The notes under the pieces were generated by a model that saw only the letters and a list, made by a program, of their open reading frames with translations, had not been told where the DNA came from and ran no database searches. Shown one piece after another: positions 1 through 64,000 of a DNA stretch of 64,000 nucleotides (the first letter of the stretch is position 1; every line of letters begins with the position of its first letter). The stretch spans positions 352,001 through 416,000 of the forward strand of contig OY970195.1 in the NCBI GenBank assembly GCA_963708185.1, written 5' to 3'. Position numbers and translations under genes: made by a program. This stretch comes from Candidatus Peregrinibacteria bacterium (lineage in GTDB: Bacteria > Patescibacteriota > Gracilibacteria > UBA1369).

Positions 1-930
<930 letters not shown>

Positions 931-960
931 GATATCTAAAACCGGTTTCGTGAACGTGTT

Positions 961-3900
961 TTACGCTTTGTTCTTGTTGGAACTCTCCGGCGGCGGAACG
1001 AGCGTTGGTTTTATCGATGACATGGATGGAACGGCCGTGCTGCGGGGATATCCCGGAGCTATGGTGTAGCGGTGACTCCGATCGTCATGGGGCGGAACAC
1101 TGCGGTGAATCTGGGTTTTGAGTTCTTCCATGATCGTTTTTGTTTCACCGGTGTTGACCAGATAGTAATCGCCTTTGTGAACGAAAATGATGTTCTGTTC
1201 ACCGAGGTCCCAATCCACTTCGTCGATGATTTCGGCAAGGTAGGCTTTGAAGTCGCACAAGACTTCATCGTCGGGAAGGATATTGTCCAGTCCGCGGGTG
1301 ATTCTTGAGTCGCGGATGTTGACTTTGAAAAGATAACTTCCCTTGGAAAGTTCCAGCGTACTCGTTTCGCCCTTCTGTGTCGTGGTGAGAATTCTGTAAC
1401 AGCCGGAAGGGGTGTTTTTGTGATTAAGCACGTTTCCCTGGACGTCGCCGTGGTCCTGGTCGAGGACCTGGCGGAGTTCTTTTTTCTGCAGGTCGCCGAG
1501 GGGAATATAGACGAATTCGGTGAATCTTTTGTCCTGGACTCTTAAAACACGGTGGCTGCCGTGACGGCGACGTTTTTCGTACGTTGTTCTTGCGACGTAA
1601 ATAGGCACAACTTCTTCAACGTCACCCTGCCCGATTTCCGCTTTGAAGGATACTCCTTTTTCGCCGTTCACCGGTACGGTGCCGAGCGTGTATTTTACTT
1701 TTCCTTCGGAGATCTGTGCATGGCTTATTGAAAATTCCTGGCCTTCAAACTGCGCGAGTTTTTCCGCGTCGAGTTTGTCTCCTTTTGAAGGAAGCGCCGC
1801 CGCGCCGTTGCGGAGTTCAACGCTGTAGGAGAGGTTTGAACCGTCGAGGTTTTTCAAGGCAGCGGCGTACTGTTCGTTCATGGCCACCGTAATGTGTTCG
1901 GCCGCAAGCCCGAGCTTGTTTTTCAAAAATTCGCTGAAGGTTTCGAACTGTCTGCTTGAACCTTTCTTGGTGGAGATGCGGTATGGGACCGCTGTGTCAG
2001 ACGCAATGGTCGTTTTGACCAGTTCGTGGGTGCGTCTCGGAATCAGGATCTGTTTGCGTCTCGCTTTTCCCTGGGTTCGCGCCGAGGTGTTCATCGTCGT
2101 TCCGACCAGGGTGTAATCGTTCGATGAAAGCAGGTCAAGTTTCACGTATCCCGAGTCGCCGGAATAGACGGCGGTCGTCGTGTCGATGACCGGTGAAAGT
2201 CCGAACTCTTCACGAAGACGGGTAAGATACCACTCTTCGGGGTTTTCCTGATATTCCATCCATTCATCGGTCTGTTCGCTGTCTTCAATGCTCGGCGGGA
2301 CGAATTTTTTTTCAGCAATTTTAATCAGTTCCACGCGGAATTTTTCGGAAAGTCCGTTGAGTTCTTTCTGGATGAGCAGTGCCGCTTTCAATGCGTTCAT
2401 CGCAAAAAATTCGGGGTGGCGTTCGTCGGATTTGTATCCGAGCGGATCGCGCCCTGTTGTGTCGATGGGTACGCCGAAGTGCATGATGGCCATGTCTCCG
2501 ACCGCTTTGTCCCAGGTCCCGCAATACGTCGTGCCGATGCGCTGACAGAGTACCAGAAAGTCCTGGACGATGTTTTTGATGACGCTGAGAGCTTCTATGC
2601 TGGCTTTATCGTTTTTGAAAAGTTTGCGTTCAATGAGGTTGCAAATTCTGGTGTAGCCGGATATATCTGTGATGATGGTACTGGTTTCGGAACGAACGAT
2701 TTCTTCGATGCCGTTGCCCATTTCCGCAGCAGCGATTTTGGGGTCCCTTCCTTCCACCATCAGGCGCAGATTGTTGCGCCATTGGGAAGCGTGGCTTGCG
2801 AGGATCATGGAAGCCATCCGCAGGAACGTTTTGTCTTCATCGGTGAGCTCTTCGCTTTCATCGGTGCGGAAAATGATTTTTCCGATGATTTTTTTCTGTC
2901 CCTGTTCATTTCTTGAGGGATCGATGATGTCCTTGATCAGGGTGTGTTTTCCTCCCGAACGGTTGAGCGTTTTTGCCGACTGTTCGGCAAATCCACGGAG
3001 TTCTGGTGTATCTGCAAGGTTTTCGGGATCATGGTCGTCGCTGTATCTTTTGGCGATGAAATGGTCGCATTCTCCTTCGTCTTCATCCGAGACCACGAGG
3101 AGGAGGTCGGCTTCGGTGGCTTTGCTGTACAGGCAGATCTCTTTCATGAGTTCCGCGAGTCCTTTCTCAAAATTCGAAGAAGCGCCGTGGCGATCGAGAA
3201 TGCCGTGGGCGAGTTTGTCGAGTCGCGTGATACGCCGCGCTTTGAGCGCTTCGTCTATTTTGCTGTCGAGACGCGTTCTGGCTTGGTCGACGAATGCCTG
3301 GAGTTTTTGGTCGAGCGTTTGTCCCGGCGCCATTGTTATCTCCAGGACTCCGAGTTTGCGGTCGGCGATTTTCAGTTCGACGAAAACGGTATTTGAGGTC
3401 GGGTCAAAGAACAGGAATTTTTTTTCGTCTTCGTCAAAAAGAGCCCGTTCGTTCTTTTTCGTGAACTCTTCCTGGTTCGAGGATTCACGCTTTCCGCTCA
3501 GGTTGATTTTGGTGAGATGAGCGGTCTCCTCATAATGGTTTTCTTCGTTGACAAGGTAAAAAGCAATGTCAAAAAATTTTTCTCCGGCTATTTTTTTCAG
3601 GTACCCCATAATTTCCCTGATCCCTTCTTCAAGCGCCTCACCTCCGGAAATATAATCAATGAGTTCATTGAGTTCACGGTCGATTTTGAGCGTTTCGGCA
3701 TCGAGGGCCAGTGTCTGGTTCTGCTCGACGGCCTTTGCGGCGTCTTGATTGGCTTTTTTTGCTTCAACCAAAAGGCGAAGCTGTTCAGCAATGGTTTTTT
3801 TGGTCACGGCGAGTGCGTGGAGTGCTTTCGGTTCGATGACTCCGATTTCCGAAGAAACATGAAGGTTCGTTTTCATCAGGAGTTCGAAAGGATCGATCGA

Positions 3901-4212
3901 AATATCTTCGGGCTTTACTCCCGATTTCAGCTCAGCCTGGATGTCCGCATACGTTTTCGGAGGGATAACCTGCAGGGCTGCCATTTTGTTTGCGTGGATC
4001 ATGCGTACGATCGTTTTCATGACGGCGCGGAGTTCTTCAGGACGTAAAGAGTTTTTTGCGTCTTTTAAGGTTTCCCAGTCTTTTCGTACGCCCTCGTCGA
4101 GTCTTGCTTCGTCCACTTCAGACTTTCGTTCTTTCAGCGTGGTTTTCGCTGCAAGAATATCAAGTTCAATGTGATCTTCTCGTGAAAATGGGAATTTTGG
4201 CATATTGGTCAC
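961..4212 (-). CDS. Large soluble class III adenylate/guanylate cyclase with GAF-like N-terminal regions (start may be ATG 4203)
   Basis: Cyclase motifs TDISGYT, WDKAVGDMAIMHFG and DYTLVGTTMNTSARTQ; no transmembrane segment or signal peptide seen. Confidence 0.75.
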   Translation of the reverse strand: MTNMPKFPFSREDHIELDILAAKTTLKERKSEVDEARLDEGVRKDWETLKDAKNSLRPEELRAVMKTIVRMIHANKMAALQVIPPKTYADIQAELKSGVKPEDISIDPFELLMKTNLHVSSEIGVIEPKALHALAVTKKTIAEQLRLLVEAKKANQDAAKAVEQNQTLALDAETLKIDRELNELIDYISGGEALEEGIREIMGYLKKIAGEKFFDIAFYLVNEENHYEETAHLTKINLSGKRESSNQEEFTKKNERALFDEDEKKFLFFDPTSNTVFVELKIADRKLGVLEITMAPGQTLDQKLQAFVDQARTRLDSKIDEALKARRITRLDKLAHGILDRHGASSNFEKGLAELMKEICLYSKATEADLLLVVSDEDEGECDHFIAKRYSDDHDPENLADTPELRGFAEQSAKTLNRSGGKHTLIKDIIDPSRNEQGQKKIIGKIIFRTDESEELTDEDKTFLRMASMILASHASQWRNNLRLMVEGRDPKIAAAEMGNGIEEIVRSETSTIITDISGYTRICNLIERKLFKNDKASIEALSVIKNIVQDFLVLCQRIGTTYCGTWDKAVGDMAIMHFGVPIDTTGRDPLGYKSDERHPEFFAMNALKAALLIQKELNGLSEKFRVELIKIAEKKFVPPSIEDSEQTDEWMEYQENPEEWYLTRLREEFGLSPVIDTTTAVYSGDSGYVKLDLLSSNDYTLVGTTMNTSARTQGKARRKQILIPRRTHELVKTTIASDTAVPYRISTKKGSSRQFETFSEFLKNKLGLAAEHITVAMNEQYAAALKNLDGSNLSYSVELRNGAAALPSKGDKLDAEKLAQFEGQEFSISHAQISEGKVKYTLGTVPVNGEKGVSFKAEIGQGDVEEVVPIYVARTTYEKRRRHGSHRVLRVQDKRFTEFVYIPLGDLQKKELRQVLDQDHGDVQGNVLNHKNTPSGCYRILTTTQKGETSTLELSKGSYLFKVNIRDSRITRGLDNILPDDEVLCDFKAYLAEIIDEVDWDLGEQNIIFVHKGDYYLVNTGETKTIMEELKTQIHRSVPPHDDRSHRYTIAPGYPRSTAVPSMSSIKPTLVPPPESSNKNKA

Positions 4213-4311
4213 AGGTCTAAAGTTTTAGAGTGTATTTTACCATTTTATTACCGTTTGTCAATATTATGTCTCCGGGGAATTTTCAATTCGGGGGCGATTT
4301 TAGGGAACAAT

Positions 4312-4339
4312 TTGACTTTTGGGAAGTTCTTTTTATAAT
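4312..4339 (+). promoter_or_regulatory. sigma70 promoter of rpsU
   Basis: TTGACT-16 nt-TATAAT. Confidence 0.7.
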
Positions 4340-4371
4340 GATGAAGCTTTTTATTTATTTTAAGCCTTTGG

Positions 4372-4381
4372 AAGGAGGTGA
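4372..4381 (+). promoter_or_regulatory. Extended Shine-Dalgarno sequence of rpsU
   Basis: AAGGAGGTGA, exactly complementary to the 16S 3' end TCACCTCCTT in this window; 6 nt before ATG 4388. Confidence 0.9.
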
Positions 4382-4387
4382 GACTGT

Positions 4388-4594
4388 ATGGCAATAACCC
4401 TTTGGAAAAATCCGAAAGAGTCCGTTGATCGTTTGATTTCACGTTTCAACAAAAAGGTTCAGGCAAGCCGAGTTATTTTGCTGACAAAGGAACGCCGTTA
4501 CCGAAAAAAGAAACCGAGTAAGCGTCATGAACGTACAGCGGCCATGATGCGCACGAATTACCGTCATCAAAGAGAGAGACAGAAGTTCTATTAG
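4388..4594 (+). CDS. rpsU: 30S ribosomal protein bS21
   Basis: 68 aa, basic; pattern ESVDRLISRFNKKV...ERRYRKKKPSKR is typical of bS21. Confidence 0.88.
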   Translation: MAITLWKNPKESVDRLISRFNKKVQASRVILLTKERRYRKKKPSKRHERTAAMMRTNYRHQRERQKFY

Positions 4595-4602
4595 GATTTT
4601 GC

Positions 4603-4627
4603 AGCCCCGCCTCAGGCGGGGCTTTTT
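4603..4627 (+). terminator. Intrinsic terminator after rpsU
   Basis: AGCCCCGCC-TCA-GGCGGGGCT followed by a T-run. Confidence 0.8.
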
Positions 4628-5485
4628 ATGAATTTTATGAAAGTACGAGAACTCTTCAAACATATCCGTTCGAAATTGGGCCAACAGGGTGATTTCCTTG
4701 GGGCTGAGCTTCTGCTTGCCTATGTTTTGGATAAGGACCGCGCTTATCTTCAGGCTCACGATGATGAAGAGATTCCACAAGAGAGCATGAGGCGTTACGA
4801 TGAACTTTTTGGGAGAATGGCGGCCGGGGAACCCGTGGCATATCTTTTGGGACACAGGGAGTTTTACGGTCTTAATTTTTTCGTGGACCGCAGAGTATTG
4901 ATACCACGACCCGAAACCGAACATCTGGTTGAAAAGGTGTTGGACTATTGCCGGAAAAATACGGATGTCCTCAAGATTCTCGACCTTGGGACCGGCAGCG
5001 GGTGCATTGCTCTTTCGTTGGCAAAACTTTTGCCTTCAACCCACGTAACGGCAACGGATATTTCCGAGGATGCCCTCAACGTGGCTCGAATCAATGCGCA
5101 GCGGTTGGACCTCAAAAACAGGGTATCGTTGTTGCAGAGTGATTTGCTGGAATCCGTTTCCGGCCCTTTTGACGTCATTGTTGCGAATCTCCCCTACATT
5201 GGCGAGAAACGTTTTTCTTTCGTCAGTAAATCAGCGTACGATTATGAACCTCATGTTGCGCTTTTTGGCGGGAACGAGGGTTTGAGTTTGTACCGCAGGT
5301 TTTTTGAAGAGCTTTCGAGAATCTCCTGGAGGCCGCGTCTGCTCGTTGGAGAGTTCGGTTTTTTGCAAAAAGAAGAGCTTTTAGCCATTTTTCAATCGAT
5401 ATTCCCTGAAATTTCCATGCATTTTGAGCAAGATTATGCTCACATTGACCGGATGTTTGTGGTAGAATTTCCGTCGATTCCTTAA
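4628..5485 (+). CDS. prmC: Release factor glutamine methyltransferase
   Basis: [25 protein letters not shown] and NLPY motifs; adjacent to prfA. Confidence 0.95.
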
Positions 5486-5501
5486 ATCTCGATTTGTTCA
5501 T

Positions 5502-6572
5502 ATGTTTACCAAGCTGGAACAACTGGAAAAAGAGTATGCGATGATTGAACAGCAGTTAGCCGATCCGGCCGTCATTTCACATCAACAGGAATACACCAAG
5601 CTGATGAGGCGTTATAAGGAAATAGGGAAGGCGGTTGTTTTGTTCCGCGACTATAAGCGCGCCGAGAAGGAGATGAAGGATGCCGAGGAGATTTTGAAAA
5701 CCGAGAAAGATGAAGGAATGCGCACGTTCGCCAAAGACCAGATGCAGTCGGCGAAAGAAGAGCGGGAAAAGATCGAAGAAGAACTGAAAGTGGAACTTTT
5801 ACCCAAGGACCCGAACGATTTCAAGAACGTCATCATGGAGATCCGTGCCGGTGCTGGAGGCGAAGAAGCCGCGCTTTTTGCGGGAGAGCTGTTCCGCATG
5901 TATTGCAAGTTTGCGGAAAACTGCGGTTTTAAAATCGAACTGATCAGTAAAAGTGAAGCGACGGCTGGTGGTCTGAAGGAAATCATTTTTAAAATTCTGG
6001 GTGACGGCGCTTACAGTAAATTCAAGTTCGAAAGCGGAGTTCATCGCGTTCAGAGGATTCCTTCAACGGAAAGCCAGGGGCGCATCCATACGTCGACGGT
6101 TACGGTCGCGGTTTTGCCCGAAGCTGAAGAGGTCGACGTCGAGATCAAAGATGCTGATCTTCGCATCGATGTGTTTCGTGCCGGCGGACCGGGAGGGCAG
6201 AGTGTCAATACAACCGATTCAGCCGTGCGCATTACGCACATACCAAGCGGACTCGTCGTTTCGCAGCAGGATGAAAAATCACAGTTAAAAAACAAGCAGA
6301 AGGCGATGGAGGTGCTCAGAACCCGTTTGTACGCCATGGAACAGGAAAAACGCCAGAAGGAGCTGGGTGAGAAACGCCTCAGTCAAATCGGTACCGGCGA
6401 ACGATCGGAAAAAATCAGGACCTATAATTTCCCCCAGGATCGTGTAACTGATCACCGCATCAAAGAGAGCTGGAGCAATTTGCCCTCGATTATGGAAGGC
6501 AACATCGATGAAATCGTCGATGACCTGACGATCGCGGAACAGACCGAACTTCTTGCGAACAAGAAAGGTTAA
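5502..6572 (+). CDS. prfA: Peptide chain release factor 1
   Basis: GGQ motif, [14 protein letters not shown] (PxT of RF1), [15 protein letters not shown]. Confidence 0.97.
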
Positions 6573-8026
6573 TTTTTCCGGTAATGGGCTCCGAGGCTTT
6601 TGCGCCGTTTTAAGGATGCCCGGACGATAAGTTCCGCGACGTTCAGCATGTTTTGGAGTTCAAGCTTCGCAATACTTTCTTCTTTTGGAAGCTGCTTTTT
6701 GATTGATTGGATGCGTTTCAGTGCTTGCTTGAGTAAATTTTTTGTTCGGATGATGCCGACGTTGTTCCACATCAAAGTTTGAAGTGTTTTTTTAAGCTTC
6801 GTTATTTTTTTTGAGGCTTTGGGATAGTGCCGTTTTGTTGCTGAGATCTTCGGGAAATTTTTTATCACCGGAAGAGGGGAGTCCATAACGTGTTCTCCCA
6901 TGATAGCGGCTTCCAGAAGTGAATTGGAAGCGAGACGGTTGGCTCCCTGGAGTCCGGTGCAGGCGACCTCTCCCAATGCGTATAGATTGCGGATGTTGGT
7001 CTTCCCGTCCAGACCCGCGATGATGCCTCCGCAGAGATAATGCGCGGCGGGCGTGACGGGGATGAGGTCTTTCCCCATGTCGAAACCTTGATCTTTGAGA
7101 TAGGCGTAAATCGTCGGGAATTTTTTCCGCAGTTCGGACGTTTTACGATGTCTGATGTCTAAAAAGATCTTTCCCTTTTTTTGTTCCTGGTAGGTGGCGA
7201 TCGAAACGATGTCCCTCGGTGCCAGCTCGGCGTCTTTGTGATATTTCAGCATGTAGCGTTCGCCTTTGGCGTTGAGTAAAAGCGCTCCTTCCCCTCGCAC
7301 CGTTTCGGAAATAAGAAAAAGAGGCGATCTTGCTTTGGCAAAAGCCGTCGGGTGGAACTGGACGAATTCCATGTCTTTGATGTTACAGCCGGCTCTGGCG
7401 GCCAGGGCTATTCCGTCTCCGGTCGTTATCGTCGGGTTGGTCGTGTAACGGTAAAGCTGCCCGACGCCTCCGGTGGCCAAAACGATTCTCCGGGCAAAAA
7501 CCGGAACACACAGGTTTTTTCTGATGATTTTTACGCCGTAGCAGATTTTGTTTTTTACGATGAAATCCTTGGCGAAGCAGTTTTCCCAAATGGTGATGTT
7601 CGGTTTTTTCCTGACGAGTTTGACCAGGGTCTCGACAATGCTCAGTCCGGTATGGTCGCCGACGTGGACGATTCTTCTGAAGCGATGTCCAGCTTCCTGA
7701 TTTTGCAGAAATTTCCCCTGCGAAGTTTTTTCGAAACTGACACCGAGTTTTTGGAGCATCTTGATGAGTTTCGGAGACTGTTCGATGAAATATTTTACAA
7801 CGCTTTTGTTATTGTGGAAGGCTCCGGCTATCATGGTGTCTTCCACATGTTTCGCGAAATTGTCATGGGGTTGGAATACCGCGGCGATGCCGCCCTGTGC
7901 GTATCTTGAATTGCTTTCGGTAAGCTGGGATTTAGTCACCAGCAACACGTTTCCTTTTTTGGAAGCGTGAAGGGCGCTGGTCAATCCCGCCAGCCCGGAG
8001 CCGATAATAACAACATCGTACAACAT
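6569..8026 (-). CDS. nadB: L-aspartate oxidase
   Basis: GSGLAG FAD motif, [46 protein letters not shown]. Confidence 0.9.
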
Positions 8027-8030
8027 TGGA

Positions 8031-8366
8031 TTAGTTCCAGAATTGAATATTCTGCCAGGTCTGCTGGAGCTGGGGACCGATTTTACTGAAATCGGGAATC
8101 AGTTTTGAAAAAAAGGTCGTCATGGCGTCGAAGTTCGCCTTGAGAGCGTTGACGTTATTGTTGAGGACATCGAGATAATGCGTTATTTCCGACCAAAGGT
8201 AATAACCCAGGATGAGGATGACGATCGAGGGAATAATGATGAGCAAAGCGTGGACGATCCGGCCGATCCGAGCTTCCCGGTGTTCTTTCCGCTGGATTTC
8301 GGCAATGTTTTGCAGAAGGGTGTTCTCTTTTTCCAGCAGTGCGATGATTTGTTGATTTTGGTCCAT
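8031..8366 (-). CDS. Small single-TM membrane protein
   Basis: 111 aa, one hydrophobic segment flanked by coiled-coil-like stretches; 4 nt upstream of nadB. Confidence 0.7.
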   Translation of the reverse strand: MDQNQQIIALLEKENTLLQNIAEIQRKEHREARIGRIVHALLIIIPSIVILILGYYLWSEITHYLDVLNNNVNALKANFDAMTTFFSKLIPDFSKIGPQLQQTWQNIQFWN

Positions 8367-8374
8367 ACAAGAAA

Positions 8375-9043
8375 TTATTTTTGTTCTTTTTCCATTGTAC
8401 TCAATTTTTGGAGAAGGTCATCACGAAATTGCGAATTTTCGGGCGGGAGCATGGAAGTGGGATGGACCTCCTGGTGTTCGTTTTGTTCGTTTTTTTGCAG
8501 ACTGGGGTGTCTGAACTCATCCGGAAACCGGCGGCGGGTTTCTTCATAGAGTACCATGAGGCGCCGCGCAGGCTGTTTGGCGAGCGGGTTGCTCCGCCGC
8601 CGGTCTTTCAGGTCTTCTTCAAAGGCGTCCGGGTCGTCGCCGGGTTCAAATTTCAGAACGTCAATGGAGTGGAAGTAGGCCTTGACCCCCATTTGCAGCC
8701 TTTGTATTTCAGTCAGAGGAGGAGCCTGAAGATTCATATCTTCTCTGAGCGCCTCCTTCGCCTCATTTTTGTTGAGGCTCACGGCCCTGGCAAGATCGGC
8801 AAGTATTGTTTTTGTTTTTTCATCCGCCCAGTCAGCCCTGAATGCATCAGCGGAGAAGCGAAACGCCAGATTGGGAAAGTTTAAAAAAAGCTCAAGACGT
8901 TGAGCTTCGGTGAGTTGGGTTAAAAGTGATATCAGTTCTTCGTCTTTTTTAAAAGAAGACATCTGTTTTTCCCGCTCATGGGAGTCTGTTGATCTTTTGA
9001 CAGAGTCAAAGAGAGATTCTTCAGGAGCGGTTCCTTGGGGCAT
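8375..9043 (-). CDS. Hypothetical protein
   Basis: 222-aa ORF, tightly packed in a minus-strand run; no motif recognised. Confidence 0.65.
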   Translation of the reverse strand: MPQGTAPEESLFDSVKRSTDSHEREKQMSSFKKDEELISLLTQLTEAQRLELFLNFPNLAFRFSADAFRADWADEKTKTILADLARAVSLNKNEAKEALREDMNLQAPPLTEIQRLQMGVKAYFHSIDVLKFEPGDDPDAFEEDLKDRRRSNPLAKQPARRLMVLYEETRRRFPDEFRHPSLQKNEQNEHQEVHPTSMLPPENSQFRDDLLQKLSTMEKEQK

Positions 9044-9052
9044 GTGGTTTGG

Positions 9053-9463
9053 TTAGTCTTTATCCGGGTTTTTTGCAGCCGCTGAGACCGTTTCTGTTAC
9101 CTCGTCCGTACCGGTTTTGAAGAGCGACCTGGCAGCTTCTTCAAATATTCCCTGACTTGGCGGGATGTTCGTGGTAGCCAGACGTTCAGGCGTCATGGAG
9201 CTTCGTGGCGGGACGCTAATTTTTTCTTCCGGGGCCGGCTCCTGTTCGGTCGGGTTTTCACCATTTGTATCGTTGATTTCCACGGCACCCTGAAGACTTT
9301 CTTCCATGAGTTTTTTTGTCAAAGCACCGATGTCTCCGACTTTTGATCCCGCAGGTAAGGCGAGGCTCGGCTCTTTACGTCGGCGCAGAGCTTTGATCTC
9401 TTCATCGGATAAAACCGGGTTTTCACCTTCCGGAGCCGGAAGAGTGGATGGAGTTTTCATCAT
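9053..9463 (-). CDS. Hypothetical P/E/T-rich disordered protein
   Basis: 136-aa ORF, 9 nt from the next gene. Confidence 0.6.
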   Translation of the reverse strand: MMKTPSTLPAPEGENPVLSDEEIKALRRRKEPSLALPAGSKVGDIGALTKKLMEESLQGAVEINDTNGENPTEQEPAPEEKISVPPRSSMTPERLATTNIPPSQGIFEEAARSLFKTGTDEVTETVSAAAKNPDKD

Positions 9464-9541
9464 GATTTCAATATGTTAAGGCGATAATTAAACAGAAATT
9501 TAACATATTAGTCAATGTCAGCCCTATGGTACAATATTTTC

Positions 9542-10312
9542 ATGTTTACCGATACCCATTCTCACATCCATTTTAGCAAAGAGTTCCCGGATGTTGAGGA
9601 CATTTTGATTAGAGCTCAAAAAAAAGCCGTCTCAAGGCAGATTATCGTTGGGTGCACGGTGAAGGATTCCTATGAGGCTCTGGACTTTGTCAAAAACCAC
9701 GGGCAATTTTCCCTCTGGTCCACCCTTGGGGTTCATCCTCACAATGCAGACGAATGGAACGACGACACGAGAAAAAAATTTCTATCAACGGTGGAAAAAG
9801 AGAAGAAGGTCGTCGCGTTGGGTGAGCTTGGGTTGGATTATTTCAGGAATTTCAAGCCGAAAGACGTACAACTGAAAGCTTTTTCCGAACAGCTTGCGTT
9901 GGCGAAAGCACTTGATCTCCCGGTAGTCGTTCATGTCCGTGACGCCTGGGACGATGCCATGAAGGGACTCAAGGCAGCCGGCAATACGAAAGTTATTCTT
10001 CATTGTTTCACGGGAACCGAGGAGTACGCGGCAATTTGTAATGACAGGGGATACCATTTATCCTTTTCCGGGGTTCTCACGTATCCTAAAAACGCTTACC
10101 TCAGGGAAATAGCATCAAAACTTCCCTCCGAGCTGCTGTTGATCGAAACCGACTGTCCGTACCTTACACCCCAGGTTTTCAGGGGCAAGAGAAACGAGCC
10201 GGCGTTCGTGGTGGAAACTGCGAAGGTCCTGGCGGAAGTCAGGGGTGTGACGCTGGACGAGGTCGGGGAACAGACAACGGCCAATGCGGTCAGGCTTTTT
10301 GCAATTTCATAA
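9542..10312 (+). CDS. tatD: TatD family DNase
   Basis: DTHSH, GVHPH, GELGLDY, HVRDA, HCFTG, ETDCPYL and RNEP motifs. Confidence 0.93.
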   Translation: MFTDTHSHIHFSKEFPDVEDILIRAQKKAVSRQIIVGCTVKDSYEALDFVKNHGQFSLWSTLGVHPHNADEWNDDTRKKFLSTVEKEKKVVALGELGLDYFRNFKPKDVQLKAFSEQLALAKALDLPVVVHVRDAWDDAMKGLKAAGNTKVILHCFTGTEEYAAICNDRGYHLSFSGVLTYPKNAYLREIASKLPSELLLIETDCPYLTPQVFRGKRNEPAFVVETAKVLAEVRGVTLDEVGEQTTANAVRLFAIS

Positions 10313-11633
10313 GTTCCTGAAGATCCTGGACCTGGACGACGCTTATGGTTTTTGACGTCGGAGTTTTACTGATTTTGGGGACGAAGATTTTTTTGAACCC
10401 GAGCTTCTCGGCCTCTTTAATTCTTTTGGCGAGTTCGGAGACGCTCCTGAGTTCACCGGAAAGTCCGATTTCACCAATGTAGATGCTGTCGGCGGTGACC
10501 GGTTTTTGCGTCAGCGACGATATGATGGCGACGGCGACGGCCAGGTCAGCGGCCGGCTCGTTGAGACGGAAGCCGCCGACGATGTTAACGTATACGTCCT
10601 GGTTGGAGAGATTGAACTTGAGGTGTTTCTGGATGACGGCGATAAGCAGCTGGAGCCGGTTGTTGTCGAAGCCGCTTGCGGCGCGTTTGGGATATCCGAA
10701 GGCCGTAAGATTCGTTAAGGCCTGGACTTCAAGCAGCAATGGCCTGGTTCCTTCGACCGTGGCGGTTATCGCCGAGCCGAAACTGTCCTTTTTCCTGCCT
10801 TCAAGAAAAAGTTCGGAAGGGTTTGCCACTTCACTGAGTCCTTTCTCGTTCATTTCAAAGATTCCGACTTCATGAGTCGGGCCGAAACGGTTCTTCATAC
10901 TGCGGAGCATGCGCAGGTTCTGGTAGCGTTCGCCTTCCAGAAAGAGGACCGTATCGACAAGGTGTTCAAGGATTCGAGGTCCCGCCAGGTTTCCGTCTTT
11001 GGTGACGTGACCAATGAGGATCACCGGCGTAGCGGTCCTTTTTGCGAACTCCATCAGCCGTTCCGTGCAGTAGCGCACCTGGCTTATGCTGCCGGCCAGC
11101 GATCCGATGTCGGACGAATACATGACCTGGATCGAGTCGATAATGACGCATTCAGGCTTCGAAGATTCCACCGTGGCCAGGATATGTTCGAACTGCGTTT
11201 CGCCAAGAAAATCGATGGGTTCCTTCATACCGAGTCTTTGCGCTCGCGAAGAGATCTGGTGTTTGGACTCTTCACCCGATACGTAAAGGACCTTTCGTTT
11301 TTTTGCGGCGATGCGGTTGCAGATCTGGAGCGTCAGTGTGGATTTTCCTATTCCGGGTTCTCCGCTTAAAAGGACCATGCTCCCTTTTACCAGTCCGCTT
11401 CCCAGTACTCTGTTCAGTTCTTCTATGCCAGTATCGATCCTTGATTCGACGCTTTCGTCATGAACAAGAGGGCTCGTACTGAGCACCTTGCCGGCGCTTT
11501 TTTGCTTTGACGGCGATTTCTCGACGACGTCCTCCTGGAAGGAGTTCCATGCATCACAGTCCGGACATTTTCCGAGCCATTTCGGCGATTCGTAACTGCA
11601 CTTTTCGCAGATGTAAATGTTTTTCAGTTTCAT
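10290..11633 (-). CDS. radA: DNA repair protein RadA/Sms
   Basis: CxxC..KWLGKCPDC zinc finger, GEPGIGKST, KNRFG, Lon-like C-terminus. Confidence 0.97.
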   Translation of the reverse strand: MKLKNIYICEKCSYESPKWLGKCPDCDAWNSFQEDVVEKSPSKQKSAGKVLSTSPLVHDESVESRIDTGIEELNRVLGSGLVKGSMVLLSGEPGIGKSTLTLQICNRIAAKKRKVLYVSGEESKHQISSRAQRLGMKEPIDFLGETQFEHILATVESSKPECVIIDSIQVMYSSDIGSLAGSISQVRYCTERLMEFAKRTATPVILIGHVTKDGNLAGPRILEHLVDTVLFLEGERYQNLRMLRSMKNRFGPTHEVGIFEMNEKGLSEVANPSELFLEGRKKDSFGSAITATVEGTRPLLLEVQALTNLTAFGYPKRAASGFDNNRLQLLIAVIQKHLKFNLSNQDVYVNIVGGFRLNEPAADLAVAVAIISSLTQKPVTADSIYIGEIGLSGELRSVSELAKRIKEAEKLGFKKIFVPKISKTPTSKTISVVQVQDLQELMKLQKA

Positions 11634-12772
11634 GTGTTTTGTTTATCACCTAGGACATTATGGTAAACCTTTTTTGTTTTTTCCACCATCGTCCTGATGT
11701 CGAACTGTTTGACTTTATGGTGTCCCAAAAACGCAAGTTTTTCCATAAGCGGTCGGTTGTTGAGAAGCGCAAGAATCGTCTGGGCGAGTGCATCGTAATC
11801 TTTCGGTTGAACGAGAAATCCTGTTTTCCTGTCATCGACGATTTCAGGGATCCCGCCCACCTTGGTCGCTACCACGGGCAGTTGGGCTGCCATTGCCTCG
11901 AGCAGGACCAGCCCGAAAGCTTCTTTTACGCTGGGAAGGACAAACAGGTCGCTGCTTTTGAGAAGTTTTGGAATGTTCTCCTGGTGTCCCAGAAATTTTA
12001 CCTTCTCACGGATTTTCAGTTTTTCGGACAGTTTGATGAGGTCATTTTTTTCAGGTCCTTCGCCAACAATAACGAGCTTTGTATTATTTTTTTGCTCAGC
12101 TATTTTTTTCATGGCTCTCAGGAGATATTTCAACCCCTTTCGCGGATGGAGTGCGGCGATGGTCAAGAGCACGGTATCGTCCGGTCCTGCTCCGAAAAGC
12201 TGCGATCTGATTTTCTGTTTCTCCTGGGTTGAAAAGTGGAAGAGCTCTTTTTCAAACGCTTCAAGATCAATTCCGTTGTGGATGACACTCACCTTATTTT
12301 TCAGCTGGGGGTACCAGGCAAGCATCTGTTTCAAATTCGCTTCAGACACGGTTATTGAATGGCTGGTTCTTGAGAGCGCGCGTCGCTTGATGTTTTTTTT
12401 CAGTCCCGTCAGCAGAAAAGGGTCATGTTCCGTCGTAACGATGGGAACGTTTTTTTTCATTCCCGCCCAAAAAGCGTAACGGCAGGAACCCGGATTCCAT
12501 AAATGAAGATGGAGCAGGTCGGGCGTTTCTTTCTGAAGGATTTTTTTCAACTGGAGATAGTGCCTGGGGTCATGTTTGTGGCTGACTTTCAAGCGTATGA
12601 TTTGGATCCCGTCTTTTTTCATTTCACTGCACCACGGGTCGAGTTTCTTTGAGTTCGAACATACCAGCCGGACATGATATCCGTCCTTTATCAGTTTTTT
12701 CGCCAGAAGGTGAATGTGTTTTTCGGCGCCTCCGGTGAAAGGGGTGTCGGTATAGAAAAGAATGTTGTTCAT
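11630..12772 (-). CDS. Glycosyltransferase family 4
   Basis: GGAEKH, VIHNGID, RKG and EAFGLVLLEAMA motifs. Confidence 0.9.
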   Translation of the reverse strand: MNNILFYTDTPFTGGAEKHIHLLAKKLIKDGYHVRLVCSNSKKLDPWCSEMKKDGIQIIRLKVSHKHDPRHYLQLKKILQKETPDLLHLHLWNPGSCRYAFWAGMKKNVPIVTTEHDPFLLTGLKKNIKRRALSRTSHSITVSEANLKQMLAWYPQLKNKVSVIHNGIDLEAFEKELFHFSTQEKQKIRSQLFGAGPDDTVLLTIAALHPRKGLKYLLRAMKKIAEQKNNTKLVIVGEGPEKNDLIKLSEKLKIREKVKFLGHQENIPKLLKSSDLFVLPSVKEAFGLVLLEAMAAQLPVVATKVGGIPEIVDDRKTGFLVQPKDYDALAQTILALLNNRPLMEKLAFLGHHKVKQFDIRTMVEKTKKVYHNVLGDKQNT

Positions 12773-12890
12773 AACAAATCCATTTTAGTAAAAAACCGCT
12801 TGAATCAACAGGGCAAGAGTGTTAATTTTATTGCGCTCTTTTTCAAGAAGGGTTGAAGTACGTATTTGTCTCATGTGTCGGGTGGAGTGC

Positions 12891-12966
12891 GGGTCAGTAG
12901 CTCAGCTGGTAGAGCAACTCCCTCTTAAGGAGATGGTCCCCGGTTCAAGCCCGGGCTGGCCCACCA
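12891..12966 (+). tRNA. tRNA-Lys(CTT)
   Basis: Cloverleaf GGGTCAG...CTGGCCC-A-CCA; anticodon loop CTCTTAA. Confidence 0.95.
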
Positions 12967-12993
12967 AGATGACTTGAGCAAAATTTTCAAAAC

Positions 12994-13021
12994 AAAAGCC
13001 GCTGACAATCCAGCGGCTTTT
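12994..13021. terminator. Bidirectional terminator
   Basis: AAAAGCCGCTG-ACAATC-CAGCGGCTTTT between convergent tRNA-Lys and SLH gene. Confidence 0.8.
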
Positions 13022-13050
13022 GAAGATTTTCTGATCGTGAGTTTGTGCGT

Positions 13051-14145
13051 TTATTGAACGGTAACGGTGCCGGTCATAAACGGATGGATTGAACAGTGGT
13101 AGCTATATGTTCCCGGAGTGTTAAAGGTATAGCTGAAGGTGTCTCCGTTGTTGAGGTTTCCACTGTCGAAGGTTGTGCCGTCGTCGCTGGTAACGGTGTG
13201 CGTGGTTGAATCCGAGTTGGTCCATACCACCGTTTGTCCCGCTGAAATGGTGAGATCGGCGGGAGCAAACGCAAAGTTGGCGATGTCGACGTTCATGGAC
13301 TGTTCTTGTGTTGTTTGTTGAGTTGTTTCCTGCGTCATTTCTTGAGTCATTTGTTGGGTTGTTTCCTGTGTCATGGCTTGCGTCATTTCTTGAGTCATGG
13401 CTTGGGTTTCCTGCTGGCTCATGGCCTGGACCTCTTCAGGAGTCATGTACTTGTCCCATCCCATTTCTTTCAGGTACATGAGGCGGTACATGGCTTCGGA
13501 AAGTTTGCCTCTGGTCATGCCCTGTGCCGGGGAAACCATGTTGTTGCTGTCGGCGTCGATAAGATTTTTTTCTTTGGCGTATTCCACGTAAGGTGCGTAC
13601 CACTGGTTCATATATGCGTCTGCGTAAGGATCTGCACTTACGGTGAGACCGGACACGTCAATCTGCTGAGCGAGCAGAAGGATTTTAAGGTTTTCAACCA
13701 GATTTACGGTTTGGGCCGGTTTGAAAGTTCCGTCATCGTATCCCTGGACAATGCCGAGGTTTTTCGCTTTGTCCACGTAAACAGCGTACCAGTCGTCTCG
13801 TGGAACGTCGCGGAACGGTTCGAGATCAACGGAGTCAGCGACCTGGATGCCGGAACCGAGAAGGATAATCTTCAGCGCTTCAGCGCGGTTGACGACTTGG
13901 TCAGGTTTGAAAGTTCCGTCTGGATAGCCGTCGATGACACCATGGTCTTTCAAATACATGATGGCAGTATAATCAGGAGTTGACGTTGAAACGTCGGAAA
14001 ACACCTGTGTTCCCGAATCCATGGACATTGATGTGTCCGTGGAAGTACTGGTATCGCTCATCATTTGCGCACCTACGATCATCGGCAACGAAAACATGAG
14101 GATGCTCCCACTTAAGATACCAGCGAGAGTCTTTTTGACTTTCAT
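13051..14145 (-). CDS. Secreted SLH-domain protein with C-terminal cupredoxin (plastocyanin/amicyanin-like) domain
   Basis: Signal peptide MKVKKTLAG; SLH repeats (GYPDGTFKP..NRAE, TRG); type-1 Cu ligands HTVT and YHCSIHPFM. Start placed at ATG 14145 rather than the longer ORF-track start. Confidence 0.88.
   Translation of the reverse strand: MKVKKTLAGILSGSILMFSLPMIVGAQMMSDTSTSTDTSMSMDSGTQVFSDVSTSTPDYTAIMYLKDHGVIDGYPDGTFKPDQVVNRAEALKIILLGSGIQVADSVDLEPFRDVPRDDWYAVYVDKAKNLGIVQGYDDGTFKPAQTVNLVENLKILLLAQQIDVSGLTVSADPYADAYMNQWYAPYVEYAKEKNLIDADSNNMVSPAQGMTRGKLSEAMYRLMYLKEMGWDKYMTPEEVQAMSQQETQAMTQEMTQAMTQETTQQMTQEMTQETTQQTTQEQSMNVDIANFAFAPADLTISAGQTVVWTNSDSTTHTVTSDDGTTFDSGNLNNGDTFSYTFNTPGTYSYHCSIHPFMTGTVTVQ
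13301..13430 (-). repeat. Degenerate 12-bp tandem repeat encoding a (TQ[EAQ][MT])n linker
   Basis: Protein QETQAMTQEMTQAMTQETTQQMTQEMTQETTQQTTQEQ; + strand units such as TTGAGTCATTTC and CTGCGTCATTTC. Confidence 0.85.
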
Positions 14146-14191
14146 CTGAAAAGGGTTAAATAATAATGACCCGTAGATTTTAGCACATTTT

Positions 14192-15016
14192 ATGCCGGAA
14201 TTACCAGAAGTTGAAACAATCGTCAGAGAATTAAGACCCAAAGTTGTCGGGAAAAAATTTTGGTGCGTGGAAGGAAAGCTGAAATATGTTTTTCTTCCTT
14301 CATACGAAGAGATCTCCTCAGGGATCAAAAACCTGAAGATTTCCGGAATTGAACGACGCGGAAAATTTATAGTTTTTATTCTTGAACGAAACTTGAGGCT
14401 CGTGATCCATCTTCGCATGAGCGGACGCCTTCTTTGGAAAAAAGTTCCCAGGAAGGAGAAGCATATCAGGGCTGTTTTCCGTTTTACAGACGGAACGTCG
14501 CTTATTTTTTCCGATGCGAGGAAGTTCGGGAGGATCTGGTTTTATTCCGTGATGGATTATGAGACGGCAACCGGAATTTCGCGATTGGGAATTGAGCCGT
14601 TTTCCTCTACATTCAGCCGTAATTCTTTGAATAAACTTTTTGTTCAAAGAAGGGGATTTCTAAAAAATACGCTTTTACGTCAGGACGTTATCGCAGGAAT
14701 CGGGAACATTTATGCAGATGAAATTTGTTACCGTATCGGTCTTCATCCTCGGTCGCGCCTGGAACGTCTGAAGCCCGGTGATTTGTTTCGCCTTCATGAA
14801 GCTGTTTTGTATTGTCTGGGTGAGGGGATTGAACACTGCGGTGCGTCGGTTTCAGATTTTGTGGGAACAAGAGGTACGCTTGGAAAACACCAGAAATATT
14901 TGCAGGTTTACGGGAGGAAGGACGATCCCTGTCACCAGTGCGGTTCGGTCATACAAAAAACGAAGGTCGCAGGACGCGGAACCTTCGTTTGTGTTCAATG
15001 TCAGGTTATACGGTGA
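14192..15016 (+). CDS. mutM: Formamidopyrimidine-DNA glycosylase
   Basis: MPELPEVE, RRGKF, HLRMSG, GIGNIYADE and C-terminal zinc finger. Confidence 0.96.
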   Translation: MPELPEVETIVRELRPKVVGKKFWCVEGKLKYVFLPSYEEISSGIKNLKISGIERRGKFIVFILERNLRLVIHLRMSGRLLWKKVPRKEKHIRAVFRFTDGTSLIFSDARKFGRIWFYSVMDYETATGISRLGIEPFSSTFSRNSLNKLFVQRRGFLKNTLLRQDVIAGIGNIYADEICYRIGLHPRSRLERLKPGDLFRLHEAVLYCLGEGIEHCGASVSDFVGTRGTLGKHQKYLQVYGRKDDPCHQCGSVIQKTKVAGRGTFVCVQCQVIR

Positions 15017-15018
15017 TT

Positions 15019-15318
15019 TTAGTGGTGTGCAGCTGCAGCAGATGCATGGGTTGCCCCGTGTGCATCATGGTTTTCGGTGTGAGCTCCGTGCGCTTCGGTA
15101 CCGTGCCCATGTGCTCCATGGTCGTCATTGCTGAAGAGCCCTTTCAAGACGTCCTTGAAGAATCCGGTTGCGGTTTTGTAGAGTTTTCCGATGGCGATGC
15201 GGACGCTGTCGATGATTTTGCCGACGCCCTCGCCGAGCGTTTCCAGAACACTTTCAGAATTGTGACCTGCTTCCACGGCTTCGTGGCTGTGAGCGGTTTC
15301 AGAATGGGATGCTGACAT
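15019..15318 (-). CDS. Small His/Ala-rich protein
   Basis: 99 aa from MSASHSE; His-rich termini around an amphipathic core; the longer ORF start overlaps a tRNA and was rejected. Confidence 0.7.
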   Translation of the reverse strand: MSASHSETAHSHEAVEAGHNSESVLETLGEGVGKIIDSVRIAIGKLYKTATGFFKDVLKGLFSNDDHGAHGHGTEAHGAHTENHDAHGATHASAAAAHH

Positions 15319-15373
15319 AAAATTTTTGTAAGAAAATGGGTAGTATTTTAACTTTTTTATTGAAAATGTCAAG

Positions 15374-15460
15374 TGGTGCCGAGGGCGGGGATCGAACCCG
15401 CACGATATTGCTATCACGGGATTTTAAGTCCCGCGCGTCTGCCAGTTCCGCCACCCCGGC
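15374..15460 (-). tRNA. tRNA-Leu(TAA)
   Basis: Reverse complement GCCGGGGTGGCGGAACTGG...GGGA-CTTAAAA-TCCC...CTCGGCACCA; long variable arm. Confidence 0.95.
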
Positions 15461-15498
15461 GCGTTGTGCTGTTTCCCCAAGACGGGGGTGACTTCAGG

Positions 15499-16089
15499 TT
15501 ATTTCAAGGAGAAGGATTTTACAATCGCCTGAACGACGTTAATATTGTCCGTTGTTTCTTTGGGCGAGTATGAGCCTGTGACGATGTAGGCGTAATTTCC
15601 TTTTACCGCGTACGTCTGGTAAAAAACAAGAAGGTCACTTTGTGCATCTTTTTTTCCTTCAAAGGTTTCTATATAGGTGTCGACGTCCTTTCCTGCGATT
15701 TTTACTTTCACGAGATCCTGTTTGTCTTCTTTGTAGTTGACGAGTCCGGTCTTCTGGCGATTAATGACCTCTTTTGCGTATTCGAGGGACTCAACGCTGT
15801 TCTGGATCGTTCTGCGGATGACGTTCACATTGGCCGTGAAGGTATCATTTTTTACGTTGTTGCGAACGACCAGTGCTGTTTCGGGGGGAACGTCGCTCGT
15901 AAAATTTTTTGATTCGATGACATCCCATTCTCGCGGAATTGTAAGGTTGAATTCGGGGTTATCGATAATCCTGGATTGGTTGTTCGTCGTCGCGTTCTGT
16001 TGGTTTGTTGAACCTCCGCATCCTGCAAGTGCCAGGACAGAGAATGTAATCAATGAGATTTGAAGGAGTTTTTTTGTGGTGGTTTTCAT
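15499..16089 (-). CDS. Lipoprotein, PsbP/DcrB-like fold probable
   Basis: Lipobox LAGC; FNLTIPREW, ANVNV and AYIVT pattern. Confidence 0.75.
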   Translation of the reverse strand: MKTTTKKLLQISLITFSVLALAGCGGSTNQQNATTNNQSRIIDNPEFNLTIPREWDVIESKNFTSDVPPETALVVRNNVKNDTFTANVNVIRRTIQNSVESLEYAKEVINRQKTGLVNYKEDKQDLVKVKIAGKDVDTYIETFEGKKDAQSDLLVFYQTYAVKGNYAYIVTGSYSPKETTDNINVVQAIVKSFSLK

Positions 16090-16191
16090 AGTGATCAAGA
16101 GGAAACACGCTTATTTTACTGGACTTTGCGCCCCGCTACAAATTTTTTGTGATCTTCCATAGATAAAGTCGTTGCGGAAAATTTGGAAGGA

Positions 16192-16219
16192 TTGACAAAA
16201 ATAAAATTCATCCTAAGAT
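16192..16219 (+). promoter_or_regulatory. sigma70 promoter of small-ORF unit 1
   Basis: TTGACA-16 nt-TAAGAT. Confidence 0.6.
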
Positions 16220-16300
16220 GTTTGTTACTTTTTCGGGATTGAAGAAAAGTTTTCTGTTTATCAGCGGAAATGCTTATCTTTACCTGAAAAAGCGATATTT

Positions 16301-16697
16301 GGCAGCAAGGCAGGAGAGAGGTGTCCATGAGTTTGCCTTCAAGCATGCGTCCTCCGTCCAGCAGGAGGAAAGACCAGCTGGTGGATGAGCGTTTTCGTGA
16401 GTGGGAAGCTCGACAGAAGGCCGCTGGAAATCAGCCTGCAAAGCCTTCGTCTGCTCCCGCACGTGATGACAAGGCTCATCAGGGTCTCGACTTCGACGAC
16501 CGTGAAGAGCAGGGAGTCGATGGTGACGGGAAAGGGAAGTAGTCCAACGACCCCGACCCTCACGTTTGATCAACACTTTCAAGGAGGTGTCTCCCCGGAA
16601 TCGATGTCATGAAGTAGGTACGGAGCCGGAGAGGTAGGAACGCGCAGGACGCGTTCCGCCTCTCCGGCTACCGCCGACACTCCACTGTCTTGCTGCC
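16301..16697 (+). other. Long-range inverted-repeat-enclosed RNA unit
   Basis: GGCAGCAAGGCAG (16301-16313) pairs with CTGTCTTGCTGCC (16685-16697, one G-U); GTGTC/GACAC inner helix; hairpin 16624-16669. Confidence 0.75.
16327..16542 (+). CDS. Small hydrophilic orphan protein (71 aa) inside a structured transcript
   Basis: SD-like AGGAGAGAGGTG before ATG 16327; GC-rich relative to flanks. Confidence 0.5.
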   Translation: MSLPSSMRPPSSRRKDQLVDERFREWEARQKAAGNQPAKPSSAPARDDKAHQGLDFDDREEQGVDGDGKGK

Positions 16698-16797
16698 CTA
16701 TCCTTTTTAACTCAATTGTCATGAAATCATCGTTCATGTCTTTTGCATTGTCCAAAAATCTTCTATTATACCTTTGTTATTTTTTGTTTTTTGGTTT

Positions 16798-17766
16798 ATG
16801 AAACAAGTCCAAGTAGGGATTCTTGATTTCAGTAGTCTCAGCAGGCTTCGATCGGCACGCACCGCTGCCAGTTCGACCCCGCGCGAAGTGAAACTTCTCA
16901 AAAATACCGCCATCAAGCTGGGGCATATCGCCAAGATTTATAAGGTGGAAAACTGCCAGCTTTATTTCGACAACCGTAAACCGCTTATTCTTTATAAGAA
17001 CAAACCTATTAAAGGTTGCGATGTTCTGATTCCTCGAGTTTCCGTCGCCGGAGATATCGATCTGGAAATTTCCATCGTCAAACAGTTCAAGATGCTCGGT
17101 ATTCCCGTGGTGAACGATTATCTCCCCACGGTCCGCGCGAAGAATAAATTAAGGACATTGCAGATTTTAACGCACAGGGGAATTCCTGTGCCAAGAACCC
17201 TTGTGGTTCGTAAATTGGAATTTTTAGATGAAGGCATTCAGAAAGTTGGAGGCTATCCGGTCATCATTAAATCTCCCTTCGGTTCTTACGGGGTGGGGGT
17301 TGCCATTACGGAAAGCCGCAGATCGTTATATTCCTCACTGGATATGGTCTGGAAAACGACTTCCTCAAGTATCATTCTTATCCAGGAGTACGTTGCTGAA
17401 GCTGAAGGAAGCGATTTTCGGGCTTTCGTCATCGGAGGAAAAGTCGTTGCTTCGATGCAGCGTAAGGCTGTGCAGGGTGATTTCCGTTCGAACCTTCATC
17501 ACGGCGGTGAAGCCGTGAAAGTGAAACTCAGCACCGAGGAACAGAATCTCGCCATAAGGGCTGCTGAGGCTTTGGGGCTGGATCTTGCGGGAGTCGATCT
17601 CTTACGGACGAGAAAAGGTCCGGTGGTCATGGAGGTGAACGCCAATCCGGGTTTTGAGGGGTTGATGAAAATTACCGGGGTCGACATTGCGACGGAAATG
17701 GTGAAGTACGCCGTCTCGCTCTACAGGAAACAGCAGGAAGCCATCAAAAAGAAAAAGCGGTCCTGA
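16798..17766 (+). CDS. rimK: RimK family ATP-grasp alpha-L-glutamate ligase
   Basis: AKNKLRTLQIL, GIPVPRT, DFRAFVIG, DFRSNLHHGG, EVNANPG. Confidence 0.85.
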   Translation: MKQVQVGILDFSSLSRLRSARTAASSTPREVKLLKNTAIKLGHIAKIYKVENCQLYFDNRKPLILYKNKPIKGCDVLIPRVSVAGDIDLEISIVKQFKMLGIPVVNDYLPTVRAKNKLRTLQILTHRGIPVPRTLVVRKLEFLDEGIQKVGGYPVIIKSPFGSYGVGVAITESRRSLYSSLDMVWKTTSSSIILIQEYVAEAEGSDFRAFVIGGKVVASMQRKAVQGDFRSNLHHGGEAVKVKLSTEEQNLAIRAAEALGLDLAGVDLLRTRKGPVVMEVNANPGFEGLMKITGVDIATEMVKYAVSLYRKQQEAIKKKKRS

Positions 17767-17780
17767 TTTTCGGACATAGC

Positions 17781-17808
17781 AAAAACCCCCATGCAAGATG
17801 GGGGTTTT
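17781..17808. terminator. Bidirectional terminator rimK/clpP
   Basis: AAAACCCCCAT-GCAAG-ATGGGGGTTTT. Confidence 0.85.
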
Positions 17809-17826
17809 ATTGTTGTGAATGAATGC

Positions 17827-18450
17827 TTAGCGTTTGGTGATGATCTTATCGATCAATCCGTATTTCACTGAATCTTCTGCGGTCATGAAATTGTCGCGGT
17901 CGGTGTCTTTCTCAATGGTCTTCAAGGGCTGTTTGGTATGTTTTGCCAGAATGTTGTTCAAACGTTCTTTGGTCTTGATGATGTGCGTCGCATGGATGAA
18001 GATATCACTTGCCTGACCCTCAGCACCTCCCAAAGGCTGGTGAATCATGACTTCAGCGTTCGGAAGAGCGAACCGTTTTCCCGGGGCTCCTCCGGCGAGG
18101 AGGACGGCGCCCATCGATGCAGCAATGCCGATGCATACGGTCGAAACGTCGCATTGGATGAGCTGCATGGTGTCATAGATAGCCAGGCCCGCCGTGACAT
18201 GGCCTCCGGGACTCTGGATATACATGGTGATATCCTTTTTGGGGTTTTCGCTTTCCAGAAAGAGCAGCTGGGCGATGATGCTGTTGGCAACGGTATCATT
18301 GATGGCGCTGCCAAGGATGATGATGCGTTCTTTGAGGAGTCGAGAATAAATATCGTAAGCACGTTCACCCATATTGGTTTTTTCGATGACGGTGGGGATG
18401 AGTACGTTGTTTCTGATGGTCTCCACATGCTTGTTCTGGTCTTGTGTCAT
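17827..18450 (-). CDS. clpP: ATP-dependent Clp protease proteolytic subunit
   Basis: [21 protein letters not shown] and MIHQP motifs. Confidence 0.97.
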
Positions 18451-18494
18451 GCTGTTTTGCTATTAAAGGATGATGCTGTTATTCCACTTTTATT

Positions 18495-18521
18495 TTAGCA
18501 CACTTTGGCCGAGAGTGATAA
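18495..18521. promoter_or_regulatory. CIRCE element (HrcA operator) upstream of clpP
   Basis: TTAGCACAC-N9-GAGTGATAA versus consensus TTAGCACTC-N9-GAGTGCTAA (2 mismatches, exact spacing). Confidence 0.75.
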
Positions 18522-18568
18522 TCTGTAGAGTTGACTAATTTTAGAATCTGGCGGGAAATTATTTGTTT

Positions 18569-19876
18569 TTATTCATTGGAATAACGCAGAAGATAGACGA
18601 CTCCGGCTTTGTCGTCGCTGACAAGTATTTGTCCGTCGGGTTTGATGAAGATGTCGACAGGTCTCCCCAGTGCTCCATCTGGGGTCAGCCAACCGGTCAT
18701 GAAATCTTCCGGTGAATCGAACGTTAACGTTTGGTCATTGATGTTTGGATGTGTCTTCATCAAGACAATTTTGTATCCGGTCGGCACGCTGCGGTTCCAG
18801 GAACCGTGGAAAGTAACGAGAAGGTTTCCACGGTACTCTTCAGGCCATGTGTTTTTTTGGCCGTTCACTGTTTCGGAAACCGGGAAAAAAGCCAACCCCA
18901 GCGGAGCCGAATGGGCTTGCAGATCGATGACGGAAGGGGTTTCAAAAGGTGCTTCGCAAGGATTCCTTATATAGGTGTTGTGGTCGAAGTCGTCGTCGTG
19001 AATATTCTGACCATAGCAAATAGGCCAGCCGTAGTTTTTTCCCTCTTCAATCAGATTAATTTCATCGGGCGGAACATTGTTGCCCAGATAATCGCGACCC
19101 ATTTCGGTTGCGAAGATTTTTTCAAAGTAAGGATCGTGCGTCATGAAAACCGAATTTCTTAATCCGGTCGCGTAAGGTTTTAATTTCCCCGTTGTCGTAT
19201 CAAGAAGCATGATGGTGCCTCTGGTACTGTCCTGTTCCCGGCAGGCGTCGCAATCCGATCCGATGGAAACAAGGAGTTGATCGTTGGAGGGGGGATTTAA
19301 GAACTGAAGAGTTCTGGTGAAGTGTCTTCCCTCGCCGGAAAGATCAGTGATTTTTTTATCGAACGTCGCTTTCATCTTCTGCGTATCATAAAAGTACCGG
19401 GTGACCTTGTCGGTCTCTCCTATATAGAGCTGGCAGGTTGAGGAACTGTTCGGGTCCGGACAGTTGAACGCCATACCATGAGGTTTGTTCAGTCCTTTGA
19501 TGACCGTCACGTTGTTGTCCGCGACGCCGTCGCCGTTTGCATCAGGCAGCGCGACGATTTTCCCTTCCGAAGTCACGCTCGTCAGCATGACTCCGTCGGG
19601 GGCTTGGACCAAGACCCTGGGGTCGACGAGGTTTTTTGCGTAAATAGATATGCCGAATCCGTTTGGCGTTTGAAGAGGAGAGTCCGTTGTGGGGGATGTC
19701 CGATCCGCTTGCTGGCTTTGAGTCGAAGGCAGCGAAGGAATGAGCGTGCTAATGTCCTCAGGGGGATTTTGCAAAGCCGGACCAACCCCTTTCAGGTTTT
19801 GCAGGGAGAAAATGAAGCCCCATACCAGGATGCCGGCGATGATAAGTCCGATGAGTCCGTACGTCATTTTTTTCAT
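18569..19876 (-). CDS. Membrane-anchored PQQ-dependent sugar/sorbosone dehydrogenase family beta-propeller
   Basis: N-terminal TM; GRHFTR, GLRNS, PPDEIN, NYGWP, AHSAPLG, HGSWNR and GRPVD motifs. Confidence 0.88.
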   Translation of the reverse strand: MKKMTYGLIGLIIAGILVWGFIFSLQNLKGVGPALQNPPEDISTLIPSLPSTQSQQADRTSPTTDSPLQTPNGFGISIYAKNLVDPRVLVQAPDGVMLTSVTSEGKIVALPDANGDGVADNNVTVIKGLNKPHGMAFNCPDPNSSSTCQLYIGETDKVTRYFYDTQKMKATFDKKITDLSGEGRHFTRTLQFLNPPSNDQLLVSIGSDCDACREQDSTRGTIMLLDTTTGKLKPYATGLRNSVFMTHDPYFEKIFATEMGRDYLGNNVPPDEINLIEEGKNYGWPICYGQNIHDDDFDHNTYIRNPCEAPFETPSVIDLQAHSAPLGLAFFPVSETVNGQKNTWPEEYRGNLLVTFHGSWNRSVPTGYKIVLMKTHPNINDQTLTFDSPEDFMTGWLTPDGALGRPVDIFIKPDGQILVSDDKAGVVYLLRYSNE

Positions 19877-20000
19877 AAGTTTCCGGAAAGTTTTTTATAT
19901 TTTTTATTGTATTTGATATTTGATGAGAAGTGAATTTTGATTTTTCCCGGGTGTGTTTTTTGATGTCTTTGTTTGTCGGTTTCTTTTGGTGAAAAACATA

Positions 20001-20029
20001 TTGACTTTGGGAAGGCCTTTCACTAAAAT
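20001..20029 (+). promoter_or_regulatory. 16S rRNA promoter
   Basis: TTGACT-17 nt-TAAAAT, followed by boxA-like TGTTCTTTAACA at about 20073-20084. Confidence 0.75.
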
Positions 20030-20253
20030 TGCTCTGCTTTATGAACGATTCGTTGTTCATTTGGCTTTGGTTTGTTCTTTAACATCCAGGATGTAGTAGA
20101 GAAGATCTAGCGTTTGTCTTTGGCAAAGACCGTTTCATTTCGTGTCCGTCCCCGGACATGAAAAAACCGGAAACTGGTCAGAGACGTACTAAACTCAAAA
20201 ATAAGTCTTCGATTTCTTCATTGAAGTCGGAGCACAGCTTTCATCAAGCTCTT

Positions 20254-21755
<1,502 letters not shown>

Positions 21756-22055
21756 CTAGGAGATATCAGGGAACTTAGGGATTTTTATTTCTAAGCATTT
21801 TCCAGGTCGACCCTCGCTTCGGCGAGGTTTCTAGATCTCTCTCTACTACATTTTGGATGTTAAAGGTACAACCTTTCTTCTTTTCTCTCCTTTATAGGGG
21901 TATGAAATCTTCCAATAGTTTCAACAGGTCGAGTCAAAACATTGAGGTTTCGGTCCGAGCGCACAGCGCGAGGGCGTAAGCTGTGGCTTTGCTACACGCT
22001 GAAGCGTATCGATAGAAGAAAAACCTTATTTTTCAATTTTAACCCTCTCACACAC

Positions 22056-22325
22056 ATGGAAACTCAACAACTCACCTGCCAGGATTGTGGCAACACTTTT
22101 GATTTCACTGCAGAAGAACAACAGTTTTTTGCAGAAAAAGGATTTCAGGAACCAAAGCGCTGCCCTAATTGCCGAAAAGCAAAAAAGGAAGCTCATCGTC
22201 CTACCTTTACGAAGGTAACCTGTTCTGGCTGTGGGATGGAAACCGAGGTCCCGTTCGTACCAAAAGGCGACCGTCCGGTTTACTGCCGTGCTTGTTTTGA
22301 AAAGAACAAAGCAATGTCTGCGTAA
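22056..22325 (+). CDS. Zinc-ribbon / CxxC-x17-CxxC domain protein
   Basis: CQDC..FTAEEQQFF..PKRCPNCR and CSGC..VPFVP..RPVYCRAC. Confidence 0.88.
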   Translation: METQQLTCQDCGNTFDFTAEEQQFFAEKGFQEPKRCPNCRKAKKEAHRPTFTKVTCSGCGMETEVPFVPKGDRPVYCRACFEKNKAMSA

Positions 22326-22345
22326 TTACTGTTTAGGTAATTTGG

Positions 22346-22377
22346 AAGAGGATGTCTGGAAAGACATCCTCTTTTTT
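22346..22377 (+). terminator. Intrinsic terminator
   Basis: AAGAGGATGTC-TGGAAA-GACATCCTCTT plus T-run. Confidence 0.85.
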
Positions 22378-22389
22378 GTAGAAATTCGT

Positions 22390-22417
22390 TTGCAAATTCC
22401 GCGGCTTTCTTTATAAT
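22390..22417 (+). promoter_or_regulatory. Promoter for tRNA-Ala/tRNA-Ile
   Basis: TTGCAA-16 nt-TATAAT. Confidence 0.6.
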
Positions 22418-22522
22418 GATCGAGCTGTTTTGACAGTCAGGCTTTGCAAGTCGTCAATGGCTTGCAGGAGCGCAAAGATGTGGGCCCTTAGCACAAGCTA
22501 AGGTCCCACCGTTTACACTCGT

Positions 22523-22599
22523 GGGCCCTTAGCTCAGTTGGCCAGAGCGCCTCGTTTGCACCGAGGAGGTCAAGGGTTCGACTCCCTTAGGGTCCACCA
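22523..22599 (+). tRNA. tRNA-Ala(TGC)
   Basis: GGGCCCT...AGGGTCC-A-CCA with G3:U70; loop TTTGCAC. Confidence 0.96.
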
Positions 22600-22608
22600 G
22601 AATATTGC

Positions 22609-22685
22609 GGGCGAGTAGCTCAGTTGGTTAGAGCGCGTCACTGATAATGACGAGGTCGGAGGTTCAAATCCTCCCCCGCCCACCA
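22609..22685 (+). tRNA. tRNA-Ile(GAT)
   Basis: GGGCGAG...CCCGCCC-A-CCA; loop CTGATAA. Confidence 0.95.
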
Positions 22686-22754
22686 TGATAGAGTTCCCGG
22701 GACTCTTTTTTGTTTAATGCCTGATCCGGTTTCTGTTACAATGGCTACGATTTA

Positions 22755-23357
22755 ATGTTTTTTATGTCAGGAGAGCTGCTTGCCGCCATCGTTTTTGATC
22801 TTATCCTCTATGGAACTCTGGCTTGTGCGGCCATCCCTCTGCTGTTTTTTTTGTTGTGGACATTTTTCAACTTTTGGAAAAAATACTATCTTCTTTTTTA
22901 TTTTACGGGCATCGTTCTTTTGGCCGCGATTCCTACTGCTTTTTATTTTACGCAGCATTACTGGATTTATCTCTACTATCCTTTCCCCGCATGGGTGCAA
23001 ATCATCGGGCTGATACTTATTATTTTCAGTTATCTTGTCGTGAAACTGGCCCAGGCCTCCATCAGTGTTCCCGTTCGTTTCTTTTTTCCGGTTCTTAAAA
23101 ATCACCCCATTCAATTAAAGACGAAAGGCGTGTATCGATACGTCAGACACCCCATTTATGCGGTGTTTCCTTTGATTGTTATTGGTGGACTTTTGTATAC
23201 CGGCGAGCTGGTGCTTTTCCCGGTTTTCTTCCTGGTCCTTGTGACGAGGAAATGGTATGCCGTCAGGGAAGAGGCGTACCTCAAGCAAAACCTTCACGGT
23301 GACTATGAAAAATATATGAAACAGACTCCCAACCGTTTTTATCCTAAAATTTTTTAA
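22755..23357 (+). CDS. Isoprenylcysteine carboxyl methyltransferase / PEMT family membrane protein
   Basis: Multi-TM; LKTKGVYRYVRHPIY, EEAYL and YEKYMKQTPNRF. Confidence 0.85.
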   Translation: MFFMSGELLAAIVFDLILYGTLACAAIPLLFFLLWTFFNFWKKYYLLFYFTGIVLLAAIPTAFYFTQHYWIYLYYPFPAWVQIIGLILIIFSYLVVKLAQASISVPVRFFFPVLKNHPIQLKTKGVYRYVRHPIYAVFPLIVIGGLLYTGELVLFPVFFLVLVTRKWYAVREEAYLKQNLHGDYEKYMKQTPNRFYPKIF

Positions 23358-23359
23358 GT

Positions 23360-24190
23360 ATGATTTTTTATGCTCTCCATGTTCCGGGTGTTGAAGACGA
23401 AAGACTTGAACTGCTTCGTGCCGCCTGCAAACGTTTGAAGATTTCTTTCAGGGCGTTGTCGCCGTCCGGATTCGATTTTTCCAGGCCTTCCCCCGTGAGA
23501 AAAGGCGACATTGTCTATAGAATCAGCCGAGGTAAACTGCTTCGGTTTTTTGAGGATTACATCGTCAGGCCCGGTTGTATCACGTTTTATCAAGACGTCA
23601 TTTTCCATAAACCGGATCCATTTTTTCTTGAGAAGCATGACATTCCTGTTCCAAAAACCGTTTTTTGTCTCACCAGAGAGAAGAAGCTTTTGATGAACTA
23701 CGTGAAGGAGATCGGGGGATTCCCGGTCATTCTCAAAGCCTTGGGTGGAACGCACGGAATGGGGGTCATCAAAATTGACTCTTTTTCAGCGCTCAAAAGT
23801 ATGGCGGATTTTTTGTTAGCCCAGGGGAAATTGTTTGTGCTTAAACAGTTTTTACCCGTAAAGACTTCCGCACGTTTTATCGTTCTCGGGGATAAAGTCG
23901 TTGCCTCGATTGAATACGTCGCTCGGGACAATGACTTCCGGACGAATTCAGCCAAAACGCTCACTGTCCGTCCAAAAAAATATTCAAAAGCCCTTGAAGA
24001 ACTGGCGGTCAGAGCCACACACGCCATGGGTTGGGAGTTCGGTGGGGTTGATATTCTCATTCATAAAGGTAAACCTTACGTTTCCGAAGTGAATTTTCCC
24101 TGCAATTTTGTACGGGCTCAAAATGCCCTCAATAAGGACGTCGCTCTCCTTATGGTTCAATATCTTCAGGCAAAAGCGAAAAAACTTTAA
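23360..24190 (+). CDS. Divergent RimK-like ATP-grasp protein
   Basis: IPVPKT, GGFPVILK..GGTHGMGV, DFRTN, GVDI and EVN motifs. Confidence 0.8.
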   Translation: MIFYALHVPGVEDERLELLRAACKRLKISFRALSPSGFDFSRPSPVRKGDIVYRISRGKLLRFFEDYIVRPGCITFYQDVIFHKPDPFFLEKHDIPVPKTVFCLTREKKLLMNYVKEIGGFPVILKALGGTHGMGVIKIDSFSALKSMADFLLAQGKLFVLKQFLPVKTSARFIVLGDKVVASIEYVARDNDFRTNSAKTLTVRPKKYSKALEELAVRATHAMGWEFGGVDILIHKGKPYVSEVNFPCNFVRAQNALNKDVALLMVQYLQAKAKKL

Positions 24191-25287
24191 AGCAGGTCTC
24201 GGGTTATTTTGTCGATGATAAGGAATCCTTCATCGGTCGGACTCAGGAATCGTCCGTCCAAAACAAGTTCTTTGCTTTCTAGATAGGGTTGCGCCTTTTT
24301 GAGCAATTCGGATGTTTTTTTGAATCTCTTTTTGAATTCGGACGTGTCGATACCGCGTTTTGTTCGCAAACGAAGCATGATGTAATCGAGTTCACGCAGT
24401 TCAGCGTCCATGGGAACCTCTTCGTTCATATCGTCGGGGGTCGACAAATACCGGTCGAAGTCCCTCGTGTTTTCGGTACATTTGTCATTGATATAGGAGT
24501 GTGCGCCGATGCCGAGCCCAACGTACTCTTTTTGGCTCCAGTATCTTAAATTATGTTGGCATTCATAGCCGGGTTTTGCGTAGTTCGAAACTTCATAATG
24601 GTTGTATCCTGCTTTTCTTAAACGCGTGACAAGGTGTTCGTACATGGCGACCTGTACGTCGTCGTTGGGGCAGTCCGCTTTGAAAAGATCGATCTTTTTC
24701 GTGTCATAGGACAAGAAATAAAAAGAAAGGTGGGGGATATTGAGATCGAGGATTGTTGAGAGCTGGGTCTTGAAGTGTTGGAGCGTCTGGTGGGGGAGTC
24801 CGAGGATGAAGTCCGCACCGTAATTTTTCATGGGGGAACTGCGGATGGCATCAAGGGCTTTGAAGATGGTTTTGTCATCATGCGGACGGGCGATGCGGAA
24901 AAGAATTTTTTTGTCGAAATTCTGGATGCCGAGGGAGACGCGGGTTACTCCAGCTTGGTGATAGATCCTAAGTTTTTTTTCGTCGATGCTTTCCGGGTTG
25001 CATTCAATGGAGATTTCCGGTTTTTTTTGTATGTTAAAGCTGTGCCTGATGCATTGAAGGATATCCTCGATATAATGAGCTTCGATCAAACTCGGCGTTC
25101 CGCCACCGAAGTACAAGGTTTCGACCTGGTAATCCCGGAGTTCTTTAGACTTCAGCCCTATCTCTTTTTTGAGCGCTTCGACGTAATCAGGTATGAATTT
25201 GTTTTTATGGGCGAACGTCAGGAAATTACAATAGAGACAGATTGTTTTGCAAAAGGGGATATGGATGTAGAGAGAAAGGTCTTTCAT
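24187..25287 (-). CDS. hemW: Radical SAM HemW/HemN-like protein
   Basis: LYIHIPFCKTICLYC (CxxxCxxC), YFGGGTPS, HYEVSNY, HNLRYW. Confidence 0.88.
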   Translation of the reverse strand: MKDLSLYIHIPFCKTICLYCNFLTFAHKNKFIPDYVEALKKEIGLKSKELRDYQVETLYFGGGTPSLIEAHYIEDILQCIRHSFNIQKKPEISIECNPESIDEKKLRIYHQAGVTRVSLGIQNFDKKILFRIARPHDDKTIFKALDAIRSSPMKNYGADFILGLPHQTLQHFKTQLSTILDLNIPHLSFYFLSYDTKKIDLFKADCPNDDVQVAMYEHLVTRLRKAGYNHYEVSNYAKPGYECQHNLRYWSQKEYVGLGIGAHSYINDKCTENTRDFDRYLSTPDDMNEEVPMDAELRELDYIMLRLRTKRGIDTSEFKKRFKKTSELLKKAQPYLESKELVLDGRFLSPTDEGFLIIDKITRDLL

Positions 25288-25354
25288 GGTTGGTTCGATT
25301 GGATTGAAGCCGTTTTTATGCTATAATGATAGAAAGTTAACACACCTTCATAAT

Positions 25355-25606
25355 ATGGATCGTATTTTTGCAGCAGTCATCGGGATTCCCCTGGGGTTCC
25401 TCATGATGATCTACAGGTATCACCTTAAACAGTTTACAGGTCCTATTCAATGGGCAGAACAATATTTGGGGTCCGGAGGAACCTATAATCTTTTCATCAT
25501 TGTCGGTTTGTTGATTTCGATCGTTTCACTCATGTACGCTTTGGGTACGATTCAGGATCTTTTTACCAGCGGATTGGGTCCTATTTTCGGTGTCGGACAG
25601 AGCTAA
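25355..25606 (+). CDS. Small two-TM membrane protein
   Basis: 83 aa MDRIFAAVIG..WAEQYLGSGGTY; TATAAT at 25322 upstream. Confidence 0.7.
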   Translation: MDRIFAAVIGIPLGFLMMIYRYHLKQFTGPIQWAEQYLGSGGTYNLFIIVGLLISIVSLMYALGTIQDLFTSGLGPIFGVGQS

Positions 25607-25637
25607 AACCCTTCAGGAGAATTTCGTTAAAAATTTC

Positions 25638-25666
25638 TTGACTTCAGGTGACTGCTTACTTATAAT
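25638..25666 (+). promoter_or_regulatory. Dedicated 23S-5S promoter
   Basis: TTGACT-17 nt-TATAAT; boxA TGTTCTTTAACA at about 25806-25817. Confidence 0.8.
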
Positions 25667-25942
25667 GCAGTGGCCTCAATTTGAGATTGAGATTTACTGA
25701 ATGGTTTTTACCTCACAAATTTCGCCCATATCCCTAAGCTTAAAGTGCTGATTTCACTTGGTCAGGACTTTGAGTTGAGGGGTGTGTGCGAACACATCCC
25801 TTTTTTGTTCTTTAACAATTGGGCCTCAAAAGAATGATTGATAAATCAATCTGTAATTTCATTTGAGAGTTATTCAATAAACAATAGTATCATACTCAAT
25901 ATTAGCTGCGAGTATTCACTCACAGCTAGTTAAATGGATGAT

Positions 25943-29063
<3,121 letters not shown>

Positions 29064-29240
29064 TTCATCTTTATGTACATCTGTCAGTACTTAGTCCCGC
29101 GTTAAAACGGGATTGAGTACTGACAATCATGTACTCGTTTAACTAGCTTTGAGTGCAGACAAGCTAGAGAAATTACAGACATTTATCATTCAGTCTGCGA
29201 GGCCCTTGTTAAAACATTCAGGCCAGTGCTAAAAGGCACT

Positions 29241-29359
29241 GTCTTGGCAGCTCTAGAGAGTGGGTCACACCTGTTCCCATCCCGAACACAGCAGTTAAGC
29301 CACTCTTCGCCGATGATACTCATAGTATAACTAAGGGGAAAGTAGGGCGCTGCCAGGAC
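29241..29359 (+). rRNA. rrf: 5S rRNA
   Basis: TCTTGGCAG...CACCTGTTCCCATCCCGAACAC..GTTAAGC..GCCGATGATAC..AGTAGG..CTGCCAGGA. Confidence 0.95.
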
Positions 29360-29380
29360 AGTGCTTTTTAAATTGACTTT

Positions 29381-29947
29381 CTAAGCGTTCCCACCCACGG
29401 TTGCTGCTTCAATAATGCGTTTTTCACAGACTTGCTGGATGGCGTCGCAATTGGCGACATCAGTGACGACGATGGGTTTGACCACGTCATCGGGTTTGGG
29501 GGTCAGTTCAACGGTACCTTTTTTTCCGTCGGAGGTGCGGGAGATGCTTTCATGGAAATGTTTCCAGGGAACACTGTTCACTTTTTGTTTTTGGAGAAGG
29601 GCGATTCTTTTGTCCGTTCCCACAAACCAAACCTGGTTCCAGAAAATCGCTTTCAGGGAATCGATCATGACGATGATCGCCAGGATGAAAAGCAGCGCAA
29701 AAATGACGATGACCAAGGACCTGGGGAGCCCGAGGTCGAAGTTGATGCTCTCTCCCACGAAAATATAGTTGGTAAGCGTACCTCCGAAAGCAAGGATGAC
29801 CGTCACGAAAACGAGTGAGACTATCAACATCAAGACCCCAAGCACCAGCGGGATTTTTCGTTTTGCCTTCACGGCGAAATCGATTTTTTCGTTCGGAAAA
29901 AGAGCTCGTAAGTTACCGGCAATTTGCGGATCGATAAGTTCGGCCAT
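29381..29947 (-). CDS. Two-TM membrane protein with PH-like soluble C-terminus
   Basis: Two hydrophobic segments, then a WFVGTDKRI motif. Confidence 0.7.
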   Translation of the reverse strand: MAELIDPQIAGNLRALFPNEKIDFAVKAKRKIPLVLGVLMLIVSLVFVTVILAFGGTLTNYIFVGESINFDLGLPRSLVIVIFALLFILAIIVMIDSLKAIFWNQVWFVGTDKRIALLQKQKVNSVPWKHFHESISRTSDGKKGTVELTPKPDDVVKPIVVTDVANCDAIQQVCEKRIIEAATVGGNA

Positions 29948-29960
29948 TCGACTGTGGATT

Positions 29961-30401
29961 TTAGCTTTCTTTTACTTTTCTTTGTCCGTATATCGCCGCG
30001 ACGCCCTGAGAAGTTTCTCCCTGTTGCTTTATGACCACGGTGGATGTTGCCGGAGGGGTTGGAGTGGGAACAATTTGTCCTGATTCCACACCTTCAACAT
30101 ATTCCCTGAAGTCAGAGCATTCGTTGAAGAACTGTTGGCGGACTCCAGTTGCATTTTCTGTTATCCCTATGAGTTTTCTCCATGAAATTGAATATTCTCC
30201 GCCGTTTTCCTTGTTCATTCTTTCTTCGTTTTCAAGCCATTCAAAAATTGACGTTTTTAACTCATGTTGCATCGAGAAAGCCAAGGCATTGGTTATTCCT
30301 CTGATCTGGATCAAAGCTCGTTCGTTTTTGAGCTGAAGTCTTCCACTCCCGGATTCAATCGTGGATGATCTTTGAGGTTCGGAGGCAAGGGGCTTTGACA
30401 T
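29961..30401 (-). CDS. Hypothetical protein
   Basis: 146-aa ORF in a minus-strand run. Confidence 0.6.
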   Translation of the reverse strand: MSKPLASEPQRSSTIESGSGRLQLKNERALIQIRGITNALAFSMQHELKTSIFEWLENEERMNKENGGEYSISWRKLIGITENATGVRQQFFNECSDFREYVEGVESGQIVPTPTPPATSTVVIKQQGETSQGVAAIYGQRKVKES

Positions 30402-30482
30402 AGGTGGAGGTTAGGGATAGTTGATTCTATACCATTTCTTTCTGAAAATGCAAGCATTTTCGTGACAAAACGTTGAGGGGCG

Positions 30483-32607
30483 TTAAGGGGCTTTATCGAT
30501 GTCTAAAAGGATAATACGATGTTCGCCTCTGGCATTATACGCTTTGATTTCAGTATGGGCTTCTTCGGCGTTGTCCATGAGCGCAATGAGCTGGAGGATC
30601 CGTTCGCGGTGGTGCTGTTGGATCTGTCCGATGGCAATCTCCGGAAGCGTGAATTCGCTGACGGAGCCGGCTATGCGGATATTGTTATCGACGGAAAATT
30701 GGAGAAGTTCACGTTGGGGGTCCTGGATTTTTTCTTTGAGTTCTGGAACGTTTTTTCCGGTGTAGACTACGCGTGTCTCGTCACCTCCATCGGCATCAAT
30801 CACCGGGCTGCCGCCATAAAGACGGTACATTTTTTCTTCAACACTTCTGAGATAGCCGGTCCCGATGTCGTCGAACGAAAGCATTTTTGCCACGAATTGG
30901 GGGTGTTCATGGAGGGCTTCCAGTTTGTTTTCAAGAATGCCGTTCAGTTTTTCCTTATCAATAGTCTGGCCGTCGATATCGACGGCTCTCCATTCTTCGT
31001 TGGTAATGCCGAGCATGTTGATCATGTCGATGGCGCATTGTTCGTATGCAGACTGGTTGAGCGCTCCAAAGCCGATGTTGTCGCCAAAGATCATGATTTT
31101 CAGGCCGGGTTCCATCATGGCTTTGATCGCGGCGCGGGTGGTACGAACCTTGTCTTCCACAGGCGAGTCGTTTTTGAGGGAAACTTCCAATGCTTTGGAG
31201 GTGTGTTCCAGGAGCGTTCGGATTTTTTCTTCATCCTGTGAGTCTTCCCTGAGCGTTTTTTCGGCTGAATTGATCAAACTGATGATACGGTGGATGTCGG
31301 AGAGGTAGAGGTCGATACTTTCCGTCTGGAAGTTTTTGAGAAAGTCGACGATGTTAATCGTTTTGTAGTATCGGTCGAAAAATTTTATTTTTTCGTCGAA
31401 CTGTTGACGTTCTTCTTCCGACATGGCGAGATAAGTGTCGCCCTTGCGGTACTTATCGATGTGACGGTAGATGTTGATCATTTGTGGGTTCATTCTCACG
31501 TAACCGTTTTCGTCCAGAACGAAACAGGCTTCCCATTCGGGACGGATTGAGCCTTCCGCGTTCAGGACGTTTCCGAGGTTGTATTGGGCTTTGATGAGAT
31601 GCTTGAAGAGTTCCTTGTGGCTGTATTCGCGCATATAGACGTACGGCACTCCGTTTTTTCTTCCGTTCCCGTTGAGGACGTCGGGGTCCAGTTTTTGGAG
31701 CGTCGCGATGTTCGCTGCACACTCGGCATTGCGGATGGCGAGGTAACTGTTCATATGGCCTCCCTTGAGTTTGTCCAGTCCGATGGCGATGTCGATGCTT
31801 TTTTCTCCGCTTTCGATCAATGCGGTGGTGTCCTCAATCTCGCGGATGTTTTCTTCCAGTTTGCGGATCTCTTTGGAAAGTGTCTTGATATGGTCTTCGG
31901 TTTCCTGGGTGGTATTGCCTTCTGTTTCATTTTTTTGGCTTGCATAAAAACGTTCCTGGGATTTTCCAGCGTGCTTTTTCTCCAAAAGTAAGCGGCGTTT
32001 TTTGAGATGTTTCAGCAGGACTTCTTCGGCGATGCGCTGAAGTTCTCCGAGTTTTTTTTCAAGGACTTCGATGTTGCTGAAGCCGTTGACTTCGTCATGC
32101 TCAATACGGGCAACGTCGATGATGAAAACGCCTCCCTTGAAGTGGGATTTCAGAACACGGGCGTTATTTTGACCAAGGACTTCCTGGATTTTCTGGTGGA
32201 GCTCCTCGATGTAGTCGTCGGTCTGATTTGGTCCGAGATAGTAGTCGTTGAGTTCTTTGATCGTCGGAGAGACGAGGCGGTAGGAACCGATGCGTTTGTC
32301 TCCGTCGTTGAGATTCCATTCTTTTTCCTTGAGCATCTTGAGAAGGGGAATGAGGGCATCGAGGTTGGAAAGCTCCTGGAGCTTCCCTTTCGAGAAATGC
32401 TCTAATGGTTTCCAGAGGAGTGACGTATTCTCCGTTTTCATTTTTTTCATGAAGGTCGATGCTGTAGCGGCGGATGATTCGTTCAATCTTGGCGAAGAGG
32501 CGGCGGTGAGCTTCCATTTCAGGAAACGCACTGCGTCGCTCGTTGAGCGGGTCGGCTGTTTGGCCTTCGGGCTCCGGTGGGCGTATTGTCGATTTTAGTT
32601 CGCTCAT
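30483..32607 (-). CDS. Large orphan with two GGDEF-like palm domains; one frameshift near 32390
   Basis: ORF from 32607 (MSELKST..AFLE) joins the 30483 ORF (GKLQELSN..) if one base is removed; motifs KELNDYYLG and GDNIGFGALN..GGDET..AEEAHTEIK. Confidence 0.6.
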
Positions 32608-32685
32608 TTGTGGCTGTGAATGGTGAGATGTATTTTAAACATATTCAGGTTAATTAGTCAAGTATTTTTGAGCACAAAATTCCTT

Positions 32686-32713
32686 AAAAACCCCGTGGAT
32701 TCTACGGGGTTTT
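32686..32713. terminator. Terminator downstream of the TraC-like gene
   Basis: AAAACCCCGTGGA-T-TCTACGGGGTTTT inverted repeat. Confidence 0.75.
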
Positions 32714-32751
32714 CTGTTTTCTGCCAACAGGATAATTGTTGTTCGATATAC

Positions 32752-33504
32752 TTACATACCTTGGTAATCTTGAACGATCTTTTCTTCGTCGGTCTGGACG
32801 TCGATGTCCTGGATCTCTTTGGCTTTTTCGTAACGTGCCACCGTCGGATTATAAATACCGTAAAAAAGCTCGATGAGTTCCTTGGTGGTGAGCTCTTCAG
32901 CCTTGAGTCCGCAGTTTTCAAGTCCCACCTTCACGGAACTTACGCGCTGAGCAAGTGATTTTTTAAGATTTTCAAATTCGTCATGGCGACGTTTGATGGC
33001 TTCGTAACTGTCTTTTGCATTCATGTTCTGGAAGAATTTCTGGAGGATGTTCAGTTTTTGAGATCTGACCGGGTCGACGGGAACAATGACAAGGAAGTCC
33101 TTTTCCATGATGTCGGCGTACTCCACGAGTTTTGAAATATATTCAACGTATTCGTAGGTTTGTGTCTGGAGGAGAGGGTTGGTCTGTTTTTCGCCGATTT
33201 TGCGGAGTTTGTCCAGGTAGTTGTCGATATCGAGTTTTTTTGATCTGACGACGACCTGAATCGGGAATTCGAGCGTGTTCAAAAATCCTTGATAGGAATA
33301 CACGATGGAGTTTTGTTCGTCTTCCGATTTGAGATTGAAATTGATACTTGAAACTCTGAGGATGGAACGCAGTCCTCCGTTTTTAAGAACAATCGTATCG
33401 TCCCGGATTTCTGAAATGCGCAGATAGGTTTGTGTACTTGTTGCCGGATTTTTTTTGGCCTGACCCTGCCGGGTTGATTCACTGTTTTGGCTTGGATTTG
33501 CCAT
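32752..33504 (-). CDS. TraC/VirB4 N-terminal-like protein of the CPR conjugation-like cluster
   Basis: STQTYLRISEIRDDTIVLKNG, SSINFNLKSEDEQ and FLNTLEFPIQ; follows a PrgI gene. Confidence 0.7.
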   Translation of the reverse strand: MANPSQNSESTRQGQAKKNPATSTQTYLRISEIRDDTIVLKNGGLRSILRVSSINFNLKSEDEQNSIVYSYQGFLNTLEFPIQVVVRSKKLDIDNYLDKLRKIGEKQTNPLLQTQTYEYVEYISKLVEYADIMEKDFLVIVPVDPVRSQKLNILQKFFQNMNAKDSYEAIKRRHDEFENLKKSLAQRVSSVKVGLENCGLKAEELTTKELIELFYGIYNPTVARYEKAKEIQDIDVQTDEEKIVQDYQGM

Positions 33505-33515
33505 AATAGAGAAGG

Positions 33516-33962
33516 TTATTGTTGAGGATTGTTGCTATGAGTGTTGAGAATCTTACTGAGTTCTTCAAGCTTTTTGGCCTTATTGGTCATCTGTTCGGCC
33601 TTTGCTTCGGCCTTTTTTTCAACTTTGGTTTGGGGTTTGCTGCTTGAATAGAGTGAGGTGAGAATTTCTGCACTGGACTGGACCCAGAATCTTTTTTGGG
33701 GAAGAAGGACAAACTCCAGGTAGACGGCCAGAAATCTGGAGAAGTTCATGTCGAGGGGACGCAGAAAGGCAAAAAGCAGGGTAATAATCGCTATAAAAGC
33801 AACCGGAGGCAGCCATGTGATCCACAAATATTCTTTTCCCAGACTTACGTAGATGGCATAGGCAAGACCTCCGCCGGCACCGCAAATGATGAGCTGCCGG
33901 AGGGTTAAAGGTCCGACGATTTTATCTTCACGCTGGACATTTTGTGGTACCTTGAATTGCAT
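33516..33962 (-). CDS. PrgI family membrane protein
   Basis: MQFKVPQNVQREDKIVGPLTLRQL plus two TM helices. Confidence 0.82.
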   Translation of the reverse strand: MQFKVPQNVQREDKIVGPLTLRQLIICGAGGGLAYAIYVSLGKEYLWITWLPPVAFIAIITLLFAFLRPLDMNFSRFLAVYLEFVLLPQKRFWVQSSAEILTSLYSSSKPQTKVEKKAEAKAEQMTNKAKKLEELSKILNTHSNNPQQ

Positions 33963-34111
33963 GACACTGGGAGTTCGATGGTTATTTATTCTTTTTATTA
34001 TAGCAGAAATTGCGTGAAGCTACAATGTTTGCTAGACTCTCTGCGACTTGCAAAGGAAGACTGAATTTTAAGACGGAAAGTTCCTTGTTGTATAAAAATT
34101 TTGCTCACTAA

Positions 34112-35926
34112 ATGCGCGACAGTTCCAATATCAGAAATTTTTGTATTATTGCCCATATAGATCACGGAAAGTCCACGCTTGCCGATCGTTTTTTGGAGGT
34201 GACGGCAACCTTGAGCAAACGTGAAATGAAACACGGTCAGCTTTTGGATACGATGGACCTTGAACAAGAACGTGGAATTACGATTAAACTTCAGCCGGTC
34301 AGGATGAACTGGAAGCATGAGGGCAAAGATTATATTTTGAACCTTATCGATACTCCAGGCCACGTGGATTTTTCCTATGAAGTTTCGAGAAGTCTGGCAG
34401 CCTGCGAAGGGGCCATTCTCGTGGTCGATGCCACGCAGGGGATTGAGGCCCAGACTTTGGCGAATTGCTATCTGGCCCTTGAACATGACCTTAAACTCGT
34501 TCCTGTCTTGAACAAGATAGATCTTCCCTCTGCAGATATCGAAAGGAGAGCGCAGGAAATCGAAAATACGCTGGGGATCCCCAAGGAGGAGATTATCGCC
34601 ATTTCAGCGAAGGAGGGGACGAATGTGGAAAAGGTTCTTCAGGCCGTGATCGAACGAATTCCTCCGCCTCCTAATACCGACGAAGGTGACGAGACAAAAG
34701 CGCTTATTTTTGATTCGGTATACGATTCATACCGGGGCGTGGTGACGTACGTGAGGCTTATGTCCGGCGAACTGAAGCGTGGAGACAAGATTTTTTTGCT
34801 TCATAACAAAAAGGAGCTTGAAGTGCTCGAAGTCGGTTATTTTAAGCCTAAATATCAGGCCGCCGACAAACTTGTTTCGGGTGAGGTCGGGTATGTGGTT
34901 TCGGGCTTGAAAAACGTCGGTGACGCCCGTGTTGGCGACACTATCTGGAAGCCAGGAACGAAGCCTTTGGACCCCCACGCGGCCAAGCCGCTCGCAGGAT
35001 ATAAAGTCGTGAAGCCCTACGTTTTTGCCAGTATTTTTTGCGTGGACGGCGATGATTTTCCTTTACTCAGAGACGCTTTGCAGAAGCTCCAGTTGAGCGA
35101 TTCGGCGTTGAGTTTCGAACCTGAACAGTCGGGAGCGTTGGGACATGGCTTCCGCTGTGGATTTTTGGGGCTTTTGCATCTGGATATCGTTCAGGAAAGG
35201 TTGGAGCGGGAGTATGACCTCAATTTGATCGTTACGGCACCTTCTGTGTCTTATATTGCAATTTTAAACAGTGGAGAAGAGGTTTTTGTAGCCAATCCGT
35301 CTGATCTTCCCGACCCGGCGAAACTGATAGTTATTAAAGAGCCTTGGGTGAAGGTGGAAATTTTGACGCCCAAAGAGTACGTGGGCACGATCATGCAGAT
35401 GACCTTGGAGAAAAGAGGCTTGAATAAAAGTATTCAATACATTGATGAAAACCGGGTAATTTTACTTTTTGAGGTCCCTTTAGCTTCGATTGTGGTCGAT
35501 TATTATGACTTATTAAAGAGCCTGAGTTCGGGATACGCTTCCATGAATTATGAGTATCTTGAATATCGGGAAGGCAATCTCGTCAAATTGGATATGCTTA
35601 TCGCTGGCGAGAAGGTGGATGCGCTTTCAATGATTGTCCATAGAGATCAGGCCTATTATATAGGTTCAGATATGTGTAAAAAGTTGAAGGAACTTATCCC
35701 AAAGCACCAGTTTGAAGTGGCTATTCAGGCGGCGATTGGGAGCAAAGTCATCGCCCGTGAAAGCATCAGTGCGATGAGAAAAGACGTAACGGCTAAACTG
35801 TACGGAGGTGACAGGACGCGTAAAGACAAGCTTTTGAAGAAACAAAAAGCGGGGAAAAAGCGCATGAAGAAGGTCGGAAAGGTTGATCTTCCACAAGAAG
35901 CCTTCCTGGCCATTTTAAAGAAATAA
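34112..35926 (+). CDS. lepA: Elongation factor 4
   Basis: IRNFCIIAHIDHGKSTLAD, GFRCGFLGLLH, KLLKKQKAGKKRMK. Confidence 0.98.
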   Translation: MRDSSNIRNFCIIAHIDHGKSTLADRFLEVTATLSKREMKHGQLLDTMDLEQERGITIKLQPVRMNWKHEGKDYILNLIDTPGHVDFSYEVSRSLAACEGAILVVDATQGIEAQTLANCYLALEHDLKLVPVLNKIDLPSADIERRAQEIENTLGIPKEEIIAISAKEGTNVEKVLQAVIERIPPPPNTDEGDETKALIFDSVYDSYRGVVTYVRLMSGELKRGDKIFLLHNKKELEVLEVGYFKPKYQAADKLVSGEVGYVVSGLKNVGDARVGDTIWKPGTKPLDPHAAKPLAGYKVVKPYVFASIFCVDGDDFPLLRDALQKLQLSDSALSFEPEQSGALGHGFRCGFLGLLHLDIVQERLEREYDLNLIVTAPSVSYIAILNSGEEVFVANPSDLPDPAKLIVIKEPWVKVEILTPKEYVGTIMQMTLEKRGLNKSIQYIDENRVILLFEVPLASIVVDYYDLLKSLSSGYASMNYEYLEYREGNLVKLDMLIAGEKVDALSMIVHRDQAYYIGSDMCKKLKELIPKHQFEVAIQAAIGSKVIARESISAMRKDVTAKLYGGDRTRKDKLLKKQKAGKKRMKKVGKVDLPQEAFLAILKK

Positions 35927-35931
35927 GGGTA

Positions 35932-35960
35932 TTGACCAAATTAAGTAAATATGGTATAAA
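35932..35960 (+). promoter_or_regulatory. sigma70 promoter of small-ORF unit 2
   Basis: TTGACC-17 nt-TATAAA with extended -10 TG. Confidence 0.65.
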
Positions 35961-36017
35961 ATATCTGTGGTTTATCATGAAAATACAACAGTATTTTTTC
36001 TGTGGTAAATCCAATCA

Positions 36018-36388
36018 GATCTTTGAAAACTTGTGTAAGGACATCTTGAATGGAAGACTGGTGCTTCAAATTAAGCGCTATACTCCCATTCAAGATAAAC
36101 GGCTTTTAGCCACTATTTCGGACATATATGTCCGAGGAGAAAAAGAGAACATGAGCAAGAACACTGTTTCCGTCGTCGTCGCTTCGAACTCTTTCTTCAG
36201 CAACCTGAGCGAGCTCGACAAGCTGCTCGCTTTGTGGGCCCTGAGCCTCGGCTACATGCCGGTTATCGGCTTGATGCTGATGACCATCGGCAAGTAAAGC
36301 GGACCGCAGGGCCTCCCCGCCATTCTGTTTTCGGAATGTGCGGGGAGCCCATGGCCCTTTCTCCTGAATAATCCTTATGCAAGTTTTC
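36018..36388 (+). other. boxA-led RNA unit enclosed by a long-range duplex
   Basis: GATCTTTGAAAA at 36018; 36025-36041 pairs with 36372-36388 (17 bp, two G-U); AGGAGAAA 36135-36142 pairs with TTTCTCCT 36358-36365; hairpins 36043-36096, 36118-36135 and 36309-36350. Confidence 0.8.
36151..36297 (+). CDS. 48-aa peptide with hydrophobic C-terminal segment
   Basis: SD AGGAG upstream; MSKNTVSVVVASNSFFSNLSELDKLLALWALSLGYMPVIGLMLMTIGK. Confidence 0.6.
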   Translation: MSKNTVSVVVASNSFFSNLSELDKLLALWALSLGYMPVIGLMLMTIGK

Positions 36389-36531
36389 TATTCTTTCGAT
36401 CACTAAGCGCTGAAAAGCGTTTTTTTTGTGTTTCGGTCCTTCGCGTCGACTCAGCTTGGCAATTTTGGCTTTTTTTGGTATACTATAAAGATAAATTTGG
36501 TCTTCACTCCAAAATAAATATCAACACCAAC

Positions 36532-38118
36532 GTGGCGCTGAACCTGAACATCAAGAAAAATCTCACAAGAGTGGCTTTCGGCCTCTACGTTCTGGTGTTG
36601 ATCATCCTTGGAGCACAGCTGTTTTTTGGAGACCAGGTCATGTTCTTTGCCAACTCTTTTACCGGAGCTCCCCAGCCGCACGGTTCTGCGGAAACCCTGA
36701 CAATTGCCTATGCTCTTCCTAGTCAGAGTCTTGATCCGACACTGTTTGATCCGGTTACCCGGAGCAGGCTCGTCAACATTTATGAAGGGTTGGTCCGTAC
36801 TGACCGCAATCTGAGGATTCAACCCGCTATCGCCGTTTCCTGGGGCCTTGTGGATCCTACGACCTGGGAGTTCAAACTCAGGCCGCATGTGAAATTCCAT
36901 AACGGCGTCGAGGTGAAAACCGATGACGTCGTCTCGAGCATCAACTACGCCCTGACGTCAGATAACTCACAGCTTAAAGCTCTCCTCAACAGCATCAGCG
37001 AGGTGAAGGCGGTGGACGCATCAACGATCCGCATCACGACAAAAACACCTGATCCGCTTCTGCTCAACAAGCTTGCTGTGACCTATATTTTCCCAAAGGA
37101 TTATGTGAATTTCGATCAGCCTGTTGGAACGGGGCCTTATCAATTCGTTTCCTGGGACCAGGGACAACAGATGACGCTCAAACGTTTTGAGAATTACTGG
37201 GGCAGCGAATCTTACTACGCCCAGTTGGTACTGAAGACGATCGAAGACAAAGATGCACGTATAGCTGCGCTGAGCAGTGGACTGGTTGATCTTCTTGCGG
37301 ATGTTCCTCCTTCTGCCGGATGTGAATTTACACAGAGCAATAATCCCGGGTGTCCCACTATTCCGAATGTTACGATGAAAACAATCCCGAGTTTGCAAGT
37401 GAACTTCATCATGTTCAATCCGAACCAGGGAATATTCCAGGACAGAACGTTGCGGGAAGCCGCGGCTTATGCGCTTGACCGTCAGCAGTTCGTGGATATC
37501 GCCGGCGGATACGCCCATCCGATTGATCAGTTTGTGAGCAGCGGCGTGTTCGGGTTCAATCCCGACATCAAAGGTTACGATTTTGATATGACGAAAGCTC
37601 ATGCAGATGCGGACCCCGTGGTCGCCCAGTCGTTCGTCCAGCTGACCGTTACCCTTGACTATGCTCAGGGCAACGACGTCATTGCCCAGTACATCCAGCA
37701 GCAGCTTCATGGGCTTGGCATTAACGTCGTTCTCAATCCTTTGAGCGGTAACGATTTTCAGCAAAAGATCCTCAGCGGGTCTTCGGAAATGTATTTCCTA
37801 GGATGGAGGTCTGAACTCGGCGACGCCAATGATTTTCTTCAGAGCGTCGTTCACAGCAGGGATCAGAGCGGTCTCTCCGGAGAGTTTAACGGAACGAACT
37901 ATGCAAACCATTCCGTCGACGACTTGATTGATAAAAGTCAGGAGGATCTGAACATTCAAACCCGTCTGAAAGACATGCAGGACGCGATGAAAATCCTCGT
38001 GGAAGACGACATTGCCGGAGTTCCGTTATTTGAAACACAAACCATTTTTGCCTATAAAAATAAAATTCAGTTCGACCCACGCGTGGATGGCTATATCTAT
38101 GCTTCAGAAATCAAATAA
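36532..38118 (+). CDS. ABC-type family 5 substrate-binding protein, N-terminally anchored (GTG start probable)
   Basis: SLDP, IYEGLV, FKLRPHVKFHNG and PVGTGPYQF motifs. Confidence 0.9.
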   Translation: MALNLNIKKNLTRVAFGLYVLVLIILGAQLFFGDQVMFFANSFTGAPQPHGSAETLTIAYALPSQSLDPTLFDPVTRSRLVNIYEGLVRTDRNLRIQPAIAVSWGLVDPTTWEFKLRPHVKFHNGVEVKTDDVVSSINYALTSDNSQLKALLNSISEVKAVDASTIRITTKTPDPLLLNKLAVTYIFPKDYVNFDQPVGTGPYQFVSWDQGQQMTLKRFENYWGSESYYAQLVLKTIEDKDARIAALSSGLVDLLADVPPSAGCEFTQSNNPGCPTIPNVTMKTIPSLQVNFIMFNPNQGIFQDRTLREAAAYALDRQQFVDIAGGYAHPIDQFVSSGVFGFNPDIKGYDFDMTKAHADADPVVAQSFVQLTVTLDYAQGNDVIAQYIQQQLHGLGINVVLNPLSGNDFQQKILSGSSEMYFLGWRSELGDANDFLQSVVHSRDQSGLSGEFNGTNYANHSVDDLIDKSQEDLNIQTRLKDMQDAMKILVEDDIAGVPLFETQTIFAYKNKIQFDPRVDGYIYASEIK

Positions 38119-38123
38119 ACACT

Positions 38124-39701
38124 ATGTTTCACTCGATTAAAACAAAACTCGTCCTTACGATCAGCGCACTCATCATTGTGCTGCTGAGTGCTGCGGCGAT
38201 CGTGCTGGTCGGAGAAAAACAGAAAGAACTGACGAAGGACATCTTTGACCGTGCTCATTCATTTGCAGAACTTACGGCGGAGAACATCGTCGGGGATTAT
38301 AACCTGTACCTCACTCAGAACAGCTTTGTTTATTTTAACCGTAATATCCAGGACACTTTTGCCCGTGACGTTGACGTCGCGTCGATTCAGGTTGTTGGAT
38401 ACGGAGGGAATGTCGTTTACGATTCCGCCACCGAAAAAGATAAACAGTATGAAGGTCCCGATCGCACGATCAAGGATCAGAATCTGCTGGAAGAGGTAAA
38501 ATCACGCAATGCTTCGGTGAAGACTCTCGATACCAATCGCGTGGTGTATTTGAAAAAGAACGCCGACGGAAGCTTCAGCGCCGTGGATTTCAATGAGAAC
38601 CCGGTCAAGGACCTGGCTCCCGACGAAAAGATCATGTATCTCGTCCAGCCGGCCACCAACGATTTTGCCGTAGTATACGGGATTACGTATCAGGCCTTAC
38701 AGGATCGCATCAACCAGACCACGATGCGCATCCTGCTTTTGGCGATCTTCGGCGTCGGCGTCGGCATTCTCATGGCGATTTTGTACGCCGGAACCATCAC
38801 CAAGCCCATTGAAAAATTGAAGGAAGGCGCCGGCATCATCGCGACAGGTAAATTCGATTTCCGCGTCGACATCAAAACGAAGGACGAACTTGAAACTCTT
38901 GCGAATTCGTTCAACAAGATGGCCGCGGACCTGGAAGTCAGTACCAAAGCTCTTGTCTATAAAGAACGCGTGGCAAAGGAACTCGAGCTTGCCGGAAAGA
39001 TCCAGAAACAACTTCTGCCAAAACAGATGCCGAAAGTGCCCGGTCTCGATATCTCGGCGGGACTTTTACCGGCCGAAGAAATCGGTGGTGACTGTTACGA
39101 TTTTATCCCGGTGGCACCCGACAGACTGGTCATGTATATCGGTGACGTGACAGGACACGGTGTTCCGTCGGGTATCGTCGTGTCCATCGCCAACGCGTTG
39201 GCTTATCATCTCGCCGATAAGGAAGATATCTTGAACACGATGATCAGCATGAATAAAGTCATCAAGCAGAAGACCGCTTCAAACATGTTCCTGACCATGG
39301 TCATGATGGACTGGAATTCCACGACGAACCAGCTTCATTTTGTGAATGCCGGTCATGAACAGATGATCCACTACCACGCGGCGGACAAGAAGGTCACACT
39401 CACTCCTCCGGGAGGTCTGGCGCTCGGTATGTTTCCCGATATCGGGAAGTTATTGAAACTTCAGGAGATTCAGATGGAAAAAGGTGACGTCCTGGTGATG
39501 TATTCTGACGGTATTCCGGAATCATGGAAGAATGAGACCGAGATGTACGGCATGGGACGTTTTAAACGCGCGGTTGCCGACTCCAGCGACCTGCCGACGG
39601 CGATCTCCATCCGTAACGCCCTGCTTGCCGACGTCAAAGAGTTCAGCGGGAAGTGGAAACAAATGGATGATATTACCTTGATCGTTCTGAAGAGGACCTA
39701 G
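38124..39701 (+). CDS. Membrane sensor phosphatase: extracellular domain, HAMP, SpoIIE/PP2C (RsbU-like)
   Basis: Two TMs; HAMP (DELETLANSFNKM); IGGDCYD, IGDVTGHG, NAGH, YSDG and DDIT motifs. Confidence 0.9.
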   Translation: MFHSIKTKLVLTISALIIVLLSAAAIVLVGEKQKELTKDIFDRAHSFAELTAENIVGDYNLYLTQNSFVYFNRNIQDTFARDVDVASIQVVGYGGNVVYDSATEKDKQYEGPDRTIKDQNLLEEVKSRNASVKTLDTNRVVYLKKNADGSFSAVDFNENPVKDLAPDEKIMYLVQPATNDFAVVYGITYQALQDRINQTTMRILLLAIFGVGVGILMAILYAGTITKPIEKLKEGAGIIATGKFDFRVDIKTKDELETLANSFNKMAADLEVSTKALVYKERVAKELELAGKIQKQLLPKQMPKVPGLDISAGLLPAEEIGGDCYDFIPVAPDRLVMYIGDVTGHGVPSGIVVSIANALAYHLADKEDILNTMISMNKVIKQKTASNMFLTMVMMDWNSTTNQLHFVNAGHEQMIHYHAADKKVTLTPPGGLALGMFPDIGKLLKLQEIQMEKGDVLVMYSDGIPESWKNETEMYGMGRFKRAVADSSDLPTAISIRNALLADVKEFSGKWKQMDDITLIVLKRT

Positions 39702-39702
39702 T

Positions 39703-40953
39703 CTAGGCTTTCACGCCCGGTACCGGAAACTTATTGCAGAGTTCTTTCACTGCGGCGTTGACGTGCGAAAGTTTGGACTCGTCCTGCCAGTTGGCAATGA
39801 CGTCATTGATCCAGGAAGCGATCTGTTTCATCTCGGCTTCTTTCATGCCGCGGGTGGTCACGGCGGGCGTTCCGAGACGGATGCCGCTCGGGTCCATCGG
39901 ACTGCGCGTTTCGAACGGAACGGTGTTTTTGTTGCAGGTGATTCCGGCTTTGTCCAGCGCTTCTTGGGCCTGTTTCCCCGTGACGTTTTTGTTGGTGAGA
40001 TCAACGAGCATAAGATGGTTTTCCGTGCCGTTGGAAACGATCTGGAATCCGAACTTCATGAGGTCGTCAGCCAGGACTTTGGCGTTGGCGAGAATCTGTT
40101 TGGCGTAATCTTTGAATCCAGGTTCAAGCGCCTCCTTGAAGGCAACGGCCTTGGCGGCGATGATGTGGTCGTGGGGTCCTCCCTGCAACCCCGGGAAGAC
40201 GGCGCGGTCGATGGCTTTGGCGAATTTTTCCTTGCACATGATCATGGCGCCGCGGGGGCCGCGGAGCGTTTTGTGGGTCGTCGTGGTCACGACGTCGAAG
40301 TAGGGGACCGGGGAGTCGATGATCCCCGCGGCAATGAGTCCGGCGATGTGGGCGATGTCGGCCATGGTTAAAGCGCCGACCTCATCGGCGATCTCTTTAA
40401 ATTTTTTCCAGTCCAGATTGCGGGAATAGGCGGAAAATCCCGCAACGATCATCTTGGGTTTGTGTTCAAGGGCAAGTTGACGGACCTCATCCATATCGAT
40501 AATACCGGTCTCTTTTTTGACACCGTAGCCGATGAAGTTGTAGGACTTTCCAGAAAAGCTGATGGGCAACCCGTGGGTGATGTGTCCGCCGTGATCGAGT
40601 TTCATGCCGAGGACGGTGTCACCGTAATTCAACAGTGCGAAATAGACCGCCGTGTTGGCCGGGCTTCCAGAGTAAGGCTGGACGTTGATGTGGTCGGCAC
40701 CAAAGAGTTGTTTGGCTCGATCGATGGCCAGGTTTTCCACGACGTCGACGTATTCCTGTCCGCCATAATAACGTTTGCCGGGATAACCTTCCGAATATTT
40801 GTTGGTTAATAGCGACCCCATGGCTTCAAGGACCGGAACCGAAACGTAGTTTTCCGAAGGAATGAGTTCCATTCCGTCGCTCTGGCGTTGTTCCTCATGT
40901 TTAATAGCATCGTAGATCTTTTGATCGTACGACTTTAGGTGGAGCATTTCCAT
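39703..40953 (-). CDS. glyA: Serine hydroxymethyltransferase
   Basis: [34 protein letters not shown]. Confidence 0.98.
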
Positions 40954-41003
40954 AGGGTTGAGAGTTAAAAGGCAAAAGATAAAAGCTTTTTGTTCCCGTT
41001 TCG

Positions 41004-41597
41004 TTACGGTTTGAGCCCTTTTCTCCTGACTTTTAAGGTTTTTTGTTCGGTGATGATCATGTCCATGGGAACGTCGTGCGGGTCACCTGAAATATTCTTC
41101 ACTATTTGGAATCCGTATGCAATGCCAATTTTCGGGCAAATGGTTTTTTTGAGGAGTCGGTCGTAAAATCCTTTGCCGTAGCCTATTCTGTGGCCATCCA
41201 AACCGAAGACGACTCCTGGAACCAGTACCAGGTCAAGGCCAGAAGGTTTCACCGTCGGGAGATGTTTTTTCGGTTCGGTAACGTTGAATTTCCCTTTCGA
41301 GGTATGGGTGAGATTTTTTATCAGGTGCAGTTCGAGTGTTTTTCCCTTCACGCGGGGAAGGAAAAAAGTTTTCTTTTTTGAGAATTTTCCGAAAAGTCCT
41401 GTCAGATCCACTTCGCCATGAACGGGAAGGTAGAACAGAACGTTTTTTGCTTTTTTGAAGGCCGCTAGCGACGAGATTTTTTTGATAATTTTTTGATCTT
41501 TGTCCTTTTTTTGGGTAGTATGCTGACTCTTTCGCAGGAAAAGTTTTTCTGAGCGTAACCTTTGTTTCACTTCAGGTGGTGGTGAAGGGGTGAACAC
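41004..41597 (-). CDS. 5-formyltetrahydrofolate cyclo-ligase
   Basis: [30 protein letters not shown]. Confidence 0.92.
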
Positions 41598-41654
41598 ACT
41601 GATTTAAACATATTTCCGCTTTAAATAATATTATTATTTTAATACATCAAACCT

Positions 41655-42986
41655 ATGGATACGAAAAAATTGGTACCTCTTGTGGTGCTGTTGGGTTTTC
41701 TTTCCGGCGTCGCCGGGGGATTTGTTTCCCAGAACCTTGTGGTCAGCAGGCTGGGAGGTTTTGGAGTGCCGTCCTCTCCGACGCAGCAACAGGCAGTTGA
41801 ACAAAAAAGCTACGTTGAGGAATCTCAGGCCATCGACGCGACGAAGAAAGCCGGCGCTTCGGTCGTTTCGATCGTGGCTTCCGAGGACCTGAAGATCTAC
41901 AACAATCCTCAGTCTTATGACTCCAACAGTCCGTTCAACGATCCTTTCTTTTTCAGTTTCCCCGGTTTTAACCAGCCGGCGCCCGACACCAATCAGCAAA
42001 ACCAGCAGGGAAACAGCGGAGGATCTTCGCAGAACTATCAGGTCCAGAAACAGAAAGTCGGTGGAGGTTCCGGATTCATCATCAGTGAGGATGGGCTTGT
42101 TTTGACCAACCGTCATGTGATCTCCGATCAGAACGTCGAATATACCATCATCACCAACGATGGTACCGAATACGACGGAGAGGTGGTGAGCATTGATCCT
42201 TTCAGCGATATTGCGGTTCTTCAGATGGTGACCAAGGGAGAGCTGAGCAAGAAAAAAGAGGACCGCACGAAACTGAGCGGACTTCCGGTGATCGTATTCG
42301 GCGATTCGTCGCAGCTCCAGTCAGGACAGAAAGTTCTGGCGATCGGGTACGCGCTGGGTCAGTATGAGAATACGGTGACTGAAGGCATTATCAGCGGGAA
42401 AGGCCGTCAGATTACCGCCGATGATCCTTCACGCGGTCCGGAAACGCTTTCGGACCTGCTCCAGACCGATGCCGCCATCAATCCCGGGAACAGCGGCGGT
42501 CCTCTCGTCAATCTTGACGGACAGGTGGTCGGAGTCAACGTCGCCATCGATCAGACGGGCAGCAACATAGGTTTTGCCATTCCTATCAACGACGTGAAAC
42601 CTGTTCTGGCCAGTATCCAGAAGTATGGGCGTATTGTCCGTGCCACCCTTGGCGTCCGTCATATTATTTTGACCAAGGAAAAGGCCAAACAGCTCCAGAT
42701 TGACGTAGATCACGGCGCTTTGCTGACGGGGGATGAAGCCAACGGTGAGTTCGCGGTCATTCCCGGAAGTGCCGCGGATAAAGCCGGACTCAAGATCAAA
42801 GACGTTATTTTGAGTGTTGACGGGAAAGATATCACGACCGATTACACCCTTCAGGATGCGATCATGACCAAACAGCCCGGAGATACCATTGATATGCAGG
42901 TATGGAGAAGCGGAAAGACCATTGACGTCAAAGCCACTTTGACCGAAGCCAAAGATGAAGCGGCGACGATCAACGCGAAGGCCTGA
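41655..42986 (+). CDS. htrA: HtrA/DegP serine protease with PDZ domain
   Basis: GSGFI, LTNRHV, DIAVL and QTDAAINPGNSGGPL motifs; C-terminal PDZ. Confidence 0.93.
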   Translation: MDTKKLVPLVVLLGFLSGVAGGFVSQNLVVSRLGGFGVPSSPTQQQAVEQKSYVEESQAIDATKKAGASVVSIVASEDLKIYNNPQSYDSNSPFNDPFFFSFPGFNQPAPDTNQQNQQGNSGGSSQNYQVQKQKVGGGSGFIISEDGLVLTNRHVISDQNVEYTIITNDGTEYDGEVVSIDPFSDIAVLQMVTKGELSKKKEDRTKLSGLPVIVFGDSSQLQSGQKVLAIGYALGQYENTVTEGIISGKGRQITADDPSRGPETLSDLLQTDAAINPGNSGGPLVNLDGQVVGVNVAIDQTGSNIGFAIPINDVKPVLASIQKYGRIVRATLGVRHIILTKEKAKQLQIDVDHGALLTGDEANGEFAVIPGSAADKAGLKIKDVILSVDGKDITTDYTLQDAIMTKQPGDTIDMQVWRSGKTIDVKATLTEAKDEAATINAKA

Positions 42987-43004
42987 TACTTTTAATTTAC
43001 AACC

Positions 43005-43040
43005 AAACGGCCTCCCCATTCTGCCGGGGAGGCCGTTTTT
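43005..43040 (+). terminator. Intrinsic terminator after htrA
   Basis: AAACGGCCTCCCC-loop-GGGGAGGCCGTTTTT. Confidence 0.85.
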
Positions 43041-43120
43041 GTGCCGCTGGAATATCGTCTTGAGATTTTTTCGTAATTCGCTAAAATGGGTGAGCTTTTG
43101 GCGAAAGAGTTTCACGTCGT

Positions 43121-43207
43121 GCGCGGGTGGCGAAACTGGCAGACGCACTACCTTGAGGTGGTAGCGCCCGCAAGGGCATGGAGGTTCAAGTCCTCTCCCG
43201 CGCACCA
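43121..43207 (+). tRNA. tRNA-Leu(GAG)
   Basis: GCGCGGG...CCCGCGC-A-CCA; loop TTGAGGT; long variable arm. Confidence 0.95.
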
Positions 43208-43210
43208 GGA

Positions 43211-43625
43211 TCATTCATCGGAATGGTCTTTTTTTTCACGGAGTTTTTTCCGCAATTTTTCATCCAGGACGCACATTTCTTCGTCGTTATATCCGAAGTA
43301 GTGGGCGATTTCGTGCATGAGGACTTCCTGGATGAGATTTTTCAGCTTCTCCCAGGTCCCGAGAGTTCCGGACGATGGGTTCCTGGAAGATGCTTATTTT
43401 ACTCGGCTGGTCGCCCATTGTGGCCTGCCCCCACTGCGGTTTGGGGACGCCGTCAAAAAGTCCCAGCAGATTCCCGTGAACCCGGGCTCTCTGGAGTTGG
43501 GCGGCGGTGGGGTTTCTTTCGATGCGGATGGAAACATTTTGCATTTCGAACTTGAAGTGCACCGGGATGTTTTTCCAGGCGTCCGTGAGAAGGTCTTCGA
43601 ACTGTTCGTCGGTTATTTCGAGCAT
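43211..43625 (-). CDS. Zincin-like minimal metallopeptidase (frameshift near 43352)
   Basis: LLGLFDGVP..PSKISIFQEPI; removing one G from a GGG run gives EKLKNLIQEVLMHEIAHYFG (HExxH). Confidence 0.8.
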
Positions 43626-43635
43626 GTTTTGCGGT

Positions 43636-44099
43636 CTATTGTTTCTGTTGTTTTTTGAGCTTGCGTTGGCAGTCCTGACATAATCCCATGAATTCGAGGT
43701 AGTGGGAGTCCACGCGGAATTTTTTCCGGGTCTCGATTTTTTTTTCGAGTTTGGACATGTCTTCTCCTTCGATTTCATCGATTTTGTGACAGTTCCTGCA
43801 GAGGAGGTAATGATGACAGCGGACTTTTTTCCCGCCGAATTCGTCGGTATTGCAATGGATGTAGCCGTTGACGGCAAGCACTTTGTGCACGAGCGAGAGT
43901 TTCTCAAGGGTTTCAAGCACGCGGTAGATCGTTACGACGTCAGCCTTGATCTTTCTTTTTTTGAGAAGATCGCGCATGTCGTAGGGAGAAAGCGCCTTGT
44001 CGGTCTTGGCGAGAAGTTCGATGATGGTTTTGCGCTGTTCGGTGATCTTGAGCCGGCCTCCTTGAGCGCTTTTAAGGCAAAAGCTGTGTAGTGTTTCAT
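43636..44099 (-). CDS. Fur family regulator, Zur-like (frameshift near 44052)
   Basis: MKHYTAFALKALKEAG joins KITEQRKTIIELL if one base is added; TIYRVLETL, HHYLLCRNC and GLCQDC. Confidence 0.85.
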
Positions 44100-44176
44100 G
44101 AAATATTTATAAATCGGATATTATTTATACCATAGTTTGGATTTGCAGGACATAGCGGTTGTTCTATAATGTTGAT

Positions 44177-45088
44177 ATGTTTGCATTCCCGAGTCAGTTC
44201 AACGACGCACTTACCATTTTTCTGGGGATCATCGTCCAGGCAATTCCTTTTTTGCTTATCGGTGTCATCGTCTCGGCGTTATTAGCCCATTTTGTTCGGG
44301 AAGAATGGCTGCTTCGTCTTATTCCCAAGAACCGTTTCGGAGCCGTTCTGGTCGCTTGCGGCCTTGGGTTCTTGTTCCCGGTATGCGAATGCGGAAACGT
44401 TCCCGTGGCGAGACGGTTTATCCAAAAAGGAGTATCACCAGCCGTCGCTTTGACTTTTTTGCTTTCGGCTCCAGCCTTGAACCCGGTCGTCATTTTTGCC
44501 ACGTGGGCCGCTTTTAAAAATCAGCCGGAGGTTTTGTTGTTCCGAGTCGTTTTCACTTTCGTGATCGCTGCGGGCATCGGTCTTCTCTTCAGTTTCCATC
44601 CAAAGCAGGAAACTCTGCTCGCGAAACACGATTTTTTCCATAAAGACACCCTGAAATGCGACTGTTTTCACGGGAAGCATGTCTCAAAGTTTTTCAGTTT
44701 TTTTTCGACGGTCGTTCATGAATTCCTGGAGATGCTCTCGATTTTGGCTTTCGGTGCTTTTTTGGCATCTTTTCTGCAGGTCGTTATTCCGAGGGATTTG
44801 CTTTTGATCGTCGGCAAAGGGCCCATCCTTTCGGTCATCGCCATGGTGGCTTTTGCGTTTCTCCTTTCCGTTTGCGCCAACGTGGACGCTTTTATTGCAC
44901 TTTCCTATTCAAATTTGTTTACCGTTGGTTCACTCGTGGGGTTTTTGACTTTTGGTCCGATGATCGACCTCAAAAGCCTTTTTATGTTCAAGACGACCTT
45001 TACTTGGAGGACGATTGGTTTCGTCGCTTTGCTGGCGTTGCTTTTGACGTTCCTGTTTTGTTTCGGACTTAACGTGTTTCTTTATTGA
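44177..45088 (+). CDS. DUF318/YcgR-type permease
   Basis: PVCECGNVPVARR, LSAPALNP, SVCANVDAF and FGPMIDLK motifs. Confidence 0.85.
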   Translation: MFAFPSQFNDALTIFLGIIVQAIPFLLIGVIVSALLAHFVREEWLLRLIPKNRFGAVLVACGLGFLFPVCECGNVPVARRFIQKGVSPAVALTFLLSAPALNPVVIFATWAAFKNQPEVLLFRVVFTFVIAAGIGLLFSFHPKQETLLAKHDFFHKDTLKCDCFHGKHVSKFFSFFSTVVHEFLEMLSILAFGAFLASFLQVVIPRDLLLIVGKGPILSVIAMVAFAFLLSVCANVDAFIALSYSNLFTVGSLVGFLTFGPMIDLKSLFMFKTTFTWRTIGFVALLALLLTFLFCFGLNVFLY

Positions 45089-45093
45089 TTTTG

Positions 45094-45852
45094 ATGAAAA
45101 TGCATCTGAAAAAAGTTATTCATAGTGTTCTTCCTCCCTTGCTGACGATCGGCTACGGGGCGTATCTGCTCTGGCTTTTTTTTTCAAAGAAGCTGTTCCT
45201 TTTTGTCCAGCAAAATTATATTTATTTGAGCTTGGTCAGCGGGCTTTTTCTGCTTTTTACCGGAGTCGTGGGAATGTACCATCTTGTCGTAGAACTTAAG
45301 CGGCGCCGTGAGGAAGATGCTTTGGATGTCACGCATGAAGGGTCATTGTATTTTGTTGTTTTGATCATTCCGCTGCTTTTGGCTTTTCTGGTTCCACTGA
45401 AGCCGCTTTCCAGTGCAACTGCCGCGTTGAGAAGCGGAGGCATCAATACCGATGCGGCTTATACGGCTCCGCAGCGAAATATCTCGATGTTCGACGTTGA
45501 TACGACAAACCGGACTATCGTTGATTGGATTCAGCTTTTTACCCAAGATCCGGAACCCGACCGTTATAAAGGCCTCAAGGTGAAACTGGATGGATTTGTC
45601 CTTCGTGACAGCAGTCTTCCCGAGAATTATTTCCTTGTTTCCAGGTTCGTCATCTCATGCTGTGCGGCGGACGCCAGACCGGTCGGTATTCCCGTACATT
45701 TTGATCCTGCGAAATGGCAACTGAAGAACGACGATTGGGTCGAAGTCACCGGGACGCTCGACGCTGCAGAGATTCTTCAGGATCGGCAGCCGGTGGTCGA
45801 AGCCGAAAAGATACAACCTATTCCTGTGCCCGATAATCCCTATGCAAACTAA
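45094..45852 (+). CDS. TIGR03943/YcgQ-type membrane protein
   Basis: Three TMs; RFVISCCAADA, DDWVEVTG and PDNPY. Confidence 0.85.
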   Translation: MKMHLKKVIHSVLPPLLTIGYGAYLLWLFFSKKLFLFVQQNYIYLSLVSGLFLLFTGVVGMYHLVVELKRRREEDALDVTHEGSLYFVVLIIPLLLAFLVPLKPLSSATAALRSGGINTDAAYTAPQRNISMFDVDTTNRTIVDWIQLFTQDPEPDRYKGLKVKLDGFVLRDSSLPENYFLVSRFVISCCAADARPVGIPVHFDPAKWQLKNDDWVEVTGTLDAAEILQDRQPVVEAEKIQPIPVPDNPYAN

Positions 45853-47305
45853 ACGACTCACCATTCAGCAGTTTTTCGGCAGGTTGGCCACGTTGCTCGT
45901 GCTCCTGGCGATGGCGTGCGTCGTCCTGATCGTCGTCGGATTGAATGCGCCTCCCCGTGTCCTCGGGTATCAGTTGCTTCTGCCTTCCCAGGGAAGTACG
46001 CTGACTCAGATTGTTATTACTTTCAACCGCCCGATGGACCGTCATTCCGTTGAGGGTGGATTCGAGATCACGCCTCAGGTTTCGGGAAAGTACAGCTGGT
46101 CGGGTCGCTCGTTCGTTTTTACACCGGATGAGACCCTTCAGTACGACCAGCATTTCGAGGTGAAACTCTCCGCGAACGCCGTTGACGAGGACGGCCGGCA
46201 TCTTTCGGAAGATATGCGTTATGTTTTTAATACCCCGCAGCTGCAGTTTGTGTACGTCGGGGTGGATGGGGACGAAGCGGGGCGACTGGTTTTGAGTGAT
46301 TTTGACGGAAAAGAAAGAGATATTCTGACCCCTGAAGGTCTCCACATCGACAAGTTCGCCGTGACCAATGACCGTCATGAGATTTATTGTCTCGGGTACA
46401 CGGAAATCGTTGCTACGAATCACCGCGATGAACTTTACACCTTCAATTTGCAGACAAAAGAGTTTCATCAGCTCACCGATGACGCCAATTTCCTCAACAA
46501 AGATTTTTTCCTTGATCCGACGGGTAAACATCTTTTACTTTCCAGGGTTCAGGTCAGTCCCGCCGGGGTTTACCTGACAAAGCAGGAAGCATGGATAGCT
46601 TCAACCTCCGACAATGTTTTTCATAAGTTTTTGAACGGTGACGCGGTCGGTACCACTATGTTTTCTCCGGACGGTTCGTACATCCTTTACAAGAACCTTG
46701 ACGGGAATTACGAGGTGGCCAAAGTTGACGCACAGGATGACAAAGCTTCCGTGTTCGTGGGGAATTATGACGATTCTTACGGCTTTCATCCTTTCAAGCC
46801 TCTTTTGATCTTCAACCGCTATGATACGACCGATCTTTTTTCCATGAATAATTTCATGTTCCTGTTTTCGGGAAACGGCAGCGTTCAAAAAATCGATTTT
46901 CAGCAGCCCGGTCTATCCCGTGATACGGTATTTTTGCCCAACGGAAAGGGTTTTGTCACCATTTTTTCCAAAAAGGACGAAGCTTTCGACGACAAGGACT
47001 CTTTTTATCCGCTGAGGATTTTTCATGTATATTATTACGATCTGGAAAGACAGACTATGGAACAGCTCACCAGCGACATGGATTTTTCCGAGGAGGGTCA
47101 GGCGATTTCTCCGGATTCGCGCTACGTGCTCTTTCAACGCTATGAAACTTTTGGTCCTGATGTGGTCATCGATCCGGCATATCGCAGCGTTACCGACAGC
47201 CTTGGCAACGTCCAAAGCGGAGGGGAGATCTGGAGGATGGATTTGCAGACCGAGCAGCTTGTGAAACTTCCGATGAAAGGAACCGACCTGGAATTTTTGC
47301 CCTAG
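45842..47305 (+). CDS. Anchored Ig-like (Big_5) plus TolB-like beta-propeller protein
   Basis: ITFNRPMDRHSVE, FSPDGSYI and ISPDSRYVLF repeats. Confidence 0.75.
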   Translation: MQTKRLTIQQFFGRLATLLVLLAMACVVLIVVGLNAPPRVLGYQLLLPSQGSTLTQIVITFNRPMDRHSVEGGFEITPQVSGKYSWSGRSFVFTPDETLQYDQHFEVKLSANAVDEDGRHLSEDMRYVFNTPQLQFVYVGVDGDEAGRLVLSDFDGKERDILTPEGLHIDKFAVTNDRHEIYCLGYTEIVATNHRDELYTFNLQTKEFHQLTDDANFLNKDFFLDPTGKHLLLSRVQVSPAGVYLTKQEAWIASTSDNVFHKFLNGDAVGTTMFSPDGSYILYKNLDGNYEVAKVDAQDDKASVFVGNYDDSYGFHPFKPLLIFNRYDTTDLFSMNNFMFLFSGNGSVQKIDFQQPGLSRDTVFLPNGKGFVTIFSKKDEAFDDKDSFYPLRIFHVYYYDLERQTMEQLTSDMDFSEEGQAISPDSRYVLFQRYETFGPDVVIDPAYRSVTDSLGNVQSGGEIWRMDLQTEQLVKLPMKGTDLEFLP

Positions 47306-47405
47306 TGTGAAGGTTTTATTTTGATTTTACGCTTCGTGGTGGTAACATGTTGGCAAGTTTTTTCGATGCGTCTGCGTCGTTCCAGCAAGTTACCCCGGCT
47401 GACGT

Positions 47406-48614
47406 ATGATTTTTTTTAGTCAACTGCTTCGTGTTCCAATTATCGACAGCAAACAGGAGACGGTCGGACGTCTCAAGGATGTTGTCGTAAAATCTGGGAG
47501 GGACGATTACCCTCAGGTGAGCGGTATTTTGTTCAAGCAGGGAAAGTACCTTTCTTTTATTCCCTATCAATGTATCGAAACGCTGAGCAGGGGTGAGATC
47601 ACGCTCAGCAAATCCGATTGCTGGAAAGGGAATTTCGAGCCTTCAAAAGAAGAATTTTTGCTTTCAAGGGATGTTCTTGATCAGCAGATTTTTGACGTGA
47701 AGGGGATCCGTGTCGTTCGCGCCAATGATCTGCAGATGGTCAAGATCGACGATGATTTCTCCGTCGTCGGCATTGACGTCAGCAACAAGGCGCTTTTCCG
47801 CAGGTTGGGTATCGACGGGTTTCCTTTTTTCCGACATATGGAGTCGAAGTTCATCGACTGGCATAACGTCAGTCTCGTGAAGGGCCAGGTGGGAAGTCTT
47901 CAGTTAAAGACCACCCACGAAAAACTTCAGAAACTTCATCCCGCCGACGTTGCCAACCTTATTGAAAATCTTACGCTTCCCGAAAGTACCAAGCTCGTTC
48001 AGTCCCTTGATAAAGAGACTGCCGCTGAAGTTTTGGGGGAGGTTGAACCTGAATATAAGGATACTCTTCTTGAGCGGATCAATCCTAAACTGCTTGCCAC
48101 CATCATGGAGGAAATGCCGACCGATGAAGCCGTCGACGTGTTGAAGGACCTTTCCGACCATAAAAGAGTCCAGGTGTTCAGAAGACTGGGAGTGCGCAAG
48201 GCAAAGACTCTCCATAAGCTTTCGGGCTATCGCGACGATATTGCCGGAGGTCTCATGACGTCTGAGTTCATGAGTGTGAACAGGGATTCGAGCGTCGCTC
48301 AGGCCGTCAAGGAAATTCGTAAAAAATCCGACGACTACCCGACGCTTTATCATGTCTACGTGGTGGATGACGAAAAACACCTTCAGGGTGTCGTTTCCAT
48401 CCGTACATTGTTGCTTTCATCGCCACGTAAAAAGATCGAGGAACTGATGTCGAAAGTGGTGAAGACGATCAGACTCCACACCAAAGCTGAAGACATCGCC
48501 AGACTGATGACGAAGTACGATCTTCTTTCCATGGCGGTCGTCGACCGCAGCAAAGTCATCAGGGGCATCGTGACGGTTGACGATATTCTTCGTTTACTTA
48601 TTCCTGACGCGTAA
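47406..48614 (+). CDS. MgtE-like cytosolic protein (PRC, MgtE_N, CBS; no TM domain)
   Basis: LHPADVANL, MPTDEAVD, AGGLMTSE, GIVTVDDI. Confidence 0.85.
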   Translation: MIFFSQLLRVPIIDSKQETVGRLKDVVVKSGRDDYPQVSGILFKQGKYLSFIPYQCIETLSRGEITLSKSDCWKGNFEPSKEEFLLSRDVLDQQIFDVKGIRVVRANDLQMVKIDDDFSVVGIDVSNKALFRRLGIDGFPFFRHMESKFIDWHNVSLVKGQVGSLQLKTTHEKLQKLHPADVANLIENLTLPESTKLVQSLDKETAAEVLGEVEPEYKDTLLERINPKLLATIMEEMPTDEAVDVLKDLSDHKRVQVFRRLGVRKAKTLHKLSGYRDDIAGGLMTSEFMSVNRDSSVAQAVKEIRKKSDDYPTLYHVYVVDDEKHLQGVVSIRTLLLSSPRKKIEELMSKVVKTIRLHTKAEDIARLMTKYDLLSMAVVDRSKVIRGIVTVDDILRLLIPDA

Positions 48615-48620
48615 TCGGTT

Positions 48621-49892
48621 ATGCAAACACTTGAGAAGGAGATCAAACCTACGCATCTCCAGAAATTCAAGATGAAATGGCTGCTGATTTTGGCGGTCAT
48701 CGGACCCGGGATTATCGCCGGGACCGCCGACAACGATGCCGGCGGCATTGCCACGTATTCCGTGACGGGCGCCAGTTTCGGTTACAAGATGTTGTGGATT
48801 CTTTTCCTCATCACGTTCGTGCTGGCCATCACCCAGGAGATGGGCGCCCGTCTCGGGTTGGTGACGGGGAAAGGCCTGGCCGCTTTGATCAGAGAAAATT
48901 TCAGTCTGAAAACGACGACGTTCGTGGTTTTGGTGACGTTCATCGCCAACTGGGCCAACATTCTCGCGGAGTATGCCGGCGTTTCCAGTGTCGCCGATAT
49001 TTACGGCGTTCCCCATTATGTCGCCATACCCTTAGCCGCCGTCTTGACGTGGTACGTGGTGTACAAAGGGTCTTTTAAATCCGTCCAGAAAATATTCCTC
49101 ACGTCATCGTTGCTCTTTTTTGCCTATATCATCGCCGGGTTTCTGGCGCATCCCGACTGGGGTGACGTTTTGAAAGGGACCTTCGTGCCCCAGATTGAAT
49201 GGTCCGCGAATTTTTTCTACACTGCGGTGGCTTTGATCGGTACGACGATTACCGCCTGGGGGCAGTTTTTCGTCCAGTCCTATTACGTGGACAAAGGCGT
49301 GGCTTCCGAACATTTGAACTATTCGCGTTGGGATGTTTTCGCCGGAGCTTTTTGGACGAACTTCGTGGCGTTTTTCATCGTCCTTGCCACGGCGGCGACG
49401 CTCTACAAAGCGGGAATCAACATCACCGATGCCGGGCAGGCGGCGGTCGCGCTTGAACCTTTTGTCGGAGCGTTTGCCAAACATCTTTTCGCCTGGGGAC
49501 TTCTCAACGCTTCGCTGCTCGGACTGGCGGTGGTTTCCATGACTTCCTCCTACGTTGTGACCGAAGCTTTCGGCTGGGAAGGTCGTGTCGACCTGAAACA
49601 GGAATCCCCGGCTTTTTACGGAATTTTCGCTTTCTGTATTTTTTCGGCGGCTTTGGCCATACTTCTTCCGGGATTGCCGCTCGTTGATATCCTCGTTGGT
49701 TCGCAGATGCTCAATACGTTCGTCCTGCCGGTGCTGTTTATTGCCATTCTTGTCCTTTTGAACCGGGAAAGTCTGATGGGGAAGTTCAAGAACACGCTTT
49801 TCGTGAACGTCGTTTCATGGATTTCGGTCGTTTTCGTCACCTTGATGGCCGGGACGCTGCTTGTGATGACCTTTTCGAATTTCGGACATTAA
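48621..49892 (+). CDS. NRAMP-family divalent cation transporter (Mg-type, partner of MgtE-like protein)
   Basis: GPGII..ADNDAGGIATYS, QEMGARLGLVTGKGL, GTTITAW. Confidence 0.88.
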   Translation: MQTLEKEIKPTHLQKFKMKWLLILAVIGPGIIAGTADNDAGGIATYSVTGASFGYKMLWILFLITFVLAITQEMGARLGLVTGKGLAALIRENFSLKTTTFVVLVTFIANWANILAEYAGVSSVADIYGVPHYVAIPLAAVLTWYVVYKGSFKSVQKIFLTSSLLFFAYIIAGFLAHPDWGDVLKGTFVPQIEWSANFFYTAVALIGTTITAWGQFFVQSYYVDKGVASEHLNYSRWDVFAGAFWTNFVAFFIVLATAATLYKAGINITDAGQAAVALEPFVGAFAKHLFAWGLLNASLLGLAVVSMTSSYVVTEAFGWEGRVDLKQESPAFYGIFAFCIFSAALAILLPGLPLVDILVGSQMLNTFVLPVLFIAILVLLNRESLMGKFKNTLFVNVVSWISVVFVTLMAGTLLVMTFSNFGH

Positions 49893-49944
49893 AATCTTGA
49901 AATGGGCATGGGCATGTGATACTTTTCCTTCGCTTTTTACGCAT

Positions 49945-50020
49945 GGACGCTTAGCTCAGTTGGTAGAGCATCTCGTTTACACCGAGAGGGTCGGGGGTTC
50001 GAGCCCCTCAGCGTCCACCA
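49945..50020 (+). tRNA. tRNA-Val(TAC)
   Basis: GGACGCT...AGCGTCC-A-CCA; loop TTTACAC. Confidence 0.96.
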
Positions 50021-50034
50021 GGACACATTGTAAG

Positions 50035-50065
50035 AAAAAACCCCGCTTTTGGACGGGGCTTTTTT
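50035..50065. terminator. Bidirectional terminator
   Basis: AAAAAACCCCG-loop-CGGGGCTTTTTT. Confidence 0.65.
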
Positions 50066-50086
50066 GTGACTCGCGATGTTGGTTGA

Positions 50087-51052
50087 TCAGATGGTGGGGA
50101 CTTCGATGGGAGGTTTGACGATAATGGTCCCTTTCATCGTAGGATGGATCGTGCAGTGGTAGGTGAAGGTCCCGTTATTGTTGTAGGTGTGGAAAAAGGT
50201 TTGTCCGGGCTGGATCGTTCCGCTGAAAAACGATTGATCGTCGCTCATGACGGTGTGGGCTACCGAGTCTTTGTTGATCCATTCCACGGTTGTTCCGGTG
50301 CCGATGGTCATGCTGTCTTTGACGAAGGCCATGTCCTGGATATTGACCACCAACGTTAAAGGTCCGTTCGACGTTTGTTGGGTTTGTTGCTGCGTCTGTT
50401 GATTCTGCTGGTTGGAGGAAGTGTTGTGGATCGAGTTGTAGAGAAGTTGCGCCAGTTTTCCGCGGGTCATGCCTTGTGCCGGGGAAATCATGTTGTTGGC
50501 GTTTCCGGAAATCCATTGCTGTTCTTTGGCGTACTCGACGTATTTCGCGTACCATTGATTGGCAAAAGCGTCGGCGAAAGGATTGCTGACCACCACGATG
50601 CGATCGAGGTTGATGTTTTTGGTATTGATGAGCATCTTGAGGTTTTCAACCAGATTGACGGTCTGGGTTGGTTTGAATGTGCCGTCAGGGTAGCCGTTGA
50701 CGACACCGAGGCTTTTCGCCTTCAAAAGATATTTCGCGTACCATTCGGTTGCTAGAGTGTCGCTGAATCCTCCGGTGCCGGTATTGTCGGGAACAACCAC
50801 GCTTGCCCCAAGAAGAATGATTTTCAAGGCTTCGACTCTGTTGACGGTCTGGGTTGGTTTGAATGTGCCGTCAGGATAGCCGTCAATGATACCGCGAGCT
50901 TTCAAGTCCATGATAGCGGTATAGTTCGGGTGGCTCACAGGGACGTCACTAAATCCGCTTGTTTGCGCCATGGTCGTGGCGACCGATATCGGCAGGGTCA
51001 GCATGAGGATGGCACCTGCCGCGATGCCCGCAAGGGTTTGTTTTCCTTTCAT
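50087..51052 (-). CDS. Secreted SLH plus cupredoxin protein, paralog of 13051-14145
   Basis: Signal peptide; GYPDGTFKP twice; Q/T linker; HTVM and YHCTIHPTM. Confidence 0.88.
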   Translation of the reverse strand: MKGKQTLAGIAAGAILMLTLPISVATTMAQTSGFSDVPVSHPNYTAIMDLKARGIIDGYPDGTFKPTQTVNRVEALKIILLGASVVVPDNTGTGGFSDTLATEWYAKYLLKAKSLGVVNGYPDGTFKPTQTVNLVENLKMLINTKNINLDRIVVVSNPFADAFANQWYAKYVEYAKEQQWISGNANNMISPAQGMTRGKLAQLLYNSIHNTSSNQQNQQTQQQTQQTSNGPLTLVVNIQDMAFVKDSMTIGTGTTVEWINKDSVAHTVMSDDQSFFSGTIQPGQTFFHTYNNNGTFTYHCTIHPTMKGTIIVKPPIEVPTI

Positions 51053-51119
51053 AGAGTGATCAAAAAGATATAAGGCTTATCTATGATCCTATCCTATATC
51101 TTGATGATTGTGAATTTTT

Positions 51120-53690
51120 TTAGAAGTCGAATTTTTTGAAGAAGAATTTTTTGGTGAGTTCCGCGGCGATGAAGTAGGCCGTGACGATACCGCAGATGAA
51201 GAGGATCATCGAGCCGTTGAGTTCGACGAACTCGAAGGTCGAGCTGATCGGCGTATACACGAGTATGAGCAGCATGACGACAACGGCCGCTGACATCCAG
51301 AAGAGCATTTTTCCCGGCATACTTTTGAAGAAAGGTTTTTTGGTTCGGATGGCGAAGGTCACGACGATTTCAGACAACGCGGATTCGAAAAACCAGGCGG
51401 TCCTGAAAAGTCCTGGCCCGGTCTGGAAGGCGAAAAGAAGGCTCAGGATAAGCGTCATGTCGAAGGCGGTACTGAGCAGGCCGAAGAAGGTCATGAACGA
51501 TCTGATCATCTTGATGTCCAGTTTTTTTGGCCTTTTCAACTGTTCCTGGTCGATGTTGTCGGTGGCGATGGCCAGCATCGGCGTATCTGTCAGAAGGTTG
51601 TTGAGAAGGATCTGTGAAGGGAGGAGGGGAATGAACTTCAGGAAAAGCGATGATGCGGCGACGGTAAACATGTTGCCGTAGTTGGCGCTCACGGTATTCA
51701 GGATGTACTTGGTGATGTTGGTAAAGATTTTTCTTCCTTCTATGATGCCTTCGGCGATGACGCCGAGACCGTTTTGCAGAAGAATGATATCAGCCGCTTC
51801 CTTTGCGATGTCGGTAGCAGTATTCACGGAAATGCCCACGTCGGCGATCTTCAGTGCAGGGGCGTCGTTGACGCCGTCGCCCATGAAGGCGATGGTCCTC
51901 TCTGGCCCGGTGTTGAGGGTGTTGACGATCTTATATTTGTGTTCGGGAGTTATTCGTGAAAAAACGTTGTATTTCAAAACGGCCTCATTGAACTGCTTTT
52001 CGTCCATGGCATCGAGTTCGTCGCCCGTCAGGATTTTTCCGCCCAGAATTTCAAGCCCTACCTTTTTACAGATAGCGTCGGTTACCAGCGGATCATCCCC
52101 GCTGAGCACTTTGATCTCCACTCCCATTTTTTTCATCTTATCCAGTGAGCTTTTGGCGGTTTTGCGTGGAGGATCGATGAAGACAATGAAACCGAGCAGC
52201 GTCAGGTCTTTTTCATCCTCTTTCTTGGAATGATCGCTGTCCCATTCTTTGAAGGCTATGCTGATAGTGCTGTAACCCTGGCTGCGGTATTTATTGACGG
52301 TCTTGAGATATTTTTCGGTGTAGACATGGTTCATCGCGAGATCCTTGTCTCCGATGGAGATTTTTGTCGTGACCTGGGCGAGTGATTCCATGGCGCCTTT
52401 GACGACGAGATATTTTTTTCCGTCCGGCGCCTGGACGACCACGCTCATGCGGCGGCGTTTGTAGTCGAATTCATTGTGGTCGAGTATTTTATATTTGTTG
52501 AAGGTACTCATGACTTTGTTTTTTTTGCTGCTCTCCCAGATGGCACGGTCGATGATGTTTCCCTGGATTTTTTTCTTGTGCACGATGGCGTTATTGCAAA
52601 GCAGACCGTAAACGAGAAGCATGTCGTCGGGCTTTTCCTCGGCGTTGAAGTAGTTTTCCAGAGACAGTTTGCCTTCGGTCAGCGTACCGGTTTTGTCCGT
52701 ACAGATGACGTCCATATTCCCGAGATCTTCGATCGATGTAAGTTTCTTGACGATTACTTTCGCTTTGGCCAGCTTCCTGGCTCCTTTGGAGAGACTGATG
52801 GTAATGATGACGGGGAGCGCTTCTGGGGTGATGCCCACGGCGAGCGCCAACGCAAAAAGGAAAGATTCCAGGAAGCCGTGCTGGAGAACGGCGTTGACGA
52901 CGAAAATGAAAACGGTCATGACGATGATGATTTTCAGGAGAAAATTGCTGAAACTGCTGATGCTTTTTTCAAAGTCGGAGACCGTTTCGGGTGCTTTTAA
53001 ATATGATGCGGTTTTGCCGAAGAAGGTTTTTTCACCGGTCGCGATGACAACGCCGGAACCGCTTCCGCTCATGATGTGGGTTCCCATAAAGGCAATGTTT
53101 TTGAGGTACTGAGGCAGCGTCCGGGAGTCGGGAGTCACGGTGGTGGTTTTTATCACAGGCACGGATTCTCCGGTGAGTGAAGATTCGTCGATGGTCATTT
53201 CATCCTGTTGGAGGAGCCTCATGTCCGCGGGAACCACATCGCCGATATTCAGAAAAACAATGTCTCCCGGGACGACGTACTTGGTGTCTATTTCCACTTT
53301 TTGGCCGTTCCTGAGCACTTTTGCCTTGTGCCCGATGAGTTTTCTTAACGCCCGTACCGTTTTTTCGGCGCGGAATTCCTGGATGAAGCCGAGGATGCCG
53401 TTGATGACGACGATGACCAGAATGATGACGGCATCGGTCCTTTCCCCGAGAAAAAACGCGACGATGCTTGCGACGATCAATACAAAAATCAGGGGATTGG
53501 TGAACTGTTCTATGAAAATAGTGACTCCGGATTTTTTGTCTTTTTTGGCGATTTCGTTGAGTCCCTGGCTTTTCAATCTTTTTTGGACCTGTGAAGTTGA
53601 GAGACCTTCCTCGCTGGTTTGAAGATTTTTTAAAAGTTCAGGGGTCTTCTGCGCCCACATGTGGGTGGGCTTGGGGGCTTTTTTCGTCAT
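51120..53690 (-). CDS. mgtA: Mg2+-translocating P-type ATPase (MgtA-like)
   Basis: LTGES, AVGITPEALP, DKTGTLT, GDGVNDAP, SANYGNMF, QILLNNLLTD. Confidence 0.85.
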   Translation of the reverse strand: MTKKAPKPTHMWAQKTPELLKNLQTSEEGLSTSQVQKRLKSQGLNEIAKKDKKSGVTIFIEQFTNPLIFVLIVASIVAFFLGERTDAVIILVIVVINGILGFIQEFRAEKTVRALRKLIGHKAKVLRNGQKVEIDTKYVVPGDIVFLNIGDVVPADMRLLQQDEMTIDESSLTGESVPVIKTTTVTPDSRTLPQYLKNIAFMGTHIMSGSGSGVVIATGEKTFFGKTASYLKAPETVSDFEKSISSFSNFLLKIIIVMTVFIFVVNAVLQHGFLESFLFALALAVGITPEALPVIITISLSKGARKLAKAKVIVKKLTSIEDLGNMDVICTDKTGTLTEGKLSLENYFNAEEKPDDMLLVYGLLCNNAIVHKKKIQGNIIDRAIWESSKKNKVMSTFNKYKILDHNEFDYKRRRMSVVVQAPDGKKYLVVKGAMESLAQVTTKISIGDKDLAMNHVYTEKYLKTVNKYRSQGYSTISIAFKEWDSDHSKKEDEKDLTLLGFIVFIDPPRKTAKSSLDKMKKMGVEIKVLSGDDPLVTDAICKKVGLEILGGKILTGDELDAMDEKQFNEAVLKYNVFSRITPEHKYKIVNTLNTGPERTIAFMGDGVNDAPALKIADVGISVNTATDIAKEAADIILLQNGLGVIAEGIIEGRKIFTNITKYILNTVSANYGNMFTVAASSLFLKFIPLLPSQILLNNLLTDTPMLAIATDNIDQEQLKRPKKLDIKMIRSFMTFFGLLSTAFDMTLILSLLFAFQTGPGLFRTAWFFESALSEIVVTFAIRTKKPFFKSMPGKMLFWMSAAVVVMLLILVYTPISSTFEFVELNGSMILFICGIVTAYFIAAELTKKFFFKKFDF

Positions 53691-53780
53691 GAGAAAGGCG
53701 ATAATGGATTTTTTTATGTTCCAAATATTATATCATGTATAATGGTTAAGCTCAATAAGCCCATATTCATTTTTTACCTT

Positions 53781-54473
53781 ATGTACGACCTTTCTCCCGC
53801 CCTCCTCAATCTCTATCAAGACTGTGCCCGTTGTTTTTGGGTTGAAATACACGAAAACGTCAAACGCCCCTCTGGTTCGACCAAGACCCTCCCCAGTGGG
53901 ATGAACTTGGCATTTAAAAAGTATGCAGATTCTTACCGATCTAAAGGTACGCTCCCTCCCGAGCTTCAGAGGCAGATTGACGGGGTATTCCTTCCCGACC
54001 AGAAGCTCATTGATACCTGGAGAGACATGCATAAAGGGTTTACGTTTCAAGATAAAGAACTTGGAGTTGTTTTGCGCGGGGTTCTAGATGAGTGCATCGT
54101 TAAGAGTGAAGATGGGAAGCAACTGTATGTGCCGCTTGATTTTAAGACCCGCGGTTTTGAAAATTCGGAAGAAAATCACGATACCCATGCGCAACTGAAG
54201 CTCGATTGTTATGAGTTACTGTTGCAGGAAAATAAGTACATGACAAGCAGTACGGGATATCTCGTCTATTACGTTCCCGAGGAAGTTGAAGAAAACGGAG
54301 TGGTAAAATTCAATGTTCAGGTCATACAACTTGTCACCGACGGAAAAAGAATCATGAATCTTTTAGAAGAGGTGGTTCATGTCCTTGAAGGCAAGATGCC
54401 GAAAGCGGGCGGAGACTGTGAGTACTGTGCCTGGGGTGATCTTGGTGCAAGTATGAAAAGATCAACGGTGTAA
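53781..54473 (+). CDS. PD-(D/E)XK (RecB/Cas4-like) nuclease family protein
   Basis: LSP..LYQDCARCFW, GVLDE, LDFKT, LDCY and CEYC. Confidence 0.75.
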   Translation: MYDLSPALLNLYQDCARCFWVEIHENVKRPSGSTKTLPSGMNLAFKKYADSYRSKGTLPPELQRQIDGVFLPDQKLIDTWRDMHKGFTFQDKELGVVLRGVLDECIVKSEDGKQLYVPLDFKTRGFENSEENHDTHAQLKLDCYELLLQENKYMTSSTGYLVYYVPEEVEENGVVKFNVQVIQLVTDGKRIMNLLEEVVHVLEGKMPKAGGDCEYCAWGDLGASMKRSTV

Positions 54474-54532
54474 GCTCGTTCATTTTTTCAAAGAGTGTGG
54501 TAAGATTGTGGCGATTTCGTCATATTTTCATT

Positions 54533-55051
54533 ATGAACTCTTTCCATCGTCTTCAAGCAGTTTTGTTTGTACTTCCTGCAGTGGTTTTGTTGACTGCGTG
54601 CAGTTCCAATACTACCGGACAGCAAAATCCAGTCGCTCAGACCCAGCAGGGCATTCAGGTGGGTTTGAATGTTTATAATTCGGACAATCCGACCGAACAG
54701 CCAGTGCCAGCGACCCAGCAGATGACTCAGAATTTGAATGTTACGGTCATGTCTCCGAACCTTTCCGAGCCGCTTCCGAGTCCGGTGGAAATCCACGGGT
54801 CGGTCAGCGGGGTCTTTTTCTCGGAGGGTGTTTTTCCGGTGATCCTGCAGGACAGCAAAGGCAACGAAATTGCCCGTACTCTTGCGCATGCCGACGGTGA
54901 GTGGATGACCGAAGACGTTGTTCCCTTTACGGCGGACCTGACCTTTACCGCTCCGGCGGATAAGGCCGCCAAACTGATTTTCCAGAAAGACAACCCTTCC
55001 GGATTGCCCCAGAATGATCATTCGCAGTCCTTTGACGTAACCTTGAAATAA
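54533..55051 (+). CDS. Lipoprotein with Gmad2-like Ig domain
   Basis: Lipobox LTAC; FSEGVFPVIL, WMTEDVVPF, KDNPSGLP. Confidence 0.8.
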   Translation: MNSFHRLQAVLFVLPAVVLLTACSSNTTGQQNPVAQTQQGIQVGLNVYNSDNPTEQPVPATQQMTQNLNVTVMSPNLSEPLPSPVEIHGSVSGVFFSEGVFPVILQDSKGNEIARTLAHADGEWMTEDVVPFTADLTFTAPADKAAKLIFQKDNPSGLPQNDHSQSFDVTLK

Positions 55052-55056
55052 ACAGC

Positions 55057-56133
55057 ATGAATAAGGGGATCTGGAAAACTCTCACCATCATTGGTTTCGT
55101 CCTGGCGATCGTCGCGGTCGGTATGATCGTCGTTTCACGCTTCGCATTTTTATGGAATGCAGGAAGTATGGCTGGAAATAACGATCGGATGTTGCCTCAA
55201 AGCCAGGAGGTTGCTTTTTCGGATACCCAGAGTTCAACTGAAGAGAATACCGCGATGTCCGCGACGGAGAAAAACAATCTTTCCCGTCTGCAACAGGGAT
55301 GTTTCAGCGGTAATGACTGCGTCCCTTCGATCGACGAGCCGAAATTTGTGAGCGTCAAACAGGCCAAGTTCATGAACGCCGATGATCTTGTCGTGGGGGT
55401 GGCTTTTGACGGTTGGCAGAACGATGACGATCCTGTGAAGGCCTACCCCCTTAAGATTTTGAACTGGCACGAGGTGATCAATGATTTCCTCAATGAAATT
55501 CCTCTTGTCGTAACATATTCACCGTTGACGATGAGTCCCCGCGTCTACGAAAGAACCTTCGATGGTAAGGCCGTGGAGTTCGGCGTCTCCGATAAAATCC
55601 TTAACAGCGGAGTGGTCTTGTATGATCGCGACAGCAAAACCCTGTGGAACCAATTTGACGGGATGGCTTTGGCGGGTACGAAAACAGGAGGACATCTCGT
55701 TTCTTATCCTTTACAACTGGTTACCTGGGGAGAATGGATCAAGGAATATCCTTCGACCGTGGTTCTTTCCGAGGATACTGGCGTTGACCGTCCCTACGAT
55801 CAATATCCCTACAATGATTATCAGGAAAGCAGTGATGTTTATTATTCGCTTGAACACAGCGATAACCGTCTGGATCCAAAAGACGTTGTTTACGCCGTTA
55901 CGGTCGGTGATCAACGGAGGATGTATCCCGAAAAAGAGCTCCAGAAAACTCTGCCGGCCGGAGGAGGTTTTGATGACCAGTTTGCCGGAGTACATGTAAA
56001 GATCAGCTACGCTAAAAAGAGATTCAGTGCCGTGAATACTGACACCGGAAAAGATATCCCGTTCGAGATTTCCTATTATTTTGCCGAGGAAGCTTTTTAT
56101 CCGGGGAGTGATATCTATCGCGCAGGAACCTGA
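55057..56133 (+). CDS. DUF3179 family protein
   Basis: PSIDEPKF, KAYPLKILNWHEVIND, YDRDSKTLWNQ; N-terminal TM. Confidence 0.8.
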   Translation: MNKGIWKTLTIIGFVLAIVAVGMIVVSRFAFLWNAGSMAGNNDRMLPQSQEVAFSDTQSSTEENTAMSATEKNNLSRLQQGCFSGNDCVPSIDEPKFVSVKQAKFMNADDLVVGVAFDGWQNDDDPVKAYPLKILNWHEVINDFLNEIPLVVTYSPLTMSPRVYERTFDGKAVEFGVSDKILNSGVVLYDRDSKTLWNQFDGMALAGTKTGGHLVSYPLQLVTWGEWIKEYPSTVVLSEDTGVDRPYDQYPYNDYQESSDVYYSLEHSDNRLDPKDVVYAVTVGDQRRMYPEKELQKTLPAGGGFDDQFAGVHVKISYAKKRFSAVNTDTGKDIPFEISYYFAEEAFYPGSDIYRAGT

Positions 56134-56135
56134 GT

Positions 56136-57440
56136 TCAGACGAAGATCATTTCATCACGACCTACGCCGGTCCCGATGAAATCGATGCTACAGCCCAGGA
56201 GTTCCTCGATTTTTTTTACGTAATTCCGCGCGTGCTGGGGCAGGTCTTTGAAGGATTTGGCGTTTTTAATTGAGGTCTTCCATCCGGGGAAGCTCGATGT
56301 ATTCGACTTCGATTTCGGCGAGCACGTCGGCCGATGCGGGGAAGCTTTCGAGCTTCTTGCCTTTATGGAAATAAGCGACGGCGATTTTGAGCGAATCCAT
56401 TTCATCCAGGACGTCGAGTTTGGTGAGGTTCACACTGTCCATGCCGTTAATCATCACGGAATATTTTGAGGCGACGGCGTCGAACCAACCGCAGCGGCGC
56501 GGGCGACCCGTCGTGGAACCGAACTCTCCTCCCGTTTTGCGGATTTTTTCTCCGAGTTCATTGTCCAGTTCGGTGGGGAAGGGCCCGCGCCGACACGGGT
56601 TGAATAAGCCTTCATGATACCGATGATTGAACTGAGTTTTGTGGCGCCGACGCCTGACCCGGCGATGATTCCGCCGATGGAAGCGTTGGATGAGGTCACG
56701 AAAGGGTATGTGCCGTGGTCGACGTCGAGCAGCGTGGCATTGGCTCCTTCCATGAGGATTTTTTTGCCGGAAACGATGGCTTTGTTGACAAGTAAAGCGG
56801 TATCCGCAATGTAAGGTTTGATTTCGCCGACGATATCGCGGTACAGGTTCAGTTCGGCTTCAACGTCAAAAATGAAGTCGTACGTCTTTTGGAGCATGGA
56901 GACGTTCTCTCTCATGTGTTCCTCGAATTTATGGAAATCCAGAAGTTCGTTCACGCGGATGCCGATGCGGGAGATCTTGTCGGTATAGGCGGGGCCGATG
57001 CCTCTTCTCGTGGTGCCGACCTTTTTCTTCCCTTTGCGTTCTTCCTGGATCCCGTCGATTATTTTGTGGTATTCAAAGATAAGATGCGCCCGGTCGGAGA
57101 TAAAAACTCTCCCCTGGACGTCAATACCTCCTTGTTTCAGTACTTTGACCTCTTCAAGGAATGTCGGGAGATGGACAACGCATCCGTTCCCGATGACGTT
57201 CATGGTGTCAGGATACAAAGCTCCCGACGGCATCAAATGAAAAATGTATTTTTTGTATTCGTCCGGTTTGGAAGGGTCTTTGACGTAGACGGTGTGGCCG
57301 GCGTTCGCCCCTCCGGTGGCGCGGACCACGAAGTCATACTCTTCGGCCATAATATCGACGAGTTTTCCTTTTCCTTCGTCACCCCATTGACCGCCGACAA
57401 TTGCGCATACATTCCCGTGTTTTTGAAGATAATCAGCCAT
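56136..57440 (-). CDS. purA: Adenylosuccinate synthetase, with two single-base frameshifts (near 56582 and 56288)
   Basis: [28 protein letters not shown]; C-terminal [10 protein letters not shown] and LPGW..ARNYV parts lie in other frames. Confidence 0.93.
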
Positions 57441-57577
57441 GGAGTGTGAATTTTAAGAGTATGGACGCATGAACATTATCATGTCCTTGTTCGAAAAAAA
57501 AGTTTTTCAAAAGCAGGTTTGAAATGGTCCCTGAGCTATGGTAAATTTCGGGTGTTTTATAAGCTTATCTTAAAGAT

Positions 57578-58543
57578 ATGATTGATCAGAGAGATCTTAT
57601 CGCCCAGATTCCCAGCTGTTTGGACAAAACGGATTTCCCGCAACTTGGTGAGAAATATGAAGGCAAGGTTCGTGACAATTATATTAAGGGTGATCGACGT
57701 GTTTTGATTGCGAGCGATCGTCTTTCGGCGTTTGATAAGGTCATCTGTACCATTCCCTTCAAGGGACAGGTTTTAACGCAAATGGCGAAATTTTGGTTTG
57801 AGCATACCCACGACATTATCGGCAATCACGTCATGGAGTACCCGGATCCTAACGTTCTCGTCGCCAAACAATGTAAACCTTTACCGATCGAAATGGTTGT
57901 CAGAGGATATATCACGGGAGTCACCTCGACGAGCGCCTGGTATAACTATGAAAAAGGTGTCCGTGATTTTTGCGGCAACATTTTACCCGACGGGCTGAAG
58001 AAGAATCAGAAGTTTGACAAGCCCATTCTTACTCCTTCGACAAAAGCGGAGCACGGTGACCACGACGAGTCGGTTTCCCGTGAGGAAATCCTTAAGCGCA
58101 CTACGCTTACCCCCGAGCAGTACGACAAGATCGCCGAGGCTTCATTGAAGCTTTACCAACGTGGCGTCGAGATCGCCGCGAAGCAGGGGATTATTCTTGT
58201 TGATACCAAATATGAGTTCGGGACGACTCCTGAAGGCGAGATCGTCGTGATCGACGAGATCCATACTCCCGACTCTTCACGTTTCTGGTTCGCCAACGAA
58301 TACGATAAACGTTTCGCTGCCGGCGAAGAACAGAAGAAAATCGATAAAGAGTACCTGCGTGAATGGCTTGCCGAGCACGGTTTCCGCGGTGACGGCGAGG
58401 TTCCTCATATTCCTGATGAAATCAGAGCGGAAACGGCCCGACGCTATATTGAAGCTTTTGAGCTTATTACCGGCCAGACTTTCCAGGCTGAAGTCGGATC
58501 GGTCATTGACCGAATCACCAAGAATATTCAACAATACATGTAA
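57578..58543 (+). CDS. purC: SAICAR synthetase
   Basis: GKVRD, SDRLSAFD, TPSTKA, DTKYEFG, DEIHTPDSSRFW. Confidence 0.96.
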   Translation: MIDQRDLIAQIPSCLDKTDFPQLGEKYEGKVRDNYIKGDRRVLIASDRLSAFDKVICTIPFKGQVLTQMAKFWFEHTHDIIGNHVMEYPDPNVLVAKQCKPLPIEMVVRGYITGVTSTSAWYNYEKGVRDFCGNILPDGLKKNQKFDKPILTPSTKAEHGDHDESVSREEILKRTTLTPEQYDKIAEASLKLYQRGVEIAAKQGIILVDTKYEFGTTPEGEIVVIDEIHTPDSSRFWFANEYDKRFAAGEEQKKIDKEYLREWLAEHGFRGDGEVPHIPDEIRAETARRYIEAFELITGQTFQAEVGSVIDRITKNIQQYM

Positions 58544-58596
58544 CGGATCGTGCCGTTGTTGCCTTTTACTTATCTCTACTCTCTCAATTTCCAATT

Positions 58597-59064
58597 ATGG
58601 CAGACACAATGATTGTTCCACTCCTTCTCGGTTCCGAAAAAGACAGAGACTGGGCCAAGAAAATTACCGATGGTCTCGATGAATGGAATATTCCCCATAA
58701 AGTGATCGTGGTATCGGCTCACAAAGTTCCCGAACTTCTGATCAAGGTTATTGCGGAGTATAACGGTTTTGACGGTCAAGTTTGCTATGTGACCATTGCG
58801 GGTCGTTCCAACGGTCTTTCCGGTTGCACGGCGGGTTCATCGTATCATCCTGTGATCGCTTGTCCTCCCTTCGCGGATAAGGATGACATGATGGTCAATA
58901 TCAACTCAACTCTGCAGATGCCTTCGGATACGCCCGTGTTGACCGTTCTTGATCCCGTGAACGTGGTCATGAACATCGTGAGAATTTTTGCTCTCGGCAA
59001 TCCTGAACTTCGTAAAAAATATGAAGAGCACGTTCAGAAGGTAAAAGCCTCTTTCAAAATTTAA
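58597..59064 (+). CDS. purE: AIR carboxylase PurE, class II-like
   Basis: GSEKD, SAHK, AGRSNGLSG, PVIACPP, STLQMPS. Confidence 0.9.
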   Translation: MADTMIVPLLLGSEKDRDWAKKITDGLDEWNIPHKVIVVSAHKVPELLIKVIAEYNGFDGQVCYVTIAGRSNGLSGCTAGSSYHPVIACPPFADKDDMMVNINSTLQMPSDTPVLTVLDPVNVVMNIVRIFALGNPELRKKYEEHVQKVKASFKI

Positions 59065-59082
59065 TTTTTTTCCCACGACCGC

Positions 59083-60459
59083 ATGCGAGACCCCATGTAT
59101 AATATTTCTCCCCTGGATGGGCGTTATGACAAAAAAGTCGAGGGGTTACGCCAGTATTTTTCGGAAGCAGCTCTCATAAGATACCGTATCTATGTGGAAA
59201 TCGAGTGGTTTCTTTTTTTATGTAATGGCCTGAAGCTTACGGGAACGAAAGAGTGGAAGCTAAAGGAAATTAAACAACTTCGTTCAATATACGAATTTTT
59301 CGACGCAACGGCCGCCAATAGGGTCAAAGAGATCGAAAAAACCACCAATCATGATGTCAAAGCTGTTGAGTACTATATAAAGGAGAGCCTGAAAGGGTCT
59401 TCTTTTGAACCATACTTTGAATTTATCCATTTTGCCTGCACTTCCGAGGACATCAATAATCTTTCTTACGCCCTCATGATTAGGGACGGTTTGCTGGGAG
59501 AAGTTATTCCATCGTTTACTGGAGTTTTGCAAGTTCTGGCAAGTCTTGCGTTGAAATATAAAAGTGTTGCAATGATGGCCCGGACACACGGTCAACCGGC
59601 TACACCTACAACACTTGGGAAGGAGTTCGTCAACGTGCTGGCGAGACTTCATGACCAGCTGGAAAGTTTAACGATGGTCAGGATTTTAGGAAAAATCAAT
59701 GGTGCCGTTGGAAATTTTAATGCTCATGTTGTGGCTTACCCAAAAATAAACTGGATTGAGGCGAGCAAAAAATTTATTCACACTTTAGGGCTTGAACCGA
59801 ACTTTTATACCACCCAAATTGAACCCCATGACTACGTTGCTGAACTGTTCGATGCCATGCGCCGAATGAACACAATCCTTTTGGATTTGAACAGGGATGT
59901 CTGGACCTATATCAGTCTTGGTTATTTCAAACAAAAGCTGAAAGCAGGGGAGGTTGGTTCCTCTACGATGCCCCATAAAGTTAATCCCATTGATTTTGAA
60001 AACAGTGAAGGAAACCTGGGGATGGCAAACGCTTTATTCGGATACTTTTCCGAAAAGCTCCCGGTTTCAAGGATGCAGCGTGATCTCACAGATTCGACAA
60101 CCTTACGAAACATAGGTTCTGCATTTGCCTATTCTGTCCTTGCGTATAAAAATTGTATACAAGGTTTGCAAAAATTGGAATTAAATAAAAAGAACATAAG
60201 TGCCGACCTTGATCAAGCATGGGAATTGTTGGCTGAACCTATTCAGACGATGATGCGAAAATATAAGATTGAGAAACCTTATGAAAAGTTAAAAGAACGT
60301 ACAAGGGGCAAGGTTGTCAATCGGCAAACCATCAGAAAATTTATCGATTCTTTAAAAATTCCCGCGGTGGAGAAAAAGAGGTTGAAAATGTTGACGCCTT
60401 CCAAGTATATTGGGCTGGCTACTGAACTTGTTGACGCTTACCCTTATGATTCTCTCTGA
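59083..60459 (+). CDS. purB: Adenylosuccinate lyase
   Basis: ISPLDGRY, TNHDVKAVEY, RTHGQPATP, GSSTMPHKVNPIDFENSEGN. Confidence 0.97.
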   Translation: MRDPMYNISPLDGRYDKKVEGLRQYFSEAALIRYRIYVEIEWFLFLCNGLKLTGTKEWKLKEIKQLRSIYEFFDATAANRVKEIEKTTNHDVKAVEYYIKESLKGSSFEPYFEFIHFACTSEDINNLSYALMIRDGLLGEVIPSFTGVLQVLASLALKYKSVAMMARTHGQPATPTTLGKEFVNVLARLHDQLESLTMVRILGKINGAVGNFNAHVVAYPKINWIEASKKFIHTLGLEPNFYTTQIEPHDYVAELFDAMRRMNTILLDLNRDVWTYISLGYFKQKLKAGEVGSSTMPHKVNPIDFENSEGNLGMANALFGYFSEKLPVSRMQRDLTDSTTLRNIGSAFAYSVLAYKNCIQGLQKLELNKKNISADLDQAWELLAEPIQTMMRKYKIEKPYEKLKERTRGKVVNRQTIRKFIDSLKIPAVEKKRLKMLTPSKYIGLATELVDAYPYDSL

Positions 60460-61054
60460 CCGCGACATCAAAGCCCGTATGTTCAAGGGCGATATTGTTG
60501 TTGAATCGCCTGATAACGACCACATGGCCAACGTGGGCGCTTCTTCGATGGATCTGCGTCTCGGTAAATATTTCAAGATATACGATCATACTAAATATCC
60601 CGTTCTGGATCCGCTTCAACCGGAAACCTTCAAGAACATTGCCAAACTGATTGAGGTTGACCAGGAACGTGTTCCCTTCATCGTTCAGCCCGGGGAATTC
60701 GTATTGGGAGTCACGCTCGAAAAAATAAAGATCGCAGATGACCTGGTTGCCCGCGTTGAAGGCCGTAGTTCTTTGGGGCGTCTGGGAATAATTATCCATT
60801 CAACGGCAGGATTCGTTGATGCGGGATTTGAAGGCACGATTACTTTGGAGATTACGAACATCAATCGTATGCCCGTTGCTTTATATCCCGGCATGCGTGT
60901 CTGCCAGCTGGCTTTTGAGGAGATGAGTTCGGTAGCTGAGGTCCCTTACCATCAAAAGGGGAGTTCCAAATACCAGGGACAGGTTTATCCTGAAGAAAGT
61001 AAGATCGCCAATGATCCTGAGTTTTTGAAGAAAGTTCTCAAAAAAGCCGTTTGA
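60446..61054 (+). CDS. dcd: dCTP deaminase
   Basis: MILSDRDI, SMDLRLG, EGRSSLGRLG, DAGFEGTITLE, KYQGQ. Confidence 0.95.
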   Translation: MILSDRDIKARMFKGDIVVESPDNDHMANVGASSMDLRLGKYFKIYDHTKYPVLDPLQPETFKNIAKLIEVDQERVPFIVQPGEFVLGVTLEKIKIADDLVARVEGRSSLGRLGIIIHSTAGFVDAGFEGTITLEITNINRMPVALYPGMRVCQLAFEEMSSVAEVPYHQKGSSKYQGQVYPEESKIANDPEFLKKVLKKAV

Positions 61055-61468
61055 TCATTCCTCGTTCTCGTCGGAAGGTTCTTTGTTGATGCGCTCTCGC
61101 ACTTCCTGATTGACGATTTTGTAAATGCCGGTCACTTCAGGTTCATCTTCATCTTTTTCCGTGCGCGTTTTTAGCCTTTTGGCGCTGAGGTTGATTGAGG
61201 ACAGAAATTCGGCGTCGAAGAAGATCAGATCGCTGTCGTCCGGCTCGCGGAGATTTTTTCCGTCAACAATGCGTAAACCTCCGTTGGAGGTGTTTTTATT
61301 GGTGACGGTTTTCATGCCGCCGCAATGCGGAAAATACGCCTCGGTAGTGAACTGAGGGGCGTACATGAAGGCAGTACGGAGAAAATAGTAGAATCCCCCG
61401 TAACGATAAAGATCACTTCCTTCAGGGGTTGAAGAATGATCCTTTCCTTCAAGTTTTTGTATCGGCAT
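61055..61468 (-). CDS. Hypothetical protein
   Basis: 137 aa from ATG 61468; TTAACC element upstream. Confidence 0.6.
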   Translation of the reverse strand: MPIQKLEGKDHSSTPEGSDLYRYGGFYYFLRTAFMYAPQFTTEAYFPHCGGMKTVTNKNTSNGGLRIVDGKNLREPDDSDLIFFDAEFLSSINLSAKRLKTRTEKDEDEPEVTGIYKIVNQEVRERINKEPSDENEE

Positions 61469-61521
61469 AATTGTTTGAGGGTTAACAATTATAAACGTTG
61501 GCCGCAAAATACAATCAAGCT

Positions 61522-61959
61522 TCAGCCCGTTTTTTTACCGTCCGTTGTTCCGTTGAGAGTTTTGGTGATGTCTGAGGATATTTCGCCGCTTACGCTTTTT
61601 ATCCTTACTCCCGTGGTTTCCAGTTCGGGTTCGATGGTTTGAGGTATTTCAATTTTTCGCATTCTCGCTTCTTTTTTTTCAAATCCGAACATCGTGAAAT
61701 CGTCTTCGGAAAAATAGATTTTGGTGTAGCCTTTCAGAACTCTTTTATTGTTTCCATCAATGATTTTGATGTCATCGGTCAGGCCTTCATTGGTGATCTG
61801 AGCCATTCCGATGTTGTCGATGAAGCAGGTGGCCGTAAATCTTTTTCCTATTTTGATACGGAGTTTGAGTGCGAGCACGTCCGTGCCGTACGTGAAAGAA
61901 TCTTCCCGGTTTTCAAGTGGTTGCTGTAAAGCAGACGCTGATGAATGTTCATTGGACAT
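61522..61959 (-). CDS. Hypothetical protein
   Basis: 145-aa ORF; TTAACC element upstream. Confidence 0.6.
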   Translation of the reverse strand: MSNEHSSASALQQPLENREDSFTYGTDVLALKLRIKIGKRFTATCFIDNIGMAQITNEGLTDDIKIIDGNNKRVLKGYTKIYFSEDDFTMFGFEKKEARMRKIEIPQTIEPELETTGVRIKSVSGEISSDITKTLNGTTDGKKTG

Positions 61960-62127
61960 AATTTTTTGGTTAAAAAATTATGACTTTATTTAGGTTTATT
62001 TTGAATTATAGCAAAAATTTATGATTATGCAACTGTCGCATACGAAGAGTTTCAAAATGTGACGGCTATTTTCGCCTTTATTTCTGCGGGAAATTTGGTA
62101 AGATTTAGGGGTCTTATTTTTGAAGTT

Positions 62128-64000
62128 ATGTTTCAGCCGGTTGATCCGAAGCAGTCATTTCCGCGGATGGAAGAAAATATTCTGAAGTTCTGGGATGATC
62201 AGCAGATTTTTGAAAAATCAGTGGAAGCCAGAAGGGATAAGAAAAAGTTCGTTTTTTTTGACGGTCCTCCTTTCGCGAACGGACTTCCTCATTACGGGCA
62301 CATCATGGCGAACGCGCTGAAAGACGCCGTCACGCGTTACTGGACGATGAAAGGGTACTACGTGCCGAGAACAAACGGCTGGGACTGCCACGGCCTTCCG
62401 GTCGAATATGAAATCGAAAAAGAGCTCGGCTTGAGCGGGAAAAAGGATATCGAAAAAATGGGCGTGGAAGCGTTCAATTTGAAGTGTCGCGAAAGTGTTT
62501 TTCGCTACACCAAAGAATGGGAAGTCCTGTTGAAACGTATCGCCCGCTGGGTTGACTTCAAAGAAAGTTACGCCACGCTTGACAATACGTACATGGAATC
62601 CATCTGGTGGGTTTTCAGCCAGATATGGAAAAAAGAGATGGTCTATCTCGGGTATAAAAGTATGCATATTTGCCCGCGCTGCGAAACCCCGCTTTCAAAT
62701 TTTGAGGTCAGCCAGGGATATAAGGACGTGACGGATCTTTCCGTGACGGCGAAGTTCAAACTCGACGATGAGGACGCCACCATTCTGGCGTGGACTACGA
62801 CTCCCTGGACTCTCCCCGGAAACGTGGCGCTTTGTTTCGGTCCGAAGATCGAATATGTGAAAGTGGGCGTTAAATATGATGACGGAAAGGAAGAGGTGTA
62901 CATTGTGGCGAAAGATCGCGTGGAGGTGTTGTTCAAAGATATGAACTATAACGTCCTCGAAAAGGTCGATCCGAAGAAAATGGAAGGCCGCAAGTACGTT
63001 CCGCTTTTTGATTTTTATAAGGATGAGGTCGCCAAAAGCGCGACGGGGTACAGTGTTGTTCTCGATCCTTACGTTTCCACGGAGGAAGGAACGGGTATCG
63101 TCCACATTGCGCCGATGTTCGGTGAAGAGGACTATAACGTGGCGATGAAATACAAGTTGCCGTTGATCCAGCATGTTTCGATGGACGGTACGTTTAAGCC
63201 TGAAGTCACCAACTGGGTCGGGAAGTTTTCCAAAGGTCAGGACCAGAACATCGTCGAAGAGCTCAAGAAAAACGGTAAGGTTTTTTCCTCGATGAATATT
63301 CGTCACAGTTATCCTCATTGCTGGAGATGCGATACGCCTCTCCTCAACTATTCAACACGTTCTTTTTTCATCAAGGTGAGTGAGCTCAAGCCGCGTTTGC
63401 TCAAAAACAACAAAAAAATTCACTGGCAGCCCGAGCACATTCGTGACGGACGATTCGGCAAGTGGCTTGAAGGCGCCCGTGACTGGGCGGTTTCCCGCAA
63501 TCGTTTTTGGGGTTGTCCCATCCCGGTCTGGACGTGTGACGAAAACCATATGGTCTGTATTGCTTCAATCGAAGAACTCAAAGAACGTAGCGGCGGGAAA
63601 TTTCCGATGAGGGACGACGAACTTGACCTTCACAAGCCGTACATTGACGAGATTACCTTCGAGTGCGCCAACTGTGGAAAGAAAATGAAGAGAGTTCCGG
63701 ATGTTTTGGATTGCTGGTTTGAAAGCGGTTCAATGCCGTACGCCCAGCTCCATTATCCTTTTGAGAACAAACAGGAATTCGAAGATAATTTTCCGGCGAA
63801 CTTCATTGCCGAAGGTCTGGACCAGACCCGCGGCTGGTTTTACACGCTGCACGTTTTGGCCTCGATCCTTTTTGACAAACCTGCATTTAAGAACGTTATC
63901 GTGAACGGGATCCTTTTGGCCGCCGACGGCGAAAAACTTTCCAAGCGCAAGAAAAATTATCCCGATCCGAACGTTCTTTTTGATACGAAAGGTGTGGATT
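62128..64000 (+). CDS. ileS: Isoleucyl-tRNA synthetase type 2 (3' truncated by window; absent from the ORF track)
   Basis: Translated by hand: FDGPPFANGLPHYGH, GWDCHGLP, WTTTPWTL, DWAVSRNRFWG, AEGLDQTRGWFY, GEKLSKR; same frame at both ends. Confidence 0.96.
   Translation, partial: MFQPVDPKQSFPRMEENILKFWDDQQIFEKSVEARRDKKKFVFFDGPPFANGLPHYGHIMANALKDAVTRYWTMKGYYVPRTNGWDCHGLPVEYEIEKELGLSGKKDIEKMGVEAFNLKCRESVFRYTKEWEVLLKRIARWVDFKESYATLDNTYMESIWWVFSQIWKKEMVYLGYKSMHICPRCETPLSNFEVSQGYKDVTDLSVTAKFKLDDEDATILAWTTTPWTLPGNVALCFGPKIEYVKVGVKYDDGKEEVYIVAKDRVEVLFKDMNYNVLEKVDPKKMEGRKYVPLFDFYKDEVAKSATGYSVVLDPYVSTEEGTGIVHIAPMFGEEDYNVAMKYKLPLIQHVSMDGTFKPEVTNWVGKFSKGQDQNIVEELKKNGKVFSSMNIRHSYPHCWRCDTPLLNYSTRSFFIKVSELKPRLLKNNKKIHWQPEHIRDGRFGKWLEGARDWAVSRNRFWGCPIPVWTCDENHMVCIASIEELKERSGGKFPMRDDELDLHKPYIDEITFECANCGKKMKRVPDVLDCWFESGSMPYAQLHYPFENKQEFEDNFPANFIAEGLDQTRGWFYTLHVLASILFDKPAFKNVIVNGILLAADGEKLSKRKKNYPDPNVLFDTKGVD

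Follow-up and report, generated by a model that had tools for sequence, protein, structure and literature searches.

In the genome of a Peregrinibacteria bacterium, a member of the Patescibacteria/CPR whose genes are otherwise poor in Shine–Dalgarno (SD) sequences, we have found that the SD of rpsU, the gene of ribosomal protein bS21, surpasses every other by a wide margin in length, strength and breadth of conservation. The pattern suggests, with a probability that we put at roughly 0.55, that bS21 controls its own synthesis by feedback, through a long helix between the SD and the anti-SD that would form best on subunits free of bS21. The window referred to throughout is the whole 64,000-nt stretch of DNA that was analysed, and positions are those of the window unless they are given as genome coordinates.

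Results

The rpsU transcription unit

The coding sequence of rpsU occupies positions 4388–4594 of the plus strand, stop codon included, and its product of 68 aa was assigned to bS21 from the family profile and from homologues. Upstream lies a predicted sigma-70-type promoter (4312–4339, plus strand; TTGACT, a 16-nt spacer and TATAAT) that matches the consensus at 11 of 12 positions, in a region where 4 promoter-like sites are seen and 0.9 are expected from shuffled sequences. From its position the leader of rpsU is predicted to be ~40 nt long. This leader contains the extended SD GGAAGGAGGTGA (4370–4381, plus strand), which is complementary to the 3′ tail of the 16S rRNA over 12 bp and is separated from the ATG at 4388 by a spacer of 6 nt. 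The core 10-mer, AAGGAGGTGA at 4372–4381, is a perfect complement of the tail, and the two G residues that precede it bring the total to 12 consecutive pairs, one of them G–U; both the 10-nt match and its 12-nt extension are therefore as originally described. The length of the helix formed with the tail lies between 10 and 12 bp, depending on the mature 3′ end of the 16S rRNA.

Downstream of the gene, a terminator-like hairpin of the intrinsic type, with 9 pairs (8 of them G–C) followed by a run of T, is predicted from the sequence at 4603–4627 (plus strand) and directly abuts the start of prmC at 4628. With a predicted promoter of its own and a terminator-like hairpin before prmC, rpsU would thus form a self-contained, monocistronic unit.

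The predicted leader is longer than is usual for this genome. Among 330 genes that come first in their operon, the usual start of a –10-like hexamer is 41–28 nt upstream of the ATG, which implies short leaders genome-wide, and in 28 of the 330 it is at –15 to –11, which implies leaderless mRNAs. The TATAAT of prfB (G000:C1:1130824–1130840) ends 7 nt upstream of its ATG. Divergent from rpsU is an open reading frame of 1083 aa (961–4212, minus strand) with a strong coding signal and no Pfam match at E 0.001.

The 16S rRNA tail

The sequence with which the rpsU SD pairs is encoded in the same window. Rfam places the 16S gene at 20254–21755, and its 3′ end reads GGATCACCTCCTTTCTAG; the tail, GATCACCTCCTTTC (21744–21757, plus strand), contains the canonical anti-SD CCUCC. 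Table 4 of PMC10783764 lists a Peregrinibacteria genome as SD-scarce (7% SD) and as lacking CCUCC, a listing that the intact tail found here corrects. Further along the operon, in the stretch 21756–25946, ~3.2 kb separate the two spacer tRNAs (22523–22682) from the 23S gene, and the 23S match itself (25947–29062) measures 3116 nt against a model of 2925 positions. The oversized match and the wide spacing suggest that the rRNA operon holds inserted sequence.

Identity of the rpsU product

Taken alone, the rpsU product scores below the family cut-offs, with 17.5 bits against Pfam PF01165 (cut-off 27) and 17.8 bits against TIGR00030 (cut-off 28.95), although its match spans positions 7–52 of the 55 in the family profile. 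It is the sole S21 candidate in the genome. A profile built from 29 relatives matches 28 distinct sequences in the PDB, all of them bS21 (best E 8.2e-7). The precomputed PF01165 annotation is present in 28 of 42 database homologues, several of which are named 30S ribosomal protein S21, and homologues at 57–69% identity both carry PF01165 and are named S21. One closer relative (69% identity) is labelled ‘hypothetical protein’, and the protein cluster to which the bS21 of the window belongs has two members, neither with a name. On the strength of the profile matches and of the annotated homologues we identify the reading frame at 4388–4594 as a divergent bS21, as had been proposed. According to PMC9297842, bS21 is frequently lacking in Peregrinibacteria and Gracilibacteria. 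Since we find a homologue in 38 of 41 genomes at the level of the order and in 55 of 61 at the level of the class, the reported absence is most likely a detection artefact.

Strength of the rpsU SD in its own genome

The genome consists of one contig of 1,437,033 bp with 49.8% G+C. A crude hexamer gene finder called 1303 genes covering 90% of it; rpsU was missed and was added by hand. The pairing energy of each gene was calculated with RNA.duplexfold between the 22 nt upstream of the start and the 14-nt 16S tail. By this measure rpsU ranks first of the 1303 genes at –19.8 kcal/mol, and the runner-up reaches –15.1 kcal/mol. Out of 100,000 random 22-nt windows of the genome, none attains –19.8 kcal/mol and 394 attain –13 kcal/mol. 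A chance origin of the rpsU SD can be ruled out, as no random window is as strong and the element is conserved (see below). Pairing of –13 kcal/mol or stronger is seen at 5 of the 1303 starts, as often as at random.

Across the genome, translation starts have less SD-like sequence than the background. Pairing of –4.5 kcal/mol or stronger is found at 237 of 1303 starts (18.2%) against 539 of 1238 internal in-frame start codons (43.5%), and the corresponding figures are 32.6% for windows at –62 to –40 and 36% for 100,000 random windows. In 695 confident genes the G content at –18 to –4 is 5–13%, compared with 26% genome-wide, and with A at –3 amounting to 0.33 there is no clear A–3/A–6 signal. 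None of the 31 genes of the ribosomal-protein operon (S10-spc-alpha region) reaches –6 kcal/mol, and the gene of bS18 pairs at –0.9 kcal/mol. Within the 64-kb window, where 57 genes were called, a credible SD is present on rpsU only, so that the housekeeping genes named in the original prediction do lack one.

The further statement that rpsU is the only housekeeping gene with an SD holds for the window and is slightly too strong for the genome, in which two genes outside the window have conserved SDs of 9–10 nt. A pilin-like gene (genome position 195660; G000:C1:195630–196499; N-terminus ...GFTLIELLV...) has GGAAAGGAGG upstream, with a pairing energy of –14.4 kcal/mol, and this SD is kept in three of the five relatives examined, being present in G002, G004 and G023 and absent in G015 and G005 (L183, L184, L185). 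An E1-beta-like gene (genome position 1015446; G000:C1:1015416–1016432) has AAAGGAGG before its start; among the five genomes searched, the gene and its SD occur only in the two of the same genus (L189, L190), and it may therefore be a later acquisition that retained its SD. The conservation of these SDs suggests that a useful fraction of the ribosomes has access to the anti-SD.

Translation of prfB (G000:C1:1130838–1131904) proceeds in a single frame, without a programmed +1 frameshift site. A frameshift in prfB is thereby ruled out as a reason for keeping the anti-SD, which has no rival use in that gene.

Conservation in the order, the class and other CPR classes

Within the order, the rpsU pairing is –13 kcal/mol or stronger in 30 of the 38 genomes that have a bS21 homologue, the tail of the window being substituted in the 16 of the 38 from which no 16S tail of their own was recovered. 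At least nine consecutive pairs are formed in 28 of the 38, several genomes having 13 pairs, and the spacers are of 4–10 nt. In seven genomes rpsU has no SD, and one is intermediate. The operon genes of the same order were compared in 20 genomes, with 13–23 genes each, their starts being transferred by homology and matches being excluded when they began past query residue 8 or lay more than 8 codons from any start codon. Not one of these 417 genes reaches –9 kcal/mol and 8 reach –6 kcal/mol. At class level, 1 of 317 operon genes in 19 genomes is at –9 kcal/mol or stronger, and in the other orders of the class the rpsU helix is at least 9 bp long in 8 of 27 loci, the remaining 19 having no SD. 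By these sequence counts the genome, and the class as a whole, is SD-poor yet retains CCUCC.

The expectation that rpsU would stand out by pairing energy is thus borne out in this genome and in most of its order, and SDs are not common on other ribosomal protein genes, with none at –9 kcal/mol among the 31 of the genome itself or among the 417 of the order. The expectation that relatives would share the rpsU SD is confirmed for the 30 strongly paired genomes of the order and fails for seven others and for the majority of the class-level loci. As the SD is missing from those 7 order-level and 19 class-level genes, the circuit, if it exists, would be dispensable.

As a control of the method, the same pipeline was applied to the L16 loci of 29 genomes that belong to other CPR classes, and there it does detect SDs: all seven genes are at –6 kcal/mol or stronger in each of G137, G106, G110 and G125. 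Five genomes of these classes (G109, G116, G120, G104 and G114) are SD-poor. The pairing before rpsU was calculated for 14 genomes of other CPR classes with their own tails and with starts that were not fixed; it is –13 kcal/mol or stronger in 12 of them, and a helix of at least 9 bp is formed in 8. Strong rpsU SDs, between –15.6 and –17.0 kcal/mol, are found in the SD-using genomes G132, G125, G110 and G137. Because extended rpsU SDs are present in SD-using and SD-poor CPR classes alike, the element appears to predate the disappearance of SDs from this class.

Co-variation with the 16S tail and integrity of the anti-SD

The 16S tails of 22 genomes of the order were recovered, and CCTCC is intact in 21 of them. 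Tails of the form GGATCACC (15 of 15 at order level) pair with rpsU SDs that end in GGTG or GGTGA(T), and the tails GGATTACC of G005 and G015 pair with SDs that end in GGTAA or GGTAAT, with a 1-nt gap in G006. The tail of G034, GGAACACC, pairs with GGTGT; G026, which has an identical tail, shows no compensation, nor does G049 at its variant tail position. At class level the tail of G074, CCTCCTATT, pairs with TAGGAGG where the others have AAGGAGG. As judged from these alignments the rpsU SD co-varies with variants of the 16S tail, the independent events being few, since G005, G006 and G015 share features of bS21 and probably represent one clade and one event.

The core of the anti-SD is also linked to the rpsU SD. 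When order and class are pooled, a mutated CCUCC core is found in none of 24 genomes with an rpsU SD and in 4 of 12 without one, namely CCTCT in G038 and G056 and TCTCC in G088 and G046. A one-sided hypergeometric test gives 495/58905, or ~0.008, a value that overstates the evidence because kin are not independent. The bin G062 contains two 16S 3′ ends whose tails differ (GGATCACCTCCTTTT and GGATTACCTCCTATT; L195, L218), and these correspond either to two operons or to a mixed bin.

bS18, bS21 and bS6 compared with Bacteroidia

The proteins that hold the anti-SD in Flavobacterium johnsoniae are bS21, bS18 and bS6 (PMC7797042, PMC9976891), and we compared the residues involved. Four residues of bS18 that contact the tail, K/R37, F50, N56 and Q58, are described as uniquely conserved in Bacteroidetes. 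Residues 4–70 of the bS18 of this genome align with residues 27–93 of 7jil_w, in segments of equal length, and if the alignment is taken as ungapped the four positions are V14, L27, S33 and Y35, none of which matches.

The domain of bS21 that follows KPS contains ~9 Lys/Arg and 2 Glu in 24 residues, a net charge of ~+7 by hand count, so that the ‘less basic’ C-terminal feature of Bacteroidia is not found here. Tyrosine 58 lies 14 residues past the KPS serine, compared with 12 residues between Ser42 and Tyr54 in Flavobacterium bS21 (PMC7797042). The column of Y58 contains 26 Tyr, 2 His and 1 Phe among 29 relatives, and an aromatic residue or His occupies position 58 in 16 of 17 aligned class-level sequences (an alignment that omits 10 of the 27 loci for uncertain starts or recoding) and in none of 5 sequences from SD-using CPR. 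The residue is equally kept in three aligned relatives without an rpsU SD (G038, G012 and G021). The profile search of the PDB did not return F. johnsoniae bS21 (7JIL) even at E 10. From these alignments we regard Y58 as a lead, a possible equivalent of Tyr54. In other CPR classes, several SD-poor genomes encode a bS21 with a common C-terminal extension (...G-KLP...; L164, L165, L166, L168, L169, L171) that is absent from the five aligned SD-using CPR sequences; its carriers may be one clade.

The bS6 of this genome (L182, G000:C1:889545–890170, minus strand) has a K/E-rich C-terminal extension of ~110 aa that ends in ...LDSILSNPDINF and contains no Trp. In F. johnsoniae, Trp100, Arg103 and Lys107 of the C-terminal helix of bS6 touch the last 16S nucleotides. 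Open-frame lengths of bS6 are 107–216 aa in SD users, 143–238 aa in SD-poor genomes and 134–264 aa in the class studied here, and with this overlap the extension does not serve to tell SD-poor lineages apart. Genomes of the CPR commonly have long bS6 open frames, whether they use SDs or are poor in them.

Discussion

Relation to known systems

The best precedent is F. johnsoniae, in which a strong SD is found on rpsU alone and ribosomes free of bS21 translate this gene faster (PMC7797042, PMC9976891, PMC13000453). Initiation on its rpsU involves a 13-bp helix that clashes sterically with the C-terminal helix of bS21 and so excludes the protein, helices in ordinary initiation having seven or fewer base pairs (PMC13000457). 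For a prediction of bS21 autoregulation, PMC9976891 asks that rpsU be the clear winner among the ribosomal-protein genes and that its pairing be below –13 kcal/mol; the rpsU described here has both properties, with –19.8 kcal/mol and 12 bp. As in Flavobacterium and other Bacteroidia, a canonical CCUCC is retained in an SD-poor genome, rpsU is the strongest of the SD-bearing genes, with 9–13 consecutive pairs below –13 kcal/mol, and natural co-variation links its SD to the 16S tail. As is reported for F. johnsoniae, rpsU stands alone with a promoter and a terminator of its own, both of them predicted in the present case.

There are also differences. The system of Bacteroidia belongs to another phylum, and the one described here is known from its sequence alone. 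None of the four bS18 signature residues is shared; the C-terminal domain of bS21 is strongly basic here and weakly basic there, and the extension of bS6 is K/E-rich in place of the helix with Trp, Arg and Lys. There is also no clear A–3/A–6 signal, and prfB, unlike that typical of Bacteroidia, has no SD-dependent frameshift. The Chlorobia provide a second comparison, being SD-less, with predicted bS21 autoregulation and a C-terminal bS21 signature of their own that lacks Tyr54, a situation described as ‘similar but not identical’ (PMC9976891). They resemble the present case as an SD-less lineage whose rpsU has both sequence properties, but 11 other tail-contacting residues are conserved in them (PMC9976891), whereas the bS18 signature residues tested here are not. 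The passages on bS21 autoregulation in the published analyses speak only of Bacteroidota. In the papers that our literature search covered, neither an rpsU SD nor bS21 autoregulation is described for the CPR/Patescibacteria.

In the classical autogenous repression of ribosomal-protein operons, the free protein attaches to its own mRNA at a site that mimics the one on the rRNA. There, as in the circuit that we propose, the synthesis of a ribosomal protein is coupled to its incorporation into ribosomes. The classical sensor is the free protein, and here it would be the ribosome, with or without bS21, reading a leader complementary to its own rRNA.

Feedback on bS21 synthesis and its alternatives

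We propose that the rpsU leader, with its complement to the tail of 10–12 bp (13 bp in some relatives), may act as a homeostat for bS21 in a lineage that otherwise appears to initiate translation without SD pairing. A 30S subunit without bS21, either newly assembled or having lost the protein, would form the long helix and translate rpsU preferentially, while a subunit carrying bS21 would form it poorly. The reason may be that the helix collides with the C-terminal helix of bS21, as the 13-bp helix does in F. johnsoniae, or that the 16S tail is held on the platform. It is from the pattern of pairing that we infer a modulation of initiation by bS21 occupancy and the direction of this effect, and the same goes for any masking of the anti-SD that there may be on mature ribosomes. 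We favour feedback because the helix is exceptional, is tied to rpsU, is conserved, co-varies with the tail and is linked to the integrity of the anti-SD, and because the 13-bp helix provides a precedent.

One alternative is that the SD is a plain signal for strong expression: the anti-SD would be free on all ribosomes, and rpsU would have kept an inherited SD for the efficient translation of a short, abundant mRNA, independently of bS21. Such a signal would fit the poor conservation of the Bacteroidia pocket residues, the conserved SDs on the pilin-like and E1-beta-like genes, the strong rpsU SDs of SD-using CPR classes and the 7 of 38 relatives in the order that manage without an rpsU SD. 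We nevertheless think it rather unlikely, as a helix of 12–13 bp far exceeds the seven or fewer pairs of ordinary initiation (PMC13000457), and as the element is specific to rpsU across orders and classes, almost all of the 417 and 317 other translation-apparatus genes being without one (none and one, respectively, at –9 kcal/mol). Mere efficiency would moreover have no need of pairing that reaches into the GGUGAU part and co-varies there. A hairpin in the leader could offer another kind of control, with free bS21 binding it and an upstream GCCUUU pairing with the GGAGGU of the SD so that the site is masked, in the manner of autogenous repression. The minimum-energy fold does pair these two segments, and CCTTTGG lies upstream of the SD in three of the four relatives of the same genus and in G023. 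Yet the fold is no better than those of shuffled sequences (z = 0.44; 130 of 200 shuffles at least as good), the upstream arm is not conserved in other family members, and the leader matches no known RNA family in Rfam at the gathering cut-off or in E-value mode, the two best E-value-mode matches (E 0.47 and 0.99) both lying over the rpsU terminator. This makes repression through the hairpin highly improbable.

There is then the full mechanism of Bacteroidia, in which a platform pocket of bS21, bS18 and bS6 would hide the tail and so account both for the loss of SDs and for the exception of rpsU. The scarcity of SD-like sequence at starts below background, the retention of CCUCC, the class-wide aromatic residue at position 58, absent from all five aligned bS21 of SD-using CPR, and the C-terminal extension of bS6 would all be in keeping with such a pocket. 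The depletion of G, however, equally fits selection for unstructured start regions, and Y58 is retained where the rpsU SD has been lost. Genes other than rpsU are led by SDs. The bS18 signature is absent at all four positions, the C-terminal domain of bS21 is strongly basic, and the bS6 extension has no Trp and overlaps in length between SD users and SD-poor genomes (107–216 and 143–238 aa). We consider the complete pocket improbable, and the claim that these three proteins occlude the anti-SD as they do in Flavobacterium finds no support in the comparison. What stands of the proposal that the same circuit operates here is its sequence logic: an SD-poor genome that keeps CCUCC, and an exceptional, conserved and co-varying SD on rpsU. 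General occlusion of the anti-SD would be a step separate from feedback; the missing pocket residues, the SD of the pilin-like gene and the SD-using CPR classes all cast doubt on it. In those classes the anti-SD cannot be generally hidden and extended rpsU SDs are nonetheless present, so that occlusion is not needed and feedback through the long helix is to be preferred to it.

Implications

To our knowledge, the ribosomes of the bS21/rpsU circuit of Flavobacterium are the only bacterial ones proven to change their function with their protein composition. We find the sequence logic of that circuit, conserved and co-varying, in another radiation that is both very large and very distant, without the pocket residues of Bacteroidia. 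This suggests that the pattern either arose by convergence or reflects a more general mechanism, the steric exclusion of bS21 by a long helix between the SD and the anti-SD. The leader, the rRNA tail and the set of proteins described here are concrete and open to testing.

A broader possibility, which we advance tentatively and with less than even confidence, is that the incompatibility of such a helix with bound bS21 constitutes an ancestral, CPR-wide homeostat for bS21 that does without the Bacteroidia pocket and is the main selective reason why SD-less CPR keep CCUCC. It would offer a possible explanation for the retention of the anti-SD in these lineages, whose anti-SD core would begin to decay once rpsU no longer has its SD. 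On this view the ‘specialised ribosome’ circuit would belong to bS21 and extended SDs in general and would not be an invention of the Bacteroidota.

Follow-up and report, generated by a model that had tools for sequence, protein, structure and literature searches.

To our knowledge, few bacterial mRNAs are known in which the transcript's own 5′ and 3′ UTRs pair (hbs, icaR and hok), all of them from well-studied model organisms. The icaR 3′ UTR is larger than ~165 nt, and the STAB-SD stabiliser elements of Bacillus mRNAs lie in 5′ leaders. For the B. subtilis hbs mRNA, Braun, Durand & Condon (2017; PMC5737220) describe a 14-nt 5′/3′-UTR interaction, placed between the 5′ hairpins and the terminator and proven with compensatory mutants. 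In S. aureus icaR mRNA, a UCCCCUG motif of the 3′ UTR is reported to pair with the Shine-Dalgarno (SD) sequence of the same transcript, a pairing that hinders the initiation complex and gives RNase III a substrate (Ruiz de los Mozos et al. 2013, PMC3868564). The account of hok/Sok (PMC9841398) has tac-fbi pairing between the 5′ and 3′ regions stabilising a closed full-length mRNA, with the SD held in a stem. Here we describe a locus, unit 1, that compares with these systems. It lies in a 64,000-nucleotide stretch of a Candidatus Peregrinibacteria genome (G000), the whole of which we call the window.

Unit 1 is a self-contained gene of ~0.5 kb with a transcript of ~490 nt (16226-16712 as folded). 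It is best read as a monocistronic gene encoding a small protein that is restricted to the lineage and has a single amphipathic helix. We put a probability of about one half on its mRNA having a 5′/3′-UTR interaction of the hbs/icaR kind, serving control of stability together with partial SD occlusion. The architecture can be likened to that of the stabilised small mRNAs of RNase Y/RNase J bacteria. A 5′-terminal stem-loop is followed by a 13-nt arm upstream of the SD, and the 3′ end carries the matching 13-nt arm; a long 3′ hairpin and a ribosome-binding-like 9-mer in the 3′ UTR are further stabiliser-like parts. In the cell, the 5′/3′-UTR helix would close the finished transcript, and closure would shield both ends and the leader against nucleases. 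The helix would stack on a short SD/anti-SD helix, and ribosome access would thereby be lowered, not abolished. The host genome encodes RNase Y (605.8 bits, with a second RNase Y-like copy at 419.4 bits), RNase J (579.9 bits), PNPase (936.9 bits) and RNase III; a search of it for RNase E/G gave no match.

As described in PMC5737220, hbs shares with unit 1 a small-protein mRNA of a few hundred nucleotides, 5′ hairpins, end complementarity of 13-14 nt and a strong SD, and a host with RNase Y, RNase J and PNPase. The hbs 3′ segment is placed there just upstream of a canonical terminator, whereas the 3′ arm of unit 1 follows a big hairpin and precedes a U-run. Unit 1 further differs from hbs as set out in that paper in that its helix reaches into the SD, its protein is an orphan rather than HU, the sequences are not similar and the pairing is predicted. 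With icaR, as presented in PMC3868564, the locus shares a C-rich anti-SD in the 3′ UTR (predicted, GACACUCC in unit 1) and the presence of RNase III; in unit 1, however, a separate 13-bp helix would do most of the closing and SD occlusion would be partial. The 3′ UTR of unit 1 is about 165 nt long, while that of icaR is described as long in the same source. The STAB-SD elements resemble unit 1 in having a perfect SD-like sequence without a conserved ORF behind it, but the SD-like element of unit 1 lies in the 3′ UTR, 38 nt past the stop codon, and not in a 5′ leader. Unit 1 would be a clean, compact example of end-pairing from an uncultivated lineage, in which 490 nt hold an unusually full complement of stabiliser-like elements. 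Should the pairing be real, the unit would provide a small natural cassette for studying what mRNA closure does to stability and to translation in hosts that have RNase Y and RNase J; if it is not, unit 1 is still a correctly delimited orphan gene.

The original prediction described a unit with its own promoter, a GC-rich interior between AT-rich flanks, a hydrophilic 71-aa ORF, a very stable 46-nt hairpin and a T-run, and all of these parts are present (Table 1). The promoter ranks best of the six promoter-like sites found in 15400-17000 by a consensus scan, and the relative G004 has TTGACA-16-TAGACT at the aligned place. GC content is 0.57-0.62 inside the unit and 0.26-0.33 in the flanks. 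Taken together, the sequence features support one compact unit with its own promoter; read-through from unit 1 into the downstream rimK-like gene would, if it occurs, change this picture. Requiring a GC-rich hairpin with a U-tract within 0-2 nt, a scan for canonical intrinsic terminators gave no site within unit 1. The 46-nt hairpin ends at 16669 and the T-run begins only at 16704, so that the hairpin, having no adjoining U-tract, is not a canonical terminator.

Table 1 Features of unit 1 (window coordinates)
Feature	Position	Strand	Remark
Imperfect direct repeat bordering unit 1	left CAAATTTTTTGTGATC 16139..16154; right CAATTGTCATGAAATC 16713-16728	.	by-eye reading of alignment
Sigma-70-type promoter TTGACA-16 nt-TAAGAT	16192..16219	+	10/12 consensus positions
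5′-leader stem-loop at transcript start	16228..16292	+	minimum free energy (MFE) structure; 18 consensus pairs with G004, 6 changed on both sides
Closing helix, 5′ arm GGCAGCAAGGCAG	16301..16313	+	inside 16-nt block TTTGGCAGCAAGGCAG, invariant in G004
SD region GAGAGAGGTG and ATG (16327)	16314..16329	+	AGGTGT.CATGA conserved in G004
ORF, 71 aa and stop	16327..16542	+	hydrophilic; one helix, acidic disordered tail
SD-like 9-mer AAGGAGGTG in 3′ UTR	16581..16589	+	38 nt past stop, without conserved ORF behind
Conserved AAGTAGGTA, long GC-rich hairpin (core 16624-16669), ACCGCCGA	16612..16675	+	
Anti-SD-like GACACTCC	16676..16683	+	pairs with true SD in MFE structure and ensemble
Closing helix, 3′ arm CTGTCTTGCTGCC	16685..16697	+	12/13 nt identical in G004
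Tail CTATCCTTTTTAA with T-run 16704-16708	16698..16710	+	TCCTTTTT conserved in G004

The predicted 13-bp duplex between the two ends, with a single G-U pair (G16310-U16688), was borne out by the ensemble of the 16226-16712 RNA, in which all 13 pairs have a probability of 1.00. Folding of 16225-16710 with RNAfold gave -219.5 kcal/mol (z = -9.3, with none of 100 shuffled sequences as stable); the z-score of the G004 counterpart is -4.8. When the 43 nt preceding the ATG are paired with the 43 nt preceding the T-run, the duplex has an energy of -36.7 kcal/mol, a value matched by none of 3000 GC-matched segment pairs taken 375 nt apart from the same genome (mean -19.7, sd 4.8, minimum -36.0 kcal/mol). 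Inverted repeats of the size of the closing helix are common, with 38 pairs in the window. Genome-wide, exact 11-mer inverted repeats 120-650 nt apart show no excess (229 against 281 in the reverse-sequence control). We also took 249 promoter-like sites and scored the best duplex of each to segments preceding T-runs: duplexes of -30 kcal/mol or below numbered 56 in the real and 49 in the shuffled data, without excess at any threshold, and both of these genome-wide scans are crude. Unit 1 ranks second in the promoter-to-T-run scan. The neighbouring top matches, at 241039 and 1086327, were set aside; both fall within long ORFs and neither matches an Rfam family.

At the homologous locus of G004, the only one found, both arms are kept (16/16 nt around the 5′ arm and 12/13 in the 3′ arm); a loss of the arms in relatives, which would have spoken against the original prediction, is thus not seen. 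Across the leader stem-loop, the closing helix and the long hairpin, 54 of 54 pairs form in both G000 and G004, and 10 are compensated compared with 0-3 in slid controls. The long hairpin accounts for 23 consensus pairs, four of them compensatory, with base and tip invariant. Covariation thus favours the hairpins with these 10 compensatory pairs, but not the closing helix: between the two sequences available, 12 of its pairs are invariant, one shows a one-sided change from GC to GU and none is compensatory, so that the argument for this pairing rests on conservation and thermodynamics and not on covariation. Invariant pairs are neutral on the question of pairing, and conservation of the arms could have some other cause.

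The original prediction had the pairing cover the SD right up to the ATG. This is correct for 16322-16325, for which the full-length ensemble gives pairing to 16676-16679 with P >= 0.96; 16316-16321, in contrast, pair with 16680-16682 at only P 0.2-0.6, and the AUG itself is paired at ~0.3. The complementarity runs between a motif of the 3′ UTR (16676-16683) and the transcript's own SD (16316-16325); in the MFE structure of G004 the partner of the SD region is another 3′ segment (ACGCC...AUCUUUUCG). Only with the 3′ arm present does the mean unpaired probability from SD to AUG drop, in the window sequence from 0.56 to 0.38 and in G004 from 0.54 to 0.40. A translationally silent full-length RNA had been proposed; the start region is indeed predicted to be less accessible, but the occlusion is partial, not total, with a modest loss of SD accessibility (about 0.17) and an AUG that stays mostly unpaired.

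The 3′ UTR carries a second SD-like element, AAGGAGGTG, which complements the 16S 3′ end CACCTCCTT exactly and occurs in 12 copies in the genome. The SD-like element TTCAAGGAGGTG is invariant in G004, and the distance from the stop codon to the 9-mer, 35-38 nt, is conserved. It had been placed inside a local hairpin (16573-16590); the 9-mer is there as described, but the ACAC/GUGU hairpin comprises no more than 4 bp, with arms that are not conserved in G004. Being able to pair with 16676-16683, AAGGAGGTG could compete for the anti-SD (the cognate duplexes have energies of -13.9 and -14.0 kcal/mol). One could imagine a closed-loop mRNA in which the helix brings the 9-mer beside the partly occluded start, so that ribosomes finishing translation, or free 30S subunits, are captured in the 3′ UTR and passed back to the beginning of the same mRNA, with GACACUCC toggling between SD and decoy. 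We regard this as improbable. In the full RNA of the window sequence the decoy state lies 7.9 kcal/mol above the state with the true SD, and the partners are separate in G004, for which reasons no switch between the true and the decoy SD is claimed.

A BLAST search of 41 relatives returned a single syntenic homologue, in G004, a member of the same genus. It retains the promoter, both arms, the SD and ATG, the ORF, the 3′-UTR 9-mer, the long hairpin and the U-run. For the adjacent rimK-like gene, pS between G000 and G004 is 0.78, a saturated value; UTR blocks of 16, 12, 19 and 13 nt are identical or nearly so in spite of this saturation of synonymous sites. Unit 1 is dispensable: the corresponding intergenic position lacks it in four relatives (G002, G003, G041 and G010), two of them of the same genus and two of a neighbouring one. 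No further copies were found within the genome. A covariance model of the 3′ domain, searched against 151 genomes of the order, found G000 and G004 only; the single additional match at E <= 0.01, in G152 (E 0.0055), was rejected because it lies inside a 752-aa ORF, and four weaker matches at E 0.1-0.3 were left out of the appraisal. With a six-frame protein profile, two of 205 genomes of the order were positive. The exact 18-nt motif gave 19 stretches in genome_contigs, one of them real, and 23 in metagenome_contigs, none real. In viral_contigs, the protein profile gave 264 pattern matches with none confirmed, and the 14-nt 5′ arm at least 117 stretches, which, given the shortness of the pattern, were taken as chance.

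The ORF is a real protein gene, judged from its sequence conservation, and belongs to a lineage-restricted orphan family of four members, previously undescribed. A profile search of 1.84e9 representatives gave four proteins of 71-83 aa (E 2e-38, 2e-33, 5e-14 and 5e-5) with the motifs PPSS.R...QLAe.RI.EWQ.RQ and DLDFDDREEQ, joined by a linker of variable length. Between G000 and G004, pN is 0.385 and pS 0.70, gaps within the ORF are multiples of three, and the coding frame scores 133 against at most 85 in the other five frames. AlphaFold predicts a helix at residues 11-32 and disorder elsewhere (mean pLDDT 61). There were no families in Pfam at E <= 10, and none in NCBIfam, PADLOC or the PDB chains at E <= 1; one of the four members had a non-significant PHROG match (E 0.069), and the best Atlas score, 0.76, is under the lead level. 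Since the ORF is a conserved protein, with family motifs, in-frame length changes and pN below pS, the alternative reading of the locus as a structured non-coding RNA is unlikely.

A second unit of similar design, unrelated to unit 1, lies 20 kb away in the same window (unit 2, 35932-36432), where a conserved 15-17-nt 5′/3′ helix surrounds small membrane-protein ORFs in three genomes. On the improbable closed-loop reading given above, unit 2 would suggest that end-pairing may be a general design for small-protein genes of the clade.

The closing helix and the U-run might instead be mainly a device for termination or 3′-end formation and not a translation gate, acting either as a very long-range terminator stem or as a stem processed by RNase III, as on either side of rRNA, and so setting the ends of the RNA. 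In both genomes 6 nt separate the 3′ arm from the U-run, TCCTTTTT is conserved, no other terminator-like site was found in unit 1, and RNase III is encoded. Unit 2 has a U-rich tail directly after its 3′ arm, and the G004 units share the 14-nt tail CATTTCCTTTTTTA. A stem with a loop of ~370 nt would, however, be a kinetically poor terminator; the 6-nt spacer exceeds the 0-2 nt by which the scan defines canonical sites, and unit 2 has its own small hairpin and U8 terminator further downstream. We consider this reading unlikely.

More doubtful is the view that unit 1 is chiefly a structured or dual-function RNA with the ORF secondary, whose 3′ domain (the SD-like 9-mer, AAGTAGGTA, the hairpin, CACTCC and UCCUUUUU) binds partners such as 30S subunits or other mRNAs at their SD regions. 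In DNA comparison no part of the unit is better conserved than the 3′ UTR (69% identity across query positions 200-396, E 1.5e-14, the sole piece found by BLAST), this UTR holds invariant unpaired blocks and two anti-SD-like motifs, and the fold z-score is strong. This view is nevertheless weakened by the clear conservation of the ORF as a protein, by the restriction of the 3′-domain model to two genomes and by Rfam: Rfam 15 at gathering thresholds gave no relevant match in the whole window and none in 16100-16800, where the best of the chance-like matches to miRNA hairpin models at E <= 10 scored 21.9 bits against a threshold of 97. RNase P RNA, suspected from a GAGGAAAGaCC-like string, was ruled out, as the RNase P RNA is located elsewhere in the genome.

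The end-pairing with SD occlusion also resembles the hok tac/fbi stem as described in PMC9841398 and raises the prospect of a type I toxin mRNA that is inert when folded back, activated by 3′ trimming and countered by an antisense RNA. In the nascent RNA of G000 the 5′ arm pairs with 16324-16348 (P about 0.47), which brings to mind the metastable hairpin of hok; the host has PNPase, the distribution of the unit is patchy, and a weak minus-strand promoter-like site (16754 to 16726) directed into the 3′ end has a counterpart in G004. The product, in contrast to the small membrane toxin of that source, is hydrophilic and mostly disordered, with one helix, an acidic tail and no membrane segment, and is therefore not hok-like; it has no PADLOC or Pfam match, and pN is below pS as in an ordinary gene. 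The nascent hairpin is not evident in G004 on inspection of the sequence, and no antisense gene was found against the leader, a consensus scan of 16226-16330 giving no minus-strand promoter-like site. A toxin mRNA of this type is accordingly improbable.

That unit 1 is a regulatory leader with an upstream ORF for the rimK-like ATP-grasp gene, its small protein perhaps a substrate or partner of the ligase, is highly improbable: the rimK-like start lies 258 nt downstream on the same strand with no canonical terminator between, and the C-terminal region of the small protein is acidic, but the rimK-like gene has its own promoter-like site (TTTGCA-16-TATTAT, 16742-16769, also in G004), stands without unit 1 in the four relatives named above, and the last residue is Lys and not Glu in three members of the four-member family.

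The mRNA of a small protein with hbs/icaR-like end-pairing remains our preferred reading. The unit is bordered by the imperfect direct repeat of Table 1, and by the same by-eye reading of the alignment G002 and G003 carry a single copy of this repeat at the site where unit 1 is absent.

Every element that the original prediction had listed for unit 1, a small-ORF gene of about 490 nt, was found on reading 15700-17300 (see table). Its promoter ranks top of the six promoter-like sites scanned in 15400-17000, and the interior is GC-rich (0.57-0.62, against 0.26-0.33 in the flanks). Folding of the 486-nt RNA gave -219.5 kcal/mol (z = -9.3), with 0 of 100 shuffles as stable, which supports the proposed closing structure. 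In the predicted ensemble all 13 pairs of the closing helix, formed by the 5′ and 3′ arms, have a probability of 1.00; 16322-16325 pair with 16676-16679 at a probability of at least 0.96, and the AUG of the ORF is paired at about 0.3. The duplex between the 43 nt 5′ of the ATG and the 43 nt 5′ of the T-run reaches -36.7 kcal/mol. Of 3000 segment pairs from the same genome, matched for GC and spacing, none was as strong (mean -19.7, sd 4.8, minimum -36.0), placing the pairing above chance. Inverted repeats are common in the window (38 pairs); the duplex stands out by its position and strength, not by its mere existence.

Features of the two closed small-ORF units (window coordinates)
Feature	Position	Remark
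Unit 1 promoter	16192-16219	TTGACA-16-TAAGAT; 10/12 consensus positions
Unit 1 5′ arm	16301-16313	GGCAGCAAGGCAG; complementary to 3′ arm, one G-U pair
Unit 1 ORF	ATG at 16327, stop at 16540-16542	71 codons
Unit 1 SD-like 9-mer	16581-16589	AAGGAGGTG; 3′ UTR
Unit 1 long hairpin	16624-16669	
Unit 1 anti-SD-like segment	16676-16683	GACACTCC; extends pairing into SD region
Unit 1 3′ arm	16685-16697	CTGTCTTGCTGCC; complementary to 5′ arm
Unit 1 T-run	16704-16708	
Unit 2	35932-36432	after lepA; promoter TTGACC...TATAAA; structured RNA, z = -10.3
Unit 2 arms	36025-36041 and 36372-36388	mutually paired (predicted)
Unit 2 ORF	36153-36299	48 aa, hydrophobic C-terminus

Only one of 41 relatives, the same-genus genome G004, matched unit 1 at the DNA level (E 1.5e-14 with 69% identity across the last 200 nt, and a short stretch at the 5′ arm). 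The locus has the same neighbours there, the lipoprotein gene on one side and the rimK-like ATP-grasp gene on the other. Between G004 and the source genome, G000, the neighbouring rimK-like gene shows pS 0.78 and pN 0.11; since neutral sites are saturated, conservation within unit 1 is meaningful. The alignment keeps the promoter (TTGACA-16-TAGACT in G004), a 16-nt block TTTGGCAGCAAGGCAG, AGGTGT.CATGA, the reading frame, TTCAAGGAGGTG, AAGTAGGTA.GGAGCCGGA, the hairpin tip, TCCGGC.ACCGCCGA, TCCTTTTT and 12 of the 13 nt of the 3′ arm. The predicted fold of the G004 RNA also contains the closing helix (z = -4.8). All 54 pairs of the three named helices form in both genomes, and 10 pairs have changed on both sides (0-3 in slid controls), of which the 5′-leader stem-loop holds six and the long hairpin four; these counts rest on the two DNA sequences carrying unit 1. 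In the closing helix 12 pairs are invariant and one GC has become GU. The two hairpins thus covary, and the closing helix is conserved without compensatory change.

Sequence comparison identifies the unit-1 ORF as a protein gene. The alignment of the G000 product with its G004 counterpart (76 aa) scores 97.5 (2.3 ± 9.7 for 500 shuffles); the ORF frame scores 133 and the other five frames at most 85. Differences at the three codon positions number 30, 24 and 40, pN is 0.385 and pS 0.70, and every gap in the aligned ORFs has a length divisible by three. Searched with a profile, 1.84 billion representatives gave four proteins, namely these two, P0003 (77 aa, E 4.7e-14) and P0004 (83 aa, E 5.3e-5), and 5.8 billion clusters yielded the same four and none further. 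Common to all are an N-terminal block, PPSS.R...QLAe.RI.EWQ.RQ, and a C-terminal block, DLDFDDREEQ..D..GK, joined by a Pro/Ala-rich linker of variable length. Given this family, pN < pS and the frame, the structured ncRNA offered as an alternative in the original prediction is unlikely in a purely non-coding form, although unit 1 may be a dual-function RNA. The initial interpretation of unit 1 is supported in part. Rfam found rRNAs and tRNAs in the window and no family at unit 1; at E <= 10 only miRNA-hairpin models overlap its long hairpin. RNase P RNA was rejected as an identity, as it sits elsewhere in the genome, a single contig of 1.44 Mb in which no second copy of unit 1 was found.

The genome has genes for RNase III, RNase J, PNPase and two RNase Y-like proteins (the last at G000:C1:253084-254586 and 1196606-1198114; 605.8 and 419.4 bits), and no RNase E/G match was found in its 1.44 Mb; this set is that of Bacillus-type mRNA decay. 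Like known stabiliser types, unit 1 has a 5′-terminal stem-loop, a 3′ hairpin, an SD-like sequence without an initiation role and, above all, a long-range interaction between its 5′ and 3′ UTRs. In the hbs mRNA (PMC5737220), 14 nt downstream of the 5′ hairpins pair with a segment upstream of the terminator; this pairing limits RNase Y cleavage, and compensatory mutants proved the interaction. For icaR, PMC3868564 describes a 3′-UTR motif that pairs with the SD, blocking initiation and creating an RNase III site. In folds of truncated unit-1 transcripts, the mean unpaired probability from SD to AUG is 0.45-0.65 before the 3′ arm is transcribed; with the arm it is 0.38 in the window and 0.40 in G004. 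As predicted access falls once the 3′ arm is present, closure is proposed to dampen initiation. We infer that the closing helix forms in vivo, where it would shield the RNA of the finished transcript and dampen initiation on it. Unit 1 would then be a further case of the known 5′/3′-UTR-pairing mRNA type, not a new class.

The SD-like 9-mer of the 3′ UTR is fully complementary to the 16S 3′ end; three of its 12 genomic copies precede an ORF, and no ORF follows it in G004. Its duplex with the cognate anti-SD-like segment is worth -13.9 (window) and -14.0 kcal/mol (G004), and the G004 9-mer region pairs with the window 3′ segment at -7.8 kcal/mol. GUGUC/GACAC of the window is GUGAAUC/GAUUCAC in G004. 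We do not claim a switch between the true SD and this decoy, because forcing the 9-mer pairing in the full window RNA costs 7.9 kcal/mol and the two have separate partners in G004; such a switch enters only the most speculative reading, an improbable one.

Reading the closing helix as a termination or processing stem fits in part: a U-run lies 6 nt 3′ of the arm and the two units of the window have tails in common, but a 370-nt loop is unlikely for a terminator. The tails after the 3′ arms are alike within each genome (window 16698-16710 and 36389-36400, CTATCCTTTTTA and CTATTCTTTCGA); in G004 the tail CATTTCCTTTTTTA is identical in both units (L010 minus strand ~1468-1481; L216 2363-2376). 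The arms of unit 2 enclose its ORF and a GC hairpin, followed by a small terminator with U8. Homologues in G004 and in G002, of the same genus, keep the arms around one or two different small ORFs. No change occurs in the 3′ arm, whereas three positions of the 5′ arm differ, leaving G000 with two wobble pairs and G002 with an A-C mismatch. Within the extension, a G-C pair is replaced by A-U between G000 and G004. Unit 2 looks nearer than unit 1 to a type I toxin-style unit. End-pairing of small-gene mRNAs looks like a recurring design in the genus, but no overall excess of it appeared in two crude scans of the whole genome. Promoter-to-T-run duplex candidates include G000:C1:356312 (window ~4312), 641984 and 256924, which from their first residues we take to be ribosomal proteins S21, S20 and GroES; these may be chance, the whole scan equalling its shuffled control.

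That unit 1 is a leader of the downstream rimK-like gene is weakened by that gene having its own promoter and existing independently of the unit. A minus-strand promoter-like site, TGGACA-17-GATGAT (16754 to 16726), overlaps the rimK-like promoter region and is aimed into the unit-1 3′ end; its G004 counterpart is TTGGGA-17-TACAAT. Transcription from the window site could yield RNA antisense to the 3′ arm. The rimK-like gene is single in this genus and a tandem duplicate in many genomes of the family (loci L024, L026, L027, L032, L033, L037, L038 and others).

A hok-like toxin mRNA would match the fold-back, which resembles that of hok (PMC9841398), but it fails on the product, which is hydrophilic rather than a small membrane toxin, and a consensus promoter scan gave no sign of an antisense gene opposite the leader. 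AlphaFold, given the four-row alignment, predicts at a mean pLDDT of 61 a single helix spanning residues 11-32 (pLDDT 76-86) in an otherwise disordered chain; Pfam, NCBIfam, PADLOC and PDB gave no match and PHROG a single weak one, which argues against such a toxin.

The gene was detected by six-frame profile in two of 205 genomes of the order, and the 3′ domain by covariance model in two of 151. An extra covariance-model match (E 0.0055) was rejected as it falls within a 752-aa ORF; four weaker candidate matches lie at E 0.1-0.3. Of 19 stretches from an exact-motif scan of species-representative genomes one was real (L047, identical in sequence to the G004 locus), and of 23 from metagenome contigs none. 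The same-genus genomes G002 and G003 have no unit at the site, their flanking genes lying ~150 nt apart, nor do G041 and G010 of a neighbouring genus at the same intergenic site. Amino-acid identity of the rimK-like protein is 83-85% for G000 versus 92-94% within G002, G003 and G004, which places G000 outside that group. The simplest history is that the genus ancestor had the unit and that it was later lost, and the saturated pS of the ORF is consistent with vertical descent. By eye, an imperfect direct repeat (CAAATTTTTTGTGATC and CAATTGTCATGAAATC, 16139-16154 and 16713-16728) flanks the ~575-nt unit, and G002 and G003 carry one copy. This pattern would fit either insertion with site duplication or deletion between short repeats.

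Elsewhere in the window, the rRNA genes are scattered over 20254-29358: the 16S occupies 20254-21755, two tRNAs follow at 22523-22682, and the 23S comes 3.3 kb beyond these, at 25947-29062. With a match of 3116 nt to a 2925-position model, the 23S may contain an insertion.

Follow-up and report, generated by a model that had tools for sequence, protein, structure and literature searches.

Two compact units lie on the plus strand of a 64,000-nt stretch of DNA (the window) from Candidatus Peregrinibacteria bacterium (GCA_963708185.1, contig OY970195.1, positions 352,001–416,000, forward strand): locus 1 at window positions 16192–16708 and locus 2 at 35932–36422. Both show the same layout, namely a sigma-70-type promoter, a 5′ hairpin, a long-range helix formed by a 5′ and a 3′ arm, one or more SD-led ORFs, a GC hairpin, a pyrimidine anti-SD tract, and a U-tract. 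Every part that a preliminary description had listed for the two loci was found again in its place. The units were compared with those of the genus genomes G000, G002, G003, and G004 and of the metagenome contigs L080 and L086.

The promoter scan placed the locus 1 promoter, TTGACA-16-TAAGAT, at 16192–16219 with 10/12 matches, and its counterpart in G004 was read by eye as TTGACA-N17-TAGACT. The MFE structure contains a 5′-terminal hairpin (16228–16292), after which the 5′ arm GGCAGCAAGGCAG (16301–16313) pairs with the 3′ arm CTGTCTTGCTGCC (16685–16697). The same arms were also recovered in a promoter-anchored scan, and the 5′ arm is kept in G004, where a C-to-U change produces a G·U pair. An SD-like tract, AGGAGAGAGGTG (16312–16323), ends 3 nt before the ATG and gives an SD–ASD duplex of −13.2 kcal/mol; in the MFE structure, it is paired with 3′-proximal positions 452–469 of 474. 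The ORF (16327–16542) encodes a hydrophilic, acidic protein of 71 aa that belongs to no family: a Pfam search gave no match, and apart from the G004 orthologue (28 identical residues over 69 aligned codons), zero relatives were found among 5.8 billion proteins searched. Nucleotide differences at the three codon positions were 30/24/40, which is modest coding evidence. The 3′ UTR contains a perfect SD-like CAAGGAGGTG (16580–16589) that is conserved in G004, with no conserved ORF downstream of it in the two species. A large GC hairpin (16617–16672; MFE), the anti-SD GACACTCC (16676–16683), the 3′ arm, and a U-tract (16702–16708) complete the unit; boxA is absent from locus 1. This unit was present in only two of the four genus genomes with an examinable site, and in G002 and G003, the site is an intergenic gap of ~135 nt from which the unit is missing.

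Locus 2 starts with TTGACC-17-TATAAA, with a TG upstream of the −10 element (35932–35960, read from the sequence); the simple promoter scan did not register it, as the sixth position of the −10 element is A. Likewise, TTGAC-N17-TAT(A/T)3 was observed at this locus in G002, G003, and G004. The 5′-terminal hairpin (35967–36012; MFE) is followed by the boxA-like GATCTTTGAAAA (36018–36029), which overlaps the 5′ arm GAAAACTTGTGTAAGGA (36025–36041). The motif within it, GATCTTTGAAA, departs from the genome's own rRNA boxA at two positions, and the G003 site is GTTCATTGAAAA. The layout put forward in the preliminary description stands; its boxA in locus 2 is boxA-like. A conserved inner hairpin (36043–36096; MFE) precedes the SD GAGGAG (36134–36139; with its spacer to the ATG, 36134–36150), whose duplex amounts to −8.7 kcal/mol and which is paired with the 3′-proximal pyrimidine tract in the MFE structure. 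The ORF at 36151–36297 encodes peptide A, of 48 aa with a C-terminal membrane helix (in-frame coding score 0.31). Its block W-A-L-x-L-G-Y-x-P is invariant, and different codons are used at 9 of 25 identical residues; the nucleotide differences at the three codon positions (18/15/20, 21/13/17, and 20/14/13) again provide modest coding evidence, and a single relative was found among 5.8 billion proteins. Downstream are a large GC hairpin (36309–36350), the anti-SD CCTTTCTCCT (36356–36365; sequence and MFE), and the 3′ arm TCCTTATGCAAGTTTTC (36372–36388), which pairs with the 5′ arm and is followed by a U-rich tract; hairpin and 3′ arm appear in both the MFE structure and the consensus alignment. 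The terminator scan placed a canonical intrinsic terminator at about 36405–36430. In the 25 other-genus genomes with enough sequence after lepA, the next long ORF lies 22–506 nt after that gene and locus 2 was seen in none; among the genomes compared, it is confined to the genus.

The cargo of locus 2 sits between conserved 5′ and 3′ modules and changes with the species: peptide A in G000, A and C in G002, lipoprotein B in G003, and B and A in G004. In G003, a lipoprotein of about 110 aa is the sole cargo. Overall, the units encode small membrane peptides, Cys-rich lipoproteins, and one small acidic protein, with signal peptides carrying lipoboxes, or membrane helices, among their features; peptides A and C (29 aa) are small and combine a hydrophobic helix with a basic end. 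The RNA modules are more conserved than the cargo, and the locus 2 leader retains 73–80% identity. A properly spaced SD precedes every cargo ORF family, internal ORFs included (two species for the locus 1 peptide, three for peptide A, two for lipoprotein B, one for peptide C, and four for the locus 3 lipoprotein described below), and the internal SDs lie outside any long-range helix. The cargo varies inside a conserved RNA frame and, judged from the sequences searched, appears to consist of genus-restricted orphans. An earlier suggestion that the units could be transferred to SD-using host ribosomes found no support, since the cargo signals are those expected of proteins destined for the cell's own envelope, and the relatives found were confined to the genus or its close kin.

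The two loci had been proposed to represent a class with one layout, and a third member was found outside the window, at genome positions 573587–575176 on the minus strand, with its parts in the same order. Arms of 15 bp, separated by 1.5 kb, pair with each other in its 1560-nt MFE structure, and both are kept in 5/5 orthologues (G000, G002, G003, G004, and L080; span 1.4–1.7 kb), counting L086, a twin of L080 in the same context, together with it as one. The boxA-like motif of locus 3 is one position off the rRNA boxA. Its cargo is a 341-aa lipoprotein with a GC3 of 0.90, and the SD pairs locally in the 1560-nt fold, not with the 3′ tract. A genome-wide scan for TCTTT[AG]A[AC]A with a perfect 14-bp partner 100–3600 nt downstream returned 3 of 106 sites, which were exactly 16S, locus 2, and locus 3. 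This rate is not above that of random sites (8/600), and the argument rests on the identity of the sites. The promoter-anchored arm scan yielded 15 candidates versus 5 in the control, 13-bp chance pairings being common, and its atpB/atpE candidate was rejected as clearly such a pairing. No second copy of any locus was found in the genome.

In the same window, the 16S leader carries the boxA GTTCTTTAACA, which continues into the 5′ arm of the processing stem (20076–20089, +; partner 21853–21866), and the 23S leader has boxA and 5′ arm at 25808–25870 (+), with the partner, judged complementary by eye, at about 29165–29215. The 5′ arm begins inside the boxA-like motif in loci 2 and 3 as well, in agreement with the previously noted resemblance to the rRNA stems, which was recovered by scan for 16S and by eye for 23S. 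The genes for RNase III (rnc) and NusB (nusB) are present and adjacent to each other. A search with PF07497 detected no Rho RNA-binding domain; thus, a Rho-linked mechanism is unlikely here.

The 3′ end of the 16S rRNA is CACCTCCTTTCT. SD–ASD duplexes of −8 kcal/mol or stronger were observed at 2.5% of 946 crude gene starts compared with 9.6% of 3000 random positions, confirming that the genome is SD-poor. The claim that the two loci and rpsU are the only SD-bearing genes was too narrow; a handful more occur genome-wide (e.g., 195660, 434959, 456294, 899113, and 1000255). The bS21-like gene (rpsU; 4370–4594, +; ORF 4388–4594) does carry the SD ascribed to it, a perfect, extended GGAAGGAGGTGA of −21.0 kcal/mol; the match of its product to bS21 is below the family thresholds (Pfam S21, E 0.0034, 17.5 bits versus a cut-off of 27; TIGR00030, 17.8 bits versus 28.95). 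The combination of an SD-poor genome and a perfect SD on this gene is conserved across the family (10/10 aligned).

Both window units fold strongly. The MFE was −219.5 kcal/mol for locus 1 (z −7.97) and −185.7 kcal/mol for locus 2 (z −11.21), with 0/100 shuffles as stable in either case, and the opposite strands folded more weakly by 22 and 15 kcal/mol, respectively. All six orthologous units from same-genus genomes independently folded into end-paired structures (z −5.3 to −11.7; 25 shuffles each), the sample being three units of one genus whose orthologues are non-independent. Across four species, three helices of locus 2 comprise 53 consensus pairs, or 212 cells, of which 185 are Watson–Crick, 25 are G·U, and 2 are non-pairs, and five pairs changed on both sides. 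These are the arms (16 pairs, 63/64 cells paired, two pairs compensatory), the 5′-terminal hairpin (17 pairs, two changed on both sides), and the inner hairpin (20 pairs, one compensatory, no broken cells). The 25 G·U cells against 2 non-pairs, together with the weaker opposite strands, support the earlier proposal that selection acts on the plus-strand RNA. The first SD was paired with the 3′-proximal tract in 5/6 MFE structures, the exception being G002 locus 2, where it pairs locally. At 13–17 uninterrupted pairs, the closing helices are on the short side for a classical RNase III site.

The analysis shows the anatomy of the units and its conservation, strand-specific covariation, the genome-wide rarity of SDs, and that nusB and rnc are present. 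We consider it fairly probable that the loci are autonomous transcription units in one genus of Candidatus Peregrinibacteria/Peribacteria, in which an mRNA is packaged like the cell's own pre-rRNAs. To a similar degree, we favor reading them as stable, end-paired, SD-masked mRNAs that are controlled post-transcriptionally.

Two other explanations, each improbable, come closest. The units might be type I toxin–antitoxin loci of the hok/sok or aapA/isoA kind, in which a membrane-toxin mRNA is kept inert by 5′–3′ pairing, activated by 3′ processing, and neutralized by an antisense RNA. Such pairing with SD masking is a hallmark design in the accounts of these systems cited here (PMC5416894, PMC6733600), peptides A and C have the expected character, the units are lineage-specific insertions, and the well-conserved locus 2 leader could conceal an antisense gene. 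However, the same frame holds lipoproteins, as sole cargo in G003 and of 341 aa in locus 3, and locus 1 encodes an acidic, hydrophilic protein. Furthermore, the minus-strand promoter scan found nothing within locus 2 or inside locus 1, where the one promoter-like site (16754–16726) lies outside the unit and overlaps the neighbor's promoter, and no locus has a second genomic copy. The toxin reading stays a rival for the peptides only. Equally improbable is a reading that makes the RNA the functional product, as a stable structured or dual-function molecule that might titrate, for example, the 16S 3′ tail or a protein, with the ORFs secondary. The conservation of the RNA modules beyond the cargo, the CAAGGAGGTG kept in two species without an ORF behind it, the weak codon-position evidence for the small ORFs, and the presence in the genome of several further large structured RNAs that belong to no known family are consistent with this. 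Against it stand the properly spaced SDs before each ORF, including internal ones outside the long-range helices, the lipobox-bearing signal peptides, the GC3 of the 341-aa ORF, and the invariant block of peptide A with its differing codons at identical residues.

It is less probable still that these are ordinary, highly structured mRNAs whose hairpins are plain stabilizers or terminators and whose long-range pairing is functionless. Only three units are available, and the promoter-anchored scan showed how readily 13-bp pairings arise by chance, yet conservation of the arms includes compensatory changes, every independent MFE structure shows them paired, all locus 3 orthologues retain them across 1.4–1.7 kb, and the boxA junction is common to loci 2 and 3 and the rRNA stems. 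Least probable of all, the arms would be terminal inverted repeats bounding small cassettes that move or recombine, as the insertion of both loci relative to kin and the species-dependent cargo would allow, but the G·U cells would become A·C mismatches if the other strand, or a DNA cruciform, were the folding form, the plus strand folds better, neither extra genomic copies nor matches in the viral contigs searched were found, no recombinase adjoins, and the arms lie inside a promoter-to-terminator unit.

For end-paired, SD-masked mRNAs, we propose the following mechanism. A sigma-70-type promoter would start an RNA with a protective hairpin at its 5′ end; in loci 2 and 3, the boxA-like element would come next and run straight into the 5′ arm. 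The SD-led ORFs for membrane peptides, Cys-rich lipoproteins, or the small acidic protein would follow, and then the GC-rich hairpin, a pyrimidine tract able to pair with the first ORF's SD, and the 3′ arm, with transcription probably ending at the U-tract. The product would be a closed, very stable RNA whose first ribosome-binding site is masked in most predicted folds; such SD-masked dormancy, in which the closed form is long-lived and translationally silent, is slightly favored. The boxA-like element may help by letting NusB/NusE hold the 5′ arm at the polymerase until the 3′ arm emerges, and this Nus involvement is possible but somewhat doubtful. Expression would depend on opening or cutting of the closing helix. 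RNase III, acting as it does on pre-rRNA, would be the simplest agent, and 3′ trimming of the hok/aapA1 type is an alternative; cleavage by RNase III is put forward tentatively, and no feature of the units suggested circularization. Once opened, initiation would proceed through SD–ASD pairing, and that, in this SD-avoiding lineage, only ribosomes without the bS21-like protein might translate the units seems unlikely.

Among known systems, the pre-rRNA leader and trailer show the same order, in which a promoter-proximal boxA leads into a 5′ arm whose pairing partner, the 3′ arm, lies past the enclosed RNA; the 16S and 23S of this genome have this junction, and nusB and rnc are present. In contrast, the units enclose an SD-bearing message predicted to be translated, their boxA-like motif is 1–2 positions off or, in locus 1, lacking, a U-tract follows the 3′ arm, and cleavage is putative. 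Staphylococcal RNAIII with hld is a dual-function structured RNA encoding a peptide; there, too, a small ORF is enclosed by a large conserved fold (about 0.4–0.5 kb), whereas the cargo of the units is variable and regulatory RNA activity is without support here. The hok and aapA1 mRNAs share the long-distance 5′–3′ pairing that masks a small ORF's SD in a stable full-length RNA, and some cargo is likewise a small membrane peptide. However, the units also carry lipoproteins of 110–341 aa and a hydrophilic protein, swap multi-ORF cargo in one frame, and include boxA, and the scans of loci 1 and 2 found no antisense promoter; thus, the analogy drawn in the preliminary description fits the RNA design but not most of the cargo. 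As outlined in PMC5725501, BoxA elements regulate non-rRNA genes, and a proposed BoxA–polymerase RNA loop would block 30S access. In E. coli suhB and the lambda N leader, the boxA lies in the mRNA leader and influences translation over a distance; nutL lies about 200 bp upstream of N with a highly structured leader between, and N with Nus factors represses N translation, modulated by the leader structure and RNase III (PMC5725501). There, structure is confined to the leader, whereas here the helix encloses the whole message. Finally, the SD-blind ribosomes of Flavobacterium johnsoniae (Bacteroidia) offer a parallel in their intact ASD, SD avoidance, and extended rpsU SD of ~−20 kcal/mol, as described in PMC9976891 and PMC13000453. 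The present lineage belongs to the CPR phylum, its bS21 is divergent, and sequestration of its ASD is putative. In F. johnsoniae, rpsU is described as the sole gene with an obvious SD, whereas here a few more genes are SD-led, and end-paired frames surround three of these.

Locus 1 (window 16192-16708) and locus 2 (window 35932-36422) had been described as two unrelated sequences sharing one layout, and all of its elements were found in place: promoter, 5′ arm, Shine-Dalgarno sequence (SD), short orphan ORF, large GC hairpin, pyrimidine tract (anti-SD) and 3′ arm. The two arms are the halves of a long-range helix that closes the unit, and they paired with each other in the minimum-free-energy (MFE) structures of both loci. 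As a 491-nt RNA, locus 1 folded to -219.5 kcal/mol (z -7.97), and locus 2, as a 466-nt RNA, folded to -185.7 kcal/mol (z -11.21); 0 of 100 shuffles was as stable in either case. No Rfam family was found for either locus. Six orthologous units from this genome (G000) and three same-genus genomes (G002, G003 and G004) were folded singly against 25 shuffles each, and every one was end-paired. The z-scores were -10.6 (G000), -7.0 (G004), -7.1 (G002) and -6.2 (G003) for locus 2, and -11.7 (G000) and -5.3 (G004) for locus 1. In G004, the closing helix encloses ~780 nt.

The preliminary description had supposed a class of such units, and this was borne out by a third member outside the window with the same order of parts. 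This unit, locus 3 (genome 573587-575176, minus strand; 188-1777 of the fetched stretch L072), was reached by combining the positions of the boxA-like word with a stable-structure scan, in which plain Lfold was applied to 281 intergenic intervals of at least 250 nt bounded by crude ORF calls. It begins with the promoter TTGACA-17-TATCAT and a 5′ hairpin, after which a boxA-like stretch, GTTCTTTGAAAACTCGCAGAAG, runs into the 5′ arm and is followed by further hairpins. The boxA-like word, GTTCTTTGAAAAC, joins a 15-nt arm pairing 1.5 kb downstream. The SD GGAG, nine nt before the ATG, leads an ORF for a 341-aa lipoprotein with a signal peptide, a lipobox and C-x-G-x-C-G-x-G-T-x-C repeats, and the 3′ side comprises, in order, GC hairpins, CCTCCTCCTCTTC, the 3′ arm CTTCTGCGAGTTTTTC and a U-tract. 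The arms, 1.5 kb apart, are paired in the MFE structure of the 1560-nt RNA. Both were kept in 5/5 orthologues, including those of G002, G003, G004 and a metagenome contig, with one base different in the G002 3′ arm. A metagenome pattern search with the locus 3 arm gave 26 matches, two of which were real relatives (contigs L080 and L086, in the same context).

Two other scans for units were run across the genome. The promoter-anchored arm scan gave hits at 15/185 promoter-like sites vs 5 in a reversed-arm control and recovered locus 1, locus 3 and 16S; locus 2 was missed because of the filter for at least 5 G or C, and a match at atpB/atpE was due to chance. A flank duplex scan (300 nt upstream vs 300 nt downstream of 1082 genes; median -119 kcal/mol) ranked the three loci 295th, 792nd and 860th, and it was uninformative, since this method produces long, imperfect duplexes.

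Several other structured regions were observed. Adjoining locus 3 is an island of secreted and lipoprotein paralogues (L073, genome 576300-581150, minus strand) with a fraction of G or C at third codon positions (GC3) of 0.72-0.86. Its leader holds structured elements of 426 nt and 204 nt behind its own TTGACA-17-TATAAT promoter, with a hairpin that contains a GATCTTTGAAAA word and a purine tract that precedes a possible Arg-rich ORF of 27 aa; no Rfam match was found for this leader. Other well-folding intergenic stretches of 300-470 nt were located at genome 713521-714827(-), 722906-723377(+), 256041-257001(+), 1361363-1361952(+), 1408033-1408374(+) and 844679-845046(+), none of which matched an Rfam family at E <= 0.01. 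The element at 1408033 contains two near-identical long hairpins. Among 18 other structured regions, Rfam gave nothing credible beyond tRNAs and a sub-threshold SAM riboswitch (fetched stretch L058, 1-85, minus strand; genome ~92700-92785), whose match, cut off at the end of the stretch, scored 38.7 bits against a gathering threshold of 44.4 (E 7.4e-6).

In four species of the genus (G000, G002, G003 and G004), locus 2 sits in the interval from lepA to a gene for a substrate-binding protein. Its promoter (TTGAC-N17-TAT(A/T)3, with TG upstream) is kept in all four, as are the 5′ hairpin, boxA-like motif, 5′ arm and 54-nt inner hairpin and, on the 3′ side, the GC hairpin, pyrimidine tract, 3′ arm and U-rich tract. 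DNA search and ORF scan did not show the unit in 25 family genomes from other genera for which sufficient sequence was available; in these, the lepA stop is followed by the next long ORF at a distance of 22-506 nt. Locus 1 is found at the same site in G004; the gap at this site is ~135 nt in G002 and G003 vs ~700 nt in G000. Neither locus has a second copy in the genome. These site comparisons with kin indicate that locus 1 and locus 2 are young, lineage-specific insertions. The locus 2 inner hairpin gave 0 matches in the metagenome pattern search.

The cargo of locus 2 differs between species. It is the 48-aa peptide A in G000, peptide A and the 29-aa hydrophobic peptide C in G002, the Cys-rich lipoprotein B in G003, where the reading frame continues beyond the extracted end, and lipoprotein B with peptide A in G004. 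Lipoprotein B, whose orthologues were aligned, and the locus 3 protein have a common Cys-rich module, a likeness read by eye. This Cys-rich lipoprotein family was found only in this genus among 25 genera sampled, with 5 relatives among 5.8 billion proteins. No cargo protein has a family in Pfam or NCBIfam, and peptide A has no relatives in viral contigs. A 782-aa paralogue showed a sub-threshold MopE motif; the Dickkopf_N/DUF7107 Cys-rich clusters (0.82) of a protein atlas were weak leads and were not used as evidence. The lipoproteins are clearly coding. Peptide A scored 0.31 in its own frame under a codon model, with at most 0.11 in the other five, and its W-A-L-x-L-G-Y-x-P block is invariant at an overall identity of ~50%. 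Its differences are spread evenly over the codon positions (18/15/20, 21/13/17 and 20/14/13), with no clear third-position excess; those of the locus 1 peptide are 30/24/40. By eye, 42/48 peptide A codons have G or C in the third position, and GC3 is 0.90 in the locus 3 lipoprotein, making both outliers against the median of 0.61 for 1076 crude genes. A GC3 of at least 0.78 occurs in only a few real genes, wider GC-island and GC3 listings being noisy. A presumed ribosomal-protein cluster, assigned from one uL23-like ORF, has a median GC3 of 0.59 (n=20); thus, a high GC3 probably does not signal high expression. For the locus 1 ORF, GC3 is ordinary (~0.54, counted by eye). If the proposed working is right, the cargo is made up of genus-specific surface lipoproteins and membrane peptides, the kind of protein expected at an episymbiont-partner interface.

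Every family of cargo ORFs carries an SD at proper spacing. Given as motif and spacing to the ATG, these are GAGGTG-3 (G000) and AAGGTG-4 (G004) for the locus 1 peptide; GAGGAG-11 (G000), GAGGAGA-9 (G002) and GGAGGA-4 (G004) for peptide A; AAGGAGA-6 (G004) and AAGGAG-7 (G003) for lipoprotein B; AGGAGGT-5 (G002) for peptide C; and GGAG-9 (G000), AAGGA-9 (G002), AGGAG-9 (G003) and AAGGAG-7 (G004) for the locus 3 lipoprotein. Internal cargo ORFs, outside the long-range helix, have an SD too, so these purine tracts are not merely helix halves. In the preliminary description, SDs had been found only in these units and rpsU. Further SD-led genes exist at genome 195660 (pseudopilin-like), 455217, 456294 and 899113 (lipoproteins), and 434959 and 1000255 (secreted or membrane proteins); loose SD lists were too noisy for use.

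The first alternative is that the units are type I toxin-antitoxin loci of the hok/sok or aapA/isoA kind, in which 5′-3′ pairing masks the SD of the full-length mRNA. Such masking is predicted here, the SD of the first ORF pairing with the pyrimidine tract beside the 3′ arm in all MFE structures but that of G002 locus 2 (5/6); nor is the SD paired with the 3′ tract in the long fold of locus 3. Type I toxin ORFs are small (< ~60 aa) and hydrophobic. Peptides A and C, at 48 and 29 aa, are of this kind; the hydrophilic 71-aa protein of locus 1, the ~110-aa lipoprotein B and the 341-aa lipoprotein of locus 3 are not, so that this explanation fits only part of the cargo. The antisense antitoxin gene of a type I locus would overlap or adjoin the toxin mRNA; a consensus promoter scan showed no minus-strand site within locus 2 or inside locus 1. 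The second alternative is a functional RNA whose ORFs are incidental. It stays in play because the RNA modules are strongly conserved and because an orphan, perfect SD-like CAAGGAGGTG lies in the locus 1 3′ UTR (window 16580-16589). This element is conserved in G004 and has no conserved ORF behind it; it might bind the tail of 16S, another possible partner being CACTCCAC, close to the 3′ arm.

A cassette acting at the DNA level would fit the insertion pattern, but it is contradicted by the lack of further copies and by the asymmetry of G.U pairs. RNAalifold with four full-length locus 2 sequences gave a 5′ hairpin of 17 pairs, a closing helix of 16 and an inner hairpin of 20. Of the 212 cells in these three helices, 185 are Watson-Crick, 25 are G.U and 2 are unpaired. 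Read on the opposite strand, each G.U cell would become an A.C mismatch, which argues against a DNA-level inverted repeat. The opposite strands folded to -197.5 (locus 1) and -170.5 kcal/mol (locus 2), so that the plus strand is favored by 22 and 15 kcal/mol, respectively. Selection on RNA, to which the preliminary description had taken the G-U pairs to point, is thus supported. Five pairs in the alignment have changes on both sides, and this covariation, drawn from four related sequences, is suggestive and short of statistical proof. Chance pairing is contradicted by the conservation of the units.

The boxA at both rRNA leaders (16S and 23S) of this genome is GTTCTTTAACA. For comparison, the Firmicute rrn boxA is TTCTTTGAAAACT. 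The sequence GTTCTTTAACA matches perfectly the gamma-proteobacterial consensus GYTCTTTAANA (PMC5725501), and the BoxA lists behind that paper might bear on the accepted range of TTTGAAAA variants. The boxA-like elements of locus 3 (GTTCTTTGAAA) and locus 2 (GATCTTTGAAA) have one and two mismatches, respectively; GTTCATTGAAA occupies the position in G003 locus 2, and locus 1 has no boxA. A scan for boxA plus an inverted repeat was carried out in this genome with TCTTT[AG]A[AC]A on both strands. A 5′ half starting inside the motif or just after it had to pair over 14 bp without a mismatch, with 12 or more Watson-Crick pairs, to a partner 100-3600 nt downstream. The scan found 16S, locus 2 and locus 3, and these were the only such sites (3/106); as the random rate was 8/600, the count alone is not significant. 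The weight of the scan lies in the three sites being the promoter-proximal sites of structured units. The claim that the boxA overlaps the 5′ arm as at the rRNA genes agrees with the scan for 16S and with inspection by eye for 23S, whose flanks pair likewise from the 3′ half of the boxA.

The rRNA operon itself is split (window 20254-29358): 16S is followed by an 87-aa ORF (~22057-22325, four-cysteine and zinc-ribbon-like), tRNA-Ala and tRNA-Ile, and three ORFs; 23S and 5S come next, behind a promoter and boxA of their own. The match to 23S is 3116 nt long vs 2925 in the model, probably reflecting insertions. NusB (115.2 bits, above the cut-off) and RNase III (139.1 bits) are both encoded in the genome, their genes, nusB and rnc, lying adjacent on the same strand (genome 667052-667969, minus strand; fetched stretches L066 and L067). 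The RNA-binding domain of Rho was not found in the genome with PF07497.

The genome, a single contig of 1,437,033 bases with 49.8% GC in which the window occupies 352001-416000, is poor in SDs, as had been claimed. Its 16S rRNA ends in CACCTCCTTTCT, indicating that the anti-SD (ASD) is intact. Nevertheless, the mean SD-ASD duplex energy was -2.3 kcal/mol at 946 crude gene starts vs -4.1 at 3000 random positions, and only 2.5% of these starts vs 9.6% of the random positions reached -8 kcal/mol or lower. Motif counts at gene starts showed the same avoidance, and “C. Peribacter riflensis” is listed among SD-scarce organisms in a table of PMC10783764. At window 4388-4594 is a 68-aa basic protein with a Ribosomal_S21 match that covers nearly the whole model below threshold (Pfam E 0.0034, 17.5 bits; TIGR00030 17.8 bits), on which its putative identity as bS21 rests. 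Upstream is GGAAGGAGGTGA, a perfect extended SD (gene with SD, window 4370-4594; loci L107-L116) with an SD-ASD energy of -21.0 kcal/mol. The protein was present in 30/31 family genomes, and the extended SD [GA]AAGG[AG]GGTGA lay 5-6 nt before the ATG in 10/10 aligned ones. A study of CPR ribosomes reports bS21 to be frequently absent from Peregrinibacteria (PMC9297842); the sub-threshold scores suggest that this absence is a detection miss.

In Bacteroidia-type SD-blind ribosomes, the 16S 3′ tail is sequestered by bS21, bS18 and bS6. The present genome has in common with them an intact ASD and genome-wide SD avoidance, and the extended SD of their rpsU, ~ -20 kcal/mol, resembles the -21.0 of the bS21-like gene. 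Judged from the sequences, a Bacteroidia hallmark thus appears in a CPR family reported to lack bS21. If this is right, the features that mark SD-blind ribosomes (an ASD left intact, avoidance of SDs and an rpsU with a perfect SD) would reach beyond Bacteroidia to a Candidatus Peregrinibacteria family. Patescibacteria and candidate phyla are mentioned 0 times in two Flavobacterium papers, and a small keyword literature search found no link of Peregrinibacteria to SD-blind ribosomes, which does not establish absence from print.

To the extent that sequence can establish it, these loci are genuine transcription units, and the RNA that they yield folds back to close on itself. The closed form would hide the first ribosome-binding site and guard both ends, the 5′ end by its hairpin and the 3′ end by burial in the closing helix, followed by the U-tract. 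Judging from the folds, we lean slightly towards the closed RNA being a stable, SD-masked, poorly translated message. At loci 2 and 3, the boxA-like element would recruit NusB/E, and the 5′ arm would remain with the polymerase up to the point where the 3′ arm is synthesized; by analogy with rRNA, such Nus involvement is quite possible without being probable. A tether of this kind has been proposed for rRNA and looped BoxA RNAs, in which BoxA holds the RNA at the polymerase (PMC5725501), and here it would explain how a helix closes over 0.4-1.7 kb of GC-rich RNA. Since a U-tract comes after the 3′ arm, the closing helix could double as a terminator stem. As in RNase III-processed precursors, a helix is predicted from the sequences flanking the enclosed RNA. 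Its continuous pairs number 13 (locus 1), 16-17 (locus 2) and 15 (locus 3), set against the ~two dsRNA turns expected for RNase III, and beyond an internal loop the SD/anti-SD helix lengthens the closing helices. That RNase III cuts this helix and so matures or activates the mRNA is a more tentative suggestion.

Translation would then require SD-ASD pairing and be favored on ribosomes without the bS21-like protein, which, drawn from the Flavobacterium precedent for bS21/SD-dependent translation (PMC9976891, PMC13000453), seems rather unlikely. Improbable as a whole is a two-tier expression in CPR, where a few envelope genes would have the machinery of rRNA transcribe and fold their messages: the 5′ arm would be tethered by boxA/Nus, the closing helix would set the 3′ end as well, and RNase III would mature the RNA. 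The messages would be kept in ribosome-proof, closed particles and read only once SD-competent, bS21-free ribosomes appear. If it were true, ribosome composition would switch on a surface-protein program. The interpretation in the preliminary description is therefore partly supported: its mechanism is plausible and unproven, and nothing in the data points to the circular RNA or the transfer to host ribosomes that it had also raised.

If the proposed working is true, the boxA and processing-stem architecture, thought to be an rRNA (and phage) device, also frames protein-coding messages. The units would also be a natural case of SD use as an exception, limited to a few specially packaged mRNAs, and would offer a handle on the purpose of SD-ASD pairing in SD-avoiding lineages. 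A small keyword literature search turned up no mRNAs described as lying within an rRNA-type frame, although absence from print is not thereby established. Three known devices are combined in these units: from pre-rRNA, the frame of boxA and processing stem; from type I toxin mRNAs, the fold that masks the SD over a long distance; and from suhB and the lambda N leader, BoxA-dependent mRNA control. We regard the units as a variant of known devices rather than as a member of any one family.
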